A DNA stretch of 64,000 nucleotides from NCBI GenBank assembly GCA_963716395.1, contig OY970309.1, positions 2,048,001 through 2,112,000 on the forward strand, written 5' to 3'. The stretch comes from an uncultured Fibrobacteria bacterium. GTDB lineage: Bacteria; Fibrobacterota; Fibrobacteria; UBA11236. This document shows positions 1 through 64,000 of this stretch, one piece after another. The notes under the pieces are model-generated. The model saw nothing but the letters and a program-made list of their open reading frames with translations. It made no database searches and was not told the origin of the DNA. The position numbers and the translations under genes are program-made. Every line of letters starts with the position of its first letter. Within the stretch, counting starts at the first letter, position 1.

Positions 1-473
1 AACTGGTTTTCCAAGTCGCCCACCGTGCCGCCCACTTCGATCAGCAGCACGTCGGCGTTTTCGGTTTTGGCGATGTCGAAGAACCAGGCCTTGATGCTGT
101 CGGTGACATGCGGAATGAATTGCACGGTTTTGCCGAGATAGTCGCCGCGCCGCTCTTTGTCGAGAATATTCTTGAAAACCTTGCCCATGGTGAGGTTCCA
201 GGAGAACTTGGTGGTGATGTCCATGAAGCGTTCGTAATGGCCGAAATCCATGTCGACTTCGCCGCCGTCATCGAGCACGAATACCTCGCCGTGCTCCACC
301 GGATTCATGGTGCCGGGATCGGTGTTGAGATATCCGTCGCATTTCACCGGCACCACCTTGAGCCGCCCCGAAATCAGGTTGCCGATGGAGGCCGCCGCAA
401 TGCCCTTGCCCAGGCCCGACAGCACGCCGCCCGTGACCACGATGTATTTGCAGCCCGGCTTCCGGTTCTTCAT
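1..473 (-). CDS. pyrG: CTP synthase, N-terminal part (runs off the window start)
   Basis: Manual translation from ATG 473: [31 protein letters not shown]...[38 protein letters not shown]...[16 protein letters not shown]...[11 protein letters not shown]. Overlaps the kdsB stop. Confidence 0.95.
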
Positions 474-1198
474 GCCGCCGCTCCTGCGCCGATGGCCGCC
501 AAGAGCTCGGCCGCGATGAGGAGATCCGCGGGCACGTCCACCGGCGCGCCGGCGGGCGCCGCGTGGACGCAGACGGGGGCGAGATCGGGAGCGCGCAGCA
601 ATTCGTGGGATTCGGAGAGTTCCCGGGCCGAGGGAAAGCGCGCCGCGTAACGTCGGAGATACGCGGCCGAATATCCGTAGGCGCCGAGTTGCAGGCGGGA
701 AAGCGGGGCCGGATACATCGGTCTGACCCGGTAAACATCCACCAGGAAGCCCTCGGGATCGAGGGCGGCTTTGACCCGGTTCGGATTGGCCCGATCTTCC
801 GCCGACGGGGCACGGGAATCCACCAGGAGATGCACCCATTCCGGGTGATCTTGCAGGGCCGCGCACAGGCGGCGCAACCCTCCGGGGGGAAAGACCGGCT
901 CGTCGCCTTGCAGGTTCACGATCAAATCGGCGGAGAGGGCCGCGAGATTCCGGGCGATGCGTTCGGTGCCGTTGGCCGCAACGCCGCCCAGCACGCTGCG
1001 AAAACCGTATAAGTCCGCGATGGCGGCAATTTCAGGTGAATCGGTTACACATATCACATCGGAAAAGCAGCCGGCTTCCGCCGCGCGCTCCAGGGTATGG
1101 GCGATGAGGGGTTTGCCGTTCAGCGGATGCAGCAGTTTGCGCGGGAAACGCGTCGACTCCAGGCGGGCCGGAACCGCGCAGACAACATCGGGGCCCAT
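470..1198 (-). CDS. kdsB: 3-deoxy-manno-octulosonate cytidylyltransferase (CMP-Kdo synthetase)
   Basis: [30 protein letters not shown] and VDVPADL motifs; adjacent to pyrG. Confidence 0.88.
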
Positions 1199-1202
1199 GG
1201 AA

Positions 1203-1493
1203 TCAACCCCCGATTACCTTGGGAATGGAGAAATGCTCAAGATTGGTTTCCGGGGCGTTGCGCAGGGCCGCGGCTTTGGACAGCATGGGCTGTTCGACGT
1301 CGGGACGCAGCGGACGCGGGGCTTCGTCGACCGCCATCATCGGTTCCACGTTTTCGAGTTTCAGTTGCTTCAAGACGTCGAGGTACCCGAGCAATTGCTC
1401 CAGCGAACCGCGCATCCGCTCCAATTCCTCCGCCGAGAATTCCAGGCGGGACAGCTTGGCCATTTTCAGGATTTCGTCTTTTTCCACACGCAT
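1203..1493 (-). CDS. gatC: Asp-tRNA(Asn)/Glu-tRNA(Gln) amidotransferase subunit C
   Basis: 96 aa from ATG 1493: MAKLSRLEF...LRPD...ALRNAPETNLEHFSIPKVI. Confidence 0.92.
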   Translation of the reverse strand: MRVEKDEILKMAKLSRLEFSAEELERMRGSLEQLLGYLDVLKQLKLENVEPMMAVDEAPRPLRPDVEQPMLSKAAALRNAPETNLEHFSIPKVIGG

Positions 1494-1584
1494 GCACGCC
1501 TCCGTTACAAACGGGAGAATGCCGGTCCGGAATAGCTGAAAGCGGGATTCCGGGCCGGAATTCCCCTGTGCCCGGACTTCAAAG

Positions 1585-3864
1585 TTAATCCATGATCTCG
1601 AGCTTCGCGAATTTGAGCACGAGGGTGCGGCGTATGTGGTCTTCGAACAGTATATCGACCCGCGCCGATTCGCCCGTGCCTTCGGTGCGCAACACTTTGC
1701 CGATGCCGAATTTGGCATGGCGCACGCGCTGGCCGGGGTGGTGCTCCACTGCGTCTTGGTTCAAATCTTCGTAGCGGGGCATGGGGTCGGGTTCGGCCGG
1801 CCGGCGGCGGACGTCCATTGCGCCGAAGTGGGATTTGGGCGCGGTGTAGGTATGCGCGGTTTCGAGAAATTGTTTGTCGATCTCGCGCAAAAACCGCGAC
1901 CCAAAGGCGTCTTGATAGCCGCCGTAGCGCCGCCGGCGGCGCGCGTAGCTGAGCGACAGGTCGCGTTCGGCGCGCGTGGCGGCCACGTAGAAAAGCCGGC
2001 GCTCCTCTTCGGCGTCGCCGTCCTCATCATGCAGCAGGGGAAACAGACCCTCTTCCAAACCCGTGACGAACACACGGGGAAATTCCAGGCCTTTGGCGCT
2101 GTGCACGGTCATGAGCACCACGGCTTCCTGCTGCGCCTTGAGCGCATCGGAATCGGAGACAAGGGCGATTTCCTGCAAGAACCCTTCCAGCGGCGTGGCG
2201 GCTTGGGGTTCCCCGTCTTGCGGCTCGGATTCGCCCGCATTTTTCTCGGCCTGGCGCTCGGTGAAATCGGCCGCCGCCGACACCAACTCCTCGACGTTGG
2301 CCAAGCGGTCGAGCGCCTCGTCGGTGCCGTCGTCTTCGAACGCGGCTTTGACCCCCGAGCGCGCCAAGACCTGCGCTACGAGATCGGAAAGCGCCACCGC
2401 CGGATCGGCGGCGCGGGCGCGCATCTCGGCCAGCAGCGCGTGGAAATCTTTCATCTTGTGGGCCGCCGCGTTGGCCACCCCGGCTTCGGCGGCATGCGGC
2501 AGCGCTTCGGTCAGCGGCAGGCCGTGGGCCGAAGCGAAGTCCTGCAAGAGTTCCAGCGAGCGGTCGCCGATGCCGCGTTTGGGCGTGTGGATGGCACGCG
2601 TGAACGATACGTCGTCGCGCGGATTTACCAGCAGGCGCAGATAGGCGAGCAAATCCTTCACCTCTCTGCGTTCGTAAAAGCGGATGCCGCCCACGATGAG
2701 GTAGGGAATCTGTCGCCGCCGCAATTCGTCTTCGAGCACGCGCGACTGCGCGTTGGTGCGGTAGAACACCGCGGTTTCACCGGGGCGGAAGCGATCGTCG
2801 CTTTGCACGCGGCGCGCCACCCAGGCCGCTTCGGCGATTTCGTCGTCGAGTTCGACCAAGGTGATCTTGTCGCCGGGCGGATTGTCGGTCCACAAGGTTT
2901 TTTCCATGCGGTCGCGATTGCGGCGTATCACCGATCCCGCCACGGCGAGAATGTTGGCGGTGGAGCGGTAGTTGCGTTCGAGTTTGGTGACCTTGGCGTC
3001 GGGATAATCCTTGCGAAAGCTGAGAATGTTCTGGATGTCGGCGCCGCGCCAGCCATAGATGCTTTGATCATCGTCGCCCACCACCACCAGATTGCGGTGC
3101 GGCCCGAGCAACAGTTGAATCAGTTGATATTGCGCCTTGTTGGTGTCTTGATACTCGTCGATGAGCACGTAGCGGAACGAAGCTGCCACCACCTGCCGCA
3201 CTTCGGGAAAGCCTTTCAAAAGGCGGATGGAAAGGAAGATGAGATCGTCGAAATCCATGGCGTCCTGCTTTTGCAGATCGTCCTGGTAGCGACGATACAG
3301 GTCGACCATGCGTTCCTCGTAGCGATCGCCGGCCGCGCGCCGGCCGGCTTCTTCGGGGCCCATTCCCTGGTTTTTGCAGCGGCTGACGAAATGCCGCACC
3401 GCGTCCACCGAAAAGCGCGCGTCGTTTTCCAGATGTTCGGCCTGCAACAATTTTTTGAATTGGCGCTTTTGATCGTCGACGTCATAGATGGTGAAATGCG
3501 AGGTGTATTGCAATCGCTCGGCGTGGAAGCGCAGGAGACGCGCGCACACCGAGTGAAAAGTTCCCATCCAGCGCAAGGGCGCGTCGTAACCCAGCAGGCC
3601 GGCCACGCGCTCGCGCATTTCACGCGCCGCTTTGTTGGTGAAGGTTACGGCCAGGATTTCATGCGGCCGGTAGCGGTGTTCGCGCAAGAGGTGGGCGATT
3701 TTGTAGGTCAGCGCGCGCGTCTTGCCGCTGCCGGCCCCGGCCAGAATCAGTTGCGGGCCGGGCGTGTGCAGCACGGCTTCGAGCTGTTCGGGATTGAGAA
3801 GTTGGCGCAGGGCTTCGGCGTTTAATTCCGGAACGGAGGCATAATGCGCTTCAAGGGCTTCCAC
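1585..3864 (-). CDS. pcrA: UvrD/PcrA superfamily-1 DNA helicase
   Basis: AGAGSGKT, TFTNKAA, IDEYQDTN, VGDDDQSIYGWRGA, LERNYRST, TVHSAKGLEF and EERRLFYVA motifs, plus a C-terminal HAKFGIG domain. Start placed at in-frame GTG 3864 because the ORF-track TTG 3873 overlaps a TATCTT -10-like box. Confidence 0.96.
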   Translation of the reverse strand: MEALEAHYASVPELNAEALRQLLNPEQLEAVLHTPGPQLILAGAGSGKTRALTYKIAHLLREHRYRPHEILAVTFTNKAAREMRERVAGLLGYDAPLRWMGTFHSVCARLLRFHAERLQYTSHFTIYDVDDQKRQFKKLLQAEHLENDARFSVDAVRHFVSRCKNQGMGPEEAGRRAAGDRYEERMVDLYRRYQDDLQKQDAMDFDDLIFLSIRLLKGFPEVRQVVAASFRYVLIDEYQDTNKAQYQLIQLLLGPHRNLVVVGDDDQSIYGWRGADIQNILSFRKDYPDAKVTKLERNYRSTANILAVAGSVIRRNRDRMEKTLWTDNPPGDKITLVELDDEIAEAAWVARRVQSDDRFRPGETAVFYRTNAQSRVLEDELRRRQIPYLIVGGIRFYERREVKDLLAYLRLLVNPRDDVSFTRAIHTPKRGIGDRSLELLQDFASAHGLPLTEALPHAAEAGVANAAAHKMKDFHALLAEMRARAADPAVALSDLVAQVLARSGVKAAFEDDGTDEALDRLANVEELVSAAADFTERQAEKNAGESEPQDGEPQAATPLEGFLQEIALVSDSDALKAQQEAVVLMTVHSAKGLEFPRVFVTGLEEGLFPLLHDEDGDAEEERRLFYVAATRAERDLSLSYARRRRRYGGYQDAFGSRFLREIDKQFLETAHTYTAPKSHFGAMDVRRRPAEPDPMPRYEDLNQDAVEHHPGQRVRHAKFGIGKVLRTEGTGESARVDILFEDHIRRTLVLKFAKLEIMD

Positions 3865-3923
3865 CAAGGGCAAGATAAAAAGAGATGTCGTCCGTCGAAG
3901 GCGCAGAGTGCGCTGCGCTCGAT

Positions 3924-4035
3924 TGGTTCGACAGTCTCACCAACCTCGCGCCCTCGGCCGGTGAGCTTGGTTCCCGAGCCAGTCGAGGGATGTCGAACCG
4001 GTCGAAGCGGTTGAAAGGCATCACTCAGCGGCGGA
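3924..4035. repeat. REP-like palindromic module, copy 1 (nested)
   Basis: GGTTCGACAGTCTCACC...GGTGAGCT[TGGTTCCCGAGCCAGTCGAGGGA]TGTCGAACC-GGTCGAAG...GCGGCGGA; related to four other copies. Confidence 0.75.
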
Positions 4036-4246
4036 ATCACGGCGGTACCGGCCCGCACGACACGGGCACGGTTCTCATCCACCGGTGCAGTTATTTCTTC
4101 TCCCCTGCATGCAAAAGCACGCTCACCGGCGAGCGAAGATCCACGCCGCCGCTGTGGCCCGCAACCGCGGCAACGCGTTTTCAGCCCGCCTCAGACGCTA
4201 CGCGCACCGGAATGGTAACCTGGCTGATACATACACGGCTGGCAAC

Positions 4247-4501
4247 TTAGTACAGCTTGGGCCGCTGTATCGGTTCGCCCCCGAGGGCGACAATGAGGCC
4301 CCAGGCCAGCATGCCGGCGCCGAAGCCGATCACGCCGAAGGGCAAAAGGCGATGCAGCAACAAGCCCAGGCCGCAGCCCATCACGGTGCATCCCGGGATC
4401 ACCAGCAGAAACGCTGCGGTGCGCGGGCCTTGCCAAATCCAGTATTTGATCATTTCGGGATCCTTCCCGACGTCATACGGTTGGGCGGTTCGAGTCGTCA
4501 T
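4247..4501 (-). CDS. Small membrane protein with two predicted TM segments
   Basis: 84 aa with two hydrophobic segments; ATGA overlap with the PadR stop; GGA-type SD upstream. Confidence 0.65.
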   Translation of the reverse strand: MTTRTAQPYDVGKDPEMIKYWIWQGPRTAAFLLVIPGCTVMGCGLGLLLHRLLPFGVIGFGAGMLAWGLIVALGGEPIQRPKLY

Positions 4502-5157
4502 TTTATTTCCTTTCTCTCGGGAGTTTTCTTGATGACGGAATGAATCGATTGACGCTCCACCAAAATCGCGTGGCGGGCGTTTTTCCAGATGCGGGTCAGG
4601 CCGCCGGCGTCGCGCCGGAGATCGCGCAACAAGCGTTCGCAAAAGCGGCATTCGGCCCGGGTCATGGCTTCAAAGTATTCGCCTTCGATGGAAAACAAGC
4701 GCGGCAATTTCAGATCGCGCAGTTGCCGCCGCGCCTGCGCGCAGCCGGTGAGCGTCTCTTGCAACCGGCGGATTCGCGCGGCCAGCAGATCCACCACCTC
4801 TTCGGGAGAAAGCACGGGCATGAGGCTCAACGCGGCTTCGAATTGCGGGAACTCTTTGACCGGAAGTCCGAGCAGATCGCGCATCCAGGCCAGCATGAAG
4901 ACCTCGCCCTGCGGCGTGATTTTATACACGGTTTTTTCCGGGCGTTTGCCGTCGCGGCCCGTGCCCGCGGCGCGCACGTAGCCGTCGCGTTCGAGGGAGG
5001 AGATCACGGCGTACAGCGAGCCGTAATTGAGGCGGACGCTCTTTTCCTTGCCGCGCTCTTTCAGGGTGGCCGCCAATTCGTAGGGATGGCGGCTCTTTTC
5101 GAACAGGTGGGTGAGCACCGCCAACCCCAAGGGACTCACGGCGCGTTTTGATTCCAT
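4498..5157 (-). CDS. PadR-family transcriptional regulator
   Basis: LAVL..HPYEL..NYGSLYAVISSLERDGYV..RPEKTVYKITPQG winged helix plus a C-terminal helical domain. Confidence 0.9.
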   Translation of the reverse strand: MESKRAVSPLGLAVLTHLFEKSRHPYELAATLKERGKEKSVRLNYGSLYAVISSLERDGYVRAAGTGRDGKRPEKTVYKITPQGEVFMLAWMRDLLGLPVKEFPQFEAALSLMPVLSPEEVVDLLAARIRRLQETLTGCAQARRQLRDLKLPRLFSIEGEYFEAMTRAECRFCERLLRDLRRDAGGLTRIWKNARHAILVERQSIHSVIKKTPERKEIK

Positions 5158-5176
5158 TTATAATAATCCTTATCAA

Positions 5177-5194
5177 ATACTCTGAATAGAATAT
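5177..5194. promoter_or_regulatory. Putative PadR operator palindrome
   Basis: ATACTCT-GAAT-AGAATAT near-perfect inverted repeat in the AT-rich region just upstream of padR. Confidence 0.45.
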
Positions 5195-5257
5195 ATGATA
5201 CAAAATATGTGCCTGTTGGCCAAGGCCGGCGGCCTCGCCGTGTGGCCGGGAGCGAAC

Positions 5258-5334
5258 ATCAGGGAAAGCGATGGGGTGATAGCGGTAAAACGAAAGGGTT
5301 GAAGAGGAGCATGGGACGGAAACGGTATTCGCCT
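5258..5334 (+). mobile_element. Degenerate copy of the G-rich oriIS-like element
   Basis: ATCAGGGAAAGCGATGGGGTG...GAAGAGGAGCATGGGACGGAAACGGTATTCG aligns by eye to the 31859 and 36412 copies. Confidence 0.4.
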
Positions 5335-5370
5335 GGTTGTGCAAGGCGTCGGTGAATTACCCTTCCTGGC

Positions 5371-6312
5371 ATGATTGCCTTAAAACCAAAAATCCTCAGC
5401 CGCCAAACTGGGCTGCTTTTCTATGGCCTGACTCCGCCCAAGCTTCAAACCGATCCCGAAAAAATGGCCGCTATCGCAGCCAGGCATGCGGCGCGGCTGC
5501 GCCCCGAAACATTGGGCTTTGCCTTGGACGGCCTGGTGCTTTACGATTTGCAAGACGAGTCCGCACGCACCGATCAGCCCCGACCTTTCCCGTTTTTGCA
5601 GACCGTGCCGCCCGAAGCTTATGCGCGCGACTTTTTGCGCGATTTGCCCATTCCCAAAATCATTTACCAAGGGGTGGGCAAGCATAGCCCCGCGTCGCTG
5701 GAAGGTTGGCTGCGCCAGGCAGCGTCTGCGGCTGAGGCTGTCGTCTTTGTAGGTTCACCCTCCAAGCATCAGATCCAGAGCATGAACTTGCGCGAAGCCT
5801 ATGCCTGGAAGCAAGCGGTGGCACCGGATTGGACCTTGGGCGGCATTGCCATTCCCGAACGGCATGCGCGCAAAGGCGATGAGCATGAACGCGTTTTCGC
5901 CAAGATGCGGCAAGGTTGCCGCTTCTTCGTCACCCAATGCGTCTATAGCGTGGAGCCGGCCAAGGATTTTCTATCGGACTATGCCTATGGCGTCGAAGCG
6001 GCAGGCCTGAAACCCGTGCCGCTCATTTTCACCTTGACGCCTTGCGGTTCCACCAAGAGCTTGCAATTCATGGAGTGGCTGGGAATCGCCATTCCCCGCT
6101 GGCTCAAAAACGATTTGAACCATACTCGAGACATTATGCGCCAATCGTTGGACGCTTGCTTGGCCATCGCCAAGGAGTTGCAAGCCTTCGCCGCCGCCAA
6201 AGGCTTGCCCATCGGCTTCAATATCGAAAGCGTCGCTATCCGCAAAGAGGAAATAGAGGCCTCCATGGAATTAGTGGCGTCGGTGCGGCGATTGCAAACC
6301 GGCAGGGATTGA
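5371..6312 (+). CDS. Methylenetetrahydrofolate reductase-like protein
   Basis: YGLTPPK, DGLVLYDLQDE, RPFPF, GGIAIPERH, FFVTQCVY, PCGS..LQFMEWLGI and GFNIESV motifs. Confidence 0.8.
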   Translation: MIALKPKILSRQTGLLFYGLTPPKLQTDPEKMAAIAARHAARLRPETLGFALDGLVLYDLQDESARTDQPRPFPFLQTVPPEAYARDFLRDLPIPKIIYQGVGKHSPASLEGWLRQAASAAEAVVFVGSPSKHQIQSMNLREAYAWKQAVAPDWTLGGIAIPERHARKGDEHERVFAKMRQGCRFFVTQCVYSVEPAKDFLSDYAYGVEAAGLKPVPLIFTLTPCGSTKSLQFMEWLGIAIPRWLKNDLNHTRDIMRQSLDACLAIAKELQAFAAAKGLPIGFNIESVAIRKEEIEASMELVASVRRLQTGRD

Positions 6313-6399
6313 AGCCCGGCCGGGCCAGCATGGAGGCTTCGCCGGCCGTACCCTATATGTTACTACCGGCCTGCGACGCGCCTCTTCCGGCCTTCGTCG

Positions 6400-6715
6400 C
6401 TGCTCAGGTTGAGTGGTGCCGAGGCCATCCCGGAACCCAAAGGTTACCTATGCGCCCAGGTCGGCTCCTGCAACCTGCATGCCGCCCGCCGGTTCCGCGC
6501 AGGCGCGCCGCCCCCGAAGCCAACGCAAGGCCGGGGAAATGCCGTCCCGGTTTATCTTATGGCGAACTTTCCCTGTGGATGTGGTTTGTCCGCGCTGTGG
6601 CGGAAGGCCGCGGCGGATGGTTCTGGTAAAGACGAAGGAGCCGATAGCGGCCTTGCTCTCCTGCATGAATTTGCCGACGGGGCTGCCGAAGGCGGGGGAG
6701 TCGCCGTTATGCTTC
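6400..6715 (+). mobile_element. IS91-family (ISCR-like) transposase remnant, internally deleted
   Basis: PEPKGYLCAQVGSCNLHAARR followed by RTFPVDVVCPRCGGRPRRMVLVKTKEPIAALLSCMNLPTG, matching the typical IS91-family C-terminal CPxCGG region. Confidence 0.7.
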
Positions 6716-6725
6716 CATGGCGTCG

Positions 6726-7286
6726 CTACCTCCGCTCCAGAAACCCTCTTCCGGCCAGGACCGCCGGCATGGCTTTTTCGATGCGAGCGATCCGCGTCGC
6801 AGACTGCTTCGCGGCGCCGAAGTGATACAGATATCCCCTCTGGCGCCCGGGCGTCAGCGCCTCGAAGGCGCGCCGGAAGTGCGGATCTTTTCGGAACTTC
6901 TCCTTCAGTTCCTCAGGAACTGGAGGCACCGAGGTCCTCTTCGCGGCCTTCAATCCGGCCATCTCTGCCGCCATCGCCTCGCGCACATAGGTTTTGATCA
7001 TGGCCGTCTTCGCGACGATCTCCGTAACGCCGGCGAACTTCATCACCCGCCCCGCCTGAATCTGCCCGAGCCGCACCAGCACTTTATCCGGATCTTTCAA
7101 TAACGCGCCCTGAAAGAACCCGAGCGCGCGATCTTCTTTGAAGCCCTGAAGAATGACCACGTTCTTGCCATCGAGCGTATAGCAGGGCTTCCCCCACTTG
7201 CACTCTTCCTTCAGATCAAACTCCGCCAGGATTTTGCGCAACGCTGCGATCTCAGCCCGCCAACGTTCGCGATATGCCATCTCCAA
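6726..7286 (-). CDS. YdeI/OmpD-associated (DUF1801) family protein
   Basis: EECKWGKPCY, FFQGALLKDP and AFEALTPGRQRGY...AKQSATRIARIEK motifs. Confidence 0.88.
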   Translation of the reverse strand: MEMAYRERWRAEIAALRKILAEFDLKEECKWGKPCYTLDGKNVVILQGFKEDRALGFFQGALLKDPDKVLVRLGQIQAGRVMKFAGVTEIVAKTAMIKTYVREAMAAEMAGLKAAKRTSVPPVPEELKEKFRKDPHFRRAFEALTPGRQRGYLYHFGAAKQSATRIARIEKAMPAVLAGRGFLERR

Positions 7287-7585
7287 GCCGTACCTCCTCT
7301 GCGATGGAGAATTGTCAGGGGCGGAAGGCCGCCGCGCGCATACGGGTGAAGATCCACCGCATGCCCGCCGCCCGATATTTGCCCGCGAATTTCCTCACGG
7401 TTGCCGCCGGCCTCGAGTGAAAAAGAATCCTGTTTTGCCGGAACAGAACACCTCTCAAAACCTAGACAAAAGCCTTCGGATACCCACCGCGAGACCGTCT
7501 GCTTGATACCGCGGTCTGCGTCGCAGCCATCGGAACGGCTTCGTGGCCGTCCTCCAACGGCCTTCGCCGCCGCTCCGAGCGATGC

Positions 7586-7672
7586 TGAAATGAATGCGAT
7601 CTCGCGTGAATGGGCGACTTGAACTTGGGAGCTAGAGTTATTGTTGGAAAAGGGGTTTCGATGTACCATTGC
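7586..7672 (+). mobile_element. G-rich oriIS-like element copy
   Basis: Starts GAAATGAATGCGATCTCGCGTGAA and ends GGAAAAGGGGTTTCGATGTACCATTGC; both parts match the 34372 and 36352 copies. Confidence 0.5.
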
Positions 7673-7738
7673 GGCCGGGTATTCCCGCACGGCGCCGTTT
7701 CGGCGTCGATAAGAATCCGGATTCCTAAAGGGGCCAAC

Positions 7739-10700
7739 ATGCGGGTAATGGGATCGATTTTTTCCTGCGCGGTGTTATTAAGTATTGCCGAAGCGACCCA
7801 ATACACGGTGACGCCGGGTGCGGTGACGGCCACCGCGTCCCCCTTGCGCACGGGTCGCGTAACGGGAACCGTGCTTCCCATCTGGAATTCCCCGGCCATC
7901 TATGCGGAAATGAAACGCGGTTTGCAGGAGCAGGGATTCCGGTTGTTCCGTTTCCCCAACGGAAGTACCTCCAACCAATACCACTGGAACGGAGCGGGTT
8001 CCTATGACTCGGTTGGCATTTGGCACCCTTCTTCCGATTCCGTGGCGCCGGGTTTCACTTCCAATACCCTATACCGGGGCACCACCAAAAGCAATTACGG
8101 ATCGGTTTTCTATTCGAACCTGACCGATGGCGTCGATTCCACCCTTTGGTGGAGCGATCCGCTGGCCGCCTCCGACGCGTGGGTGGCCTTGGACCTCGTC
8201 AACGCCACGACGGTGGATTCGGTGCAAATCGTGTGGGGGACTTTGCGCCCTGACAGCGTGGCCGTCGGAGCCGTGACGACTTCGGGATGGAATGCCTATG
8301 GTTCTCCCGACGCGGCGTTTTCGCAGCGCGCCCTCGCGGCGGTAACGGGAGCCGTCACCACTTTGCATTTGGACCCGGGGTCCATGCGGTTTTTGGCCCT
8401 ACGCCCACTCGGCATCGGGGCGGACGGAGTGCAAATCGGGGAAATCCGCGCCTGGTCGAATGGAGTTTTGGTCACCTCGAATGTGGCTGATCAGGCCAAG
8501 CAAACCCAAGCCTGGGCGATGTCGGCGCATCCCGGAAACCAGCGGACCAACGATTACAGCGGTACGGGAACGCCCAATTGGACTTTCGCCCTGTTCATGA
8601 ATTACCTCGACTCGCTTCCGGGATCCGAGGCCATGATTTGTGTGAACTATGGCACCGGCACGCCGGAAGAAGCCGCCGCCTGGGTCCGTTACGCCAATAT
8701 CGATCAACACATGGGCATACGCTTTTGGCAGGTCGGCAATGAAATGAACGGGGATTGGGAAGAGGGCGGGCCGGTGACGGCGAAGGAATACGCCCGCAAA
8801 TTCCTGGCGTATGCCAAGGCCATGAAGGCCGTCGACCCTTCGATTTGGGTGCTGGGCCCCACGCTGTCCACCTATGATTTTTCCGGAACAGGCAGCGCCG
8901 ACCTGGATGGAAACACTTGGACCGAGGAGTTCTTGCGCTTGGTGGGCGGGGCGGAAGTGGCCGATGGTATGCGCTATCTCGACGGTTTCGATTTTCACGC
9001 TTACCCCTATTACACTACGGCCGCTCCGACGCCGGATGCCATGCTCGCCGCCCTGCGCGGTCTCGGACCCAATCTCGACACCTTGGCCGCCATGTTGTCT
9101 CGTAACCTACAGGATCCGGGCTCGCGGTGGATCTCCCTTTCGGAATTCAACGCCTCGGTGATCAGTATGGATCTCACCATGCGTCCCGAAAACTCCACCG
9201 GCATGGCCATGATGCTGGCGCAACTGGTGCAAAAATTCGGCGGACAGGCGATGTCGATTGACTGGGAATCCTACGGCGCCACGAGCGGAAATCCCGACGG
9301 TAGCGCGGGTGGTACCTACGGAACGCTTTCCCTGTTCGTGCCGCCGCGCTCCGACGCGGGTTCGTCCATCGACCTCGCGCCCAATGCGCCTTACTGGGGC
9401 AATTGGATGGTTTCCAAAGTTTGGGCCATCGATTCGGCGCAACCCTTGGCCACTACCGTAACCGGCGGAACCTTGTTGGAGTCGCATGCCCTGACCAATG
9501 GCGCGGACACCGCGTATCTGTTCCTGAACATGTCGGCCGTTCCCTGCACGACGACGGTGACGCCTACGTTGGCGCGGGGTTGGATTTATTCGTTCTCCTC
9601 GCAGCAATACAGTTGGAACGGTTCTACTTCGGAAGCTTACGCCGCGCCCAATTCCGGACCTTCGTCGCGGCCGGTTCCGGCTGCGTGGGACGGAAAGTTG
9701 ATCGTCCCGGGTTTCGGAATGACGGTGTTGCGGACCAACGCCTCCCTTCCCGCTCCTTCCGCCGACCAGGTGGTGCAATTGGCGGTGAACAACAAGAACC
9801 TGGAATTCGGCGACACCTTGCTGATCTCGGGGACGGTGATACGCGCGCCCGGCGCTCCGGCGCCGAAGGCGCAACTCGGCGACTCGGTCTTGGAACTCGC
9901 CGCCAGCGACGGCGCTTGGGATGGTCCGCAGGAAGCCTTCGTCGCGAGGATTCCCGTGGACAATTTGGGAGCAGGCATGCGCTGGCTGCGATTGGGAAAT
10001 TCCGATTCGATCCAAATCAACATTACCGGCAAAGCGCGACCTACAGTATGGATCGATCAATTCGAGGACCAAAACCCGGCTTCCGACCAGCCCTCCAAGG
10101 CGCCTTGGACGGCGTATGCCGCCGGAGGCCTGCCCTCCACCCTGACGCTTTCCTTTCCCGTTCGGGCGGGAATGGGTCACGCCATGCAAGCCGCCGCCAG
10201 TATGACCCAGCCGGTCGATCTCGGTTACACCGTTTATGTCGAGGCGGGCCTGAACCTCGACAGCAACCTGGTGGATTCGTCCATTGGCATCCAATTCGAT
10301 TATGCGAGTTGGCATTCCAACGGAGGAACCTTCAATCTCCAAATCGCCACCGACACGGTGAAGAACTACGACGATTACCTCATCGCCTTGCCGGCCACGG
10401 ATTCCGTTTGGCGCACGATGAAACTGAAGTGGAGCGCATTCCAGCAACAAGGTTGGGGCGGCGTCCTAACCGGGCCGCTGCTGGCCCGCCAAGTCAACCG
10501 GCTGAACTTCCGCGCCATCGGCGAAGGCAACGCCACGTTTTGGATCGACAATATCGCCCTGCTTTCGTCTTCCGGGGATTCGATATCGGGAATCCAACCT
10601 GGAAAAACTACGCGCGCCGCGTGGTCCATAACGCCGCATGGATCCCAATGGGCATTCAATTTGCCCGCCGGCGCCACCGTGCGCCTCGTTGGACTCAATG

Positions 10701-10834
10701 GAAGTTTGCTGGGTCGTTTCGAAGCTCGCCGCGCGGGAGTGGTGCTGTATCAACCCCGGCATTCCGGAATCGTATACGCCGTGGTGGAAATCGAAGGAAA
10801 GCGGAACGTGAGATTGTTGCCAAACCTTCGTTAA
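7739..10834 (+). CDS. Secreted clan GH-A glycoside hydrolase (GH44/GH51-like) with discoidin-like insert, CBM11-like module and C-terminal sorting domain
   Basis: Signal peptide from ATG 7739; FRFPNGS..NQYHWN, VNYGTGTPEEAAAWVRY, WQVGNE, DFHAYPY and SLSEFN motifs; C-terminal WRTMKLKWSAFQQQGWG...FWIDNIAL. Confidence 0.8.
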   Translation: MRVMGSIFSCAVLLSIAEATQYTVTPGAVTATASPLRTGRVTGTVLPIWNSPAIYAEMKRGLQEQGFRLFRFPNGSTSNQYHWNGAGSYDSVGIWHPSSDSVAPGFTSNTLYRGTTKSNYGSVFYSNLTDGVDSTLWWSDPLAASDAWVALDLVNATTVDSVQIVWGTLRPDSVAVGAVTTSGWNAYGSPDAAFSQRALAAVTGAVTTLHLDPGSMRFLALRPLGIGADGVQIGEIRAWSNGVLVTSNVADQAKQTQAWAMSAHPGNQRTNDYSGTGTPNWTFALFMNYLDSLPGSEAMICVNYGTGTPEEAAAWVRYANIDQHMGIRFWQVGNEMNGDWEEGGPVTAKEYARKFLAYAKAMKAVDPSIWVLGPTLSTYDFSGTGSADLDGNTWTEEFLRLVGGAEVADGMRYLDGFDFHAYPYYTTAAPTPDAMLAALRGLGPNLDTLAAMLSRNLQDPGSRWISLSEFNASVISMDLTMRPENSTGMAMMLAQLVQKFGGQAMSIDWESYGATSGNPDGSAGGTYGTLSLFVPPRSDAGSSIDLAPNAPYWGNWMVSKVWAIDSAQPLATTVTGGTLLESHALTNGADTAYLFLNMSAVPCTTTVTPTLARGWIYSFSSQQYSWNGSTSEAYAAPNSGPSSRPVPAAWDGKLIVPGFGMTVLRTNASLPAPSADQVVQLAVNNKNLEFGDTLLISGTVIRAPGAPAPKAQLGDSVLELAASDGAWDGPQEAFVARIPVDNLGAGMRWLRLGNSDSIQINITGKARPTVWIDQFEDQNPASDQPSKAPWTAYAAGGLPSTLTLSFPVRAGMGHAMQAAASMTQPVDLGYTVYVEAGLNLDSNLVDSSIGIQFDYASWHSNGGTFNLQIATDTVKNYDDYLIALPATDSVWRTMKLKWSAFQQQGWGGVLTGPLLARQVNRLNFRAIGEGNATFWIDNIALLSSSGDSISGIQPGKTTRAAWSITPHGSQWAFNLPAGATVRLVGLNGSLLGRFEARRAGVVLYQPRHSGIVYAVVEIEGKRNVRLLPNLR

Positions 10835-10889
10835 AATGCATCCGGGGCATTCTTGAAATCAGGGATTCAAATGCGTGTTAACACCCGCT

Positions 10890-11120
10890 TCACCTGGTTA
10901 TTCGGAATGGTTCGGCGATTCGGTTTCCGGCTCCGCTGAGCTCAAAGAAATACCCGCCATTTCCCAGCCGGCGCATCGGCACCGCGACGACGCCCCCGGA
11001 GCCGTCGACATTTTTTCCCGCTAGTTTGTTTCCGTGCAAATCGAATATTCCGGCTTGCCCCGAATATGAAAAAATCGAAATTGTTGCGGAACGAAATAAA
11101 TTTTCACCATTCCCCTGATC
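10890..11120 (-). pseudogene. Orphan 3' fragment encoding only a C-terminal sorting-type domain
   Basis: Minus strand reads AGIFDLHGNKLAGKNVDGSGGVVAVPMRRLGNGGYFFELSGAGNRIAEPFRITR*, similar to the C-terminus of 20065..21201; no upstream body. Confidence 0.55.
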
Positions 11121-11184
11121 TTCCTAACGCTGTTAGCGGTTACTTCAAATAGTCGGCCGATGGGCACTTAATTCAGTTGCTCCC

Positions 11185-11290
11185 GCTCGGCCGGCGAGCT
11201 TGTCACATCAATCGAAGGGCATCAGCCGTGCACGCTCGGCCGGTGAGCCTGTCGAACCGGTCAAAGCGTATCAGCCCGCGGCGGAGTGAA
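11185..11290. repeat. REP-like module, copy 2
   Basis: CTCGGCCGGCGAGCTTGTC...TCGAAGGGCATCAGCCGTGCACGCTCGGCCGGTGAGCCTGTCGAACCGGTC; near-identical stretch at 27287-27340. Confidence 0.75.
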
Positions 11291-11730
11291 GCAGCTCTTT
11301 TTGCAGAACGCTTTTCAAGGTTCTGTGAACAGGGAATTCGGCGCATGCACTCGGTGCGCAGTACGGTTGCGATAAATTTGATTTTGAACCTCCCTTTTGG
11401 ATTACGCCGCCCATCTTCCATTGTGCCTTCCGTCATCCGAAATAACACCAATCGCTGCCCGCTGCCGTCCAAGGCTCATCGTGGAAACTTCGGCGGCGCT
11501 TTCAGCCAATCGAAAATCACGCCTGCTAGATTCCGCGCAGGTGGAGCGGTGGGGGCTTAAGCCAAGGACTGGCCGGAGTAGCGGGATGGAAAAAGCCATT
11601 ACCCTACGTATGGGAAGGGTGTGCTGTTTCTAGGGGTGAAGTGAGAGACGATTCTTAGGGCAAAAAGTGGGATAAAGCCTGGGCTAGGGACAATCGGCCC
11701 GATTCGAAACTTTTGCTTTACCCATGCGCT

Positions 11731-11776
11731 TGTTCGTATCGAACATAGTTACACGAATTGTTGTTCATTTCGAAGA
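11731..11776. promoter_or_regulatory. Inverted-repeat operators upstream of abiEi
   Basis: TGTTCG-TAT-CGAACA (11731-11745) and a degenerate TGTTCA-TTT-CGAAGA (11762-11776). Confidence 0.55.
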
Positions 11777-12379
11777 ATGAGCCAATTGCAGGACACTGTC
11801 CTGTTTTTGAAAAGGCATGGTCCATGCCGGACACGGGAAATTGAAGCCGCGGGATATCGGCGCCAGGATCTGCAATACCTGATCAAATCAGGAAAGGTTG
11901 AGCGTTTGGGCCGTGGCATTTACCAAGTGGCCAAGGCTGACGTCCTGACCAATCCAAGTTTTGCAGAATTGTTTTTGCGATCGCCACAGGTGGTCCTCTG
12001 TCTGCTATCGGCGCTCCATTTTCATGAACTGACAACTCAGCTTCCGCACGAAGTTTGGGTGGCGGTGAGAATGAATTCTCGGGCTCCTAAGCTGAATTAT
12101 CCACCGCTTCGGGTTGCGCACTTTTCCGGACCTGCATTCACGAAAGGTGTTGAATTCCATAAGGCGGATGGTATTTCCATCAGGGTTTATAGTGTGGCTA
12201 AAACCGTGGCCGACCTTTTCAAAATGAGAAACAAGGTGGGATTGGATATAGCCATGGAAGCATTGCGCGAAGCGCTCAGGACGAGAAAGACCACCCGCGC
12301 GGAAATAATCAAGATGGCCAAGGTCTGCCGGATGGAAAGGATCATGCGTCCGTACCTGGAAATGGAGGCCGCGATTTGA
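11777..12379 (+). CDS. abiEi: Type IV toxin-antitoxin antitoxin, AbiEi family
   Basis: VERLGRGIY, VLCLLSALHFHELTTQLPHEVWVA and VYSVAKTVADLFKMRNKVGLDIAMEAL motifs. Confidence 0.92.
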   Translation: MSQLQDTVLFLKRHGPCRTREIEAAGYRRQDLQYLIKSGKVERLGRGIYQVAKADVLTNPSFAELFLRSPQVVLCLLSALHFHELTTQLPHEVWVAVRMNSRAPKLNYPPLRVAHFSGPAFTKGVEFHKADGISIRVYSVAKTVADLFKMRNKVGLDIAMEALREALRTRKTTRAEIIKMAKVCRMERIMRPYLEMEAAI

Positions 12380-13245
12380 GCGATATGGCGCCTTCCGTGG
12401 CGCAGCGACTCCTGAATTTCAGCAAAGGCAATAACGAAGGATATAACTTCATTCTTGTCCGCTACGGTGTGGAGCGCCTGCTCTATCGGATATCCCAGCC
12501 GCCCACTGGCCAGAAGTTTGTTTTGAAGGGGGCGAGCCTTTTCTTAGTGTGCTTTGGGCATGCTTTTCGAACTACACGCGATGTGGACTTGCTGGGCATG
12601 GGTTCCTGGGACTTGGAGACGATATCGAAAATCTTCCGCGCATTATGCATGATCGATACGCTGGGCGTAGACGGATTGCTCTTCCAATCGAAAACGGTTC
12701 TGGTGAGTCGAATCAAAGAGGATCAAGACTATGAAGGCGTGCGCGTGCTTTTGCGCGCCTTGCTGGGGAAAACACACATCGATTTACAAGTTGATGTCGG
12801 GTTCGGAGATGCAATTACACCCGAAGCGGAGCGTGTCCATTTCCCAACCTTACTAGATGGACCGGCCCCTTTCCTTTTGGCTTATCCTCCATACACCGCA
12901 ATCGCCGAAAAATTCCAGGCTATGGTTGGTCTCGACATGGCGAATTCGAGAATGAAAGATTTCTACGACATTTGCGTGCTATTCCGTTCCCTTACTTTGG
13001 ATCCTGAAATTCTGGCAACGGCTGCGCAACGAACCTTTGCGCGTCGTAACATGCCCCTGCCTGGAGAAATGCCCACGGCGCTTACGCGAAATTTTTCCGA
13101 GGATCCGATGAAACAGGCCCAGTGGAATGCTTTTGTCAAAAAGAATCGGCTGACCTTGCCCATGGGTGACTTGACGGAAGTGGTCGAAGAATTGCGCATG
13201 CGCTTTGAACCGATAATGCAAATTCTGGAGTCATGGCGGGGCTGA
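12376..13245 (+). CDS. abiEii: Type IV toxin-antitoxin nucleotidyltransferase toxin, AbiEii family
   Basis: ERLLYRIS, FVLKGA, RTTRDVDLL, QVDVGFGD, IAEKFQAM and NSRMKDFYD motifs; 4-bp overlap with abiEi. Confidence 0.92.
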   Translation: MSDMAPSVAQRLLNFSKGNNEGYNFILVRYGVERLLYRISQPPTGQKFVLKGASLFLVCFGHAFRTTRDVDLLGMGSWDLETISKIFRALCMIDTLGVDGLLFQSKTVLVSRIKEDQDYEGVRVLLRALLGKTHIDLQVDVGFGDAITPEAERVHFPTLLDGPAPFLLAYPPYTAIAEKFQAMVGLDMANSRMKDFYDICVLFRSLTLDPEILATAAQRTFARRNMPLPGEMPTALTRNFSEDPMKQAQWNAFVKKNRLTLPMGDLTEVVEELRMRFEPIMQILESWRG

Positions 13246-13379
13246 AATGTTGCGCGCTTCGTCACTTACAAACTGTCTGTACCCCGTTTAGCGAGACATC
13301 GTCACCTTCGCCCTCGCTCCGGTCGATGACGAGGTAAACGTGGCCCTGGGCGAAGTCTTTGGCGATTCGGATCCCACCC

Positions 13380-13670
13380 ACTCGACCGTGCCCCCGACGG
13401 CGACCTCGGGTTCGCCTCCCGTCGGTTCCGCCTAGGCACGCCGATGCGGATGCCATGCGAAACCGCTGCGTTCCCGAAGCCTAAAGGTTACCCATGCGCC
13501 CAAATCGGTGCATTCAACTTGCATGCTTCTCGGCTTCGATGGATTGCGTTGATGAAGACGTAGGAAACGATTCAGGTCATACTGAACGATATGTCCGTCG
13601 CGGGCGAACCCGCGGGTCCACCCGCGGCGACAAAACCCAAATCGCGCGAATTCAAGCGCAAGCGCTTGAT
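13380..13670 (+). mobile_element. Second IS91-family transposase remnant, internally deleted
   Basis: PKPKGYPCAQIGAFNLHASR (homologous to 6430-6490) joined directly to LRWIALMKT*ETIQVILNDM...AGPP (homologous to 6612-6690). Confidence 0.65.
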
Positions 13671-13881
13671 TGGGCGGCGAAAGTTAAAACACGGGCTTTG
13701 ATGAACCCCGCAAATTCTGAGCGTTGTAATTGTGTGAGATATGTATCTATAATTCGGATGCGTAAAAAAAGTCCTGGCGCTACTTTAAAACTAAAGCATG
13801 AACGGAGTCGTGAAAATGCTACGAAAATCAATCGTTAATGCTGCAAACGGTTTGTTTTTATCGAAATTAGCGGGGGGGGGG

Positions 13882-16800
13882 ATGAGGCGCTATCGTCATC
13901 GTCGCCGTTATTCTCTCGCCTAAACCATTCGCGCTTTCTAAAACCTTTCGCCTTCCTTCTGGGGCTAATTCTGTTGCCGGCAGCCGGAGTTCAGGCTCAG
14001 TCCTGCTTGGATGGGTATTCGCTTTATTCGGATGTTCAAACCGTTTTGGGCGACCGGGATAGCCTTGCCTCGGGCAATGCGGGCTCCAACGGATACCTGG
14101 AACTCGGCATAGATGGTAAAAGCCACGGGGACTTCGTAGCCAAAGGCAACATACTGCTTAAGGACAGGTCCACGGTATTCGCAAATGTAGCAGCGGGGGG
14201 GTCGGTAACCGTCGGCTCAGGAGCGGTCATCACCGGAACCCTGGTCCAAAACGCCTCCGTGCCTACGTGTGCACTTCCGCAAATAACCGTGACCCCGGGA
14301 GCAGGTGATATCAATGTTTACAACGGAACCACGGAGGAGTTGGCGCCGGGCGCCTATCGTAACGTCCAAGTGTATGGCAATGGCCGCCTGAAACTCAGTG
14401 ACGGCGTATATCGGTTCAATTCTTTGCAGACCTATGCCGATGGCCAATTCGAGTTCGACCCGGGATCCGGCAATATCGAAGTGCTGGTCGCCAACTCGCT
14501 TGCCATCGGTGACCGCACCCAATTCAATTTCACCGGCAACGCGCTGCCTGAACAGGTGAAGTTTCACAGCCAACAGACGAGCGACCTGACCATTGGTACC
14601 GATATTCAGTTCCAGGGCACTTTGGTGGCGCCTCTGGCCACGGTCAAGGCGTATTCACGCACGGTTTTTCACGGGGCGGTTTATGCCAAAACCATCAGTT
14701 TTGAACCGGACGTGAAGGTCTTTTACGAGCCGCTGACTCCCACCACCGTAATGATCTCCAGCCCCATGAGCGGCACGAGCACCAATGATTCCGTGATTCA
14801 GGTGACCTGGGCGGTTTCGGGGACGATGCAAGTGGTGCAAACCACCGATACCCTGACCCATTTCGGCATCAATACGATCAAGCGTTGCTTTGGATCGGTA
14901 TGCGACTCCATCGTCGTTTATTTGGATTCTGTCGAAATTCCCACGCCCAAGGTCGATTTTCGCTATTGCGCCGACCGGTATTTGATCTATTCCCAGCAGA
15001 CGTCCCAACTGGGAGAAGGCGTGCAAACCGTGGGGGGCGACGTGGGATCGGCCAACCAAGTGAACCTGGGGCAACAAGCCGAGATTTGGGGCTCGCTTGT
15101 TTCGAGTCACACCGCCAGCTTGGAGACAAACGCCGTGGTGAAAGGCATGGCGATAGTGGGCGATTCGATAACCCTGGATAGTGGTGCCCAGGTGGTGGAT
15201 AGTATCATCGAACATGCGGTCGGTTTGCAGGCCTGCCCCATTCCCACCTTGCCGAAGATTTCTTATGGGACCGGCAGCCTGGTCATTCCGCCCGGGCCTC
15301 AGCAAAACTTGGCTCCGGGAAAGTATGGAGATGTCCTGACCACTTCCGGGGCCACTTTGCATCTTAGTTCCGGCTCCTATAATTTTCAAAGCCTACGCCT
15401 GGACAGTTTGGCGGCACTAACCGTCGATCTTACCAATGGGCCCATTCAGATCAATGTGGAGGAGTATTTGAGCATTGGCCGGGAGGCCGAAATAGATGAA
15501 GTCGCCGGCGACACCAGTGAATTGATTACCATCTATACGAATCAAAGTGACACCGTGCGCATTCAATCTTTTGCCGGTGTGAGTGGAATCATCGTGGCGC
15601 CCTATGCACCCATTTTGGTGGGTGATAGCGTGGAAGTGGTGGGGCGTTTGTATCGGAAAAGACGTGATCCTTTCTGCGGGTGACATGGTCTACATGCAAC
15701 AGGTGCCCGACTCGTCGGCTTTTCCGCCTGCGCCCTCCATTCCGATAGTCACGGACACGATTCGGACATTTTGACTCCCTGTTTAGCCAGGTCACCCCGG
15801 GCCAGAAATCGCCGATCTGGCATCAAAGCGATCCTTACACCTATTCAAAAGCAGCCTATGGGGCCATTGGCGATGGCGAGCGACAATTTGCGCAAAAGAT
15901 GCATATGGGCTGGTATGAAATTTACGGTAATCAGGGCACGGATAGAACGGGAACCCGAACACCTTGATCACCTCCTTGCTTCCGGCCGTAGATCCTCCGC
16001 CCGGCGAGAATATCGTTCGAAAAGTGGCCACCATAGAGGCCAGAAACGATGCCTATGAATACGGCGCGAAACAATTCGGGGAAGATTTGGAGGACTTCGC
16101 CTGGGCCGATGCCGGCTGGTATGTGTGGCCGTTTAAAGGGTGCTGGGTGGATATCCCTTATCCTTGCATACGCAGATGGCGCTTTCGCATTTGCCATCAA
16201 AGGTTGCCCGGAATATGCGTACGGCCCAAGCCCAGCTTCCGCTTCCACCAGCCGCAAGCGGACGAAATGGTAGCGGCGGACAGAATGCAGATTCTGGATG
16301 CAATTCATCGCGACAAGTGCGCCGGCCGTTCCGGTAAGACAATCTGGGAAATCGGCAATGAACCCAATCTATTCCCCTATATCTTGCCGCAAGACTATGC
16401 CGATCTGGTGCGGGCTTATTACACGCTCATCAAGCAGGCCGACCCCCATGCCGCCGTGGCCTTCGGCTCGCTTTTCGACGTCGATTTCATGAAACAAGAT
16501 GCGAGGGACGCCCTGAACACCATGGCCACTACGGCTATTTTCACTGCAGGAGTCGCCGGAGCGGTGGTACTGAGTCCGCTTGTGGGTATCCTGACAGGAA
16601 TCGTTCTTAACGACGTGCGCGATGAGATGCGTGATAATATTTTCTTCCGCTACACTACGCGCGATTACTTTTCCCTGGTTTTGGCCAACCTCGACCCGAG
16701 CATCAAGCCTGAGGCCATTTCCGTGCATTACTACCCCTTTGACATTGAGGGCCGTTCTACGTCAGACGAGATAAAATCGCATATTGCCAATACCTCGGGC

Positions 16801-17222
16801 TGGCTTTCGTCTGATTTATACCGGAATCGCAGCCAATACGATCCGGTGGTCATTACCGAGACGGGAAATATCAACTGGAAACTCAATGACGAGACCGACG
16901 GTCCTGCCTAGAATGGTTGACATTCTCGATGGCGTGAAAAGGGGCATGTACCTCGGGGAAGCCAACGTGAATTACAATGCGCTGGTACTTTGGTACAAAC
17001 CGCTCACAGTCGACCCCAAATTCAATGGTTTGATCAAGCATTCCGTTTGTCGGCATCGACAACCCGCCGTTCACGAGGTTTATCAATGATGCGAAAACTG
17101 ATGTAAATGACGTTCAAGGATTTATCAATCTCAATGGATGGCCCTCTTTTTGTGGCGACATCAACAGTCTCGGCTTAGAATACTACCGAAGAATCAATGG
17201 AGTTGAATGTGGTGCGCCTTAA
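13882..17222 (+). CDS. Large secreted protein (~1100 aa): two beta-solenoid (DUF3494-like) domains plus a C-terminal clan GH-A catalytic-like domain; frameshifted in this sequence
   Basis: Stitched from 13974..15683, ~15655-15960, 15964..16911, ~16900-17040 and ~17040-17222. Signal peptide ...FLLGLILLPAAGVQA; duplicated LAPGxY...L.L..G.Y.F.SL; WEIGNEPN, ISVHYYP, VVITETG; ends GWPSFCGDINSLGLEYYRRINGVECGAP*. Confidence 0.65.
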
Positions 17223-17709
17223 TACTGCATTCGTGTTCGCGTTTTCCTTATGCCTCTTTGGATGCGGTTTGTTTTCCGATTCTTCCTACGAAGAAGACGT
17301 TTTAAACGATAGAAGTATTGTGGACGAAATTATCAAGGCCAATCCGGTATTGGATTCTGCTGTACAAGCCGGTCATTACTTTCTGCCCTACAGTAGCGAA
17401 TCCGGTCGAATTACTGGAAATTTGGATTTAAGCGATTTAGGGCTCAACGACAGCAATTTTTATTTTCCTAAAAGCATTAATGATTTTAAAATCGTCAATC
17501 AGGTTAATCTTATCGGTAACGACTTTACCGATTTGCCACAAGGTATACACCAAAAAAAATGGGATGTCGTATTGGTTTTGGGCAACAAAATGTGCAATCC
17601 TAGCCAAGAAACAATCGATTATTTGGATAGTTTGATGAAAGGTTTTCCCGGTGGTTACTGGCGCGACTCCCAGCACTGCAGCGATTCCATTCCGGCGCCC
17701 TCGCCATGA
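17197..17709 (+). CDS. LRR lipoprotein, cassette 1 (intact)
   Basis: Lipobox LFGC; LDLSDLGL / VNLIGNDFTDLP / VLVLGNKMC repeats; YWRDSQHC cap; start overlaps the upstream gene's 3' end. Confidence 0.8.
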   Translation: MELNVVRLNTAFVFAFSLCLFGCGLFSDSSYEEDVLNDRSIVDEIIKANPVLDSAVQAGHYFLPYSSESGRITGNLDLSDLGLNDSNFYFPKSINDFKIVNQVNLIGNDFTDLPQGIHQKKWDVVLVLGNKMCNPSQETIDYLDSLMKGFPGGYWRDSQHCSDSIPAPSP

Positions 17710-17869
17710 AATGAAAAAAAATTCAGGAGGTGATTTTCTGCCTGGGCATTTTATCACAACGAAACCATCCGGGCGGTTTATTGCCTCCGGCTTTCTCCTG
17801 TCTTGTTCGGGTATCCAAACTTTTGCGGTGACATGAACAGTCTCGGCTTGGAATACTACCGAAGAATCA

Positions 17870-18386
17870 ATGGAGGTGCTTGTGTTGCGCCTTAATATTT
17901 TGTTGGTTTGTTTGATAACATTGTTTATCTACGGATGCGGGTTTCTATTTGGAGATTCTTACGAGGAGGACAAAAATAATGACTGGAAAATCGTACGTGA
18001 AATAATTGCGGCCAATCCCGTGCTCAGTTCTGCAATTGATTCCGGCCACTACTTTTTGCCGACAGATGCAGAGTATGGCAGGATTACTGGAGAATTAAAT
18101 CTAGGTGGTTTGGGATTAAATGACAGCAATTTTTATTTTCCCGCAAGTATTCGTAATTTCAGAATAGTGAAATCCTGTTAATCTAGCCAACAATCAATTC
18201 ACAGACTTACCGAGAGGTACCCGAAATAAGAATTGGAATTGCCGTCTTAGTTATGGGCAAACAAAATATGCAACCCTAGCCAGGCAACGATCGATTATTT
18301 GGATAGTATTGATGAAAGGATCACCAGGAGGTTACTGGCGCGACTCCCAGCACTGCAACGATTCCATTCCGGCGCCCTCGCCATGA
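17870..18386 (+). CDS. LRR lipoprotein, cassette 2 (frameshifted)
   Basis: Lipobox IYGC; paralog of cassette 1; indels after 18170; ends ...PAPSP*. Confidence 0.7.
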
Positions 18387-18543
18387 AATGAAAAAATCAG
18401 GAGGTGATTTTCTGCCTGGGCATTTTATCACAACGAAACCATCCGGGCGGTTTATTGCCTCCGGCTTTCCCTTGTCTTGTTCGGGTATCCAAACTTTTGC
18501 GGTGACATGAACAGTCTCGGCTTGGAATACTACCGAAGAATCA

Positions 18544-19058
18544 ATGGAGGTGCTTGTGTTGCGCCTTAAATAATTTGTTGGTTTGTTTGATAACATTGTT
18601 TATCTACGGATGCGGGTTTCTATTTGGAGATTCTTACGAGGAGGATAAAAATAATGACTGGAAAATCGTGCGTGAAATAATCACGGCCAATCCCGTGCTC
18701 GGATTCTGCAATTGATTCCGGCCATTACTTTTTGCCGACAGATGCAGAATATGGCCGGATTACTGGAGAATTGGATTTGAGTGGATTGGGACTTAGTGAT
18801 AGTGATTTTTATTTCCCTAAAAGCATTCAAAATTTCAGAATCGTCAAATCTGTTAATTTATCTCGTAATAATTTCACAGAGTTGCCATTAGGTACCAGGC
18901 TTAAAAGCTGGTTGTCGGTTTTGGTATTAGGGAATAAAATGTGCAACCCCAGTACAGAAACGGTGGCGTACTTGGATACCTTAATGAAGGGATTTGGTGG
19001 GCCCTATTGGCGAGACTCCCAGCGCTGTAATGATTCTATACCGGCGGCAGTCCCATGA
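18544..19058 (+). CDS. LRR lipoprotein, cassette 3 (frameshifted near 5' end)
   Basis: 5' part near-identical to cassette 2; ORF 18732..19058 LDLSGLGL..VNLSRNNFTELP..LGNKMC..YWRDSQRC. Confidence 0.7.
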
Positions 19059-19219
19059 TTGAGGCCAAAAGTTAGGCGGTGGTTCTGTGCTAGGGAAATC
19101 AGGTTCTCTGACAAAGTCTTGTCGGCATTTTTCCCCCTTGATGGCCCTAGCGTTCTACGGATGGTCCTCATTTTGCGGTGACATGAACAGTCTCGGCTTG
19201 GAATACTACCGAAGAATCA

Positions 19220-19736
19220 ATGGAGTTGATTGCGGTGCGCCTTAATATTTTGTTGGTTTGTTTGATAACATTGTTTATCTACGGATGCGGGTTTCTATTT
19301 GGAGATTCTTACGAGGAGGACAAAAATAATGACTGGAAAATCGTGCGTGAAATAATTACGGCCAATCCCGTGCTCAGATCTGCCAATTGATTCCGGCCAT
19401 TACTTTTTGCCGACGGATGCCGAGTATGGCCGGATTACTGGAGATTGGATTTAGATGGTTTGGGATTAAATGACACCAATTTTCATTTTCCCGCGAGTAT
19501 TCGTAATTTCAAGATCGTTAAATTCCTTAGTTTATGCCGCTAACGAATTCTACAGACTACCGTAAGGCACAAGAGACAAAAAATGGGAGAGTCGTGGTGC
19601 CTTGGTTCAACAATATTTGCAACCCAAGTCTGAAACGGTGACGTATTTGGATAAAATGATGGAGGGATTTCCGGGTGGTCCCTATTGGCGCGATACCCAG
19701 CACTGTAGTGATTCCACTCCGGCGCCCTCGCCATGA
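19220..19736 (+). CDS. LRR lipoprotein, cassette 4 (multiple indels)
   Basis: Same signal peptide and N-terminus as cassettes 2-3; ends YWRDTQHCSDSTPAPSP*. Confidence 0.6.
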
Positions 19737-20064
19737 AATGAAAAAATCAGGGGGGTGATTTTCTGCCTGGGCATTTTATCACAACGAAACTATCCGGGCG
19801 GTTTTTTGCCTCCGGCTTTCTCCTGTCTTGTTCGGGTATCCAAACTTTTGCGGTGACATGAACAGTCTCGGCTTGGAATACTACCGAAGAATTAATGGAG
19901 TTGAATGTGGTGGATCTGAATCGGGGTGAACCTTATCTTCGATACCCACCGGAATCTTTGAAGTCGGAACAGAAGGCGTTGAGGCGGGATGATTTGGACG
20001 GCAGTAAGAAATGGGTGCTTCAAAAACCGGCTGAAACAGGAATCAAAAAATCCGGGAGGTTGAT

Positions 20065-21201
20065 ATGTACAAGACTGTTACGGTGATACTTTGGTTGTTG
20101 GCGGCAATCGTGCATGGGCAATCGGTGTGGACTATGGAGAATCCATTGCCGACCCTAAAACAACCGATCTCCCTCACCTATGGAGACTCCCAATTCGTGA
20201 TGGTGGGTGAGGATAGCGTCGTGCTTACCTCTCCGGATGGATTAAACTGGACGCTTGGGAATTCGGGTACATTTTTTGCTCTGAACTCGGTGGTATGGGG
20301 TGGTTCCCAATTCGTTGCCGTGGGGATAGGAGGATACATTTTCACCTCGCCGGACGCCATTAGTTGGACATTCAGGACATCAGGGACACTTCTCTTGCTG
20401 AATGCCGTCGCCTTTGGTGGCAATCGTTTCGTGGCCGTTTCGCAAAGCGGCGCCATCCTCAGCTCGCCGGACGGCGTCACCTGGACGCCTGGCAATTCGG
20501 GAATATCGACCGCCTTGTATTCCATTACTTACGGCGATTCCCAATTCGTGGCCGCGGGGCAAGGCGGCGCCATCCTCACCTCGCCGGACGGCGCCACCTG
20601 GACATCCAGGAGCTCAGGTACTGCATCTATTCTTTATTGCATCACCTATGGCGGCTCCCAGTTCCTGGCCGCGGGGCAAGGCGGCACCATCCTCACTTCA
20701 CCGGACGGCATCAACTGGACGCCTAAGAATTCGGGCACGACGGTCGACTTGAACGCAGCCACCTATGGCGGCGCCCAGTTCGTAGCCGTCGGCAATGGCG
20801 GCACCATTCTCACCTCGCCCGACGGCGTCAACTGGAAGACCGTGATACTCGAAACGGGGGGGGGGTTGTCTGCAGTCGCATTCGGCAATTCGAAGTATGT
20901 GGTTTTCGACGGTTTAAATTTGCTGTTTTCGACCCCAGACGGCGCTGGCGCCATTGTCGGCTCGGTGGCCCGCGGCATTTCGCTGCGCCTGACTTCTTCC
21001 GATCTCTTCGCTTCGTATCCAAGGTTTTCCGGCCAGTCCGTGCACGCAGGCATATTTACCGCCAGTGGAAACAAGGTGATGGAGGCTTGGGGCCGAGGCG
21101 ACGGAATCTCTCTGTCCATCGGCGGCTTGGCCAATGGCGTTTATTCACTGGATGTCGTGTGCGGTAAGGAGCGGGCCAGTAGCAGGTTTGTGAAGCGTTA
21201 G
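20065..21201 (+). CDS. Secreted beta-propeller repeat protein with C-terminal sorting domain
   Basis: Signal peptide; six ~39-aa repeats (F V A x G x G G x I L T S P D G x x W T); GGAGG SD. Confidence 0.85.
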   Translation: MYKTVTVILWLLAAIVHGQSVWTMENPLPTLKQPISLTYGDSQFVMVGEDSVVLTSPDGLNWTLGNSGTFFALNSVVWGGSQFVAVGIGGYIFTSPDAISWTFRTSGTLLLLNAVAFGGNRFVAVSQSGAILSSPDGVTWTPGNSGISTALYSITYGDSQFVAAGQGGAILTSPDGATWTSRSSGTASILYCITYGGSQFLAAGQGGTILTSPDGINWTPKNSGTTVDLNAATYGGAQFVAVGNGGTILTSPDGVNWKTVILETGGGLSAVAFGNSKYVVFDGLNLLFSTPDGAGAIVGSVARGISLRLTSSDLFASYPRFSGQSVHAGIFTASGNKVMEAWGRGDGISLSIGGLANGVYSLDVVCGKERASSRFVKR

Positions 21202-21204
21202 GCT

Positions 21205-21474
21205 GAGTCTTGCGGGAATTAAGCCGGAATCAAATTGCCGATATTAAAATTAATGGTGCCTTTAGTTTCTCTTCAAAATCAGTTCGCTGAAACTGTTCGA
21301 CCAATTTGGAAATTGAATCATCAGCTTTCGCAATCAAATATCAAGTTGATTTTGAGCAAAGAGAAGCTTCTCCCCCTCATCTCCGGCAAACTCTCCGTCG
21401 AAAATCTCGACATCCAATTCCCGCCCAGCATGCGCGAGAAAATTGTGCCCCAGACCTTGGCACAAATAGCGTAA
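21205..21474 (+). pseudogene. hsdS: Type I restriction-modification specificity subunit, 3' remnant
   Basis: LQNQFAETVRPI...N.KL...LLPLISGKLSVENLDIQFPPSM is a typical HsdS C-terminus; no 5' part. Confidence 0.75.
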
Positions 21475-21538
21475 ACCGCTGGTTATGGCAGTAAAACCGA
21501 TTTTGTCCCAAAAATGGCGCTTTATTGCGATTAACATT

Positions 21539-21560
21539 GGTATATACTATGGTATATGCC
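21539..21560. promoter_or_regulatory. vapBC operator palindrome overlapping a putative promoter
   Basis: GGTATATAC-TATG-GTATATGCC; TTGCGA(21525)-17 bp-TATGGT. Confidence 0.6.
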
Positions 21561-21571
21561 ACGGAGGGAAA

Positions 21572-21808
21572 ATGACCATTGCAAAACTGTTTATGAACGG
21601 AAGAAGCCAGGCCATCCGGTTGCCCAAGGAATTCCGGTTTGAAAACGAGGAAGAAATCATGATTAAGCGCATGGGCGAAATAGTGTTGCTCATTCCCAAA
21701 AACAAATGGGAGGACATTCTCGTCCAGGCGTTGGAATCCTTTCCCCGCGACGTCGCCTTCGAGCGCCTCGACAACGACCCCGGCCGTGAGCGCGACATTG
21801 CGATATGA
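21572..21808 (+). CDS. vapB: VapB (AbrB/MazE-fold) antitoxin
   Basis: MTIAKLFMNGRSQAIRLPKEFRF; GGAGG SD. Confidence 0.93.
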   Translation: MTIAKLFMNGRSQAIRLPKEFRFENEEEIMIKRMGEIVLLIPKNKWEDILVQALESFPRDVAFERLDNDPGRERDIAI

Positions 21809-22206
21809 AATATCTCCTCGACACCGACATTTGCATTTACGTGCTCAAGCACCGATACCTGCGCTTGGTGGAAAAGCTGCGGCGGGTGGGCATTGAAAAT
21901 GTCGGCGTGACGACCATCACATTGGCCGAATTGGAATACGGTGTTGCCAACAGCCAAAAGCCGGCGGAAACCACGGCCCGGCTTTATGAATTCCTCGCGC
22001 CCTTCTCATTTCTTGATTTCGACGCGGATTCGGCGCGCCACTATGGCGGAATACGCAAGACACTGAAGGATCAAGGGCGGCCGATTGGCCCCATGGATAT
22101 TTTAATCGCCTCCGTGGCATTGGCCCATGACCGGGTGCTGGTCACCAACAATATCGGGGAATTCACGCGGGTGCCGGGCTTGAAAATCGAAAATTGGGCG
22201 GCTTGA
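21805..22206 (+). CDS. vapC: VapC PIN-domain toxin
   Basis: YLLDTDICIY, AELEYG, IGPMDILIA and LVTNNIGEFTRVPGLKIENW motifs; ATGA overlap. Confidence 0.95.
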   Translation: MKYLLDTDICIYVLKHRYLRLVEKLRRVGIENVGVTTITLAELEYGVANSQKPAETTARLYEFLAPFSFLDFDADSARHYGGIRKTLKDQGRPIGPMDILIASVALAHDRVLVTNNIGEFTRVPGLKIENWAA

Positions 22207-22218
22207 AGGGGAACGGGC

Positions 22219-22395
22219 ATGCCCAATTTCATTTCCGAAGACGAGATCGAAAAGGCTTTGCTGACCAAGCTGAAACGCGATTTCGGATTTGAACTGCTCA
22301 ATTGCCATACCTCCGATGCCGAAGACCTCAACGACAAGTCGGGGCGCAAAAACAAAAGCGAGGTGGTTTTCGCGGAAAGGCAGGCGCTAAAATCA
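22219..22395 (+). pseudogene. hsdR: Type I restriction subunit, 5' remnant
   Basis: MPNFISEDEIEKALL...LNCHTSDAEDLNDKSGRKNKSEVVF resembles an HsdR N-terminus; truncated after ~55 codons. Confidence 0.7.
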
Positions 22396-22405
22396 ACCTG
22401 TACTC

Positions 22406-23099
22406 TCAATTCCCTTTCCAATGCACGTGATAAAGGTCATGCCGCCTGTCCTTCAGGTTGCGCACCGTGCCGTTGAAGCGGGCCGTGATCAAGGTTTCGG
22501 GCCGGATATCGGCGATGGCCACCGTTTCCACGTTCGGCGTGGTATCGGCCGCGATACCGTCGCGGGCGAAGGGAAAGTCGCACGGCGTCAGGATGCAGCT
22601 TTGGGCATATTGAATGTCCATGTTCGCCACATTGGGAAGATTGCCGACATTCCCCGACATCACCACATAGATTTGGTTTTCCACCGCCCGGGCCTGGCAG
22701 CAATAACGCACCCGCAAATAGCTTTGTCGCTCGTCGGTGCAAAAGGGCACGAAGAGAATGAGGATGCCTTCATCCGTCAGATGCCGCACCAATTCCGGGA
22801 ACTCGGAGTCGTAGCAAACCAACACCCCGATGGGTCCGCAATCGGTTTGAATGGCGTTCAGGAAATTGCCGCCTTCGACATTCCACCAAAAAGCCTCGCT
22901 TATCGGCGATGGCGATGACGAATTGCCCGGCGGGGAAATGGTTGATTTGGCCGATGACGGCTCCGATTTCATAGCCTTTCATTCCGCTATCCGCGTAAGC
23001 CTTGGTGGTCAAATCACAAATAGCCTGGGCATCGGCCATCACTGCGTTGCGGACAATGATCTTGTCTTTGGAATTCGCGAAGCGGAAAGAGGAAGTCAT
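22406..23099 (-). pseudogene. GNAT/carbon-nitrogen hydrolase fusion with a large internal deletion
   Basis: GNAT start (IVRNA..D...GQINHFPAGQFV) joined out of frame at ~22900 to the nitrilase C-half (GVLVCYDSEFPE, FVPFCTDERQSYLRVRYCCQARAVENQ). Confidence 0.75.
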
Positions 23100-23273
23100 A
23101 GAGGGAATCCCGGCTTAAAGGAAAAGTCGCCGAATCTAAAACGTTCGGAAAGACCAAAAATAAGTCAACGGGCATGCGCGCCAACGTGGGTTTTCGTCTC
23201 CGCTCCCGGTAATGACGAAGTGAACGCGATCCGGAGCGAAGGCTGCGGCGGATTGCTCGGACGAAGGTGGATT

Positions 23274-25225
23274 TCAGGGCAAAGGAGAAGTCATCCGATG
23301 GCCGTGAAGGTCCATCCACTCTAGGTTTCCGTTGTCGTCGAAGCGCGGAAATTCGAGGGCGCCCCGCTTGAGAAAGAAGCGCGCCAAGGGTTGCGCGCGT
23401 GGTCGACGCTCTCCCGCGATGACGGCCCCCGCCACGCCGAAGGCGTTCTGAATCACGAAGGGTCGGGTCTCGCGACTGGCCAGGGTAACCTGGAAAGAAC
23501 GTGGCCCGCTTCCCGCGACGGGGATTTGGGACAACACGGTATCGGCGAGAGCGTCCAGCAGCGAAAATGTTCCTGGAGGCAATCCGGATACCGACACGGT
23601 AGATGTGGTCTTTACCGAGTCGGTATTGGTCACCACCACCACCAGGGAGCTGTCTTGATCCACGAAGCCCCAGGCCTTCGCCCGGCCGGAGGCGCGGAGG
23701 GGTGAAACCTTGGCGGCGGAATCGGCGTCAGGATGGGGGCGTAACTTCAGGAGTTTGCCGCGTTCCGCGCTGGTCAGAAGGGCCGTGGGGGGGACAATCC
23801 AACAGGTGGGGATGGCGTTGGATTTTAAGCTGTCCAAAGCGGCGTCGGTCACGAAGTACCCGAAAGGAGCATGCATCCAGGCGGTGTCAACCGCCGCGGG
23901 AAGGTTCAAGATGCCGCCCTGGTTTTCGACGGCGCGGAGCATGGTGTCGGAGTAAAAGAAGCCGGGGCCGTATACCCGTTTCGGAATGTGCGCCCAGAGG
24001 CGGCGTGACTCCGGGTCGGGCGCTGTCGACCTCGTCGTTGTAACCGTACTGGAACGCTTGGGCGGCGCGCCGGACATTGCCGTTGCGGCCGGCGACATGG
24101 GCGAAGCCGACCAGGAACCATTCCGTGTTGTATTCCGAGGCGGTGTCGCGCAGCGGAATGTTCGCCAAGGTCAGCCCGGAGGTGAAGTAATCGTCCACGA
24201 TGTTCAGCTTCGCGCCCAAGGGCATGGAGGGTTCCCAGGCGCAGTAGGTGCCGAAGATTCCGATGAGGGATCCCGGACTGTAAATGGGGCGCAGGTTGTC
24301 GCATTGCATCTCGATCCCGAAATACCAATCGCTGGGGATTGGGCAGCAGCTTGAAGTAGCGCCGGAAATCGACGCCCATCCATCGTCGCTGCGGGACGTT
24401 CCAAGCGCATTGGGCCTGGATCGAGCGGCTCCTGTCCGGTGTAGAGCTTGATCCGGAGGGCCGTCTTGGGAGTAGAAGTGGGCCCAGGAATCGTCCCAGA
24501 AGTCGGCCCATCGGGAGGCGAGGTTCTGGTTGATGTAGGCGGCCTGTGCGGCGACGGTAGCTTCCCGGAACGGTGATTCCGGTGGAGTCTTCGAAAGCCC
24601 GGATGACGCGGGGACTGAAGTCGATCTGGTTCGCCATATATCCCGGCATTCCATCCACGTAGTCGGCGGCGGCGAGACCCACCATGTGGGTGGCCTGGCA
24701 CAACCGCGCTACGCGCTCGGCGGCCCAGTCGCCCCAGACGCAGGTTGGCATCCCCTCGGGGCAGTCGGCGGCGGGCATGGGTTGGGCCGGCGAGATCCAG
24801 CCATAGTCGGAACTCGATCCCAGCGGGGCGACGTACTGTCCGGAGGCGTTCACCGGGGTCAGGCTGTCGTGGGCGTATTCCCAATAGGTGTAGGCGATCC
24901 AGGCGGGATCGGTGTTCAAAATGGCGACGCTGGCAGGCAACGTGGTGTCGCCCCAGCGGTTGGAGCCCGCCCAGGAAACCGCGCTCATCACGGGGGCTAC
25001 GCCTTGGGAGGCCAACTTATCGGCGCTCGCCCGCATGTCGGAAAACTGGGAACTGTCGGCTTTGTCCCAGAAGAGTTGCTTACCCCACTGGGCGTTACCC
25101 ATGCCCCAGGGAATGTCGTAAATCTGGCTTTCGTTCGGAGGCTGGTCGGGGTTTGGAGCCGCAGCTTGGAGGGAGGCGGACAATGCCGTTATGGGAATTA
25201 TGCATCGCAGCAGGCGTTTGATCAC
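23274..25225 (-). CDS. Secreted protein of unknown function, possibly glycoside-hydrolase-like; frameshifted
   Basis: GGAG SD, GTG start and signal peptide (IKRLLRCIIPITALSASLQA); Trp/Asp-rich body continuing through frame changes near 24560 and 24000; C-terminal MDLHG motif. Confidence 0.6.
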
Positions 25226-25309
25226 GATGGCTCCATGGTGCGGGGATGAACGCCCCTGAATCCGCATTTTACCAAAAGCGGTGAAGGAGGGTACAGAATT
25301 ACCGCTGCC

Positions 25310-25403
25310 GGCCCTCTCGGCCGGTGCGCTTGGTTCCCGAGCGTGTCGAGGGTTGTCGAACCGGTCGAACCGGACGAAGGGCATTAGTTTGCGGCGGATT
25401 GAG
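25310..25403. repeat. REP-like module, copy 3 (nested)
   Basis: CTCGGCCGGTGCGCTTGGTTCCCGAGCGTGTCGAGGGTTGTCGAACCGGTCGAA...GCGGCGGATTGA; closest to copy 1. Confidence 0.75.
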
Positions 25404-25462
25404 ATAATTCTGCGCGCTTTCGCCGACCCGGAACATTTTCCCTGCGGTAGATTATCCCCAAG

Positions 25463-26920
25463 ATGATTCAGAACCACAGACTTCAACGCTTTTCCTGGAG
25501 GCGATGGCCGCAAGTCGCCGCGTTGATTTGCGCCTGCGCCCTCCCCATCCGGGCCGCGGATAGTTTGCAATGCCTTCCCCTTTCCATTTCCACGAATTAC
25601 AAGTTCTCCGAGCCGATTTTATTCCGCGAATTGCCGACGGAACGAGGGACTTTTTTGGTGGGTGAACTCGGTGGGGATGTTTATTCGCTGACGCCCTCGG
25701 CCGGGAGCTATGTACTGGATTTGTTCGGCCACGTACCTGTGAGTCACGTCTATTCCACCTACGGCCTTCTGGGGCTGGCTTTCCACCCCGATTTCAAGAA
25801 CAACCACAAGTATTACGTGTATTACATGCAGGCCGCCGGGTTGGCGGTTTTGGAAGAGCGAACGACAGACTCCACCTATAAGAAGGACGCCGGAACCGCG
25901 CGGACTCTTTTCACGGTTTCCCTCGCGAATACTTCCGGGCATTTCGGCGGCGACCTGCACTTCGGTCAAGACGGCTATCTCTATCTCGGATTGGGGGACG
26001 ACGGGAGTCCCAACGTGTACAGCGGAAACGCCCAAAGCTTGCAAGTATTGCTGGGAAAAATGCTGCGTATCGATGTTGACAATAAGCAAGGCAACCTGGA
26101 ATACGCCATCCCTTCCGACAATCCCTTTTACGGTGATCCCGATACGACGGTGCGCCAGGAAATTTTCGCTTATGGTTTGAGAAATCCGTGGCGATGGAGC
26201 TTCGACCCCTTGAATGGAAAGTTAATGGCGGGCGACGTCGGGGGGTATGTTCAAGAAGAAGTCGATATCGTGCAAAATGGACGGAATTACGGTTGGAATA
26301 TCATGGAGGGAAATACCTGCCTCAACCTGAATGATGAATTAACTCCCCTTGCTACCTGCGATACCACCGGCCTGACGCCGCCCATCGCCACCGTGGACCA
26401 TGTCCCCATCGCCGCCCCCCAATGGATCTCCACCATTATCGGCGGATACGTTTATCGCGGAAACCCGGCTTCGCGATTTTACGGCACTTACTTTTTCGGA
26501 GATCACGTTTACGTCAAGCTATATGCGCTAAGCGGAGGCGTGGTTTCCGAAGTCGGCAAGGCGCCCACCGCGATGTCGGCTTTTGGCACCGATTCCGCGG
26601 GCAATATTTACATGGTCGGCTACGGCAACGGAATCATTTATAAACTGGAAAACCCGGATTTCCAAACCTCCGTCCGACAATCCCAACCCGCTCTCCAGTC
26701 CCGGGTATTAAGCCGCATCGGCGGGAAGTGGTGGTTCAATTCGGACACATTTCCCGGGTTGGAGGAATTCCATGTCGTGGACATGCAAGGGAAAGACCGC
26801 CTTTTTTTAAACCGCGAAAAATTGTCCCAGGGCTATGCTGCGGATCTTCCCGCCGGCATCTACGCGATTATGGGCCAAGAAAAAGGCCGACGCCAATCCT
26901 TCCTCATTTTGCTGCAATAA
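25463..26920 (+). CDS. PQQ-dependent sugar dehydrogenase (GSDH/YliI-like) with C-terminal sorting domain
   Basis: GLLGLAFHPDF, HFGGDLHFGQDGYLYLGLGD, LLGKMLRIDVD, EIFAYGLRNPWRWSFD and NYGW motifs. Confidence 0.88.
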   Translation: MIQNHRLQRFSWRRWPQVAALICACALPIRAADSLQCLPLSISTNYKFSEPILFRELPTERGTFLVGELGGDVYSLTPSAGSYVLDLFGHVPVSHVYSTYGLLGLAFHPDFKNNHKYYVYYMQAAGLAVLEERTTDSTYKKDAGTARTLFTVSLANTSGHFGGDLHFGQDGYLYLGLGDDGSPNVYSGNAQSLQVLLGKMLRIDVDNKQGNLEYAIPSDNPFYGDPDTTVRQEIFAYGLRNPWRWSFDPLNGKLMAGDVGGYVQEEVDIVQNGRNYGWNIMEGNTCLNLNDELTPLATCDTTGLTPPIATVDHVPIAAPQWISTIIGGYVYRGNPASRFYGTYFFGDHVYVKLYALSGGVVSEVGKAPTAMSAFGTDSAGNIYMVGYGNGIIYKLENPDFQTSVRQSQPALQSRVLSRIGGKWWFNSDTFPGLEEFHVVDMQGKDRLFLNREKLSQGYAADLPAGIYAIMGQEKGRRQSFLILLQ

Positions 26921-27215
26921 AAGTTGAGTTACCGGCCTGGGTCGGAAGCGCGGGATATCGAATTTCATTGGCAAATCCAAACCCATTTTCAACCGGCAAA
27001 CCACTTGCTCGGCCCAATCTATCCTGCCCGCCTCTTTGAAGTTGAAGACCCCCCGACGCGACGGGCGTCAGGGTTTGCTTGACTTCCATCCCCCGCGGGC
27101 ACGGCAAAAGTTTTTCATCACAACACAATTGTTGCGGTCGACGAAGCCGAAACCTTTGCTGACGCCGATGGGCATGGAGGTAGCATGCGCGTTCACCACG
27201 CCGGGCTTGTTTCGG

Positions 27216-27422
27216 GGCAAGATAAAAAGAGGTTACTTCGTCGAGTTCAACCGCGCCCATTCGGCTGGGTGAGCTAGTCGCAACGGTCGAAGGGCATCAG
27301 CCGTGCCCACTCGGCCGGTGGGCCTGTCGAACCGGTCGAAGCGGTTCGATCCGCGGCAGATTGAAACGGCACTATGTGAGATCGCTTTTAGTTTTTCCGC
27401 GCCGAGTGACTTCGGCGCAGGC
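27216..27422. repeat. Copy of the pcrA promoter tip plus REP-like module, copy 4
   Basis: GGGCAAGATAAAAAGAG matches 3868-3884 and 29877-29892; 27350-27422 is near-identical to 29990-30063. Confidence 0.8.
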
Positions 27423-27494
27423 ACGGATTGGCCGGAGTATCCGGACTAGTCGGCATGTTGGGTCACCGGCACGCTATCCTGCGGCGGAAGGATG

Positions 27495-27657
27495 CGGTGT
27501 GTCTTGGGTTGAATCGGATGGAGATGCTGCGAGTGGAAAATGGAATGCGGGCGGGGGAAAACGGCGTGTGGGGCTGGAATCGAGGGGATTTGGACGGGAA
27601 GACTGGGGCTGGGGAAGGTGGCCACGGATGGAAAACAAGGTTCGATTTATCTGCGCT
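27495..27657 (+). mobile_element. G-rich oriIS-like element copy
   Basis: GTGTGTCTTGGGTTGAATCGG...GGAAAACAAGGTTCGATTTATCT aligns with 36360-36520. Confidence 0.6.
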
Positions 27658-27806
27658 AATTGTTCGCCACGGGGACGAAACAATATGGAATTCTCCCATT
27701 AGGCGGAAAGAATAACTTCCCAGAAATGGCCGGGCTAAGGAGAAGGGGATGGCGTCCTTTCGATCGGAATTGATACAATAACCCCGCGCTGGGGCGTGGG
27801 GGAAAG

Positions 27807-29055
27807 TTGACGCGAACGAATCAACGTCGGAAGAAGGAAGAGGACGCTTCCGAGGTTCGGCCAGCGATCTCCCCTCCGATGACGGAATGGGATCGTGAAT
27901 TTCTGTTGGGAATACTCGACAACATTCCCGATTCCATTTTCGTAAAAGACGCCGAAGGCCGATATCTCATCAGCAATCGCGCCCATCTCCGACCTTTGGG
28001 AAAAAAGAACTGCGCAGAAATAATCGGTAAAACGGTGTACGAGCTTTTCCCAAAACTCTTCGCCCAGGGTTTCGATCGCGACGACAAAGAGGTCATGCAA
28101 TCCGGTGAAAGCCTATTGGGCCGGGAAGAACTCCTGTTGGACAAATCGGGCCGGCAGCGATGGATGTCGACCAGCAAAATTCCCATCAAAAACATCCGGG
28201 GCAAGATCTTGCGCATGGTGGGAATCAGCCGCGACATTACCGAAATCAAGCGTTACGAGGAATCCCTTCACCAAGCCAACGAACGCATGGAAAGGGAATT
28301 GGCCGCCGCGCGCCGAGTGCAGATTGGATTGATACCCACCAATACCCCGGACATCCCCGGCATTCGATTGCACGGTTTTTACCAACCGGCCTTGGAAGTG
28401 GGAGGAGACTACCTCGATTATTTCCCCACGCCCGATGGAAGATGGGTGCTTGTCATCGCCGACGTATGCGGCAAAGGCGTGGCGGCGGCCTTGCACATGG
28501 CCATGTTGCGAGGGGCGTTTCGGGGCGAAGCCGTTGTATCCAATGGGGCGAAGGACCTGTTGGATCGGGTCAATCGGATTTTGGGACCTATTTTGAGTCC
28601 CACCACCTTCATCACCGCCTTGTGTTTGGTGGTGGAACCCGATGGACGCCGAATGCGGTACGCCCGGGCCGGACACCCTCCCATGCTGGAGATCCCCCGT
28701 GGCGCGCGTCCTGAAAATATTGTCTTGTCAGGGCGCCGCGATGGGCCTTTTCCCCACGGCTTCCGAATTCAAGGCGCAACTTCAGGAAATGGAAATGGAG
28801 TTGCGGCCGGGGAATCGGTACTTCTTATTCACGGATGGTTTGATTGAAACCCTTAACCGGAAAAAAGAAACCTTTGGAATGCAGCGGCTGTCATCGGTAT
28901 TGGCGCGCGGATTCCGCCAGGGTCCGGATGAAATCATTCGTCGGGTGGTGTCCGAAGCCCGTCGTTTCCGTGATGCGGCCCCCATTTCCGACGATCTCAC
29001 CTTATTGGCCTTGGAATCGTTGGCCCGACCCAACGCAAAGACAGCTTCACGGTAA
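27807..29055 (+). CDS. PAS/PAC plus SpoIIE (RsbU-like PP2C) phosphatase; frameshift near 28725
   Basis: LDNIPDSIFVKD, GISRDITE, EVGGDYLD, IADVCGKG, RAGHPP, then FTDGLIE...DDLTLL in the next frame. Confidence 0.85.
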
Positions 29056-29307
29056 TCCACGCCTCTTACCGATCGGGGAGGCTGCGTCCGGATATCAGGC
29101 CGAACCGCGGTTGGGCATGGGAACTCAGTCCGGGAAACTCGAAGGTAACCGTACCCCTGGTGTTATGAATCCATACTTCACCCGCAAAGCGGTTCGTCCG
29201 GGACTTTCCCCGAAGAAGATTTTGGACGGAATTGAATTGAATGCCGGAAGAGGCTCCGAGTCGCAACCTGCCGGCCACTTTCAATTGCACGGCGAACAAA
29301 CCGCCGT

Positions 29308-29937
29308 CATAGCTTCACCAGGCGCTCTTCATACGGATCGCCGATGCGGCGCGAAGCTTCCTCGGGTCCCAACCCCTGGTTTGGTAGCGGCTGATGGTGG
29401 AACGGATATTGTCGACGGAGAAACGCGCGTCGGTTTCCAGCCCTTCGCTTTGGATCAACTTTTTGAGATACCGTTTTTGATCGTCGACATCGTAAATGGT
29501 GAAATGCGAGGAGTAGCCTGGGCGCCCGGCGTGGAAGCGGAGCAGGCGGGCGCAAATGGAGTGAAAGGTTCCCATCCACCGCAACGGAGCTTCGTATCCC
29601 AGCAGTTTGTCCACGCGCTTGCGCATTTCCCGCGCGGCCTTGTTGGTAAAGGTCACGGCGAGGATTTCATGGGCGTGGTAGCGGTGCTCTTTGATGAGAT
29701 AGGCGATTTTATAGGTGAGTACCCGGGTCTTGCCGCTACCGGCCCCCGCCAGAATTAGTTGCGGGCTGGGCGTGTGCAGCACGGCTTCGAGCTGTTCGGG
29801 GTTGAGAAGTTGGCGCAGGGGCTTCGGCGTTTAATTCCGGGACGGTGGCATAACGCGCTTCAAGACCTTCCACCAAGGGCAAGATAAAAGAGATGCCGTC
29901 CGTCGAAAGCGCAGAGCGCGCTGCATTCGGCTGGTTC
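29308..29937 (-). pseudogene. pcrA: Truncated second copy of the pcrA 5' end and upstream region
   Basis: LILAGAGSGKTRVLTYKIAYL...TFTNKAAREM...WMGTFHSICARLLRFHA; collinear with 3295-3929 and stops after ~190 codons. Confidence 0.9.
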
Positions 29938-29939
29938 AG

Positions 29940-30063
29940 CCGCGGACATCCGGCCGGGTGAGGCTAGTCGCATCGGTCGAAGGACGCCAGCCGCGGCGGA
30001 TTGAAACGGAACTATATGAGATCGCTTTTAACGTTTCCGCGCCGAGTGACTTCGGTGCAGGCG
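29940..30063. repeat. REP-like module, copy 5
   Basis: CGGCCGGGTGAGGCTAGTCGCATCGGTCGAAGG...GCGGCGGATTGAAACGG...GACTTCGGTGCAGGC. Confidence 0.75.
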
Positions 30064-30262
30064 CTGGGTGCGTCACAGGGCCGCGGAGTGTGGCATTTGA
30101 TCCTTTGAGCACACCGAAAATCACCTCCGAGAAGATGGGGGGACTCGGATGCGGAAAACCACTAATCCAAGCCTATCAACGCGAGGGTGGAAGATGAGGA
30201 AACAGCAAGGAATTTCAGATGGAATAGAGATCCTCGATTTGCCGAAACGCAAGTAAGTAGGA

Positions 30263-31618
30263 TCAGTTCCCCTTAATGATTTTTTCCTCCCCACTTTCAT
30301 GTCCATCAATGCTTGCCCGGCAGAGATAAACACCGGCACTCGCGCGTTTCGCGTTCCAAACGGCCGCGTGTGTGCCGGCGGGCATGATACCATTGACGAT
30401 CTCGGCGATTTCCCGGCCTTGCACATCGACGATACTCATGCGCACGCGACCGGCACTCTGCAAGGCATAACCGATAACCATCCCGCCGTTGGATAAAGCG
30501 TAATTGACCGTGAAAATGGATTTTGCTTTCGGATGGCCGGCATCATTCAAGGTCGGTGTCGTGTTACTGCCGTACCCTGCGGCGACAATATTTGTCTGCA
30601 CGGAGTCGTCAATCGAATCCGGTGGATTGCCGCTTACAATGGCACCTTCGAAAAAGGTTCCGTCGCCGCCGGAACTGCCGTCACCGCCCGTTCCCAGTTC
30701 TATGCCGCCTTCCTTCCGCATGGGGCTGTAGCCGCCGGAGGGACGTGCTCCATCCCACTTCGTGCCCAGGGAACCGGACTGCGCGTCGCCGCCCTTGAGC
30801 GTGAAATGATTCCCGGAAGGACCTTTGAGCATAGTCGTAACATAATTGGCCGTCACCGGCGTGTTACTTTGCACCGTACCGGTGCTTTGACTTCCGGCAT
30901 AGACGCCATTTTCCAGATCCGCCAGCACCCAGGGGCCATTGCCGGTGCCCTGGGACCAATTCGGGACATTTCCCCAGTTGATCGTCTCCATGGTGCCGGT
31001 GCCGTCGTCATTGCCGGAGGTCTCTACATTCCCGAAATCGAAGCAGCAGCGATTGTTGTAATACTTTCCATCCACCACCATGTACATCGCCTCCGCCTGG
31101 TCGCCGGTCGCCACTCCTTGGGTTTTGTCATTCCGATACGAGTTGCCTCCTCCCCCGCCGCCATCGGGAAGCACGTGGACACCATAAACCGTATGTCCGC
31201 CCAGGACGATCTTGGCGGCCGTCGCGTTCGTTCCCGTGCCTCCGTTCGGCAGATGCAGCACCGGCGGAGAAACCGGGAGATCATTGCCGTTCGGGGACTG
31301 ATCGTAGATCTTCGCGATGATTCCCGTCGTGGCGGTTAAGAACGAGTCCTGCGCGGCGGCATTGGCGACGCCGCCGGGAGTCAGAACACCGATATCTTTT
31401 GTTTGGTTGTCCGACTGGCGCTTTACCTGGTAAAGGGGGCCGCTATACGAACTGTAAAGGGCTCGTACGGTGCTGTACGCGCCAACGCACGGCGTTCCCC
31501 CGGCGGCATAAATATCGCACGGACCTTTCGCGGCATAGATTTTTTCCCGCGCCGCCCCAACGCCTAAAATGATCAAAAGCGCAACGCGGAAACAGTTCCG
31601 TAAGCCGAATCTTTGCAT
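30263..31618 (-). CDS. abfB: GH54 alpha-L-arabinofuranosidase B with C-terminal sorting domain
   Basis: GPCDIYAAGGTPCVGAYSTVRALY, CCFDFGNVE, GPWVLADLENG, MRKEGGIELGTGGDGS and FFEGAI motifs. Confidence 0.92.
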   Translation of the reverse strand: MQRFGLRNCFRVALLIILGVGAAREKIYAAKGPCDIYAAGGTPCVGAYSTVRALYSSYSGPLYQVKRQSDNQTKDIGVLTPGGVANAAAQDSFLTATTGIIAKIYDQSPNGNDLPVSPPVLHLPNGGTGTNATAAKIVLGGHTVYGVHVLPDGGGGGGNSYRNDKTQGVATGDQAEAMYMVVDGKYYNNRCCFDFGNVETSGNDDGTGTMETINWGNVPNWSQGTGNGPWVLADLENGVYAGSQSTGTVQSNTPVTANYVTTMLKGPSGNHFTLKGGDAQSGSLGTKWDGARPSGGYSPMRKEGGIELGTGGDGSSGGDGTFFEGAIVSGNPPDSIDDSVQTNIVAAGYGSNTTPTLNDAGHPKAKSIFTVNYALSNGGMVIGYALQSAGRVRMSIVDVQGREIAEIVNGIMPAGTHAAVWNAKRASAGVYLCRASIDGHESGEEKIIKGN

Positions 31619-31844
31619 AAATGGTCTTCCTCTTCTTTTCCTTTGAAGATTGGTCTCTGCCTAGTCTTGCGAGCGACGCGACGCAAGATATCCCTTACAT
31701 AGGTTTCATAATATCGCGCAGAAGTGTCCATCCGGGGGGCTTCATGCAATGAGTACGGGAGTTCCTGCGCTTTCGTGATCGGTGTTTCAGCGCCGGCCCT
31801 ATGAAAAAAAGTGCCTTTTGAACAATTGGGCGAAGAAATTTTGG

Positions 31845-31965
31845 AGCAAAAGTGAAGTATCAGGCGGTAGAGATGGGGCGTGGGGTATAAATTGAGAGAC
31901 TGGGACAGACGATTGGACGTTGGCTCGAAGAGAGATTTTCGGATAAGGAGTTCGAATTGACTTTT
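31845..31965 (+). mobile_element. G-rich oriIS-like element copy
   Basis: ATCAGGCGGTAGAGATGGGGCGTGGGGTATAAATTGAGAG is near-identical to 36412-36451; ends GGAGTTCGAATTGACTTTT. Confidence 0.65.
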
Positions 31966-32042
31966 AACATCCGAAAAAAATTAAACGGTTCAATCGCAGT
32001 TCGAGCCGTCACATTTTCTTAGGTAGGGAAGGGAATTCTGAA

Positions 32043-34094
32043 ATGATCGCTGCTTTTTCTTTCAAAAACACATGCAAAAAACGGCGGCTTCGATCGGTAA
32101 CGATAGCCTTCGCGGTAGGTATCATCGGATTTCCGGGAATCGGCACCAGCGGCGAAGCCGCAACCGTGCAGGCCACCTACTACGTTTCTCCTTCCGGCAG
32201 CGACCTAAACGCAGGAACCTTGCAGGCGCCGTTTCAAACCATTACCAAGGCGCGCGATGTTGTGCAGACGATCAGCAAAAGCATGACCGGTGATATCATC
32301 GTGTATCTCCGCGGAGGGACGTATACAATCGATTCTACTATTTCCATCGGTACTTCCTGTTCCGGGACTAATGGGTACACTATAAAGTTCATGAACTATA
32401 CTGGTGAAACTCCGGTAATAAGCGGTGGTCATGTCATTACCGGATGGATCCTGAGCGATACGGCCAAAAACATCTATCAGGCGACCGGCGTCTCCTTCAA
32501 TTTTCGCCAATTATATGTTAATGGCGTGAAGGCGATTCGAGCCCGTACACCGAATTTAATCAACGGAAATACGCCGAATTTCTGGAAGCTCACTGGAGTC
32601 GATGCGAACGCTAAAAATGTCCAGGTGGAGAGTTCGAAGGTTTCGAACTGGAACAATTTCAAGAATGTTGAAATGGAACTGATTCTCTGCTGGGGGGACA
32701 ACACCTTACGGCTCGACTCCTATTCGGTATCTGGTTCCACCGCGTATCTTAAATTCCAGAGTCCGGAACAGGATATCGTATTCCAGCGTCCCAATCCGGG
32801 TTTCGGTTTTTGCGGTCAGCAGCGCTATTTCTTTGAAAACGCTTACGAGTTCCTGGATACGGCCGGCGAATGGTATTTGAACCAGTCGACAAATTCCCTG
32901 TACTACAAACCGCGCGCCGGAGAAACCATGGCGACCGCAACGGTCATTGCACCGAAAGTCGATACGCTCTTAAGCGTTCGGGGCGCGAGTACTACCGACC
33001 AGGCGCACAACGTAACGTTTTCCGGTATCGATTTCCTGTATGGCCGCTATCTTCGGCCCAGCAATTACGGTTTTCTTGACGCGCAGGCCGGCCAGTACAA
33101 CGTAGCTGCCAACTCAAATAACCAGCAGTATGTCGGACGGCCCGCCGCCAACGTCTACGTGGCATGTGCAAATCACATTCGCTTCGAGCGATGCGTGTTT
33201 GCACATCTGGGAGCCACGGGCCTTGACTTCAATTACGGAACGCACGACGACATGATTATCGGGAACGTGTTCACCGATATCGCCGGTAACGGTGTTTCCA
33301 TTGCCAAATTTACGCAAGACACCACGGTTGAATACCATGTGGCCTATACCCCTTCCGATTCCAACGAACGCTGCATCCGCGATACGATCCGGGACAATTA
33401 TATCGATAACGTCGCCACGGAAATGTTCGGCAGTTGCGGGATTGCCTGCGGGTATCCCCGCATGGTGAATATCGTTCACAATGAGGTGTGCAACACCAGT
33501 TATACCGCCATTTCCGTCGGTTACGGATGGACTGCTACCGTGAACCCCATGAGCAACAATCACATCGATTCCAATGATGTTCACAACTTTGCCCTCATGC
33601 TGGGCGACGCAGGGGGCATCTATACGCTGTCGAACCAACAGCCGAATTCCACGATCCATTACAACTATCTCCACGATTATTTTCCCGTGGCCTGGGCTGA
33701 TAACGGAATAAACGGGATTTATTTGGACGAACAAACCAGCGGTTATGATATTGTCGGTAACGTTTTTGTCAACGCTGTCGGCGACCAGACGGTGCATCAT
33801 AACCAGTCGCCGAATAACACGGAGTCCAATAACAGCGGCACGAGCGCGACGACGATTGCCAATGCGGGAATCGAGGCCGCCTATGCCGACATCAAAAATA
33901 TCACCATTCCGATCCCCACGGAAATTATCTCGGCGCAAAATCCGACGAAAACGCCGGCATCGGCACAGGTTCATCCCGCTCAATCCAACCGGGTTTATTC
34001 GCTCTCCGGACGATATCTTGGGACGGAAAAATCCTTATCCGCAAAAAATGTGAAACCGCTTTATCTCTGCGGCCATCAACCTTGTGCGCCCTGA
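32043..34094 (+). CDS. Secreted right-handed beta-helix glycoside hydrolase (GH141-like)
   Basis: YYVSPSGSD..GT..APFQTI..AR, GDIIVYLRGGTY, ENAYEFLDTAGEWY, YTAISVGYGW, DAGGIYTLS and IYLDE motifs. Confidence 0.8.
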   Translation: MIAAFSFKNTCKKRRLRSVTIAFAVGIIGFPGIGTSGEAATVQATYYVSPSGSDLNAGTLQAPFQTITKARDVVQTISKSMTGDIIVYLRGGTYTIDSTISIGTSCSGTNGYTIKFMNYTGETPVISGGHVITGWILSDTAKNIYQATGVSFNFRQLYVNGVKAIRARTPNLINGNTPNFWKLTGVDANAKNVQVESSKVSNWNNFKNVEMELILCWGDNTLRLDSYSVSGSTAYLKFQSPEQDIVFQRPNPGFGFCGQQRYFFENAYEFLDTAGEWYLNQSTNSLYYKPRAGETMATATVIAPKVDTLLSVRGASTTDQAHNVTFSGIDFLYGRYLRPSNYGFLDAQAGQYNVAANSNNQQYVGRPAANVYVACANHIRFERCVFAHLGATGLDFNYGTHDDMIIGNVFTDIAGNGVSIAKFTQDTTVEYHVAYTPSDSNERCIRDTIRDNYIDNVATEMFGSCGIACGYPRMVNIVHNEVCNTSYTAISVGYGWTATVNPMSNNHIDSNDVHNFALMLGDAGGIYTLSNQQPNSTIHYNYLHDYFPVAWADNGINGIYLDEQTSGYDIVGNVFVNAVGDQTVHHNQSPNNTESNNSGTSATTIANAGIEAAYADIKNITIPIPTEIISAQNPTKTPASAQVHPAQSNRVYSLSGRYLGTEKSLSAKNVKPLYLCGHQPCAP

Positions 34095-34371
34095 GAATAC
34101 CGCAGAAGAAAATCGCGTTTTGGGCACAAACAAAATCTTTAACCTAAACCGGGTCCAAATACCGCTACTACAAGTTCGGGTCATCCGATCATTGTTTGTG
34201 CGAGTTATTTCCCTTCAGGAATTGGAACGTCCGGCGTTCCGCAATCTGGAGTGTAAGGCCAATCAGCAAGAACAGAATCGGATTAATGCCCGCTGCAAAA
34301 ATCGTCATCTCAAGGCGCAAAGCAATTTCTCGCAATAACTCGTACGTCCTCTCGGCTAACCTGCGGTGAAA

Positions 34372-34513
34372 TGAGGTGAAGTGCGTCGTGGGCTTGAACT
34401 GCGCAGCGATTTGAGAGCGGAATGCGGGGTTCAGGTGGGGAAAAGGAGGGTGCGCGGCTCGAAACCAGGGTAGGGTACTATTGCTGGGAGCCGGGTTTTG
34501 ATTTACCTATGCT
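34372..34513 (+). mobile_element. G-rich oriIS-like element copy
   Basis: GTGAAGTGCGTCGTGGGCTTGAA...CGGGTTTTGATTTACCTATGCT. Confidence 0.65.
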
Positions 34514-34516
34514 CCC

Positions 34517-34906
34517 ATGCTTGCCAATATCAGAACCATAATCGTCAGTTCCTTGCTCGGCGCCTTCGTGCTCTGGAGTTGCGACAACTCCACCAATCCC
34601 GGGCCTTCCAACCCGGTCATCGGAACCTGGAAGGGTACCGTATCGGACTCCACCATGACCATGGTGGTTACGAACGATTCCACCTTCTCAACCGTTTTAC
34701 CCAACCCCGCGGGAACCTATAACTTGACCGGGAAATACACATACGCCGGCAACACCATTACCTTATCCTATGCCAGCGCCTTACAGGGAACGGAAGGCAT
34801 TCCCCCGCCCTCCACTCCCGTTACCGGAACCCTTTCCGGAAATAAAATGACGATTCCGGTTCCCTATACTTCTGCCGGGGATTCCGTCACTCTCAGCAAA
34901 CAATAA
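34517..34906 (+). CDS. Small lipoprotein (lipocalin-like beta-barrel)
   Basis: Lipobox LWSC; VIGTWKG motif. Confidence 0.75.
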   Translation: MLANIRTIIVSSLLGAFVLWSCDNSTNPGPSNPVIGTWKGTVSDSTMTMVVTNDSTFSTVLPNPAGTYNLTGKYTYAGNTITLSYASALQGTEGIPPPSTPVTGTLSGNKMTIPVPYTSAGDSVTLSKQ

Positions 34907-34983
34907 CTGCGGCGCGATCGGGTCGAAACCGGATCGGGTGCCTTCTCACCTACAAAGAGGGGAAGGCGGTTTATCCCGACCCC

Positions 34984-36033
34984 TTATTGAGGGTTCTTCC
35001 CATTGAAAAGAATGGCCTTTTTCCCTTCACCGGGCGACTGGGCGTTTTTGGCTTGAATGATGTCCAGGACTCTTCCATCCACGGAAATGATTTCCAATTC
35101 CCCTGCCGATAAATCCTGGCCGGAAACCGGCATCATCCGCAAATTGTTCCGAATGGAAACGGAACCATTACGAGGTTCCCAGGTCGCGCTGGAAAGGGAA
35201 AGGTAGGCCTTCGCATAGCGCGTCCCCAATTCCTGAAACCCCGCCGCGGTAAAATGCCATACGTCCTTGCCGTTTCCCACCAAACCCGCGGACGAAGCTA
35301 CGGCGCAATGGGCGTATTTGGCAGGAAGACCGTCGACCATCTTGTTGAAGGCCGAATTGTCTTGGGACGGACTGGTGTTGTCTGAGCGTAATTCGCCCAC
35401 TACCACCGGAGTGGTGGAATCAAGGCTGAGGTCTTTTTTGATGTTGTCGAAAATCTGCATGGCCATTACATCCCAAGCCGTGCTGGAACCCGATCCGCTT
35501 TCGCCTTGGTGCAGGAGAATACCCTTGATGACGCCGACTTGCTGGGCCAATTTGCAGCGCGCAATCATCCAAGCATAGGCGTTCTTGCCGTTGGGCGGCC
35601 CGATATTGGCGTTGGGTCCGTTGGGGAGAAAAACATTCAGGGCCACTCCCGCCAGGGCGCAAGGAATAAGCCCGACGCGAACGTCCGAGCGAACCGAATC
35701 CAACAAGGTTTTGGCGAAAAAATCCCCCGGGCAAATTCCTTCATTGCAATCGTGCAAGGGCGGAAAAGCCGTATACCATTGGTCGGTCGTACGGTTCAAG
35801 GGAAACTTGCATTCCGGACTGGCATTGGTGCAATTCATGTAGGCCATCACCGTGACCCGGGATGTGGTATCGCATTCGCCGGTCACCACCGGGCTGGTGG
35901 CCCCTCCGCCCGTCATATTCGATTGTCCGAAAAGCAGGTAAATGTGGTAGTTCGGGTCGGGGGCCGCATGCGCTTCCCCGACCAGAAATGCGGACATCAA
36001 AGCCAAACCGGGAAAAAGCGAAGCTAACCTCAT
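34984..36033 (-). CDS. CE6 / sialate O-acetylesterase-family acetyl xylan esterase
   Basis: PDPNYHIYLLFGQSNM, GVIKGILLHQGES and DVWHF motifs; signal peptide from ATG 36033. Confidence 0.88.
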   Translation of the reverse strand: MRLASLFPGLALMSAFLVGEAHAAPDPNYHIYLLFGQSNMTGGGATSPVVTGECDTTSRVTVMAYMNCTNASPECKFPLNRTTDQWYTAFPPLHDCNEGICPGDFFAKTLLDSVRSDVRVGLIPCALAGVALNVFLPNGPNANIGPPNGKNAYAWMIARCKLAQQVGVIKGILLHQGESGSGSSTAWDVMAMQIFDNIKKDLSLDSTTPVVVGELRSDNTSPSQDNSAFNKMVDGLPAKYAHCAVASSAGLVGNGKDVWHFTAAGFQELGTRYAKAYLSLSSATWEPRNGSVSIRNNLRMMPVSGQDLSAGELEIISVDGRVLDIIQAKNAQSPGEGKKAILFNGKNPQ

Positions 36034-36351
36034 AGCGTGTTTTCCATTCTGTTTAATGGCTCGCCCGCTTTGGGCCAACCCGTTTTCGGAATTGAAGCAT
36101 GCAATTAATCAGTCCTAATTTATCCTCGGCCGGTAAATACCGCAGTAGAAGCCTGGGCGAATTTAGCCGGCGTCGGCTGGAACGAGCGAGAAACTCGTAG
36201 CGGCATCAATTTCCACTCGGGAATCGCGCGCGATTGCGGACGGAAAACCAATTTTGGGAATCAATTAGCGTTGGTTTTACACCTGTTTGTGTCCATGGAT
36301 TTGGGAACCCGCATCTGTTTCCCAAACAACTTGGAAATACGCTTCGAAAAG

Positions 36352-36524
36352 CAGAAGTGAAGTGCGCCTCGGGTTGAATCCGGCGATGAATTTATGCAGA
36401 AAAAGTCAAAAATCAGGCGGTAGAAATGGGGGGTGGGGCATAAATTGAGAGCCTGGGGCAGGCAATTCGGGGGTAGGGCGAAGAGGAAAATTATGGGGAA
36501 AACGGGTTCGATTTACCTATTCCC
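36352..36524 (+). mobile_element. G-rich oriIS-like element, most complete copy
   Basis: GAAGTGAAGTGCGCCTCGGGTTGAATCC...ATCAGGCGGTAGAAATGGGGGGTGGGGCATAAATTGAGAG...AAACGGGTTCGATTTACCTATTCCC. Confidence 0.7.
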
Positions 36525-36597
36525 CAATGTGCATCGATAACAGAGGCAGAAAAATGGAATATTCATCACGTGGAATTGGTGCTAATCATTCCGAAAA

Positions 36598-38130
36598 ATG
36601 TTTTCACCCCTGAACTCGAAACGGATGAAGCGGATGTTTTTCAGGGCGCTCCTGGCATGCCTCTCCCTTCCCCTGTTCAGCCAAACCATGGCGGCATACG
36701 CCACCGATGTGACCGTGAACCCGGCCGTCAAACACCAGGTGATCGACGGCTTCGGAGCCTCCAGCGCCTGGTGCGGGACCATCAGCAGCACGGTGATGAA
36801 TTCGCTTTACGGCGATCTGGGCTTCAGCATCCTGCGCGTGCGGATTGAAGAAGGTATCGGAGACAGTTGGCAGAACGGGCCCTACACGAGCTGGGCGCCC
36901 GAACTCGCCAACGCGAAAAGCGCAATTGCCCACGGCGCCATCGTGTTCGCGTCTCCATGGAATCCCCCGCCCAGCATCCGGACGGCGGGGACCGGCGGCA
37001 ATGAATATATGGTGGACAGCAGCATGTGGCCGACCTACCGGGACTACCTGAACGCCTATGTCAAGTACTTCAAGGACAACGGCGTCGACCTTTACGCCAT
37101 CTCCATCCAGAACGAGCCGGACTACGCCAACAGTTGGACGGGCTGGTCCGCGGCCCAGATCCACAACTTCATCCTGGAGTACGGCGCCTCCATCACCACC
37201 AAGCTGATCTCGGGGGAGTCGTTCACTTACAACAAGGCCTACTATGACCCCATCCTTAACGACACCAAGGCCCTCGCCAATGTCGCCATCTTCGGCACTC
37301 ACATCTACGGGACTTCGGTGAGCAATTACGCCTATCCCCTCTTCCAACAGATCGGCGTGCCGGCGGGCAAGAAGCTCTGGATGACCGAACACTATCTCAA
37401 CAGCGACGACAACATCACCACCACGATCATGCCGGTCGCCAAGGAGATCCACGACTGCCTGGTCACGGGGAACATGAACGCCTACGTCTACTGGTGGATC
37501 ACCTACGGCAACGGCTTGGCCACGTCTTCCGGCACCATCTACAAGCGGGCCTACGTAATCGGGCAGTTCGCCAAGTACGTCCGCCCGGGCTACTACCGCG
37601 TGGACGCCACCGAAACCCCCGCCACCAACGTATCTGTGAGCGCCTACGCCGGCGCCGACTCGGTGGTCATCGTGGCCATCAATACCGGCACCAGCGCCGT
37701 GAGCCAGAATTTCAGCATTCAGAACGCGACCGTTGCCCAGTTTTCCTCGTGGAACACCACCGCCAACACCAATATGGCCGCGGGTTCGGCGGCTACCGTG
37801 ACGGGTGGCTCGTTTACCGCGAGCCTTCCGGCCCAGAGCATCACCACCTTTGTCGGTAAGAACACCGCGACCTCCCTCATTTCGCGTTCGCTGGCTTCCA
37901 CGCCGGCTGCGGAATTCAAAACGGTGCTTTCGGGGGGAAACATCGTTGTCACCCCCGCGAACAAAGACAACGGCTATAACATTTCGGTGTACATGCTGAA
38001 TGGGCCTTTGGTTGCAAGCAAGCGCGGAAACCGCGGTGTCTTGGCGATTCCGGTCAGCACCAAAGGTCTCTACGTCGTCGACATCACCGCAAACGGACGG
38101 AAGCAGCGAAATATCCTGCCGGTTTACTGA
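36598..38130 (+). CDS. GH30_8 glucuronoxylanase (XynC-like) with C-terminal sorting domain
   Basis: QVIDGFG, LGFSILRVRI, VFASPWNPP, LYAISIQNEPDYA, LWMTEH, AYVYWW and GQFAKYVRPGYYRVDAT motifs. Confidence 0.9.
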   Translation: MFSPLNSKRMKRMFFRALLACLSLPLFSQTMAAYATDVTVNPAVKHQVIDGFGASSAWCGTISSTVMNSLYGDLGFSILRVRIEEGIGDSWQNGPYTSWAPELANAKSAIAHGAIVFASPWNPPPSIRTAGTGGNEYMVDSSMWPTYRDYLNAYVKYFKDNGVDLYAISIQNEPDYANSWTGWSAAQIHNFILEYGASITTKLISGESFTYNKAYYDPILNDTKALANVAIFGTHIYGTSVSNYAYPLFQQIGVPAGKKLWMTEHYLNSDDNITTTIMPVAKEIHDCLVTGNMNAYVYWWITYGNGLATSSGTIYKRAYVIGQFAKYVRPGYYRVDATETPATNVSVSAYAGADSVVIVAINTGTSAVSQNFSIQNATVAQFSSWNTTANTNMAAGSAATVTGGSFTASLPAQSITTFVGKNTATSLISRSLASTPAAEFKTVLSGGNIVVTPANKDNGYNISVYMLNGPLVASKRGNRGVLAIPVSTKGLYVVDITANGRKQRNILPVY

Positions 38131-38169
38131 CAGGAGTCGCGGCCCCGGCCATGATTTTAGTTTTGCACG

Positions 38170-38287
38170 GTGGAAAACCGGTGGGGTAAATGCGCGCGTG
38201 TGGTTCGCATCGGGGTGCAATGAATAGCTCAGTTGAAGTTGGGTTCGTGGGTCGGTGATGGGAACCAAGCTTCGATTTGCCTATGCA
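38170..38287 (+). mobile_element. G-rich oriIS-like element copy overlapping the next start codon
   Basis: GGTGGGGTAAATGCGCGCGTGTGGTTCGCATCGGGG...AAGCTTCGATTTGCCTATGC. Confidence 0.5.
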
Positions 38288-40174
38288 CTCCTGACGTCCC
38301 TTTTCCTGCCCGGCATGGTCTTGGCCATGGACGACATCCCGTTATACCTGGATGCCGGATGCACCAATAAATCCATCCCGGGCAGCTTCGCCCAGGGCCC
38401 CGCGGACATGCATCTGCCCACCGGAACCAATGGCGGGGGTGAAATCCCCATCAACTGCACCGAGCAACTCACCGGCACCGACGCCATGGAGATCAAGCTG
38501 GATCGGGCCCTGACCAACGGCGAATATTGGGACTTTCAGGTCAAGACGCCGGTCGATCGATACTTTCTCACCCAGGGGTACGTGGACATCCGCTTTTGGG
38601 TGAAGAACAAACTTTCCACTCCCGCGACGTTTAAGCTGACTGGTCAGACCGCGAACTACAGCCCGGGCAATTCCTTCGATACCGTCGTCGCGGGCGGTGG
38701 CACCTGGCAGCAGTTCGTGATTCCGCTGTCCCGGATCACGGATACGGCCTTGAACGCGCTGCAGTTCAGCCAGCCCACGACACTCTCTCCCAATCCCATC
38801 GACCTGCTCGTCGATTCCATCACCATCACCGACGGCACGGAGAACGGGAGCCTGAACATCCCCGCGGCGGTTCATCCGCCGCGCCCGTCCGACTGGGGAG
38901 CCGACTTTTTGATTGGGAGTTTCGACAACCGTCCCCTCAACACCAGCAGCAAGGCCTATCAGGCGGGAATCTATCGCTACCAGTACGTCATGCCCGACAT
39001 CATGACCCAGTACAGTCCTTCCGGCCAGGGATACATCTACGACTACGTCAAGGAGTCGGACACGATGGGCGTGAAGACGGCGATCGTCTTCTACAACCTG
39101 GGAAAGAGCGGCGAAGGATATTCCGCCGTCACCGCGAACCTCGCCAGCGCCGCGTATATGAGTGACTACGTGTCGCGCTACGAGTACGTCCTGAGCCAAC
39201 TGGTCCTGGCGGGGTCGAAAGACTACATCCTGGTGCTGGAGCCCGACATGTACGGATTCCTGATGACCGGACCCAACGGCGTGAATTTCCCACCCATCGA
39301 GGATCCCGCCAAGATCGTCGTCAACATGGACGCGGCCTCCGCCGCCGCCGGCGTCACCTACCCGCCGAACCTCGTGGGGTGGGCCACCTACATGGTGCAG
39401 CGCGCCAAGACGGTCCTGAAGAACAACGGCGTGATCATCGGACACATGCCCAATCACTGGGGCGTGAACATTCCCGGACAGGTGGGGAATGGCCGCAAGG
39501 AGGCCCACATCATCAGCGGCCAGACCATCGCCCGCTTCCTCAACCGCCTGGGACCGCAGGGAATCGGCGACGTCGTGTTCGTGGAGAAGACCGACAATGA
39601 CGCCTCCAACAAGACCAGCGCGAACTGGATGTGGGATTCCACGGGGTACGCGAAGTATCTGCTCTGGACGCGCTGCATCGCCAACGGCACGCACCTTCCC
39701 ATCGTGGGTTGGCAGATCTCCGAGGCCCATTCGACGGATCCCGACACCAACACCCGCGACAATGCCGTGGAATCGCTGTTGGCCAATCCGGGCGAATGGG
39801 TGGACGGCGGATTCGCCGGCATTCTGTACGGGCCGGGCAATCCCGGCAACGCCAACTACGGGACCATTACCGACGGGAATTGGTTCGTCGACCACATGGC
39901 AACGTTCTCGTATCCGCTTCCCACCGCCGGCCTGCGCGCGATCCCCGCCTTCGCGGCCGGTGGCATCCATGCCTTTCTCGATCCGGACGGATTCCGCCTG
40001 GAAGGCTGGTCGGGACGCACCCCGGTGCGCATCTGGAATGTCGTTGGCACCCTCCTCTATGTGCGCCCGCTCTTCTCCGGCGACCGCATCCGCCTCACCC
40101 AGGCGCATGGCCTTCTGTTTTGGGCCGTGGGCGACCGTGCCCAAGTCGGCACCGGCCGAATTTTCATCCCCTAG
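38258..40174 (+). CDS. Secreted protein: CBM-like module plus putative glycoside-hydrolase barrel
   Basis: Signal peptide; IRFWVK..WQQFVIPLS..LLVDSI CBM-like segment; YRYQYV, LVLEPDMYG and LPIVGWQI. Confidence 0.65.
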   Translation: MGTKLRFAYALLTSLFLPGMVLAMDDIPLYLDAGCTNKSIPGSFAQGPADMHLPTGTNGGGEIPINCTEQLTGTDAMEIKLDRALTNGEYWDFQVKTPVDRYFLTQGYVDIRFWVKNKLSTPATFKLTGQTANYSPGNSFDTVVAGGGTWQQFVIPLSRITDTALNALQFSQPTTLSPNPIDLLVDSITITDGTENGSLNIPAAVHPPRPSDWGADFLIGSFDNRPLNTSSKAYQAGIYRYQYVMPDIMTQYSPSGQGYIYDYVKESDTMGVKTAIVFYNLGKSGEGYSAVTANLASAAYMSDYVSRYEYVLSQLVLAGSKDYILVLEPDMYGFLMTGPNGVNFPPIEDPAKIVVNMDAASAAAGVTYPPNLVGWATYMVQRAKTVLKNNGVIIGHMPNHWGVNIPGQVGNGRKEAHIISGQTIARFLNRLGPQGIGDVVFVEKTDNDASNKTSANWMWDSTGYAKYLLWTRCIANGTHLPIVGWQISEAHSTDPDTNTRDNAVESLLANPGEWVDGGFAGILYGPGNPGNANYGTITDGNWFVDHMATFSYPLPTAGLRAIPAFAAGGIHAFLDPDGFRLEGWSGRTPVRIWNVVGTLLYVRPLFSGDRIRLTQAHGLLFWAVGDRAQVGTGRIFIP

Positions 40175-40243
40175 GCGGGATTTACGGGGCCGCGGTATTT
40201 AACCCGGGTTTACGCGCAGCCCGGAATCGATCTAAATTTAAGC

Positions 40244-41758
40244 ATGGCTAAAATTTTATCCGACGTTTCCCGCACCTTCGCCGAATATCTCATCCTGCCG
40301 GGCTTGACCCGCAAGGAACATCTGCCCCGCAACGTTTCGTTGGCCGCGCCCATGGGCGCTTTTGCCCGCGGTGATTCCAGCCGCTTTCACCTCAATGTGC
40401 CCGTGGTGTCGGCCAGCATGCAGTCGGTGTCGGGCCCGGAAATGGCCATTGCGCTGGCCCGTCAAGGCGGCTTGGCTTTCGTGTACTGTTCGCAGCCGAT
40501 TGAAAGCCAGGCGGGCATGATCGCCCGCGCCAAGGCCCACAAGGCGGGCTTTGTGCGCAGCGATTCCAACGTCAAGGCCACCGCCACCTTGGCGGAATTG
40601 CTGGCGGTGCAGCGCCGCACCGGCCATTCCACCGCGGCGGTGACGGCCGACGGCACCAACACGGGAAAATTTTTGGGCATCATCACCGACAAGGATTTCT
40701 GGGAGTTCGAAGACGACTTGAACAGCCCCGTCGCCGGCTACATGACCCCGGTGGAAAAGGTGATCCACGGCCGCGTGGGCATCACCCTGGCCGAGGCCAA
40801 CCGGCTCTTGCACAAACACAAGAAGGAATGCCTGCCGGTGCTGGAAGCCGACGGCCGGCTCAACTCCTTTGTCTTCAAAAAAGATTACGTCGATCACATG
40901 AATAATCCCCGCGAGGTACTCGATCCGGGCAAGCGGCTGGCCGTGGGCGCGGGCATCAACACCCACGACTACGCCGAGCGCGTGCCGGCGCTGGTCGAGG
41001 CCGGTGCCGACGTGCTGGCCTTCGATTCTTCCGACGGATACTCCGAATTCCAACAGGAGGCGGCGCGCTGGGTGCGGGCCCGCTACGGCGACCGCGTGGT
41101 GCTGGGCGGCGGTAACGTGGTTTCGGGCGAAGCCTTCCGGTACTTGGCCGAAGAGGCGGCGGTCGACTTCGTCAAGGTCGGCATCGGGGGCGGCTCGATT
41201 TGCATCACGCGCGAACAGAAGGGCATCGGCCGCGGCCAAGCCTCGGCGCTGATGGACGTGGTGCGTGAACGCGACGCGTTTTTCGCAAAGACCGGGCGCT
41301 ATATTCCCGTTTGCTCCGACGGCGGCCTGGCCAACGACACCCAGATCATTCTGGCCCTGGCCATGGGCGCCGACTTCGTGATGATGGGGCGGTATTTCGC
41401 CATGACTTCGGAAAGCCCGACCCCCAAGGTTTCCATCAAGGGCCGCATGTACAAACCCTATTGGGGCGAAGGCTCCAACCGCGCGCGCAACTGGCAGCGC
41501 TATTCCGACGAAGCCGCGGTCGACCGCCTCAAGTTCGAAGAAGGCGTCGAAGGCTATGTTCCCGTAGTGGGAACGGTACCCGAAGTGCTAGGAGTCACGC
41601 TGGCGAAACTGCGCGCCACCATGTGCAACGTGGGCGCCCGGGACCTGCGCGAGTTCACGCACAAGGCCGAACTCACCATGGTGTCGGAGCAAAGCTTCAT
41701 CGAAGGCGGCACGTCCAACATCATCCAGTCCGACAACGCCTTCGGCGACGACAAATAG
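40244..41758 (+). CDS. guaB: IMP dehydrogenase
   Basis: SRTFAEYLILPG, VSASMQSVS, VKVGIGGGSICITREQKGIGRGQA, CSDGG and YWGEGSNRARNWQRY motifs. Confidence 0.97.
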   Translation: MAKILSDVSRTFAEYLILPGLTRKEHLPRNVSLAAPMGAFARGDSSRFHLNVPVVSASMQSVSGPEMAIALARQGGLAFVYCSQPIESQAGMIARAKAHKAGFVRSDSNVKATATLAELLAVQRRTGHSTAAVTADGTNTGKFLGIITDKDFWEFEDDLNSPVAGYMTPVEKVIHGRVGITLAEANRLLHKHKKECLPVLEADGRLNSFVFKKDYVDHMNNPREVLDPGKRLAVGAGINTHDYAERVPALVEAGADVLAFDSSDGYSEFQQEAARWVRARYGDRVVLGGGNVVSGEAFRYLAEEAAVDFVKVGIGGGSICITREQKGIGRGQASALMDVVRERDAFFAKTGRYIPVCSDGGLANDTQIILALAMGADFVMMGRYFAMTSESPTPKVSIKGRMYKPYWGEGSNRARNWQRYSDEAAVDRLKFEEGVEGYVPVVGTVPEVLGVTLAKLRATMCNVGARDLREFTHKAELTMVSEQSFIEGGTSNIIQSDNAFGDDK

Positions 41759-41867
41759 ACGGGTTCGGAAAACCGGGTTTAAAGTCTGAAGCGGACCTGC
41801 TGCGACGGCGAACTCGTCCGTGCCGCCCAAAAGGAAGGCCTACCCGTTTTCGGGAAAGGCTGAACCC

Positions 41868-42236
41868 CTACGGCGCAACCGTCACCGTGAAGGTGTAGGC
41901 CGGCGAAATCAAATTGCTGGCGTTGTCATAGGCCGTCACCGTGGCGGTTCCCGGGTTTACACCGATGATTTGCCGGGAATGGTAAATCCTGGCCACCGTG
42001 GTGTCGCCGCTGGTGAGGTAAAAATCGGTGTAGGCGTTGTTGGTTTGCAGCCGGCCGGTGAAATCGCGCGATTTGAGGACGGCCACGGCCGCCGTCGACG
42101 TGTCGCCGGACGCGAGGCTCAGGGAAAAGGAGCCCGCCAAGTTCAGCGATTCGCCGGAGCCGCTGCTGCCGCAGGCGGCTAGGCCGAAAAGCAACGGGAT
42201 GAAGAACAGGGCGTAACAGGAACGAATTCGAACCAT
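41868..42236 (-). CDS. Small lipoprotein with an Ig-like domain
   Basis: Lipobox LAAC; SGDTTVA...GVNPGTATVTA. Confidence 0.7.
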   Translation of the reverse strand: MVRIRSCYALFFIPLLFGLAACGSSGSGESLNLAGSFSLSLASGDTSTAAVAVLKSRDFTGRLQTNNAYTDFYLTSGDTTVARIYHSRQIIGVNPGTATVTAYDNASNLISPAYTFTVTVAP

Positions 42237-42260
42237 GGGCAAGCCCTCCTTGTTTTGCGG

Positions 42261-42944
42261 TTAAAACCGGCGCAGGGCCACGGGCCGGTCCAGGATTTCT
42301 TTGAGCATGACGGCTTCGCGCAGGCTGCGCAGATCGCGCAGGCCCGCGCAGAAACGCCTGGGATCGGGGGCGGGCGCACGGGCTGTCCCGATGGCCACGG
42401 CCGCGGCGGCAGGCGCTGCGGTTCCCGACGTCGGCACCGGCAACAGGCGTGTCACCGGTGTCAACGGTACCAAAGGAGTTACGGCTGGCACCGCCAGCCC
42501 CGCCGGCCGGGGAGCGGGTGTGGGCGCTTCCTCACGGCGGGCCGCCCGGGTCACGAGCTCCGGAATAGGCTTTGGTTGCGGACGCGAGGGCGCTGACGGC
42601 GCGGGGAGGCGCATGCCGGGAGCCGGCGGCGCGGGTGGAATTTTCAATCCCAGTTCCCGCGCCAATTGATCGAGCAGGTCTTTTCCCAGCGTGGCGGGCG
42701 GTTCGGTTCTTTGGGAAGCCTTCGGCGCGGTGGCGGCGGCCGTCACCCCCTCGCGCGACTCCCAGTCGAGCGTGCGGCCTTCGCGGTCTGCGCGGTCTGC
42801 GGAGGTCGCCTCCGCGGGGGAAGTCTCCGGTTCTCCGGAACGCGGGGGCGCCGGTTGATCCGCGGCTTTGCGGCGGCGCCGTTTCAAGGCGGCCGCGGCC
42901 ACGTTGAGCACGATGAGCAGCAGAACGAGGGTGTCGATGCGCAT
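42261..42944 (-). CDS. Pro/Ala-rich membrane-anchored protein (YqfB-like position)
   Basis: N-terminal TM segment; C-terminal SLREAVMLKEILDRPVALR; follows floA. Confidence 0.7.
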   Translation of the reverse strand: MRIDTLVLLLIVLNVAAAALKRRRRKAADQPAPPRSGEPETSPAEATSADRADREGRTLDWESREGVTAAATAPKASQRTEPPATLGKDLLDQLARELGLKIPPAPPAPGMRLPAPSAPSRPQPKPIPELVTRAARREEAPTPAPRPAGLAVPAVTPLVPLTPVTRLLPVPTSGTAAPAAAAVAIGTARAPAPDPRRFCAGLRDLRSLREAVMLKEILDRPVALRRF

Positions 42945-42956
42945 GCGCCGCCCCGC

Positions 42957-43941
42957 TTAAGCCTTGGGGGGTGCGTCGCCGCCGGCGATGCGTTCGCGCA
43001 TGGAGGTGTCGGCCATGATGTTCTTCATTTTGTAGTAATCCATGACTCCAAGGTTGCCGGTGCGAAACGCCTTCGGCATGGCCAGCGGAATCTGCGCTTC
43101 GGCCTCGACCACCTTGGCGCGCATTTCCTGGCCATGCGCGCGATCATTTCCTGCTCCGCGGCGATGGCCATGGCGCGGCGCTCCTCGGCCTTGGCCTGGG
43201 CGATTTTCTTGTCGGCCTCGGCGCGGTCGGTTTCCAGCTCCGCGCCGATGTTCTTTCCCACGTCCACGTCGGCGATGTCGATGGACAGAATCTCAAAGGC
43301 CGTGCCCGCGTCCAAGCCCTTTGTCCAGCACGGTTTTGGAAATGGTGTCGGGATTTTCCAGAACCTCCTTGTGGGTACTCGGCCGAGCCGATGGTGGACA
43401 CGATGCCTTCGCCCACGCGCGCCAGAATGGTTTCCTCGCCGGCGCCGCCCACCAGCCGGTCGATGTTGGTGCGCACCGTGACGCGCGCCATGGCCTTGAG
43501 CTGGATGCCGTCCTTGCGCCACGCCCGCCACCAGCGGGGTCTCGATGACCTTGGGGTTCACCGACATCTGCACGGCCTCAAGCACGTTGCGTCCGGCCAG
43601 GTCGATGGCGGCCGCCCGCTTGAAGTTCAGGGGGATGTTGGCCTTGTCGGCCGCGATCAGCGCCTGCACCACGCGCTGCACGTTGCCCCGGCCAGGAAGT
43701 GGGCTTCGAGGGCATCGGTCGAAAGGTCAAGGCCCGCCTTGACGGCCATGATTTTGGCCTCGACGATGACGCGCGCCGGCACCTTGCGGAAGCGCATGCC
43801 GATCAGTTGCGCGAACGACACATTGGCCTTCGACATCAGGGCCTGGAACCACAGTTTGAAGAAGTTGTACAGGAAAAATAACACTACAATAATTACGATG
43901 ATCACAATCACGCCGAAAATCAGAGTCCAATCGAAATTCAT
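42957..43941 (-). CDS. floA: Flotillin-like protein FloA (YqfA); several indels
   Basis: [81 protein letters not shown] and [12 protein letters not shown] spread across frames. Confidence 0.9.
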
Positions 43942-43957
43942 GGGAGTTCCTTTGGGG

Positions 43958-44428
43958 TTAGAGTTTTTCCACCTGAAAACGGCTGCCGGCCACGGCCGTC
44001 ACCTTGACCCGTGCGCCTTTGGCGACGAAATCGCCCGCCGCCTGGGCCTCGAATACCTCGTCGCCCACGCGGATTTTTCCCGTGGGGCGCAACGGGGCCT
44101 CGACCACCGCGGTTTGCCCCACCAACGGGTGTAGGCGTTGGTCTTCGCCTTCGAGCCCCGAGCCTGCGCCCAGATCGAAGCCGTGCGAGATGCTGGATTT
44201 CTGCAGAATGCCGAAGGCAATTTTGACGCCTACCGGCAGCAGGATCAGGTCGGCCAGCCCGAACCCGTAGGCCGCGGCAGGCGGCAGATGCGCCACGACG
44301 TAATACCAGGAATACAACATCAAGGCGGCGCATACGGCCGTGAGGATTCCGTAGGAAACCACCATGGCTTCGGCGATGCCCACCCCGAAGGCGAGGGCTT
44401 GCAGCAGAATGGGCCACAGGTATCTCAC
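43958..44428 (-). CDS. Short NfeD-family protein
   Basis: GTG start overlapping the upstream stop; TM helices plus an OB-fold (LRPTGKI...GDFVAKGARVKV). Confidence 0.8.
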   Translation of the reverse strand: MRYLWPILLQALAFGVGIAEAMVVSYGILTAVCAALMLYSWYYVVAHLPPAAAYGFGLADLILLPVGVKIAFGILQKSSISHGFDLGAGSGLEGEDQRLHPLVGQTAVVEAPLRPTGKIRVGDEVFEAQAAGDFVAKGARVKVTAVAGSRFQVEKL

Positions 44429-45906
44429 GCAGGTTGGTCCTCCACGGGGCGTACCACGAGGTTGAGGCCCTGCACCCGGCACACTTCCACCACTGAGCCG
44501 GGGGGAATGAACTCGCCGCGCGAGGTAACTTCCAGGGTAAGTCCGTCGAACACGGCCTTGCCCGCGGGCCGCAGCGTGGTTTTCACCGTGCCGCGCGCGC
44601 CCAGGGTCGGAAGGGCGGATTCCGGGGCGGCGTGCGCGCCCGCCAGGGTGGTGTCGGGAATAATGCGCACCCGACCGGAAAGATGCGGCAGGACGAAGCG
44701 CAGCATGCCCACGGGAATGAGAAAGGCCAGGGCCGCCATGCCCAATGTCAACACCACGTTGTGCAGCATTTCGCGCAATTGCCAGGGCATCCGGGGATTG
44801 GGCACGGTGAACGATTGGAACGACAAGGTGAGGGCCACCATCATCAGGGCCAAGCCCACGGTTCCGGCGATTAAGGTGCCGGGAAACAGATAGATCTCGA
44901 CCAGGAACAGCACCACGCCTGCCAGCAGCAGCAACAACTCGGTGTGGTTTGCCAGGCCCACGGCATATTTGGATCCGAACGCCACCGCCAGGCAGGTGAT
45001 GCCGATGACAGCGAAGATGGTGTGCCCGGGCGCCTTGAACTCGAGGTACAGTGCGCCGAAGCCGATCAGCATGAGCAGGGGAGTGAACCGGCCCAGCACG
45101 CGCGCCAGATCTTCGGACCAGGTGGTGGACATGACTTCGGTTTCGCGCCAACCTTTGTGGCGAAGAAAAGCCGCGAGGTCGGGAAAGGATCCCTGCGAGA
45201 ACCCGTAGTGCTGGGCCTCTTCGTCGGTGAGGGTCAACAGTTGCCCGTCGGGAACGATGATCTTGTGATCGGAGTAGGCTTTCTTATCGACCGCGCTCAG
45301 CGCGTTCCATTGTTTGGCGGTGAAAAAACGCGGGGGGCCTTTGGCCTTGGGAAAGGCTTCGACCGCGCCGTCGGCCGTGACCATGGCCTGGCTCAGCACG
45401 TTGGGGTAGCCGTTGCGTTCGGCCAGGTTACGGAACTTGGCGCGCAGCGGCGACTGGATTTTCTCGCCCAGCATGATGATGCCGCTTTGCCCGCCCTGCA
45501 TGATGGGCGCGCAGTCGCCGATGGTGGTTCCCTGGGCCATGGCCATGCGGTTGCACGACAGCGAGATCAGCGCGCCGGCCGAAATGGCCTTTTTGTCGAC
45601 GAACACATAGGTACTGCAAGGCTTGACCGACAGCAGCAAATCCACGATGTCGAAGGCGGCCTGCAATTCGCCGCCGTAGGTGTCGACCTTGTACACCAGA
45701 TAGTCGGGATGGGTTTGCAGCGCCTGCGCCGTGGCGCGCTTGAGGAAGGCGTACATGCCTTCGTCCACTTCGTTTTGTACGGGAATGACGACCACCCGTT
45801 TCTCCGCCCGGGGTGCGGGCAAGGAGGTATCGGCGGCCGCGGTCCGGATCGGCGCAAGGGCCCATCCCGCCAGGATAAGGCCATAGCAACATGTGTGCAA
45901 TCGCAT
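44425..45906 (-). CDS. NfeD1b/YqeZ membrane-bound ClpP-class protease-domain protein
   Basis: VDTYGG, AISAGALISL, TIGDCAP, LLTLTDEEA, EFKAPG and LRPAGKA motifs. Confidence 0.88.
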   Translation of the reverse strand: MRLHTCCYGLILAGWALAPIRTAAADTSLPAPRAEKRVVVIPVQNEVDEGMYAFLKRATAQALQTHPDYLVYKVDTYGGELQAAFDIVDLLLSVKPCSTYVFVDKKAISAGALISLSCNRMAMAQGTTIGDCAPIMQGGQSGIIMLGEKIQSPLRAKFRNLAERNGYPNVLSQAMVTADGAVEAFPKAKGPPRFFTAKQWNALSAVDKKAYSDHKIIVPDGQLLTLTDEEAQHYGFSQGSFPDLAAFLRHKGWRETEVMSTTWSEDLARVLGRFTPLLMLIGFGALYLEFKAPGHTIFAVIGITCLAVAFGSKYAVGLANHTELLLLLAGVVLFLVEIYLFPGTLIAGTVGLALMMVALTLSFQSFTVPNPRMPWQLREMLHNVVLTLGMAALAFLIPVGMLRFVLPHLSGRVRIIPDTTLAGAHAAPESALPTLGARGTVKTTLRPAGKAVFDGLTLEVTSRGEFIPPGSVVEVCRVQGLNLVVRPVEDQPA

Positions 45907-46043
45907 GGCGGATTTAAGATAGAACTTGTTGATTTTGCCTTTACCGCCGGAGCTGGTTTATTCGAATGGGCAAGGAATCGGTAGCGTCGCTTCCCGCGGG
46001 AAGCGACGAAGGATTGCGCCTAGCGCATTTTGCGCGACGGGTT

Positions 46044-46511
46044 TTAAACGCGCATCGCGTCCACCGAAGGCGGATCGGCATTGGTTTTATCGGCGCGGGA
46101 GTAATTCTGATCCTGGCGTGCATGGTTGACGGCGTTTTTCTGCACATAGACCTGAAAGACCTCGTCGGCCGACAAGCCGGCCGTGAGCGCCAAAGAAATC
46201 CAGAAATGCAATTGATCCACGATTTCGACGCGGATATTCTGCAGATCGAGATGGTCCTTCGACCACCACTTCCACAGCAGTTCTTCGCGCAATTCGCGCG
46301 ACTCGTCGTCGAGTGCCGTCAGAAATTTGCCCAGCCAGGCGTTGACGTCGGTGTTGGGTCCCAACGGGACGGCCGAGCGCGCTTCGGCGCGCAGGGCTTG
46401 CATGCTCAGGGTATTTCCGTCGCGGCCGCGCAGGTCTTGTTTGGCGAAGATGCGGTCGTTGAGTTCGGTTTGCAGGGCGAACAATTGATCGAGTTTGTCG
46501 GCGGGGTTCAT
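46044..46511 (-). CDS. Dimeric all-alpha dUTPase
   Basis: ESRELREELLWKWWSK, NIRVEIVDQLHFWIS and KNAVNHARQD motifs. Confidence 0.88.
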   Translation of the reverse strand: MNPADKLDQLFALQTELNDRIFAKQDLRGRDGNTLSMQALRAEARSAVPLGPNTDVNAWLGKFLTALDDESRELREELLWKWWSKDHLDLQNIRVEIVDQLHFWISLALTAGLSADEVFQVYVQKNAVNHARQDQNYSRADKTNADPPSVDAMRV

Positions 46512-46554
46512 GCCGACAAAGGTATTAGAAGCGCAGGCCGCAGCGGGGGCGCCT

Positions 46555-47994
46555 TCACGGATTCCAACTCACTTTTCCCCCTTCGGCGGGATTCGCCAGA
46601 ATTTGGCGGGCGCGCGGGGCGAATTGTTGTGCGAGCGCTTGCGCGATTTCAGACGCGCTGCGCGTTTTCGGGCCGAGACAGAGTTGGCGGTAGGCCTCGT
46701 CGTAGAGATCGGCCAAATCGAAAAACCCGGGGCGTCCCAATCCCGTGGTGTATCCGTTGGCCAAGAGTTGCGCGGCCGCGGCCTGAAAAGCCGCTTCGGT
46801 CCAATCGTTGCCGTACAGCAGGCTCAGGTCGGCGAGCAAGTCTTTGCGCGCGGGCATGAGCCCGAAGCCGGCGCTTTCTTCGATTTGGAGTTTGGCTGCG
46901 TCCAGAAAGCCGGCCAGTTTCACGGCCAAAGCCGGAGCCCGCGCGCGCGCCGGCACCGCGAACCACCAGACGCGCGTGAAGGCCGCATCGGTTTTTTCGG
47001 CGGCCAACCCGGCGGCGTCGAGGTCGAGAGCGGCGCCGCGCGGCAAGGTGCAGACGCCGACATCCTCGGGATCGGGCGCGGCCGCGGGGTACTGCACGGT
47101 TTCGTCGCCGTGGATGCGCCACGCCAGGCGCGGGTAAACTTCGGCCAAAAAAACCTCGCCGTTTTGAAACAGGGTCAAGAGCGGCAAATCCGCGCCGTCG
47201 CCCGTAGCTGCAGGGTGGCAAAGGCCCTGTTGTGCGAAGGCCGCCTGCCATTGGAAGAGTTGCTGCACCGCCGGGCCGCGCATGCGCGCGAGGTCCGCCG
47301 TATCGGCGCCCAAGCGCGCGCCGCGATCCCACAGCGAGAGCGCCCGGGCGTCGGCATTGCCGCCGTCGTCGCAGACCAGGCGGCCGTGCGTGGCGCCCCG
47401 CGACTCATGGGTTTTCCAAAACCAGCCGGCCACGAACACGTCGTAAAAATCCCATTGCGCGGGATTGTCCTCCAGGCGGTAATTGAGGGGCAGGCCGCGG
47501 CCGTTATAGCGGCGCAGGACCGAATCGATTTCCGATCGCTGCGCGGCCCAATGCTCGGCGGCTTCGCGCACCTGGCGGCGGGAATACACCAGCAGCTTGG
47601 TCTCCAAAAACCGCGGCAGCAAATAGTGTTGCGATCCCGGCCACGTCTCGGTGAAGAAGAAATTGCGCCGCCATGCTTGCCGGCCGGCGCTGTCGATCCA
47701 CGGGTCGAGGTCGGCCAATTCTCCGTTGCGAATGAGGGTGGGCGCGGCTTCATCCGGGATTTCCGCCAGATCGGGGAGGCTGTCGCCGGCCGCCAGGCGC
47801 GCCCCCAAGCTCGCCGCATCGCTGTAAGCAGTGATGCGGATCACGCAGTTGTTTTTCGCTTCGAAGGGTTTGAGGTGCTCCCGCAGAAAGTTGCGCTCGG
47901 GTTCCGAAGCGCGGGTCAAAAGATTCAAAGTGGCCGGCGGAGCGCAGGCCAGGAAGGGCAACGCGAGGAAACCGGAAACCAGTTTTCGGCGCAT
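46555..47994 (-). CDS. Extracellular solute-binding lipoprotein
   Basis: Lipobox FLAC; FE.KNNCVIRI, PDLAEI, LADLDPW, YLLPRFLET and WWFAVP. Confidence 0.7.
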   Translation of the reverse strand: MRRKLVSGFLALPFLACAPPATLNLLTRASEPERNFLREHLKPFEAKNNCVIRITAYSDAASLGARLAAGDSLPDLAEIPDEAAPTLIRNGELADLDPWIDSAGRQAWRRNFFFTETWPGSQHYLLPRFLETKLLVYSRRQVREAAEHWAAQRSEIDSVLRRYNGRGLPLNYRLEDNPAQWDFYDVFVAGWFWKTHESRGATHGRLVCDDGGNADARALSLWDRGARLGADTADLARMRGPAVQQLFQWQAAFAQQGLCHPAATGDGADLPLLTLFQNGEVFLAEVYPRLAWRIHGDETVQYPAAAPDPEDVGVCTLPRGAALDLDAAGLAAEKTDAAFTRVWWFAVPARARAPALAVKLAGFLDAAKLQIEESAGFGLMPARKDLLADLSLLYGNDWTEAAFQAAAAQLLANGYTTGLGRPGFFDLADLYDEAYRQLCLGPKTRSASEIAQALAQQFAPRARQILANPAEGGKVSWNP

Positions 47995-48139
47995 CCAAGT
48001 CTTTCTGTTTGGGAAGCGAGAACGCCGGTGCCCACGGGATGCCGGCGGGCGTCCTCTCCGTGCCCTGGAATCCCCTTTTAATTGTACTGCGAGTGCGGGG
48101 GCGGGCGCGATGCAATTATCGCGACCGAGGCGATGCGCC

Positions 48140-50194
48140 CTACAGCAGCGAAACCGGATCGCGATCCAGGCGGAGTTTGATCTTCTTGGGGAGTTTGGGC
48201 GGCAGGGCGTGCAGGGCTTCGCCCACCAGCCATTCCAACTGATTGGGGTAATCGCATTTAATCAGTAAGTGCAGGCGATACGCGTTGCGCACTTTTTTCA
48301 AGGCCGCCGGCACCGGACCCAGCACGTCGGCATGGGCCTGCGGGGCCAGGGCGCGCAGGCGATCGGCCAGGGGACGAAAGACCGCCGCCGCCTCCGCTTC
48401 CGAAGGGCCCGACAGCTCGCAGAGCAGCAGGCGCCGGAAAGGGGGATAGCCGAGCTCCTGCCGCTTTTCCGCCTCTTCCTGGTAAAAATGTTCGTAGTCG
48501 TGATTCAAAGCACATTGCAAAATGCGCCCTTCGGGCCGGAAGGTTTGCAGGAACACGCGCCCGGCGCCGCTGCGGCGTCCGGCCCGGCCCGCCACCTGGG
48601 TGATGAGTTGAAAGGCGCGTTCCTCGGCGCGAAAATCGGCGAACCCCAACCCCGCGTCGGCGTCGAGCACACCCACCACTTCGACCTTGGGGAAGTCATG
48701 GCCTTTGGCCACCATTTGCGTGCCCAGCAAAATGCGTGAAGCGCCGGATCGGAACCGCGCCAGCGCCGCTTCCAGGCTGCCGGCGCGGCCGACATTGTCG
48801 CGATCGAGCCGTTCGAGGCCCGTGCGCGGAAACACGCCGCGCAGGAACTCCTCGATTTTTTCCACGCCGCGCCCCACGTCGAGGAATTCCACCCCGGAAC
48901 AATGGGGGCAGGGCGCCTCGGGGGCGAAGATCGAGCCGCAATAATGGCATTGCAAAACGCGGGGCTGGCGGTGAAACACCAAGGCCACCGAACAGCGGGG
49001 ACACATGCGTGTTTCCCCGCAGCCGGTGCAGACCCGGCGGGGCGCATAGCCGCGGCGGTTGAGAAAGAGCACGGTCTGTTCGCCCCGGTCCAGCGCCGCC
49101 TGCATGGCGTCGCGCAGCGGAATGGAAAGCGGCGCATCGCCCTGCAGGGCGCATTGCGCTTTCATGTCCACCACCTCGATGCGCGGCAGGGCGACGGCCG
49201 TGGCCCGCTCGGTCAGCCGCAGCAGGGTGTATTTGCCCAGGCGCGCGGCCTGATAGCTCTCCAGCGACGGGGTGGCGCTGCCGAGCACCACCGGGCAGTC
49301 CGCCTGCCGGCCCCGGAACAAGGCTACGTCACGGGCATGATACCGGGGGGAGGGATCGGCCTGCTTGTAGCTGGAGTCGTGTTCTTCGTCCACTATGATC
49401 AGCCCCAGGTTTTCCAAGGGCGCCAGCGCGGCGGAGCGGGCCCCGATCACGAGATCGACCTCGCCGGCGAGCAGCCGCTTCCACAAATCGCGGCGTTCCG
49501 GATCGGATAATCCGCTGTGCAAGACGGGCACAGGGCGGCCCAGAAACGATTCGAAGCGCGCCACGGTTTGGGGTGTCAGCGCGATTTCGGGCAGCAGCAC
49601 CAGCACCCTTCGGCCCAAGGCGAGCGCGCGCGCGGCCAGATGCAGGTACACCAAAGTTTTCCCGCTGCCGGTGACGCCATGCAGCAAAAAGGCGCGGTAG
49701 GCGCAGGGGGAAAGCGCGGCCGCGACGGCCTCGATGGCCCGGCCTTGCGCGGGCGTGGGGTGCGGCGCCTCCCCTTCCGCCGCGAGGGGAACCGGGACGG
49801 AGTCCGGCGTTTGGGTTTTCGCCCGGCGTTTGGGCGGGTGGAACAGGGACCGGGCGGCCACTTTGGGCAGCGCGGCCTGGAATACCTGGGGGAGAGGCGT
49901 GAAATAATAGCGGCTCAGCCATTGCAGCAATTCCAGCCAGTCCCGCGGGACGCACGCGTGCTGCAAAGACAGGCCGAGAATGGCCTTGGTCGCGAAGTCC
50001 AATTCCGGAAATCCGGTCGCGACCACCACCCCGGCCAGCTTGCGGGATTTAAGCGGCACTTCCACCAACGTGCCGGGGGCGAGGTCTGCGGGCGAAATCT
50101 CGCCGCAATGGTACCAGTAGGCTTTGGGCATGCCGCCCCCCACCAGAACCAAGGCTTTGCAGCCCGCTTTTTCCGCTTGGACCCCGATTTCCAC
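48140..50194 (-). CDS. priA: Primosomal protein N'
   Basis: LLHGVTGSGKT, LPEIALTPQ, IVDEEHD.SYKQ, LGSATPS, LNRRGYA, four CxxC motifs, GTQMVAKGHDFP and QVAGRAGR. Confidence 0.97.
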   Translation of the reverse strand: MEIGVQAEKAGCKALVLVGGGMPKAYWYHCGEISPADLAPGTLVEVPLKSRKLAGVVVATGFPELDFATKAILGLSLQHACVPRDWLELLQWLSRYYFTPLPQVFQAALPKVAARSLFHPPKRRAKTQTPDSVPVPLAAEGEAPHPTPAQGRAIEAVAAALSPCAYRAFLLHGVTGSGKTLVYLHLAARALALGRRVLVLLPEIALTPQTVARFESFLGRPVPVLHSGLSDPERRDLWKRLLAGEVDLVIGARSAALAPLENLGLIIVDEEHDSSYKQADPSPRYHARDVALFRGRQADCPVVLGSATPSLESYQAARLGKYTLLRLTERATAVALPRIEVVDMKAQCALQGDAPLSIPLRDAMQAALDRGEQTVLFLNRRGYAPRRVCTGCGETRMCPRCSVALVFHRQPRVLQCHYCGSIFAPEAPCPHCSGVEFLDVGRGVEKIEEFLRGVFPRTGLERLDRDNVGRAGSLEAALARFRSGASRILLGTQMVAKGHDFPKVEVVGVLDADAGLGFADFRAEERAFQLITQVAGRAGRRSGAGRVFLQTFRPEGRILQCALNHDYEHFYQEEAEKRQELGYPPFRRLLLCELSGPSEAEAAAVFRPLADRLRALAPQAHADVLGPVPAALKKVRNAYRLHLLIKCDYPNQLEWLVGEALHALPPKLPKKIKLRLDRDPVSLL

Positions 50195-50250
50195 CGGGGT
50201 TTATAATAAGTAACGTCGCGGCCGGCTTTCTCCACCGGCGCGGCCGAACC

Positions 50251-51669
50251 ATGGCGCAAGAAGCGATCTCCACCGCGGCCGCCGCGCCGTTTCATTTTCG
50301 GCTGTCCGAAGACGGCATGCAGGCGTTTGTCGATTTCGACGCGGCCCCCGGCGACGCGACTTTGCAACTCGACGATTTTGTGCGCGTCTGGAAGGCCGAA
50401 GGTTTTGACCCCGAAGCGTTGAATCCCGAACGCATTCTGGAAGCCGCCGATGTCTGGAATCAAAACCATCAGGCGCAGCACGGCGTGCTCGTGGCCGCAG
50501 CGCCGCAGGCGCCCGCATCGGGACGCGATGGGCGCCTCGAAATTCTGGTGGAAATGAAATCGCCCGCGCCGGCCGAATCCGCAGGCGGCCGCGTGGATCT
50601 CCGCAAGACGCATTCCCTTTGCCTGGTAGAAAAGGACCAAGTGCTGGTGCGCCGCCATCCTCCGGAAAAAGGCCGCGCCGGCCGCGACTTGCGCGGCCGG
50701 GAAATCGCCGCGCCCGACGGACAGGACGTACCGCTGCCGCAAGGCGAAGGCTTGCTGCCCTCCCCGCAAGACGCCAATGTGCTGGTCGCGGGCGTGTCGG
50801 GTTATGTCGCCTGGGAAGGCGGCCGTTTGTGCGTGCGCGAACGCTTCGTGGTCAACGGAGGGGTCGATTATTCCACCGGCCACATTGAATACGGACGCTC
50901 GGTCACGGTGCAGGGCGAAGTGCAAGAGGGCTTCTGCGTGCGCGTCGGCGGTGATTTGGAAGTGGCGGGCCCGGTCGGCGACGCCCAGTTAACCGTCGGC
51001 GGTAACGTCATGCTGCACGGCGGATTCGTGGGTGCCGGGCAAGGATGCCTCAACGCCAAGGGCGAAGTGCAGGTGGGGTTCGTTTCCAATCAAACCATCC
51101 GCGCCTACCGGTCGCTGACGGTGGAAAAGGAAGCGTTCAACGCCCGGCTGTATACCAAAGAAAACCTCATCGTCAAAGGTCCGTTTGTGGGCGGGGGCGC
51201 CGTTGCGGGGCTGCGCATGGAATGTAAAGCGCTGGGCAATGACTTGGGAACCAAAACCGAAATCGAACTGGGCGTCGATTACCTCGACTTCGAGCGCCGG
51301 GAAGAGTTGGAGCGCAAAATCCGGGAGCTGACCGAGGCCCTGCAGAAAATGCGGTTACGCATGGCGCATCTCAAAGATGCTTTTCAGAAAACCCGCAAGC
51401 TGATCCCCTCCGCGGCCAGAACCTTGCTGGAACTACGCCGCAAGTGCGAAACCATCGCCACGACCCTGCCCCAGCTCGAAATGCGTAAAAACGCAGTCAT
51501 CGACCGCATTCGCCAGGGATATTACCGCAAAGGCATCGAGCTCAAAATCGAAAGCCGGGTTTATCCCGGCGCCGTGATCCGCGTGGGCAGCCAAGTGCTG
51601 CGCGTCAGCGAAGAAACGTCCGGTCCGCGCCATATGAGTTATTTCGACAATCAAATCCACGTGTACTGA
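50251..51669 (+). CDS. FapA / DUF342 family protein
   Basis: GRVDLR, GRDLRG, VDYSTGHI, beta-helix repeats, coiled coil and VYPGAVIRVG. Confidence 0.85.
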   Translation: MAQEAISTAAAAPFHFRLSEDGMQAFVDFDAAPGDATLQLDDFVRVWKAEGFDPEALNPERILEAADVWNQNHQAQHGVLVAAAPQAPASGRDGRLEILVEMKSPAPAESAGGRVDLRKTHSLCLVEKDQVLVRRHPPEKGRAGRDLRGREIAAPDGQDVPLPQGEGLLPSPQDANVLVAGVSGYVAWEGGRLCVRERFVVNGGVDYSTGHIEYGRSVTVQGEVQEGFCVRVGGDLEVAGPVGDAQLTVGGNVMLHGGFVGAGQGCLNAKGEVQVGFVSNQTIRAYRSLTVEKEAFNARLYTKENLIVKGPFVGGGAVAGLRMECKALGNDLGTKTEIELGVDYLDFERREELERKIRELTEALQKMRLRMAHLKDAFQKTRKLIPSAARTLLELRRKCETIATTLPQLEMRKNAVIDRIRQGYYRKGIELKIESRVYPGAVIRVGSQVLRVSEETSGPRHMSYFDNQIHVY

Positions 51670-51681
51670 TGCGATTCTCCC

Positions 51682-52824
51682 ATGTCGATTGAATCCGGCG
51701 CCGAAGATCGGGAGTTGCAGGCGCTCCTCGAATTGAGCCTTGACGACCTGGACCGCGTGGGCCTCGAAGATCCCGCCTTTCCCGCACCCGTCGCGGCCCC
51801 AACCGCTTTGGCTTCGCCTCCCGCGCCTTCCCAACCGGATGCGGCGGAGGACATCCCTTTTGCGCGTTTTTTGGATCGGCCGGGCGAACGCAATCTGGCG
51901 GTCAAGAATTTCCTGCTGCGCGAATACCAGAACGCCGCCGACAAAATCCACGAGGCCTACGACCTCATCTGTCTCGGCGAAATGGGTTCGTTGGCGCCGG
52001 TACACGCGCTGGCCGGAACGCTGCTGGAACTGTACCGCCGCGATCCTCCGGCTTTGCTGGCCCTGAGCATGACGCGCTCCGCGGCGAAAGGGGAATATTT
52101 CTACCGCCACGCCGTGAATGTCTGCGTCTTGACCTTGGCCACGGCTGTCGCCTCCGGCCGAGGCAAAGAGGCGGTGCGCGCAGCCGGCGCGGCCGCTTTG
52201 GTGGCCGACGTGGGCATGCGCCTGGTTCCCGAAGACATCCTCAACAACAGCGGCAAACTGTCCGAGGCGGAACTGGCGGAAATCCAGAAACACACCGGTT
52301 ATTCCGTGGCGCTGTTGGAGTCGTTGGAAGCTTGCACGCCCGTGGTGCTGCAAGTGGCCCGGCAGCATCACGAACGGCTGACCGGAGGCGGTTATCCAGA
52401 GCGCCGCCGGGGCGAGCAGATCGGTTCCGAAGCCCGCATGGTGGCCGTCGCCGACACCTTGGCCGCCATGATGCACAAACGCTCGCACCGCGAAGCGCTT
52501 TCGGCCCAGGCCGCGCTCGATCGGGTGGTGAAGATGGGTCGGATGAACTTTCTCGACTGGGAGATGCTGAAGGGATTGGTGGGATGCATTTCGCTGTATC
52601 CCGTGGGTTCGGCGGTGGAATTGGCGGGCGGGCTCGTGGCGCGCGTCGTCGGAGCGCATGCCGACGATCCGGCACGGCCGCTGGTGGCGGTTTTGCGCGA
52701 CGCCAAGGGCAATGTCCCCCCCGGGGGCATCCGGCGCATCGATATGAAAGCGGCGCGTGAGGAAAAGATCGTCAGAAGCCTGAGCCCCGACGCGGTGGGT
52801 TTTAAGCCTCTGGACGGGTTTTGA
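51682..52824 (+). CDS. HD-GYP domain protein (degenerate HD)
   Basis: HAVNV, ADVGM, QHHERLTGGGYP, VAVADTL and SLYPVGS motifs. Confidence 0.85.
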   Translation: MSIESGAEDRELQALLELSLDDLDRVGLEDPAFPAPVAAPTALASPPAPSQPDAAEDIPFARFLDRPGERNLAVKNFLLREYQNAADKIHEAYDLICLGEMGSLAPVHALAGTLLELYRRDPPALLALSMTRSAAKGEYFYRHAVNVCVLTLATAVASGRGKEAVRAAGAAALVADVGMRLVPEDILNNSGKLSEAELAEIQKHTGYSVALLESLEACTPVVLQVARQHHERLTGGGYPERRRGEQIGSEARMVAVADTLAAMMHKRSHREALSAQAALDRVVKMGRMNFLDWEMLKGLVGCISLYPVGSAVELAGGLVARVVGAHADDPARPLVAVLRDAKGNVPPGGIRRIDMKAAREEKIVRSLSPDAVGFKPLDGF

Positions 52825-52952
52825 CGCGTTCGCGGGCGCGGCTTTCGGCGCCCGATTTTCCGCGTCGAAAGGCTGGAAATACACCGCACGAAAATGCAGT
52901 TTATCAACCGCCGGCCAGGGAAAAAAACGGCGCGGCCACGAAGGAGACACCG

Positions 52953-53336
52953 ATGTTCAAAACCATTTCGATTGCCCTTCTCACCTTGGGACTGGCGGCG
53001 GGAACCGCATTGGCCAAACCGAAAGGCAAAAAGCCTGCGGATTTGGCGCAGGGCAAAAAAATCTTCGAAACCAATTGTGCTACCTGTCACGGTATGAACG
53101 GAAAAGGCGATGGGCCCGCGGCCGCGGCCTTGCCCAAGCAGCCGCGGAATTTCACCGACACGGCGTATATGAAAACCCGCACCCGCGCCCAATTGACCAA
53201 GGTGATCACCGAAGGCGGAGCCGCCAACGGTTTTTCCCCGTTGATGGCTTCGTGGAAAGGCACGCTCAAGCCGGCGGAAATCCATGCCGTGCTCGACTAT
53301 GTGCTGACGTTCAGCGGTCAAGAAGACAAGAAGTAA
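52953..53336 (+). CDS. Monoheme c-type cytochrome
   Basis: AGGAG SD; signal peptide; CATCH; GDGPAA..PRNFT; distal Met (PLMASW). Confidence 0.9.
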   Translation: MFKTISIALLTLGLAAGTALAKPKGKKPADLAQGKKIFETNCATCHGMNGKGDGPAAAALPKQPRNFTDTAYMKTRTRAQLTKVITEGGAANGFSPLMASWKGTLKPAEIHAVLDYVLTFSGQEDKK

Positions 53337-53417
53337 TTCTTCCCCTGCATGGGTTTTGCGCGCCGGTTCTTCGAACCGGCGTTTTTTGATCGCGCCGTTC
53401 TTTTGATCGCGGCTGGT

Positions 53418-55631
53418 TCAGAATTTCCATTCGGCCCGATCGGCCGGATGGGCGAAGATATGTTGCATGAAAACCCGCCGGTAGCGGCTCGGGCGCATCC
53501 AACCGTTTTGGTTCACGCGCAGTCGCCAGCCGCGATGCCAATGCTCGCGGAAGATCAAGGTGTCGCCGACGCCGAAGCTTCCGCGTACCTCCACATCGCC
53601 ATCCCAAGGCTGATGGACGCACAAGCCGCCGTATCCGGAAAAGCCCGCGGGACAAAGCGTCGGCGCTGTATCGGGAGGCGCCGGCCGGGCGCGCCGCACT
53701 TCCAGGCGTGGTTTCCAGTCGAGTACGGTGTACACCCGCACGCTGTCAAAGCGGGCCAGGGGCTGCAGCGGGCTGCCGTGAAAACGCGTCAAATCCACAT
53801 TCGCCAGCAGGTAACGCGCCGATTTCTCTCCGGGTGTCAGCGACGAGTCCCAGGGCCACAAGAGCGGCATATGCGCGCCGACATGGGGAATGCCGAACAC
53901 CGCGGAGATGCCGTAACTCAGGGCGGTTTTTTCCCGCCGGTACAGGTCGAGGCGACGCAACGGGTCATGGTGCATTTGCCACATCTCGGTGCCGGGATAT
54001 TCGAGGTAATGGTCGACGCGCCAGAAGGGCCGGGTCGACAAATCCAGGGCCGCCAACGATACCGGCGGCCGGCGGTAAAAGTCGGAGGGGAAGGCGTAAA
54101 AGTGCAGCCAGTCGATGTGCAGCAGATCCAAGGCCAGCAACATGAACAGCCACGGCGCCAGGCGGCGCGTCCGGATGTGTCCGCCCAGGGCCAGCGCCGC
54201 AGCCGATACGGCGAACACGGCTCCATCCCATTTCCAGTCGCGCAGCAAACCCGTCAACTTTACCGCATAGTCTTTGGCGGGATTCAAAGGCCGTAGCGCG
54301 CCGGCCACCCGTAACAGATGCGCTACCAAAGAGGGCGATTCCGCCGCGCCGCAGAGCAACCCAAAGACCGCCGCGCCGCCGGCCAGGGCCCACAGCCACG
54401 CGTGCCGCCGCGTCGCGTGCGCGGTACCCAGCCAGCGCTGCAGGCCATGCCCACTCCAGGCTGCGAGTGCAAGTACGAAGAGAATGTCCCAGCGTGCCGG
54501 CCGCCGGAAGTTGTCGAGCAGCGGCAGATGATACAAAACCTGGGCCGCCCCGAAATGCGATCCCAGCGCTAGCCATAATCCCAGCAGGCCGCAAAGCCCC
54601 AGCGCGCGCAGACGCGGACCGGCGCGGCTGGGCGCGGCGAACAGAAGCGCCAACAGCGCCGCGGCGCCGATGTACAGATAAACCTCGCTCCACGGTTCGC
54701 GGCCCCACCACGTGGCATGCGCGGGCGTGCCCAACGCGCGCGGCAGAATCAAGGCCAGCAAATGCACGGGGCGCAGGCTACCCGTGGCGAATTGCTGAAA
54801 GTTGAAGACGCCGAGCGAAAGTTTTTCGCCGGCACCCAGGTCGGTGGACGCATGGCCTTCCCAGGCGGCGCCGTCATAGCGGATGGTGTTTCCCAGAAAA
54901 TCGAAAAAAGGCAGGAACAGCGGCAGACACAAAATTCCGGCCGCGAGGGCGGCGGTCACGGGCGCGGCCAGTTTTTTTTTGGGCAGGGAGGGAGATAGGC
55001 ATCCGCGCAGGAAAAAAAATCCCAGCAGCACCGCGGTGGCGATGGTAGCCTGCGGGTGACCTCCCAAAGTCTGCAACGTCAAGGCCAGGGCCAGCCACAG
55101 CGTGCGCCGGAAGGTCGGGGCGCGTTCCAGGCGCAGGTACAGTCCCAGCACCAGGGGCATGTAGCTCCAGCCGGCCAAAAAGGTGGTGTGCTCGTAGCGC
55201 GCCAGCATGGTGCCCGACAGGCCGAAAGCCATGCCGCTCCAAAACGCGGCGGGTCGAATCAACCCCAACTCCGGGCCCAAGACCAGAAACCCGGCGATGG
55301 CCAATCCGAAATGCAATCCGTAGAAGAGGTAAATGGTGTGCAGCGGAGAAAAGGGACCGAACAAAATCCACGTGAGCGGGTAGAGGTAAGCGCTTTGCCA
55401 ATAGGCGTTCATGGGCATGCCACATTGGTAGCTTCCGCTCCAAAGAGGCAAAGGATGGGTCCAGGCCCAGTTGCGGTGAAAGTCGGCGAAGTAGCAGTAA
55501 TAGGCCAACAGCAAATCTTCGAGCAGCATGCTGTTGCCGCGAATCCAGATGGGCAATACGGGCAGAAGGCCCAGCCCGAAAGCGGCGGCCATCCAGCCGA
55601 TGCGGCGCAGGGAAAATTTTTTGCCGGGCAT
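53418..55631 (-). CDS. YfhO-like multi-pass membrane glycosyltransferase (GT-C)
   Basis: PLWSGSYQCGMP..YPLT, GGHPQ, YLYIG, FRRPARW and EHWHRGWR motifs; many TM segments. Confidence 0.75.
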   Translation of the reverse strand: MPGKKFSLRRIGWMAAAFGLGLLPVLPIWIRGNSMLLEDLLLAYYCYFADFHRNWAWTHPLPLWSGSYQCGMPMNAYWQSAYLYPLTWILFGPFSPLHTIYLFYGLHFGLAIAGFLVLGPELGLIRPAAFWSGMAFGLSGTMLARYEHTTFLAGWSYMPLVLGLYLRLERAPTFRRTLWLALALTLQTLGGHPQATIATAVLLGFFFLRGCLSPSLPKKKLAAPVTAALAAGILCLPLFLPFFDFLGNTIRYDGAAWEGHASTDLGAGEKLSLGVFNFQQFATGSLRPVHLLALILPRALGTPAHATWWGREPWSEVYLYIGAAALLALLFAAPSRAGPRLRALGLCGLLGLWLALGSHFGAAQVLYHLPLLDNFRRPARWDILFVLALAAWSGHGLQRWLGTAHATRRHAWLWALAGGAAVFGLLCGAAESPSLVAHLLRVAGALRPLNPAKDYAVKLTGLLRDWKWDGAVFAVSAAALALGGHIRTRRLAPWLFMLLALDLLHIDWLHFYAFPSDFYRRPPVSLAALDLSTRPFWRVDHYLEYPGTEMWQMHHDPLRRLDLYRREKTALSYGISAVFGIPHVGAHMPLLWPWDSSLTPGEKSARYLLANVDLTRFHGSPLQPLARFDSVRVYTVLDWKPRLEVRRARPAPPDTAPTLCPAGFSGYGGLCVHQPWDGDVEVRGSFGVGDTLIFREHWHRGWRLRVNQNGWMRPSRYRRVFMQHIFAHPADRAEWKF

Positions 55632-55650
55632 GGAATGCCCCATTCTACCC

Positions 55651-56691
55651 TTACCTGGCGGTTTGATGCGGGAAGGGCCGGGGGGATTTCGGCGCTTCTG
55701 TCTGGGCCGAAACCGACGGGGGCGTCGCGCCGGACTCGGTCGGCGTCGCCAGGTTTTCGCGCGCAAGCAAATACTCGGGCCGGTTCTTCAGGTAGTCGAG
55801 GATTACCAGCAGATAACGTCCGAGGATGCCGAGATAAATCAGGATGAGGCCTCCCAGAAAAAGCACCGAGCCAATCACATCGGTATAGCCGGGGACGTTG
55901 CGCCCGATGAAGAATTTCGCGGCCACGTTGTAGAGGCCGTAGGCGAAGGCCAGCAGCGCGGTGAGCAAACCCACGCGCAAGGCCCATTTGAGCGGCGCGG
56001 TGCTGTGGGCGAACACCGCGTCGACGCCGAGGTGCAGCGACTTGCCGAAGGTGAAAGGTGGGGCGCCGCGGCGCGCGGGCCCGGGCGCGTATTCGAGGTA
56101 ACACGTGGGGAACCCCAGTTGCGGCAACAGGGCCCGCAGAAAAAGCCGGCGTTCGGGCAAGGTGTTGACGACGTCGCAGACGCGCCGCGACAGCAGACGA
56201 AAATCGCCGGCACCCGCCGGCAGGGGGGTTTCGGCCAGGGCGTTGAACACGCGGTAAAACAGGCGCGACAGCAGGTCTTTGCAAACCCCGGGTTGATGGC
56301 CCCGGCGCACCATCTGCACCACGTCATACCCGGCGTGGGCGCGTTGCAGCATCACCGGCAGCATTTCGGGCGGATGTTCCAAATCGGCATCCAGGGTGGC
56401 CACGAAACGGCCGCGTGTGGCGCGTAAGCCCGCCCGCAACGCGGCTTGCTGGCCGGCATTGCGCAGTAGCCGCAACGTGCGCACCCGCGCATCGCGGGCC
56501 TGCAGAGCCGCGCCGATGGAGGCGGTGGCGTCGACGCTGGCGTCGTCGACCAGAATCACTTCCAAGGAAACTCCGTCCAAAGCCGCGACCAGCGCCTGGT
56601 AGAGCGAATCCAAATGACAGGCTTCGTTGTGGCAGGGAACCACCACGGAGATTTCGGGCGCCGGCTCCGGCGCTTCGCTCCAATCGGACAT
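55651..56691 (-). CDS. GT2 polyprenyl-phosphate glycosyltransferase (GtrB-like)
   Basis: ISVVVPCHNE, VDDAS.D, RNAGQQAAL.AG, DADLEHPPE and GDFRLLSR motifs; two C-terminal TM segments. Confidence 0.9.
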   Translation of the reverse strand: MSDWSEAPEPAPEISVVVPCHNEACHLDSLYQALVAALDGVSLEVILVDDASVDATASIGAALQARDARVRTLRLLRNAGQQAALRAGLRATRGRFVATLDADLEHPPEMLPVMLQRAHAGYDVVQMVRRGHQPGVCKDLLSRLFYRVFNALAETPLPAGAGDFRLLSRRVCDVVNTLPERRLFLRALLPQLGFPTCYLEYAPGPARRGAPPFTFGKSLHLGVDAVFAHSTAPLKWALRVGLLTALLAFAYGLYNVAAKFFIGRNVPGYTDVIGSVLFLGGLILIYLGILGRYLLVILDYLKNRPEYLLARENLATPTESGATPPSVSAQTEAPKSPRPFPHQTAR

Positions 56692-56787
56692 AAAGCGGTT
56701 TTATTGTAGCGCTTCGGATTTGCAAAGGGTAGCGCGCGCGGTTCGCACCTCCCCGAAAATGGGGAATTCCGGGTGGATGCAAGGCCT

Positions 56788-56812
56788 GAAAAACCACCGG
56801 CGTTCGCCGGCG
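56788..56812 (-). terminator. Probable intrinsic terminator after cfa
   Basis: CCGGCG-TT-CGCCGG hairpin followed on the minus strand by TGGTTTTT. Confidence 0.45.
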
Positions 56813-56820
56813 CGGGCTTT

Positions 56821-58041
56821 TTATTCAGGCAATTCCAATACCCAACGATAGGCCTGCATGATGTCGCGCCGAAACACATCGGCCGTGCCCCACAGGTAAA
56901 CCTGGAATTGGCGGAAAAGGATTTCGCCTTCGTTGGCCACGATTTTCTCGCGGCTGCGGTCGAAGTTTTCCGACCAATGCTTGGCCGTCAGGTAATAATT
57001 CCAGCGGTCATCCCACACGCCGCGCAGCTGGAACGGGGTTTTGGCCAACTGGGTCATATAATCGTGCAGGCACAGGGGAGAGCAATTGTTGGGATAGATG
57101 TAGCGGTAGATAAAACTGTGAAACTTGTATTTCTCGCGGCAGGCGCTGGCGTCGAGATACATCTTGCGGCCGGGTTTGAGCAAACGCTGGTAGGCGGCCA
57201 ACGAGCGGCCGTAGTCGGGCAAATGCTCGGTCACGCCCAGGTTCACCAAGGCATCGTATTTCTCGGCGGGTTTGTAATCGTAAAGATGACAGTTGACGAC
57301 ATTGCAGGGCAGGTTCTCGCGCGCGATCAAATTGTTGAGGAACTGTTCGCTTTTATTGGAAATCGTGATCGATGTGACGTGAACGCCTCGCTTTCCGGCA
57401 TGCTCGGTGAAGGCGCCCCAGCCGCCGCCGATGTCGAGCACGCGGTCGCCGGGCTTGGCGCCGATGGCGTCGAGCGCGAAATCGAGTTTGTGGGTGATGG
57501 CGTCGGCCAGGGGTTCGTCGTCGCGCTCGAAGACACCGTGGGAATAACAGCGGTGCCGGGTATCGAGAAAGCTCAGGTAGAATTCGTCGGAATGATCATA
57601 GTGGTGCGCGATGCCCGAACGGTCCATTTTCATTTGGCCGAACAGAACGGGTGTAATCAAGCTCCACAGATAGCGCAGGGGATGGTTGTCCGAAGTCATG
57701 TCGCGGAAGGAGTAAAGCCGTTCCATATCGCCGCGCAGGTCGATATGATTGAGCATGTAGGCTTCCAGAATCGAGGTGGCGTCGAGCGAAGCCAAGGCCG
57801 CCGCCCCGGTGCGGTCGCGGACGATTACGGTAAAAGCCGGATCCCCCTGGCCGAAGCGGTAGGGCTTCTCGTCTTGCCATTGCAGATTGAACGGTGTTCC
57901 GCGTCCGCTTTCGTAATAGGCGTGGCAACTCTTGCGCAGTAAATTCACCAAGCGTACAAAGCTTTTATGCGGAGACGTTTTTACCGCGGCGGCGCCGGCC
58001 TGTGCGGCGGAGGTTTGCAGGGCGGTGGTGGATTCTTTCAT
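56821..58041 (-). CDS. cfa: Cyclopropane-fatty-acyl-phospholipid synthase family methyltransferase
   Basis: IAHHYD..EFY..FLD..CYS, VLDIGGGWG, EHL, FIYRYIYP and Y.LT..HW motifs. Confidence 0.8.
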   Translation of the reverse strand: MKESTTALQTSAAQAGAAAVKTSPHKSFVRLVNLLRKSCHAYYESGRGTPFNLQWQDEKPYRFGQGDPAFTVIVRDRTGAAALASLDATSILEAYMLNHIDLRGDMERLYSFRDMTSDNHPLRYLWSLITPVLFGQMKMDRSGIAHHYDHSDEFYLSFLDTRHRCYSHGVFERDDEPLADAITHKLDFALDAIGAKPGDRVLDIGGGWGAFTEHAGKRGVHVTSITISNKSEQFLNNLIARENLPCNVVNCHLYDYKPAEKYDALVNLGVTEHLPDYGRSLAAYQRLLKPGRKMYLDASACREKYKFHSFIYRYIYPNNCSPLCLHDYMTQLAKTPFQLRGVWDDRWNYYLTAKHWSENFDRSREKIVANEGEILFRQFQVYLWGTADVFRRDIMQAYRWVLELPE

Positions 58042-58492
58042 GGTTTTACCTGGGGGCAACGGGTTGACTCATGCCCTGGGAAAGATATTTAAGGAATTCT
58101 CTTGGCACGGGGAGATCGCCCTGCAAAAGCCGAAAACTCCCGAAATTTGGGTTTTTGCCGGGGTAGGTTTTCGGCCGCGATGGCTTTTCGCTTCTTTAAC
58201 CCGGCTTCCAACCGGCATCCGGAAAATTTGCGATCGCAGGTCGGAACTTTTTCCCGGAGAGGCGCGTTTGATCGGAACGGAGCGGTAAAGAAAAGCTCCT
58301 TCCGCCTGGTTCGGATCCTCGGTAGGAGAGGGTATCGGATGGGAACGGTGAAGGATCACGCGCCGAAAGCGTGAAGATGAAATCCAAGCCGACTTTCGAA
58401 TTAGCGAAAACCGGATCCTGGCTCTAACCGGAATGGTTAAGATATAGAAGCGCAAGCGGAATAGGGAGTTCCGCGGACAGTTGGGGTGAGGG

Positions 58493-61400
58493 TTGGATTT
58501 ATCGACATTGACGCGGAGGCCGTGGGGCTTTTCGAGGACGTTACGGGGTTGGAAAATTGTGCCTTTGGCGTTCGGACTTCTGGCGCCGGCGGCCTTTGCC
58601 CTGGGTGACTCGCTCGATTTCGAAGCCGGCGTTTATCAAGTCGGACAAGGAGTGGCCGGCGTCGACAATTGGGTGCTGTATCCCAACGGCATGCAACTCG
58701 GGATTAATACCCCTTTCATCATTCAGAGCGATACGGGGAACAAATATCTAAGCTGCCATCCCGATCTCCTGCAAAGTTACGGCGTATCACGTCCGTTCCT
58801 TCCCACGGGCGGGGTGGATTACGTCGACGTGCAATGGAAGTGGCGGGCCGAAAGCGACACCGCCAGTCTTTGCGCCGGCATAGCCAGCCAACCCAATTCC
58901 GGAACGGCCACGCCCAAAGCCACCGTATGCCTCGAGCCCCACGGTTCCGTGACCGCTGCGCGCGGTACTGGGTCTGCTCTGGATTCGGCGACGAAAAAAT
59001 GGGTGCACGGCATTTGGTACTACACCAAAATCCGCCTGGATATCAGCAAAGGTATTTACAGCGTATATTCCGGGTCGAATCCGCAAACCCTGGCCGACAG
59101 CGCCAACCTGCTCTTTGCTTCGGAGCCCATGCAGGGTGCCGCCGGGCAGCAGGTGCAAAACTTCTTTTTATCCGCCGCGCGCGGCGCCAATACCGACGGA
59201 AACGTCGACATCGACGATATCGTCTGGATCGGCGTACGCGACAATATTTGGGTCGGCACCGGAACCGGCACGAATCTCTACAGCTGGTATAATTCCGGCA
59301 ACTGGAGTCTGGGCACGGTTCCCGACTCCAACGATATCGCGGTGTTCGGTTCGGCGGCGAGCCCTTTTCCAAGTCCGAATTCGAACCGCAAATGCAATCT
59401 CAATTATCCCGGAGGCACGACGCCGCGGGCCCGGGTGTTCGGCCTGCTGGTGGCTACGAGCTACACCGATACGATCAACCTGGAAAGCGACACCTTGACG
59501 GTGCTGCTGGCCGCCGGGATCAACGGCGGGCATTTCCAGGCGAACGGCGGCTTCCTTCGTTTCGCCTATCCCAGTCTCTTGCAAGTCTTTGCCGATTCGA
59601 CCGCGGTCTTGGCGCCGCCGGTGCTGCAGGAGGGACCGGGGCTGCTCACTTTGGCCGGTTCGGGATCCCCCATCGACTTCATGGGTTATCGCCAGACCGG
59701 CGGCGGTCTCAATTTCAATGGCACCAATATGACGGTGATGCAGGGAAACCTCGTGGTCTCGGGCGGAGCCAACCCGGATAACCCCGGGGTGTCGGGATGG
59801 TTCGGTCTGGACAACCGCACGGTGGCGATTCCCGAAGGTACGCTGCAATTTCTCGGCGCCGACACCAATGACCGGCTGTCGCTGACCGCGGCTCATACCT
59901 GGAATCTCCAGGCGGGCGGATCGGTTTATGCCCGCAACGTCGTGCTGCGCAACAGCCACGTGCAGTCGACGACCACGACGGCCATCGAGGGAAATGCCGT
60001 GGCCAGCGTGGACAGCGGCGGCAACCAGGGCTGGATCTTTTGGACGCCGCCGACCATCGTCAAGCAGCCCCAGCCCGAATCTTTGCTCGTAGGCGCGCAA
60101 GCGCAATTCACGCTGACGGTCACCCAGCCCGATTCGGTGCAATACCAATGGCAGCGCGACAGCGGTTCAAAATATGTCGAGCTGGCGGGGGCCAATGCAG
60201 CCACATTGCAAATCGCCAAGGTGGCTTTCAAAGACGACACCCTCTATCGCTGCCGTGTTTCGAACCTGGCCGACACCGTGTTCAGCAAACCGGCACGTTT
60301 GGCCGTGCGCTTTCCTGCACCGACAGCCAACCCGCCTGCGGGAAAATTCCAGGATTCCCTCGCCGTCACCTTGCAGGATTCGGCGGTTGCGGCCGCGTTC
60401 TATTACTCGCTCAATCAGGGGGCGTTGCAATTATTGCCAGCCGGCGATTCGGTGAGAATCAAGGACACCGCCACCCTGTCGGCCTTTGCAGTGACGGGCA
60501 ACGACACCAGTGCCCGCGCGAGCTTTATCTATACCAAGGTGGCCAGCGGCGGTAACGCCGCGGTTCCCGTCGCCGTTCCCACCTCCGGAACCTTTCCCGA
60601 CACTTTTTCGGTGAGCCTGAATTCGGCCACCTCCGGAGCCTCGATTCGCTATACTACGGATGGATCGGCGGTGACCCCCAGTTCGCCCCTGTATCAGAAT
60701 CCCATCCCCATTCGCTCCAACATCACGCTCAGGGCCGTGGCGTATGACCCGCCCAATCTGAACCCGAGCGATACGCTGACCCAGAGTTATGTCTTGGCGG
60801 CGACCTCCGATTCTCTGATTCCACCGCAGATGAGCGCGGCACCGGGTTTCGTCTTTTCCGATTCGGTCACGGTGACCTTGAGCGCGTTGGAACCTTCGTC
60901 CACCATCTACTACCGGGTTGCCGGCGGACCGCTGGTCAAATACCAAAGCGCACTCGTGTTCAAGGCGAACACGACGGTGACGGCGGCGGTGGTATCGGGG
61001 GGAAAGTCCAGCCGGGATACCGCGTGGACTTTCACCCGCGTCGGGTTGGCGTCCCCGCTGTTTACCCCGCTCGGCAGGGCGTTTTCCGACAGTATGCAGG
61101 TGACCCTGTCCTTGGCCAGCGGCATGACCGGAACCATCCATTACACCTTGACGGGCCAAGATCCCGACAGCGCCTCTCCGCTGTATAAAAATCCGTTGGT
61201 GTTCGACACCAGCACCGAAATTCGGGCCATCGCCGTGCAAGGCAGCCTCACCAGCGCCGTGCACGCCGAAACCTATACCCTGGCTCCCGATACGCCCCAG
61301 GTCAGCCCCCCGGCCGGTTCCTATCCCGACTCGGTCACGGTTTCGCTGATCAGCATTCCGCAGGCGCACGTGTATTACACCACCGACAGTTCCAGCCCCA

Positions 61401-63409
61401 ATCCCGGCACCAACGGAATTTTGTACACCAAGCCCATCACGCTGCGGAGCAACACAGTGATTGAGGCGGTCGCCGTGGCCGGGCAGGGTGTGTTTCAACA
61501 AAAAAGCGGAGTCCGCGTCGCGGCCTACGTCATTGCCAGCAGCGACACGGTGGTGGTCGCCGCCAAAGATACCGTGCCGCTGCCCGGCGGCTTTCAATTG
61601 AGAAATCTCGGCAGCGCCGCCGATACCGTGCTGTTTTTATCCTCCGACAGTTTACCGGCAGGCTTTGCGGACTTGCGTTTTCTGGTGCGCGTGATCGGAA
61701 GCGGCGGGACGCCGGCGGTGCAGTTCCTGGATGCGGCCAAGGACAGCCTGGGATTGTATTCGGCGCGCGGGGATACGGTGTTATACCTGGGTAAGGCCGC
61801 GGGAGCGACGGTCACGGCGGCCGGAGAATATTTCGCGGGGATCGACACTCTGCCTCCGGAAATTACCCTGCTGCAGGAAACCATCTTGGCGAATGATTCG
61901 ACGCAGGTGCAACTGTCCATCAAGGACAATGTCGCCAATCTGGTCTTGACGGTGACCCGATCGGATCGCAGCACCACCTCCGTCGACAGCGTTTTGGCGC
62001 CCTTGGAATATTCGACGGTGCTTAAAAATCCCGCCGGATCGTTTCAGCCTTTGACGTTGCGGATTCAGGTCGGCGATGGCCGCAATGTGTCGGCTTTTCC
62101 GGCGCCGCCGGCTAAAAGTTACGCCTTGTCGCAAGCCCTGTCGGGGGGTGCGGGCCCCAAGGTCTGGTCGGTGGGTCAGTCGACCAGCCGGCCCTGGGAC
62201 TTCGTCGGCTTGCCCTTTGCCCCGGCTTCGCCTTTGACCTTGCAAAGCCTGCGCGACCTGAACGATCTGCCGCATTTATCCGCCATGGTCTACGATACCG
62301 GCGCCAACTCCGGCTACCGCGCTTTGGCTGCCGGCGAGGCCTGGCCGGCCGGCCAGGCCTTGTGGTTGGCCAACGACAAACCCGTGCCGGCCTTGACCCT
62401 GCCGGCGCTGAAAACCTCGGCCTTGGGTCTGCAATCGATGTCGGTGGATCTCAAACCCGGCTGGAATCCGATTTGCAGCCAGCGCTTCGACACTTTGTTC
62501 TGGCCCGTCAAGCGCGGGGCGAATTACACGTTGTCGAGCGTCAAAGGCCTGTGGTCTTATTTCAACGCCACCGATTCCGACGGCTACCAGGCCGCCGACA
62601 CTTTGTTGCCCTGGCGCGGGTATTGGGTGTATAACGCCGGCGATCACGATACCACGGTGTCCTTGTCGGCGGCGGCGCTTTCCAAAACCGCGGTCGTGAG
62701 CGACCCCCTGGAGGTGGCCTTGCTTCCGAGCCGGGGTATTCCCTTGTATTTGGGGGCCGATGCCGCTTTCACCGACGGCGTCGGTCGTGAAGACGAGCCC
62801 ATGCCGCCGCAGCCTTTCGGCCAATCCTGGGCCGCGCTGCTCCGCAATGGAATTCCGCTGATGACCGACCAGGTGCATTACCAGCCCGGATCGCCTTTGC
62901 AATGGAAATTGGTTTCGTCCGGCGGAGGAGCGAACGGCGGCGGGACCCAGTGGCGTCTGGATTCCACGCAATGGATTCTTCCCGACGGCTACGAGGTTTG
63001 GGCCGTGTCCCAGCGTCGCGGTCTGCGCTTCCGGATGCAGCCCGGCACCGCTGACGCTTGGGCCGGACCGTCGGGCTTTACCGACACCTTGGCGCTTTAT
63101 GCGGCGCCTGAGACTTGGATCGCCGCCAACTTGGGGCAGATTCCGACCCAGGTCGGTGCGCTGCAACACCGCTTGCGAGCCATCGGCCAAGGCGTGGAGC
63201 TCGATTTGGTGTGGCCCGGCGACGGTCCCTTGCGCACCGAAGTGTTTGACACGCGCGGGCGCAAGTTGGCCGCCACCGCGCAAACCCTGCCCGCAGGCTA
63301 TTATCACCTCTTTCTCGCTTTGCCGCGGGTCTCGGGATTGCTGCTGCTGCGCTTCACGGGCGAAAATGGCGGCCGGCCGGTGGGGTGGACGGATCGCCTT
63401 CTCCCCTAA
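58493..63409 (+). CDS. Large secreted/surface protein (1638 aa) with Ig-like and five chitobiase-C/FN3-associated repeats plus a C-terminal sorting domain
   Basis: Signal peptide; W.NSGNWS.G.VP; IVKQP..YQWQRD..YRCRVSN; repeated IRYTTDGS..P..S.LY..PI; terminal EVFDTRGR. Confidence 0.8.
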   Translation: MDLSTLTRRPWGFSRTLRGWKIVPLAFGLLAPAAFALGDSLDFEAGVYQVGQGVAGVDNWVLYPNGMQLGINTPFIIQSDTGNKYLSCHPDLLQSYGVSRPFLPTGGVDYVDVQWKWRAESDTASLCAGIASQPNSGTATPKATVCLEPHGSVTAARGTGSALDSATKKWVHGIWYYTKIRLDISKGIYSVYSGSNPQTLADSANLLFASEPMQGAAGQQVQNFFLSAARGANTDGNVDIDDIVWIGVRDNIWVGTGTGTNLYSWYNSGNWSLGTVPDSNDIAVFGSAASPFPSPNSNRKCNLNYPGGTTPRARVFGLLVATSYTDTINLESDTLTVLLAAGINGGHFQANGGFLRFAYPSLLQVFADSTAVLAPPVLQEGPGLLTLAGSGSPIDFMGYRQTGGGLNFNGTNMTVMQGNLVVSGGANPDNPGVSGWFGLDNRTVAIPEGTLQFLGADTNDRLSLTAAHTWNLQAGGSVYARNVVLRNSHVQSTTTTAIEGNAVASVDSGGNQGWIFWTPPTIVKQPQPESLLVGAQAQFTLTVTQPDSVQYQWQRDSGSKYVELAGANAATLQIAKVAFKDDTLYRCRVSNLADTVFSKPARLAVRFPAPTANPPAGKFQDSLAVTLQDSAVAAAFYYSLNQGALQLLPAGDSVRIKDTATLSAFAVTGNDTSARASFIYTKVASGGNAAVPVAVPTSGTFPDTFSVSLNSATSGASIRYTTDGSAVTPSSPLYQNPIPIRSNITLRAVAYDPPNLNPSDTLTQSYVLAATSDSLIPPQMSAAPGFVFSDSVTVTLSALEPSSTIYYRVAGGPLVKYQSALVFKANTTVTAAVVSGGKSSRDTAWTFTRVGLASPLFTPLGRAFSDSMQVTLSLASGMTGTIHYTLTGQDPDSASPLYKNPLVFDTSTEIRAIAVQGSLTSAVHAETYTLAPDTPQVSPPAGSYPDSVTVSLISIPQAHVYYTTDSSSPNPGTNGILYTKPITLRSNTVIEAVAVAGQGVFQQKSGVRVAAYVIASSDTVVVAAKDTVPLPGGFQLRNLGSAADTVLFLSSDSLPAGFADLRFLVRVIGSGGTPAVQFLDAAKDSLGLYSARGDTVLYLGKAAGATVTAAGEYFAGIDTLPPEITLLQETILANDSTQVQLSIKDNVANLVLTVTRSDRSTTSVDSVLAPLEYSTVLKNPAGSFQPLTLRIQVGDGRNVSAFPAPPAKSYALSQALSGGAGPKVWSVGQSTSRPWDFVGLPFAPASPLTLQSLRDLNDLPHLSAMVYDTGANSGYRALAAGEAWPAGQALWLANDKPVPALTLPALKTSALGLQSMSVDLKPGWNPICSQRFDTLFWPVKRGANYTLSSVKGLWSYFNATDSDGYQAADTLLPWRGYWVYNAGDHDTTVSLSAAALSKTAVVSDPLEVALLPSRGIPLYLGADAAFTDGVGREDEPMPPQPFGQSWAALLRNGIPLMTDQVHYQPGSPLQWKLVSSGGGANGGGTQWRLDSTQWILPDGYEVWAVSQRRGLRFRMQPGTADAWAGPSGFTDTLALYAAPETWIAANLGQIPTQVGALQHRLRAIGQGVELDLVWPGDGPLRTEVFDTRGRKLAATAQTLPAGYYHLFLALPRVSGLLLLRFTGENGGRPVGWTDRLLP

Positions 63410-63506
63410 GTCGGGAGTGCATCTGAGGCGCTGCCCGGTGGAAGTGAATAGAGAGCCTTGCCGGTTGCCAACCCGCTCGACGTTCCCCGATAAAAAATCA
63501 TCCCGG

Positions 63507-63542
63507 AAAAACAAAACCCCGGTGCCGGCAGGCACCAGGGTT
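63507..63542 (-). terminator. Intrinsic terminator for the minus-strand MFS gene
   Basis: AACCC(C)GGTGCC-GGCA-GGCACC(A)GGGTT hairpin with a T-rich run on the minus strand. Confidence 0.65.
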
Positions 63543-63589
63543 CGTGGTTTCGAACTCAGGCTGTGATTCAGCCCGAAGGGGGAAGTTGA

Positions 63590-64000
63590 CTAGGCGTTGG
63601 CGAGTCCCGCCGCATTTTTATCGCGGGCTTTCTTTTTCCGTACCCAAATGTTCAAGACGATAAACAGCACCACCAGCGTGATGGGAAACAAATCCATGGT
63701 GCCCAAGGTCTTCTGACCGGCCCACAAATCGAGTTCGTTTCCGGTCAATCCCTTGGCCGTACCCGCGGCCGTATTGGTATCGATCCAACTCCCGATAAAA
63801 GGTTGCCAGATGGAGGTGGAAAACATGCCCACCGCTCCGATCACCGACATGCCCAAGGCTCCGCTTTTGGGAATCTTGTCGGCGATGAATCCGATCATGT
63901 TCGGCCAGAAGTAGGCGACCCCCAAAGCGTATACGATCGCGGCCACATAGGCCATGCCGCCGACCTGGGTGCTGAAGAGGTGAATGCCGATGGTGGCCAA
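63590..64000 (-). CDS. MFS transporter, C-terminal part (runs off the window end)
   Basis: YALGVAYFWPNMIGFIADKIPKSGALGMSVIGAVGM..QPFIG with TM helices. Confidence 0.85.
   Translation of the reverse strand: MATIGIHLFSTQVGGMAYVAAIVYALGVAYFWPNMIGFIADKIPKSGALGMSVIGAVGMFSTSIWQPFIGSWIDTNTAAGTAKGLTGNELDLWAGQKTLGTMDLFPITLVVLFIVLNIWVRKKKARDKNAAGLANA

What the first reader, a model, noticed from the sequence alone, without database searches (positions are those of the whole stretch)
5258..38287. A ~36-kb cassette-like island punctuated by a stack of IS91/ISCR oriIS-like ends, with no integrase
Seen: a G-rich ~90-170 bp non-coding element recurs in one orientation at 7586, 27495, 31845, 34372, 36352 and 38170. 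Weaker or partial copies lie at 5258, 11635, 13690, 23217 and 30225. Its 3' end is the most conserved part: CGGGTTCGATTTACCTATTCC, CGGGTTTTGATTTACCTATGC, AGCTTCGATTTGCCTATGC, AGGTTCGATTTATCT, GGTTTCGATGTACCATTGC. Copies fall at boundaries between unrelated cargo genes, and two IS91-family transposase remnants are on the same strand. Established (recalled, needs checking): IS91/ISCR oriIS ends lie downstream of tnp, resemble G-GTTT--A-TTCCTAT-C, and these elements mobilise flanking DNA by rolling-circle read-through. Inference: repeated HUH-transposase insertion between pcrA and guaB built an integron-like array of CAZyme and defence cargo, with the tnp genes deleted and only ori ends left.
Basis: partly seen in the sequence, partly recalled or inferred. 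Interest (0 to 1): 0.78.

Follow-up and report, generated by a model that had tools for sequence, protein, structure and literature searches.

The report
Stacked ends of rolling-circle transposons
The repeated G-rich element is the tail end of a rolling-circle jumping gene of the IS91/ISCR family, left as broken same-direction copies across a patch of accessory genes; it is a new member of a known kind, not a new kind of system.

Summary
Six copies plus one degenerate copy (11554-11727) form one family on the + strand. All stop at the same 3' nucleotides (...TTCGATTTACCTAT[G/T]C).

A scan of public genomes with this end gave 118 loci. 37 of them come from 10 Fibrobacterota MAGs. In 13 of those 37, and in 0 of the 81 other loci, an IS91-family transposase gene or fragment lies directly upstream on the same strand.

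Related full-length transposases of about 500 aa carry the Zn-finger and Y2_Tnp domains. Loci fragments are 31-34% identical to ISCR transposases.

The end sits about 190-210 nt after the transposase stop, as oriIS does in ISCR1/2/3. It resembles their termini (...GTTT-N5-TTCCTATAC).

The window also holds two transposase pseudogene fragments (6316-6703, 13292-13650). It holds no intact copy, and no integrase was found.

Four of the five claimed weak copies are not supported as copies of the tail.

It is not shown that the ends assembled the cargo genes. Every copy is 5'-truncated and diverged, so this looks like a graveyard of rolling-circle insertions in a low-GC accessory island. Synteny in relatives could not be checked.

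The parts
6316..6703 (+). IS91/ISCR-family transposase pseudogene fragment 1. It covers the C-terminal part only, with frameshifts and an internal deletion. It includes the CPxCGG...LVK...PTG tail motif. No ori end follows it.
   Evidence: tblastn with MAG transposase pieces gives E down to 1.8e-13. Full-length Tnps P0003-P0008 match it at their aa ~264-307 and ~367-513. Pfam, NCBIfam and a word-based protein search did not recognise it.
7561..7678 (+). Internally deleted copy (c7586). A 50-nt transposase crumb (7561-7610) is fused to the last ~90 nt of the ori-side tail, which ends ...TTCGATGTACCATTGC at 7672.
   Evidence: blastn of 7561-7610 to L029 and L014 tnp DNA gives 82-88% identity. 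nhmmer with the MAG-only HMM gives E 4e-7. Leave-one-out gives E 0.012.
11554..11727 (+). Degenerate copy. It holds the transposase stop region (GGCCGGAGTAGCGGG) plus the tail, and ends ...TTTGCTTTACCCATGC.
   Evidence: MAG-only HMM E 7.6e-6. z 7.1 against the 27495 copy, 0 of 300 shuffles. Motif seen.
13292..13650 (+). IS91/ISCR-family transposase pseudogene fragment 2 (Tnp aa ~216-335, then ~478-545; the HUH motif is missing). A possible, statistically unsupported, degenerate end lies at about 13660-13713.
   Evidence: blastn to L029 and L014 gives 70-74% identity over 212-245 nt of the window, E 2e-33 and 5e-27. tblastn E 2e-21. Matches to full-length Tnps. Sequence read.
27421..27656 (+). 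Copy c27495, the most complete tail. It holds the last 8 transposase codons (DWPEYPD, stop TAG at 27447-27449) plus a 207-nt non-coding tail ending ...TTCGATTTATCTGCGC.
   Evidence: MAG-only HMM E 7.2e-14. blastn to L021, L029, L031, L097, L104 and L106. Codons read. tblastn alignment.
31811..31973 (+). Copy c31845 with a degenerate 3' end (GAGTTCGAATTGACTTTTAAC). It is 78% identical to c36352 over 109 nt.
   Evidence: Leave-one-out nhmmer E 6.8e-8. The repeat finder family D9. Not found by the MAG-only HMM.
34355..34512 (+). Copy c34372, ending GGTTTTGATTTACCTATGC.
   Evidence: Leave-one-out E 1.5e-4. MAG-only HMM E 1e-8.
36325..36522 (+). Copy c36352, ending GGGTTCGATTTACCTATTC.
   Evidence: Leave-one-out E 1.8e-13. 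MAG-only HMM E 4.8e-12.
38136..38286 (+). Copy c38170, ending AGCTTCGATTTGCCTATGC. It starts 6 nt after the stop of the GH30-like ORF.
   Evidence: Leave-one-out E 1.6e-10. MAG-only HMM E 1.7e-8.
23190..23249 (+). Possible transposase crumb, from the same part of Tnp as 7561-7610. Marginal.
   Evidence: tblastn E 0.005 and 0.02, 60% identity over 20 aa.
29318..29937 (-). Second, truncated copy of the 5' end of pcrA (171 aa in the scanned ORF) with its upstream region. It is colinear with 3403-3929 at a constant offset of about 26,008. It may mark how part of the island entered.
   Evidence: the repeat finder families D5, D11, D15 and D20, 78-93% identity. Pfam UvrD-helicase E 5e-44 on 29318-29830.
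27216..27425 (+). Composite flank. A 16-nt stretch identical to the pcrA start region (also at 3869-3884) is followed by repeat 'R', which abuts the transposon tail. Other R copies lie at 11179-11350, 25311-25398, 29936-30062 and, in part, 3948-4035.
   Evidence: The 16-mer occurs exactly twice; 0 of 100 shuffles gave 2 or more matches. blastn among R copies gives 76-86% identity, E 1e-23 to 9e-29. No R-like DNA was found in any of the 118 loci.

Best explanation
WHAT IT IS. The element is the 3' non-coding tail, on the oriIS side, of an ISCR-like member of the IS91 family of HUH rolling-circle insertion sequences. This lineage of the family is found in a clade of Fibrobacterota.

A full element, in order:
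- a transposase gene of about 1.5 kb (Zn-finger, HUH, single RY tyrosine region, C-terminal CxxC);
- a stop codon in the motif ...DWPEYPD*;
- a G-rich tail of about 190-210 nt;
- a fixed terminus ...GAAAA(N)GG(G/C)TTCGATTTACCTATGC(N)C.

SHOWN.
- The window holds seven copies of this tail and two transposase pseudogene fragments.
- All are on the + strand and all lack the 5' part of the element. None can be autonomous.
- All tails share the same right-hand end, while their left ends vary.
- They lie in a 34-kb stretch whose G+C (0.46-0.59 over 10-38 kb) is below that of the housekeeping flanks (0.60-0.65).

INFERRED, from what is established for IS91. The transposase nicks at the ori end. Replication runs leftwards towards terIS. 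A single-stranded circle is released and inserted next to a short target.
- Stopping early gives ori-anchored truncated copies.
- Stopping late carries flanking DNA along.
- Repeated, strand-specific events of this kind in a dispensable region, followed by decay, would leave this same-orientation stack.

At least some flank co-mobilisation is suggested. DNA otherwise found in front of pcrA sits fused to a tail at 27216-27656, and a truncated second pcrA 5' end lies at 29.3-29.9 kb.

The copies are most likely inert fossils today.
For: PUBLIC LOCI.
37 are from 10 Fibrobacterota/Fibrobacteria MAGs.
- the HMM of the window copies hits 28 loci at E<1e-3. All 28 are among those 37; 0 are among the other 81.
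- Pfam Y2_Tnp and/or Zn_Tnp_IS91 ORFs lie upstream on the same strand in L001, L009, L014, L029 and L031.
- transposase-like coding DNA lies directly upstream on the same strand in 13 of 37 Fibrobacterota loci and 0 of 81 others. It ends 34-200 nt before the end of the motif, and its left limits vary.
- similarity between copies stops 0-4 nt past the 19-mer in nearly all pairs (for example L001-L009, 90% over 916 nt, ending at +3).
- 11 of 37 loci have a contig end 33-921 nt upstream of the motif, as expected of a multicopy repeat that breaks assemblies.

TRANSPOSASE.
- 72 longer proteins (441-720 aa) match at E<=1e-20, and 66 of them carry both PF14319 and PF04986. P0003 (504 aa) has HFH at 156-158 and CRYI at 311-314.
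- loci fragments are 31-34% identical to ISCR1 and to an ISCR3-like transposase across the HUH, CRYI and C-terminal Cys motifs.
- tblastn against plasmids hit the 5000-record limit. Listed hits are annotated as IS91-like ISCR1 or ISVsa3, E about 1e-20 to 1e-27.

THE END ITSELF.
- the ISCR1, ISCR3-like and ISVsa3 termini lie 230-242 nt after the stop codon.
- a 25-nt Fibrobacterota end matches these termini at 14-16 of 25 positions. The terminus ranks 1st (3 ties), 1st and 2nd among about 7000 sites per locus.
- the columns TT, T and C are invariant, and GG, GATT, C, TAT, C and C nearly so, across 42 aligned ends including the ISCR ends.

WINDOW.
- the copies and remnants.
- the G+C profile.
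- the pcrA duplication and the flank composites.

LITERATURE (passages read with 'find').
- PMC13181058: roles of oriIS and terIS, one-ended transposition, the target tetranucleotide, and the single-stranded circle.
- PMC6218425: the 232-bp oriIS region of ISCR1 and the variable genes downstream of it.
- PMC5737581: a conserved oriIS 167 bp after the CDS; one-ended transposition needs only oriIS plus the tetranucleotide and moves variable lengths of adjacent DNA.
Against: - No complete element with both ends was seen. The 2-kb flanks and the contig breaks cut every copy, so terIS is unknown, and the only near-full transposase gene seen next to an end (L029) is frameshifted.
- An HMM of the last 44 nt of the Fibrobacterota ends does not retrieve the ISCR termini. 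The likeness to known oriIS rests on 14-16 of 25 matches plus position.
- No consensus subterminal hairpin was predicted: 0 pairs in 28 sequences. Single-copy folds have z-scores from -1.3 to +0.5.
- The bases after CCTAT are GC-N-C, not the CTTG/GTTC/GTCC targets reported for IS91-group elements.
- Pfam, NCBIfam and a word-based protein search did not recognise the window's transposase remnants. Only searches with the MAG sequences did.
- c31845 is not found by the MAG-only HMM.
- The mechanism steps (early or late termination, strand-specific insertion) are inferred, not observed.
- In the window all six main copies lie 0-150 nt upstream of a co-directional ORF. A purely fossil reading does not predict this.
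Confidence: 0.8

Rival explanations
1. Live cassette system. Each truncated ori tail is still a working rolling-circle origin. A transposase supplied in trans starts there and copies the gene(s) lying upstream. The pcrA-guaB interval would then be an integrase-free array of ori-tagged CAZyme and defence cassettes, assembled by one-ended transposition.
For: - One-ended transposition needs only oriIS and a flanking tetranucleotide, and moves variable lengths of adjacent DNA (PMC5737581 and PMC13181058, passages).
- The tails have a fixed right end and variable left ends.
- DNA identical to the pcrA start region, plus repeat R, is fused to a tail at 27216-27656. R lies about 200 nt upstream of another tail at 11179-11727.
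- A truncated pcrA 5' end is duplicated 26 kb away.
- Same-orientation pairs of ends 3.6-3.7 kb apart also occur on two MAG contigs (L013/L014 and L021/L106).
- The island has low G+C.
Against: - The window tails are only 50-78% alike, so they are old.
- Four tails (7586, 11554, 27495, 31845) have degenerate termini.
- No intact transposase gene lies in the window.
- No cargo-plus-tail unit was found twice in the MAG loci.
- No transposition of any ISCR element had been shown experimentally as of PMC6218425 (passage).
- Synteny in relatives is unchecked.
Confidence: 0.15
2. Host regulatory element. The repeat is a promoter or 5' leader family serving secreted glycoside hydrolases, and its likeness to transposon ends is incidental or secondary.
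For: - In the window 6 of 6 main copies end 0-150 nt upstream of a co-directional ORF: GH44-like, PAS-SpoIIE, GH141, lipocalin-like, GH30-like and a 639-aa unknown.
- The oriIS region of ISCR1 carries outward promoters that drive downstream genes (PMC6218425, passages). Exaptation is therefore conceivable.
Against: - Transposase DNA lies directly upstream in 13 of 37 MAG loci, and contigs break inside the element.
- The nearest Pfam-supported downstream ORF is co-directional in only 13 of 20 independent MAG loci and convergent in 7.
- No Rfam match at gathering threshold, and none on the elements when 27.2-38.4 kb was searched at E<=10.
- No stable or conserved fold.
- Sigma-70-type sites number 7 against 6.7 expected, and none lies inside a tail apart from one at its left edge. 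That scan does not cover other promoter types.
- No copy stands in front of any gene in 39-64 kb.
Confidence: 0.04
3. Two-ended non-autonomous mini-elements. Repeat R would be the unknown terIS-side left end, so that R plus tail (27253-27656; 11179-11727) are MITE-like deletion derivatives mobilised in trans. The lone R copies would be solo left ends.
For: - R abuts the tail at 27.4 kb and lies about 200 nt upstream of the tail at 11.5 kb.
- R occurs five times, all on the + strand and only inside the island.
- R contains near-palindromes and a 7-bp hairpin (read).
- Internal-deletion derivatives do exist in MAGs (L070).
Against: - R-like DNA is absent from all 118 loci.
- A colinear though weak protein alignment suggests instead that R is the diverged C-terminal coding end of the transposase (38% over 71 aa, E 1.5e-5, carried largely by the tail part).
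- R also lies upstream of both pcrA copies, as if it belonged to that flank.
Confidence: 0.07
4. Integrase-type island with tRNA-derived attachment repeats. The GGTTCGATT core resembles a tRNA T-loop, so the repeats could be att scars of tandem islands.
For: Only the T-loop-like core GGTTCGA(T/A)T, read.
Against: - No tRNA or tmRNA gene in the window.
- No integrase among 203 translations scanned.
- The repeat extends 100-235 nt upstream into transposase-derived sequence.
Confidence: 0.01

Closest known systems
ISCR elements (ISCR1, ISCR2/ISVsa3, ISCR3-like), the ISCR group of the IS91 family
   Same: - HUH rolling-circle transposase. Fragments from the loci are 31-34% identical and share LNxH(F/Y)HxLFLDGVY, LCRYIxRP and a C-terminal CxxC...R(L/I)(I/V)A motif.
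- The ori-side end lies on the same strand, 190-242 nt after the stop codon.
- The terminus is of the form AAAAGG..GTT......CCTAT(A/G)C.
- Unrelated accessory genes lie beyond the end.
   Different: - The core reads TTCGATTTACCTATGC instead of TT(T)(G/A)(A/T)(A/T)CTTCCTATAC, and a profile of the one does not retrieve the other.
- The host is Fibrobacterota, not Proteobacteria.
- Neighbouring genes are glycoside hydrolases and toxin-antitoxin or abortive-infection modules, not antibiotic-resistance genes.
- There is no class 1 integron context.
- In the window every copy is a 5'-truncated fossil.
IS91, IS801, IS1294 (the classical IS91 group)
   Same: - Distinct ori and ter ends instead of inverted repeats.
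- Rolling-circle transposition with frequent failure of termination (one-ended transposition).
- A sharp ori end with a variable far end (PMC13181058, passages).
   Different: - The reported target tetranucleotides (CTTG, GTTC, GTCC) do not flank these ends; GC-N-C does.
- The subterminal palindromes reported for oriIS were not detected.
- No ends of these three elements were fetched here, so no direct comparison of sequence was made.
Helitrons (eukaryotic rolling-circle transposons). Recalled, not tested here.
   Same: HUH-type rolling-circle mobility, capture of flanking host gene fragments, and many non-autonomous or truncated copies that share only their termini.
   Different: Eukaryotic; Rep-helicase fusion protein; different termini. 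This is an analogy of behaviour only.
Integron gene-cassette arrays
   Same: One-directional series of unrelated accessory genes punctuated by a recurrent short element.
   Different: No integrase, no attC-type imperfect inverted repeats, and the recurrent element derives from a transposon. The likeness is superficial.

Membership tests
IS91 family (ISCR group) | Transposase with an N-terminal zinc-binding domain, an HUH motif and the Y2_Tnp catalytic domain | tested here: met
   Met for the element lineage. Pfam PF14319 and/or PF04986 match ORFs next to the end in 5 loci. 72 longer proteins match at E<=1e-20, and 66 of them carry both domains. P0003 has HFH at 156-158 and CRYI at 311-314. Loci fragments align to ISCR1 and to an ISCR3-like Tnp. 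The window itself holds only remnants that lack the HUH part.
IS91 family (ISCR group) | The ori end lies downstream of tnp on the same strand and forms a sharp element boundary | tested here: met
   The tnp-like span ends 34-200 nt before the motif end, on the same strand, in 13 of 37 loci. Pairwise similarity stops at 0 to +4 in nearly all pairs. In the window the stop codon lies 207 nt before the end.
IS91 family (ISCR group) | Terminal oriIS sequence resembling that of known members | tested here: inconclusive
   14-16 of 25 ungapped matches to the ISCR1, ISCR3-like and ISVsa3 termini, which rank 1st (3 ties), 1st and 2nd of about 7000 sites per locus. Shared columns appear in the 42-sequence alignment. 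The profile search did not retrieve these termini.
IS91 family (classical group) | Target tetranucleotide CTTG, GTTC or GTCC adjacent to the ori end | tested here: not met
   The bases after CCTAT are GC, then T, G, A or C, then C in 36 of 37 loci. The first two were fixed by the search pattern. In the window they read GCTC, TCCC, GCAC, GCGC, GCGG and GCTA.
IS91 family | Imperfect subterminal palindrome(s) at oriIS | tested here: inconclusive
   RNAalifold on the last 71 nt of 28 copies predicted 0 pairs. Single-copy folds were no better than shuffles. RNA parameters were used for what would be a DNA hairpin.
IS91 family | A terIS end with its palindrome and cleavage site at the other side of tnp | not testable with these tools
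IS91 family | Single-stranded circular intermediates; rolling-circle transposition | not testable with these tools
   This needs reads or experiments.
Integron | Tyrosine-recombinase integrase next to the array, and attC sites with paired inverted cores | tested here: not met
   No integrase family among 203 translations. The repeat shows no conserved pairing.
Described RNA families (Rfam 15) | Match to a curated covariance model | tested here: not met
   0 matches at gathering score over the whole window. When 27.2-38.4 kb was searched at E<=10, the only two matches were chance-level and lay off the elements.

The most novel reading that the evidence does not exclude
The truncated ori tails are still usable rolling-circle origins. 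A transposase encoded elsewhere in the genome starts at a tail and copies whatever lies upstream of it. Fibrobacterota would then shuffle glycoside-hydrolase and defence genes as ori-tagged cassettes without any integrase. The composites of pcrA-flank plus tail, and the stray pcrA 5' end, would be products of this process. They would also be natural evidence of ISCR-type one-ended transposition, which had not been shown experimentally for any ISCR element as of PMC6218425 (2018, passage).
Probability: 0.15. Interest if true: 0.72.

Novelty: new member of a known kind. Interest (0 to 1): 0.42.

Why it matters
- It extends the ISCR-like branch of the IS91 family to environmental Fibrobacterota and gives its ori-side terminus.
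- Annotation pipelines would miss these tails. Pfam, NCBIfam and Rfam found nothing on them or on the window's transposase remnants.
- The tails explain why contigs of the related Fibrobacterota MAGs break at these sites.
- The ori-anchored nested truncations, all in one orientation, are a natural record of how rolling-circle transposition starts at a fixed point and stops at variable ones. They may also record how it drags flanking DNA such as a pcrA 5' end.
- If cargo capture were confirmed, it would bear on how polysaccharide-degrading gene sets are assembled in this phylum.

Tried and rejected
- Rfam, whole window at gathering score and 27.2-38.4 kb at E<=10: nothing relevant.
- ARAGORN: no tRNA or tmRNA, which removes the tRNA-att idea raised by the T-loop-like GGTTCGATT.
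- Single-copy RNA folds: z-scores from -1.3 to +0.5. I had thought I saw a hairpin with the motif in the loop and differing stems. I dropped it, because the 3' half of those stems lies outside the element and RNAalifold found 0 pairs.
- CsrA-type GGA-rich sRNA, ECF-sigma, sigma-54 and Bacteroidetes-type -7 box readings of the motif: considered from recalled consensus sequences only. I dropped them once transposase genes turned up upstream.
- Pfam and NCBIfam on the window's ORFs: no IS91 family hit.
- The search for homologous proteins with the 6413-6997 translation, longer lengths: none. The tool itself calls this weak evidence.
- blastn of copy 36340-36535 against plasmids: 4 chance-level hits, E 0.6-7.
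- nhmmer with a 44-nt end profile against three ISCR loci: the termini were not retrieved.
- Sigma-70 promoter scan: 7 sites against 6.7 expected.
- Search for cargo or flank shared between tails in MAG loci: only internal-deletion variants and orthologous loci (L035/L061/L079).
- Repeat R as transposon-derived: only a weak colinear protein alignment, and no DNA match in any locus. Left open.
- GC skew: no clear replication-direction signal, so it could not explain the single orientation.

Full report
THE WINDOW. It has 58% G+C.
- Housekeeping genes lie at both sides: a cytidylyltransferase, pcrA (1585-3873, - strand) and PadR on the left; guaB (40244-41758), priA, a dUTPase, NfeD and a cyclopropane-fatty-acid-type methyltransferase on the right.
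- Accessory genes lie between them, mostly on the + strand:
  - a GH44-like protein;
  - AbiEi/AbiEii;
  - a DUF7305 adhesin-like protein;
  - a 675-bp tandem repeat;
  - MazE/PIN;
  - a glucose/sorbosone dehydrogenase;
  - a PAS-SpoIIE phosphatase;
  - an arabinofuranosidase;
  - GH141;
  - a lipocalin-like protein;
  - a SASA esterase;
  - a GH30-like protein;
  - a 639-aa protein of no family.
- G+C is 0.60-0.65 in the flanks and 0.46-0.59 between 10 and 38 kb.

IS THE REPEAT REAL? Yes.
- The six main copies align with 50% mean column identity.
- Leave-one-out profile searches recover each left-out copy as the best new hit in the window, with E from 0.012 (7586) to 1.8e-13 (36352).
- The 3' motif is over-represented: 9 matches against 2.85 expected, and 0 of 100 shuffles reached 9.
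- Of the five weaker copies, only 11635 holds up (z 7.1; E 7.6e-6). 5258 and 30225 are no better than shuffles. 13690 and 23217 are not similar to the tail, although they lie beside or on transposase-derived DNA.
- No copy lies in 39-64 kb.
- One marginal hit lies on the - strand at 26961-27030.

FIRST LEADS, ABANDONED.
- All six copies end 0-150 nt upstream of a co-directional ORF, so I first considered a promoter or leader.
- Rfam gave nothing, and there is no tRNA gene.
- Folds are no more stable than shuffles.
- Pfam and NCBIfam saw no IS91 domain anywhere in 3.8-39 kb.
- A word-based protein search with the 6413-6997 translation found nothing.

THE DECISIVE STEP. I spent the single scan of public genomes on the element's end.
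By my own arithmetic a pattern of this information content should give roughly 140 chance hits in the whole collection.
- 37 of the 118 loci come from 10 Fibrobacterota/Fibrobacteria MAGs.
- A profile of the window copies hits 28 loci at E<1e-3. All 28 are among those 37.
- In those loci the similarity runs upstream from the motif and stops within 0-4 nt after it in nearly all pairs. Examples are L001 against L009 (90% over 916 nt, ending at +3) and L021 against L097 from different MAGs (97% over 213 nt, ending at +2).
- 11 of the 37 loci have a contig end 33-921 nt upstream of the motif. This is how a multicopy repeat breaks an assembly.

WHAT LIES UPSTREAM.
- Pfam finds Y2_Tnp and/or Zn_Tnp_IS91 ORFs on the same strand in L001, L009, L014, L029 and L031.
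- tblastn with those pieces finds transposase-like DNA directly upstream, always on the same strand, in 13 of 37 Fibrobacterota loci and in 0 of the other 81. It ends 34-200 nt before the motif end, and its left limit varies from -228 to beyond -1450.
- Related full-length transposases exist. 72 proteins of 441-720 aa match at E<=1e-20, 66 of them with both domains, and most lie on contigs of 2-3 kb.
- P0003 (504 aa) is identical to L009 over the fragment. It has HFH at 156-158 and CRYI at 311-314.
- Loci fragments are 31-34% identical to ISCR1 and to an ISCR3-like transposase across the HUH, CRYI and C-terminal cysteine motifs.
- tblastn against plasmids reached its 5000-record limit, with hits annotated as IS91-like ISCR1 or ISVsa3.

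COMPARISON WITH KNOWN ORI ENDS. I fetched three annotated elements.

| Element | Locus | End sequence | nt after stop |
|---|---|---|---|
| ISCR1 | L119 | ...AAAAAGGTGGTTTATACTTCCTATACCC | 230-232 (PMC6218425 gives a 232-bp oriIS region) |
| ISCR3-like | L120 | ...GAAAAGGGCGTTTGAACTTCCTATACG | 242 |
| ISVsa3 (ISCR2) | L121 | ...GAAAAGGGCGTTTATTCTTCCTATACG | 233 |
| Fibrobacterota | MAG loci and window | ...GAAAAGGGCTTCGATTTACCTATGC(N)C | 190-207 |

- A 25-nt Fibrobacterota end matches the three termini at 14, 16 and 15 positions. The terminus ranks first (3 ties), first and second among about 7000 sites per locus.
- The 42-sequence alignment shares TT, T and C in all rows, and GG, GATT, C, TAT, C and C in nearly all.
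- Against this, a profile of the last 44 nt does not retrieve the ISCR termini, and no conserved hairpin is predicted.
- The flanking bases are GC-N-C, not the CTTG/GTTC/GTCC targets of IS91-group elements (PMC13181058, passages).
- I therefore file the element in the family on the transposase and on the position and sharpness of the end, with the terminal likeness as support.

THE WINDOW RE-READ WITH MAG SEQUENCES AS PROBES.
- Two transposase pseudogene fragments lie on the + strand, at 6316-6703 and 13292-13650. They cover only about aa 216-335 and 367-545 of a transposase of 504-574 aa, so the HUH motif is gone.
- Copy 7586 begins with a 50-nt transposase crumb.
- Copy 27495 begins with the last eight codons, DWPEYPD and stop, and so holds the whole 207-nt tail.
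- A profile built from MAG loci alone finds 27421-27649, 36325-36525, 34360-34516, 38167-38289, 7585-7667 and 11554-11684.
- All pieces are on one strand. All keep the right end or lie 3' in the element. None keeps the 5' part.
- The MAG loci show the same ori-anchored nested truncation.
- Two MAG contigs carry two ends each, in the same orientation, 3.6-3.7 kb apart (L013/L014 and L021/L106). L031 has a second transposase fragment 1.6-2.0 kb downstream on the same strand.

HOW IT MOST LIKELY WORKS.
- Established for IS91 (PMC13181058 and PMC5737581, passages): the transposase starts at oriIS. Replication runs to terIS. A single-stranded circle is the insertion intermediate. Termination fails in 1-14% of events and then carries flanking DNA along. 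oriIS plus its flanking tetranucleotide suffices.
- Inferred here: a fixed right end with variable left ends is what early or late termination would leave.
- Strand-specific insertion would explain the single orientation. I could not test this, and the GC skew gives no clear direction.
- The copies are 50-78% alike, and four have degenerate termini. I read them as fossils.

DID THE ENDS ASSEMBLE THE CARGO? Open.
- For:
  - The G+C is low.
  - A 16-mer identical to the pcrA start region (3869 and 27216; 0 of 100 shuffles gave 2 or more matches) is followed by repeat R and then directly by a tail.
  - R lies about 200 nt from another tail at 11.2-11.7 kb.
  - A truncated second pcrA 5' end with its upstream region lies 26 kb from the real one at 78-93% identity. 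This could be flank carried by one-ended transposition, or the scar of a circle integrated by homologous recombination.
- Against:
  - No gene-plus-tail unit recurs among the MAG loci.
  - The nearest Pfam-supported downstream ORF is co-directional in 13 and convergent in 7 of 20 independent MAG loci.
  - There is no sigma-70-type promoter signal in the tails.
- The comparison of the pcrA-guaB interval across relatives could not be run.

LITERATURE.
- A search for IS91 with Fibrobacter returned 5 papers. I read passages of one, PMC9208149, which only lists Fibrobacteres among phyla with few IS-containing genomes.
- A search for oriIS, truncated and one-ended transposition returned 4 papers, 3 of them listed.
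- None of the titles and abstracts listed, nor the passages read, describes arrays of solo ori tails or this lineage.
- I saw no supplements, and subscription journals are not covered.

VERDICT. The identification as IS91/ISCR ori-side ends is supported. The cassette-array mechanism is plausible but unproven. This is a new member of a known kind.

Noticed in passing
window 3403-3929 and 29411-29937 (pcrA fragment ORF 29318-29830, - strand): The 5' end of pcrA and its upstream region occur twice, colinear at an offset of about 26,008, at 78-93% identity. The second copy is a 171-aa N-terminal fragment. This could be flank moved by one-ended transposition, or the scar of a circle integrated by homologous recombination.
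   Followed up: partly
window 3948-4035, 11179-11350, 25311-25398, 27253-27425, 29936-30062 (all + strand): A second island-specific repeat, 'R'. It has one or two units like CTCGGCCGGTGAGC..GTCGAACCGGTCGAAGGGCATCAGCC, then CCGCGGCAGATTGAAACGG...GCGCCGAGTGACTTCGGCGC. It is absent from 40-64 kb and from all 118 public loci. Its origin is unresolved: the diverged transposase C-terminus, the unknown left end of the element, or a host REP-like repeat.
   Followed up: partly
window 17148-19920: Four tandem copies of a unit of about 675 bp (62-98% alike), with ORFs of 100-170 aa that have no Pfam family. They lie in the lowest-G+C part of the window (0.46).
   Followed up: no
window 20174-20836: Five 117-bp (39-codon) tandem repeats inside the DUF6242-like ORF 20065-21201.
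   Followed up: no
window 11777-13245 and 21485-22206: Two toxin-antitoxin or abortive-infection type modules, AbiEi/AbiEii and MazE-like/PIN. The first is followed directly by transposase fragment 2.
   Followed up: no
window 22409-22978 (- strand): A carbon-nitrogen hydrolase ORF that matches only profile positions 130-255 of 256, so it is probably a truncated gene.
   Followed up: no
window 26961-27030 (- strand): A marginal inverted match to the 3' part of the tail (E 0.03-0.6 in four searches), just after the dehydrogenase stop codon. If real, it is the only copy in the opposite orientation.
   Followed up: partly
L070 (oriented -399 to -17), compared with L029: An internal-deletion derivative. 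An N-terminal transposase segment is joined directly to the last ~20 codons and the tail, so non-autonomous forms of this element exist in the MAGs.
   Followed up: partly
L021 against L097: Tails from two different MAG assemblies are 97% identical over 213 nt, far closer than any pair in the window. This suggests recent activity or transfer in those lineages.
   Followed up: no
L029, just after the element end: The end is followed by a GCCCAA hexanucleotide run (gccccaagcccaagcccaagcccaagccc...).
   Followed up: no
window 38255-40174 and 36598-38130: A 639-aa ORF has no Pfam family. A 510-aa ORF has only sub-threshold GH30 matches (E 0.001-0.007). Both follow a tail directly.
   Followed up: no

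Follow-up and report, generated by a model that had tools for sequence, protein, structure and literature searches.

The window analysed here, a 64,000-nucleotide stretch of a contig from an uncultured Fibrobacteria bacterium, contains a 3.4 kb gene for a large secreted protein (13816..17222, +) that would comprise ~1130 codons if read through, as judged from a map of its frames and from its indels relative to the orthologue in another Fibrobacterota genome, G256. Its ATG at 13816 lines up with the start of the intact orthologue P0001, and the predicted product begins with a signal peptide, carries two beta-helix repeats and has a clan GH-A domain at its C-terminus, ending in GWPSFCGDINSLGLEYYRRINGVECGAP ahead of the stop codon at 17220-17222. 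The N-terminal module with the two beta-helix repeats (13974..15680, +) is recognised by an internal repeat, by matches to Pfam DUF7305 (1.1e-14) and pAdhesive_15 (7.3e-8), and by 57-61% identity to the N-terminus of an Rhs toxin of the same genome (G000:C1:847363). This Rhs paralogue is a teneurin-like protein with a Tlde1 toxin domain, and four ORFs with Rhs core or C-terminal pieces lie 3' of it. The module itself is not toxin-specific, since 105/296 genomes have it and it also occurs in fusions with RCC1, cadherin-like, Ig and CBM domains.

The large gene is followed by an array of lipoprotein cassettes and then by the gene for a 378-aa secreted repeat protein (20065..21201, +), which is beta-propeller-like, with 39-aa repeats (117-nt repeats in the DNA) and a match to Pfam DUF6242. 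The propeller-like gene is syntenic with the hydrolase-lipoprotein pair in G256, in a second Fibrobacterota genome (G260) and in the metagenome contig L074; it is the third conserved gene of the locus, and a toxin/immunity model leaves it unexplained. A GH44-like gene lies upstream of the pair. The locus as a whole is a low-GC island flanked by AbiE and VapBC modules: GC is 0.42-0.47 in the array, which had been described at the outset as more AT-rich than the core genes, 0.53-0.55 in the large gene and about 0.6 in the surrounding genome.

The C-terminal domain of the large protein (15721..17222, +) was delimited by alignments and by structural modelling. Neither it nor its counterparts in the intact orthologues match any glycoside-hydrolase family of Pfam or NCBIfam, and no CAZy family was assigned; the evidence for placing it in clan GH-A comes from the predicted fold and the conserved putative catalytic residues. 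For the intact orthologue from G256, AF2 gave a (beta/alpha)8 barrel (pLDDT 86.5, pTM 0.88), for which Foldseek returned a probability of 1.0 to structures of PslG, GH5, GH53 and GH39 (7e-7 to PslG 5bx9), and VIA-align superimposed 282 residues on the GH39 structure 2bfg_A (Z 21.2, rmsd 3.4 A); between them the two programs matched the model to GH39, GH5, GH53 and GH51. In clan GH-A enzymes the acid/base glutamate belongs to an Asn-Glu-Pro motif that follows strand 4, and the nucleophile glutamate comes after strand 7. In the model, E214 of the WEIGNEPN motif comes after the strand at 207-211 and E388 of ITETG closes the strand at 384-389; across 28 aligned sequences E388 never varies, and at least 90% keep N213, E214 and P215. 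In the model the two residues occupy the positions of the clan's catalytic glutamates, and glycosidase activity is predicted; the clan GH-A fold that the preliminary description had read from these two motifs is in agreement with the model. Further features of the domain are two inserts, one Cys-rich and basic and the other a 55-residue hydrophobic helical hairpin, and a C-terminal extension that forms the predicted lipoprotein site. It is one family and not polymorphic (44-77% identity; 44-100% across the six close homologues), and the Rhs/CDI demarcation motifs PxxxxDPxGL and VENN were found in 0/6 of these.

The small protein encoded next to it is a three-unit LRR protein. Pfam alone gave no match to it at E<0.1, and its assignment to the LRR proteins, which are marked by tandem LxxLxLxxN-type repeats, comes from a profile of 12 lipoproteins, which matched LRR structures from Leptospira (7e-20) and SHOC-2 (1e-12), and from the best 10 Atlas clusters, all of which have LRR Pfam families. 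A hydrophobic N-terminus and Cys23 are kept in 12/12 aligned rows. The residues ahead of this cysteine read F/Y/Q/C-G-C, and once F-E-C, so that position -2 is unlike the classical lipobox. The original identification of the small genes as LRR lipoproteins is thereby borne out for the repeats, the signal peptide and the conserved cysteine, the putative lipobox being atypical at -2.

Copy 1 of the lipoprotein gene (17197..17709, +; 170 aa) is an intact ORF with LRR profile matches, and its ATG at 17197 lies inside the end of the large gene, giving the 26-nt overlap noted originally. The last 28 codons and stop of the hydrolase gene (tip 1, 17136..17222, +) are seen four further times at a spacing of 673-677 bp. 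A direct-repeat finder reported four-copy families over 17148-19920 (spacing 672-678 bp), and tblastn with two intact orthologues (P0001 and P0003) re-found their final 27-45 residues at 17803/17809-17892, 18432/18477-18566, 19159-19242 and 19828/19834-19914; the spacing had first been put at ~673-676 bp. Tip 2 (17809..17895, +), identified by tblastn, ends in GYPNFCGDMNSLGLEYYRRINGGACVAP and a stop, and is followed by copy 2 (17870..18386, +), which has 103 open codons and then ~4 single-base insertions. Tip 3 (18483..18569, +), recovered by both methods, is 98% identical to tip 2, including the spacer of tip 2, and precedes copy 3 (18545..19058, +), in which there are two single-base insertions (at codon 9 and near 18700) and the final 121 codons are open. 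Tip 4 (19159..19245, +), ending in GWSSFCGDMNSLGLEYYRRINGVDCGAP and a stop, has a spacer before it that differs from the other three (62%), and leads into copy 4 (19220..19736, +), which has gained a single base at three sites, lost one at two and contains one TAA in frame. Tip 5 (19834..19917, +) is followed by only the first six lipoprotein codons and then by unrelated sequence, at a right-hand junction that is also found in G256. Four tips with diverged lipoprotein paralogs are present as first described, of which only copy 1 is open and copies 2-4 are frame-broken.

The history of the array is not one of simple local duplication, because copy 1 is nearer to the lipoproteins of other genomes than to its neighbours and because the independent metagenome contig L073 holds two cassettes of different lineages with one tip between them. 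Copy 1 clusters in the tree with other genomes' lipoproteins (98/97) and copies 2-4 cluster with P0108 (91/97); copy 1 is not the recent source of the array by amplification. G256 retains a decayed tip behind its single lipoprotein.

Both families are rare. Among 5.8 billion proteins, we found six members of the hydrolase family and 10 of the lipoprotein family, with intact orthologues of the large gene in G256 and G260 and on L073 and L074. Full-length lipoproteins occur in 3/296 Fibrobacterota species genomes; the lipoprotein was found without the hydrolase in 0/293 genomes, and in none of 11 further genomes from the genus of this bacterium. At all five loci of close homologues with readable downstream DNA (the window, G256, G260, L073 and L074) the lipoprotein lies directly 3' of the hydrolase; a sixth link is suggested only by contigs of matching length, and the start/stop overlap of the two genes is conserved among the orthologous loci. 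The number of cassettes varies as had been anticipated, with one each in G256, G260 and L074, at least two in L073 and four in the window. The further suggestion that an LRR lipoprotein always follows the hydrolase domain holds for the close homologues and fails for the distant relatives, in which the domain is 26-31% identical or a weaker match and the lipoprotein is lacking at 41/43 loci.

Binding between the two partners, also proposed in the preliminary description, is supported by structure prediction. The modelled complex gave an ipSAE of 0.81 (0.81, 0.74 and 0.81 in separate runs), with 0.00 for the best of three controls; at least 87% of contacts were common to the runs and partner pLDDT was at least 85. 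The ipSAE mark is reached by 58/80 solved complexes and by 2/110 mismatched pairs, counts that are only approximate here because our own alignments were used. In the predicted interface the concave face of the LRR protein meets hydrolase residues 463-488, together with 50-51, 68-77, 84, 107 and 441; Glu214 and Glu388 do not appear among the interface residues listed, which is a statement about the list and not about coordinates. On the hydrolase side the interface falls in one of the two stretches of greatest variability, and mean pairwise identity is lower in the interface than in the rest of both the hydrolase (0.40 vs 0.63) and the lipoprotein (0.39 vs 0.59). Random residue sets were equally variable in no more than 1/10000 cases, although these sets ignore surface exposure and surface residues vary more anyway.

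We propose, with moderate confidence, that the locus encodes a toxin/immunity-like pair accompanied by orphan immunity cassettes, in which toxicity, inhibition and delivery are putative. A secreted effector, in which a beta-helix stalk carries a clan GH-A glycosidase at the C-terminus, would be paired with a cognate LRR lipoprotein inhibitor, and the two are probably made together because their genes overlap by 26 nt. The envelope-tethered lipoprotein would grip the hydrolase with its concave LRR face at a hypervariable C-terminal helix on the barrel rim, and this binding would shield the producing cell, or a neighbouring recipient of the enzyme. The downstream cassettes would then make up a reserve of "orphan" lipoprotein alleles that differ in specificity, each of which retains the conserved final ~55-85 nt of the hydrolase gene; this tip would carry the lipoprotein start and possibly a promoter, and could supply homology for the gain, loss and exchange of cassettes. 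Linkage, rarity, predicted binding, interface variability, the history of the array, the Rhs-like N-terminus, the island context and the precedent of a proposed class of LRR immunity proteins speak for this effector-inhibitor reading, from which we infer the inhibition, the toxicity, a target glycan and a route of delivery. No delivery machine for the hydrolase is evident. Counting against this reading are the membership of all the hydrolase domains in a single conserved family, where exchanged toxin domains would differ, the lack of the lipoprotein in most distant relatives and of any genome that has the lipoprotein alone, the absence of Glu214 and Glu388 from the listed interface, the wide use of the N-terminal module, and the broken frame of the effector gene in this assembly.

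A different partnership, doubtful in our estimation and yet the most substantial of the alternatives, would be that of an ordinary extracellular or envelope polysaccharide-processing hydrolase with an LRR lipoprotein that tethers or chaperones it, docking it to the outer membrane through its C-terminal helix in a cohesin-dockerin-like manner, the extra cassettes being decaying tandem duplicates. The distant relatives do look like ordinary secreted carbohydrate enzymes, to judge from weak matches to PF11790 in 16/34 of those scanned and from their additional fn3, Ig, Big_9, Calx-beta, type IX sorting (Por_Secre_tail) and dockerin domains. Polysaccharide hydrolases, PslG among them, are also the top structural matches, the predicted interface involves the C-terminal helix and not the catalytic residues, the operon conserves a secreted propeller gene and has the GH44-like gene upstream, and of the four lipoprotein copies in the window only one is unbroken. 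A docking surface would, however, not be expected to rank with the most variable regions of the two proteins, and tandem duplication is at odds with the affinities of copy 1 and with the two lineages in L073. Moreover, only one protein of the genome bears the putative docking end, and the distant relatives keep the C-terminal element of the hydrolase in spite of having no lipoprotein.

The broken frames raise the improbable alternative that a horizontally acquired operon is decaying, and that the array has no present function in this genome. The large gene has at least six breaks and is spread over at least six frame segments, differing from the intact 1139-aa G256 orthologue by five single-base indels and by 17 nt inserted next to a G10 run, and there are ~11 breaks in copies 2-4 (~4, 2 and ~5, respectively) in addition to the TAA of copy 4. 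Decay would be consistent with the low GC of the island and with the open frames elsewhere in the same genome of rpoB, rpoC, the 2515-aa Rhs gene and an upstream 1074-aa gene. Bacterial pseudogenes, however, have a deletion bias, and the single-base changes in the large gene and copies 2-4 comprise 13 insertions to 3 deletions, several of them outside homopolymers. Unrelated neighbouring genes (22406-23099 and 23274-25570) are likewise broken, a rough scan of the whole genome found 189 frame-switch candidates, which fits uneven consensus quality, and every frame segment of the large gene keeps 61-81% amino-acid identity to its orthologues. Because the indels are mostly single-base insertions, we suspect that the frame breaks are consensus errors of the assembly. 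Cassette variation of a surface lipoprotein, with copy 1 expressed, copies 2-4 as silent gene-conversion donors, the conserved tip as homology and phage or predator pressure as the driver, would account for the mosaic similarity between cassettes (97-98% in some segments, 62-69% in others) and the conserved 5' element ahead of every cassette, and such systems tolerate broken downstream copies, but it is very improbable given that the variable residues lie on the face predicted to contact the hydrolase, whose contact helix varies too, that the orthologous loci mostly have a single cassette, that the breaks may be assembly errors and that surface exposure of the lipoprotein is putative.

The effector-inhibitor pair that we favour can be compared with several known systems. 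With the GH39, GH5, GH53, GH51 and GH128 enzymes (PslG and the GH39 xylosidases, for example) the hydrolase shares the predicted (beta/alpha)8 fold, the acid/base Glu of NEP and the nucleophile Glu of TE; it differs in its Cys-rich basic insert, its 55-residue hairpin and its C-terminal extension with the lipoprotein site. The polygalacturonase-inhibiting proteins of plants bind and inhibit a glycoside hydrolase through the concave LRR face, and the contact surface varies in an arms race; these are cell-wall proteins directed against fungal GH28 beta-helix enzymes, and beyond the common LRR fold there is no homology. A peptidoglycan glycosidase with an adjacent periplasmic or lipoprotein inhibitor is found in Tse3-Tsi3 of the T6SS and in X-Tfe/X-Tfi of the Xanthomonas T4SS. 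Such effectors have a lysozyme-like fold and reach their targets by T6SS or T4SS injection, whereas the pair described here is distinguished by a predicted clan GH-A TIM barrel with a Sec signal and no known injector, and by an LRR partner. As in the polymorphic toxin loci (Rhs, CDI) surveyed in PMC3482391, the gene for a large secreted protein whose C-terminal domain is an enzyme is directly followed by that of a small, here predicted, binding partner, and diverged downstream copies each stand behind a remnant of the toxin 3' end. The N-terminal module is in addition shared with a genuine Rhs toxin encoded in this genome. Unlike those loci, which carry interchangeable C-terminal toxins on a conserved N-terminal body, the six close homologues have the same GH domain, and the remnant is ~28 codons of the domain end and not a core-plus-toxin piece. 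The same paper proposes LRR immunity proteins as a class (Imm-LRR), placed beside T5SS toxins and in poly-immunity loci, and terms lipoprotein immunity, as in Imm65, exceptional (PMC3482391). Imm-LRR is matched here by an LRR protein as the putative immunity protein, with several copies in the locus, and the LRR protein of the present pair differs in being a predicted lipoprotein and in its neighbour, Imm-LRR being reported beside T5SS toxins. The arrangement of a cognate partner downstream, at 5/5 loci, with orphan modules in the form of tips or cassettes in the window, L073 and G256, is the one known from polymorphic toxin loci.

The secreted beta-helix and glycoside hydrolase (GH) gene at 13816-17222 (plus strand) ends in ...GWPSFCGDINSLGLEYYRRINGVECGAP*, and the next gene, an open frame for a 170-aa leucine-rich repeat (LRR) protein (copy 1, 17197-17709), starts at an ATG (17197) inside it, for an overlap of 26 nt. 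A repeat finder detected direct repeat families of four copies each, 672-678 bp apart, between 17148 and 19920, and tblastn searches with intact orthologues as queries located four further occurrences of the last 27-45 residues of the hydrolase. We refer to the last 28 codons of the gene and their recurrences as "tips"; tips 1-4 each precede a copy of the small LRR gene, and tip 5 is followed by six of its codons and then by unrelated DNA. The GC content of the array is 0.42-0.47, as compared to ~0.6 in its surroundings. The repeats, the tblastn matches, the overlap and the lower GC content together confirm the arrangement reported in the preliminary description, namely an effector-like gene followed by an array of tip-plus-lipoprotein cassettes. 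The tip is the final conserved element of the GH domain and is kept in distant relatives as well. Promoter-like matches at tips 2-5 (consensus matches under sigma-70 rules that may not fit this phylum) numbered 4 of 16, against 8.4 +/- 2.5 in shuffles.

The small gene lies directly 3' of the hydrolase gene, and the end of the one overlaps the beginning of the other, at all five loci with readable downstream DNA: the window, two other Fibrobacterota genomes (G256 and G260) and two metagenome contigs (L073 and L074). Contigs of matching size alone suggest a sixth such link. There are four cassettes in the window, one each in G256, G260 and L074, and at least two in L073, where the contig ends, which bears out, for close homologues of the hydrolase with readable downstream DNA, the expected presence of an adjoining lipoprotein gene in variable copy number. 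The adjacency does not extend to the wider relatives: among 43 loci encoding GH-domain relatives in species-representative genomes, searched with a 6-row alignment as query, only two have the lipoprotein gene within 6 kb, and both belong to the close subfamily. A lipoprotein profile matched 13 of 296 Fibrobacterota species genomes at E<=1e-6; full-length members occur in three of the 13 (the source genome G000, G256 and G260), and the other ten have LRR-only matches, nearly all within longer frames. This profile search yielded no species genome with the lipoprotein and without the hydrolase, and the 11 other members of the genus to which the window belongs all lack the lipoprotein. In G256 a decayed tip lies behind the lone lipoprotein gene and the right-hand junction is the same as that of tip 5 in the window, which argues that the tip-flanked cassette structure predates the split of these genomes.

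The pair is embedded in a region that extends from about 11 to 23 kb of the window and has a GC content of ~0.42-0.57, below that of the rest of the window, and is flanked by an AbiEi/AbiEii module (11777-13245) on one side and a MazE-like/PIN (VapBC-type) module (21485-22206) on the other; no tRNA was found at the edges of this island (5000-30000). Upstream, in DNA of normal GC content, lies an intact gene (7610-10834) for a 1074-aa secreted protein with a GH44-like domain, a weak CIA30-type match and sub-threshold F5/8-type-C matches. A secreted propeller-like repeat protein is encoded downstream of the pair in the window, G256, G260 and L074. The window copy (20065-21201) is made of 117-nt (39-aa) repeats, and the last ~90 residues of its product presumably resemble a type IX sorting domain, for which there was no Pfam match. 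On the 3' side of the propeller gene in L027, the G256 locus, a 104-nt piece (5699-5802) that is 86% identical to the WEIGNEPN region at 16321-16424 of the window looks like a relic of another hydrolase copy; the contig ends soon after.

The small LRR protein belongs to a family with ten members among 5.8 billion proteins, all of which begin with a hydrophobic segment and share an invariant Cys. The residues ahead of this Cys depart from the textbook lipobox, and we regard the protein, from its sequence, as a probable lipoprotein. Against solved structures, the family profile matches LRR proteins (7e-20), and LRR proteins also make up each of the ten top-scoring language-model clusters. The mature protein consists of a short helical cap and three LRR units.

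The C-terminal ~510 residues of the large protein gave no Pfam or NCBIfam match, either in the pieces encoded by the window or in the intact orthologues. Six proteins of this kind were found among 5.8 billion; the profile of the six, run against 1.84 billion representatives, retrieved 98 proteins at E<=1e-3 and 41 at E<=1e-10. Among 34 of the 98 that were scanned with Pfam, 16 have a weak match to PF11790 ("glycosyl hydrolase catalytic core") and many carry fn3, Big_9, Calx-beta, type IX sorting or dockerin domains. An AlphaFold2 model from 28 aligned sequences reached a pLDDT of 86.5 and a pTM of 0.88; one built from 6 sequences (pLDDT 49) was discarded. Foldseek matched the model to PslG (7e-7) and next to GH5, GH53, GH39 and GH128 enzymes, and VIA-align superimposed it on a GH39 xylosidase (Z 21.2, rmsd 3.4 A over 282 residues). 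In the numbering of the G256 orthologue, Glu214 of WEIGNEPN comes after a strand and Glu388 of ITETG closes one; E388 is invariant and N-E-P is kept in at least 90% of the 28 sequences. Since the barrel matches agree and both glutamates are conserved and placed at strands, the clan GH-A fold suspected from these two motifs is supported. The domain carries two inserts: a subfamily-specific, four-Cys, Arg-rich beta-meander (residues 138-167, window about 16130-16230) and, between strands 5 and 6, a helical hairpin (residues 259-316, window about 16500-16660), whose very hydrophobic, Gly/Ala-rich version is specific to the subfamily. Variability within the domain peaks in the hairpin loop, and residues 466-480 rank second among its 15-residue windows.

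The N-terminal 570 residues of the large protein form two beta-helix repeats (Pfam DUF7305, 1e-14; pAdhesive_15, 7e-8). Their sole close paralogue in the source genome, at 57-61% identity, is the N-terminus of a 2515-aa teneurin-like Rhs protein with a YD shell, a DPLGL motif and a C-terminal Tlde1 domain. This protein is encoded outside the window in a classical Rhs locus (G000:C1:847159-862000), where its gene and that of a 190-aa secreted protein are followed by four ORFs that contain parts of an Rhs core or C-terminus and are interspersed with, and succeeded by, small ORFs. The kinship is a suggestive, not a decisive, link to toxins. The module is found in 105 of 296 genomes (a tally that takes in one unpublished genome, G254) and is also joined to RCC1, cadherin-like, Ig, TSP3 and CBM4_9 domains in the 15 proteins scanned, i.e., 14 from other genomes plus the Rhs protein of the source genome. 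Two of these 15 are of Rhs type, and we rejected the notion that the module is specific to toxins. From 20 module regions, six (L106, L108, L113, L117, L120 and L123) had been left out as their longest frame mismatched the expected gene or exceeded 5000 aa. We also rejected the possibility that a conserved Cys after the signal peptide makes the large protein itself a lipoprotein: the same Y-C-x-D-x-Y-x-I-Y-S element starts the second beta-helix repeat and, in G260, lies 9 residues past the signal peptide, which counts against a lipobox.

The binding anticipated between the GH domain and its cognate LRR protein is supported by structure prediction, although not shown by it. For the G256 GH domain and its own mature lipoprotein the predicted complex has an ipSAE of 0.81 (0.81, 0.74 and 0.81 in separate runs), against 0.00 for the best of three controls; the ipSAE mark is reached by 58 of 80 solved complexes and 2 of 110 mismatched pairs, a calibration that is rough here because our own alignments were used. 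At least 87% of contacts are common to the runs, with a partner pLDDT of at least 85. On the LRR protein, the predicted contacts fall on strand positions of the concave face in all three units; on the hydrolase they comprise residues 463-488 plus 50-51, 68-77, 84, 107 and 441, and the catalytic glutamates are not among them. Residue 107 is next to R108 and D110, two almost invariant positions of the loop past the first barrel strand, and residue 441 comes after the W-Y-K motif of strand 8, from which we infer that the modelled site lies at the rim of the catalytic face. Mean pairwise identity is lower in interface than in other columns on both sides (hydrolase 0.40 vs 0.63, lipoprotein 0.39 vs 0.59); at most 1 in 10000 random residue sets was equally variable, bearing in mind that surface residues vary more anyway. 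An apparent co-divergence of the partners (Pearson r 0.95, 10 pairs) was set aside, as it is dominated by a single outgroup and rests on pairs that lack independence.

A maximum-likelihood tree was built for 15 lipoproteins, with copies 2-4 translated across their frame breaks and X placed there. In this tree, copy 1 clusters with P0103, P0104 and P0105, homologues from other assemblies (98/97), and copies 2-4 cluster with another homologue, P0108 (91/97). In L073 the hydrolase-adjacent lipoprotein represents a third lineage and the second cassette the copy-1 lineage. The separate grouping and the different lineage order in L073 indicate an array of old, distinct alleles whose positions shift between genomes, and exclude a fresh amplification. 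Between the two cassettes of L073 (3664-3873) a lipoprotein 3' end is joined in-frame with a tip (...YWRDSQRC|GWSSFCNDINSLGLEYYRRINGEECDAP*), and this fusion is a recombination scar. The preliminary description had allowed for a mis-assembly of strain variants; the distinct lineages, a unique spacer (62%) and the two cassettes with a tip between them in the independent contig L073 make such an artefact unlikely.

Reading-frame breaks affect much of the locus. The large gene is one long gene with at least six changes of frame; relative to the intact 1139-aa orthologue in L027, it has single-base indels at 15653, 15763, 15945, 16895 and 17036, four in-frame indels and a 17-nt insertion beside a G10 run (13872-13881) that is absent from G256. 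One more G in this run would bring the start codon at 13816 into the main frame; the run would be a miscalled homopolymer or else a tract subject to phase variation. Copy 1 is open. When compared to five intact homologues, copies 2, 3 and 4 contain four, two and three single-base insertions, respectively, and copy 4 has in addition two single-base deletions, a 3-nt insertion and an in-frame TAA. The assembly, a single contig of 3.75 Mb at 99% completeness, is not uniformly noisy, because rpoB (1291 aa), rpoC (1388 aa), the 2515-aa Rhs gene and the upstream 1074-aa gene are all open. Two unrelated minus-strand genes just downstream are also frame-split: a carbon-nitrogen hydrolase gene (22406-23099), which matches positions 130-255 only of its profile, and a ~770-codon gene in three frames without a family match (23274-25570). 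A genome-wide scan with our own codon-model Viterbi procedure listed 189 same-strand frame-switch candidates, a rough lower bound that cannot be compared with the count at the locus, the scan having missed the breaks of the large gene, where its path was non-coding. Real bacterial pseudogenes show a deletion bias. The large gene and the lipoprotein copies together show the reverse (13 single-base insertions vs 3 deletions), and amino-acid identity to orthologues stays at 61-81% through every frame segment; on both grounds we consider local consensus error to be likelier than decay, by a factor of roughly two.

We give about even chances to the reading of the locus as a toxin/immunity-like pair with orphan cassettes. 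It best fits, jointly, a gene pairing that is both strict and exclusive, the overlap in translation, a confidently predicted complex whose interface varies on both sides, arrays in which old alleles stand beside remnants of the toxin end, the AbiE/VapBC island and the kinship of the N-terminus with an Rhs protein. Against it count the lack of Rhs or CDI motifs in the hydrolase, a domain that is not polymorphic, the resemblance of the wider GH family to ordinary carbohydrate enzymes, the lack of a lipoprotein-only genome, and the conserved propeller gene and export route, for which it does not account. A less likely alternative is an enzyme plus its anchor, which would represent a new docking pair for the surface display of Fibrobacterota carbohydrate enzymes and be of narrower interest. 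That the locus is simply dead, as its many breaks might suggest and the insertion excess does not, appears improbable, and so does cassette variation of a surface lipoprotein.

The toxin/immunity reading can be extended, more tentatively and with some doubt, to an undescribed, Sec-exported form of antagonism in Fibrobacterota. The hydrophobic helical hairpin of the clan GH-A glycosidase would dip into the membrane, and the target of the enzyme might be a periplasmic or lipid-linked glycan of competitors. The LRR lipoproteins, in an allele-specific manner, would neutralise it by gripping its hypervariable C-terminal helix. Recombination at the conserved end of the toxin gene, its 3' tip, might enlarge and reshuffle the immunity repertoire, and this tip might also hold the start signals of each cassette.

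LRR immunity proteins have been proposed already (PMC3482391). No paper on DUF7305 was found in the literature, and titles and abstract openings revealed no pairing of a clan GH-A toxin with an LRR lipoprotein; supplements could hold family lists, e.g., Imm-LRR. If the two proteins are indeed toxin and immunity protein, a TIM-barrel glycosidase would join the known antibacterial enzyme folds and an LRR lipoprotein the known immunity folds, in a phylum in which antagonism between bacteria has hardly been studied. The tip, being so short a repeat, points to a minimal means of stockpiling immunity genes, and the predicted interface, with one variable helix in an LRR groove, would be a compact model for the evolution of toxin-immunity specificity. 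The helix-in-groove interface predicted here would have a parallel in the plant LRR inhibitors of microbial glycosidases.
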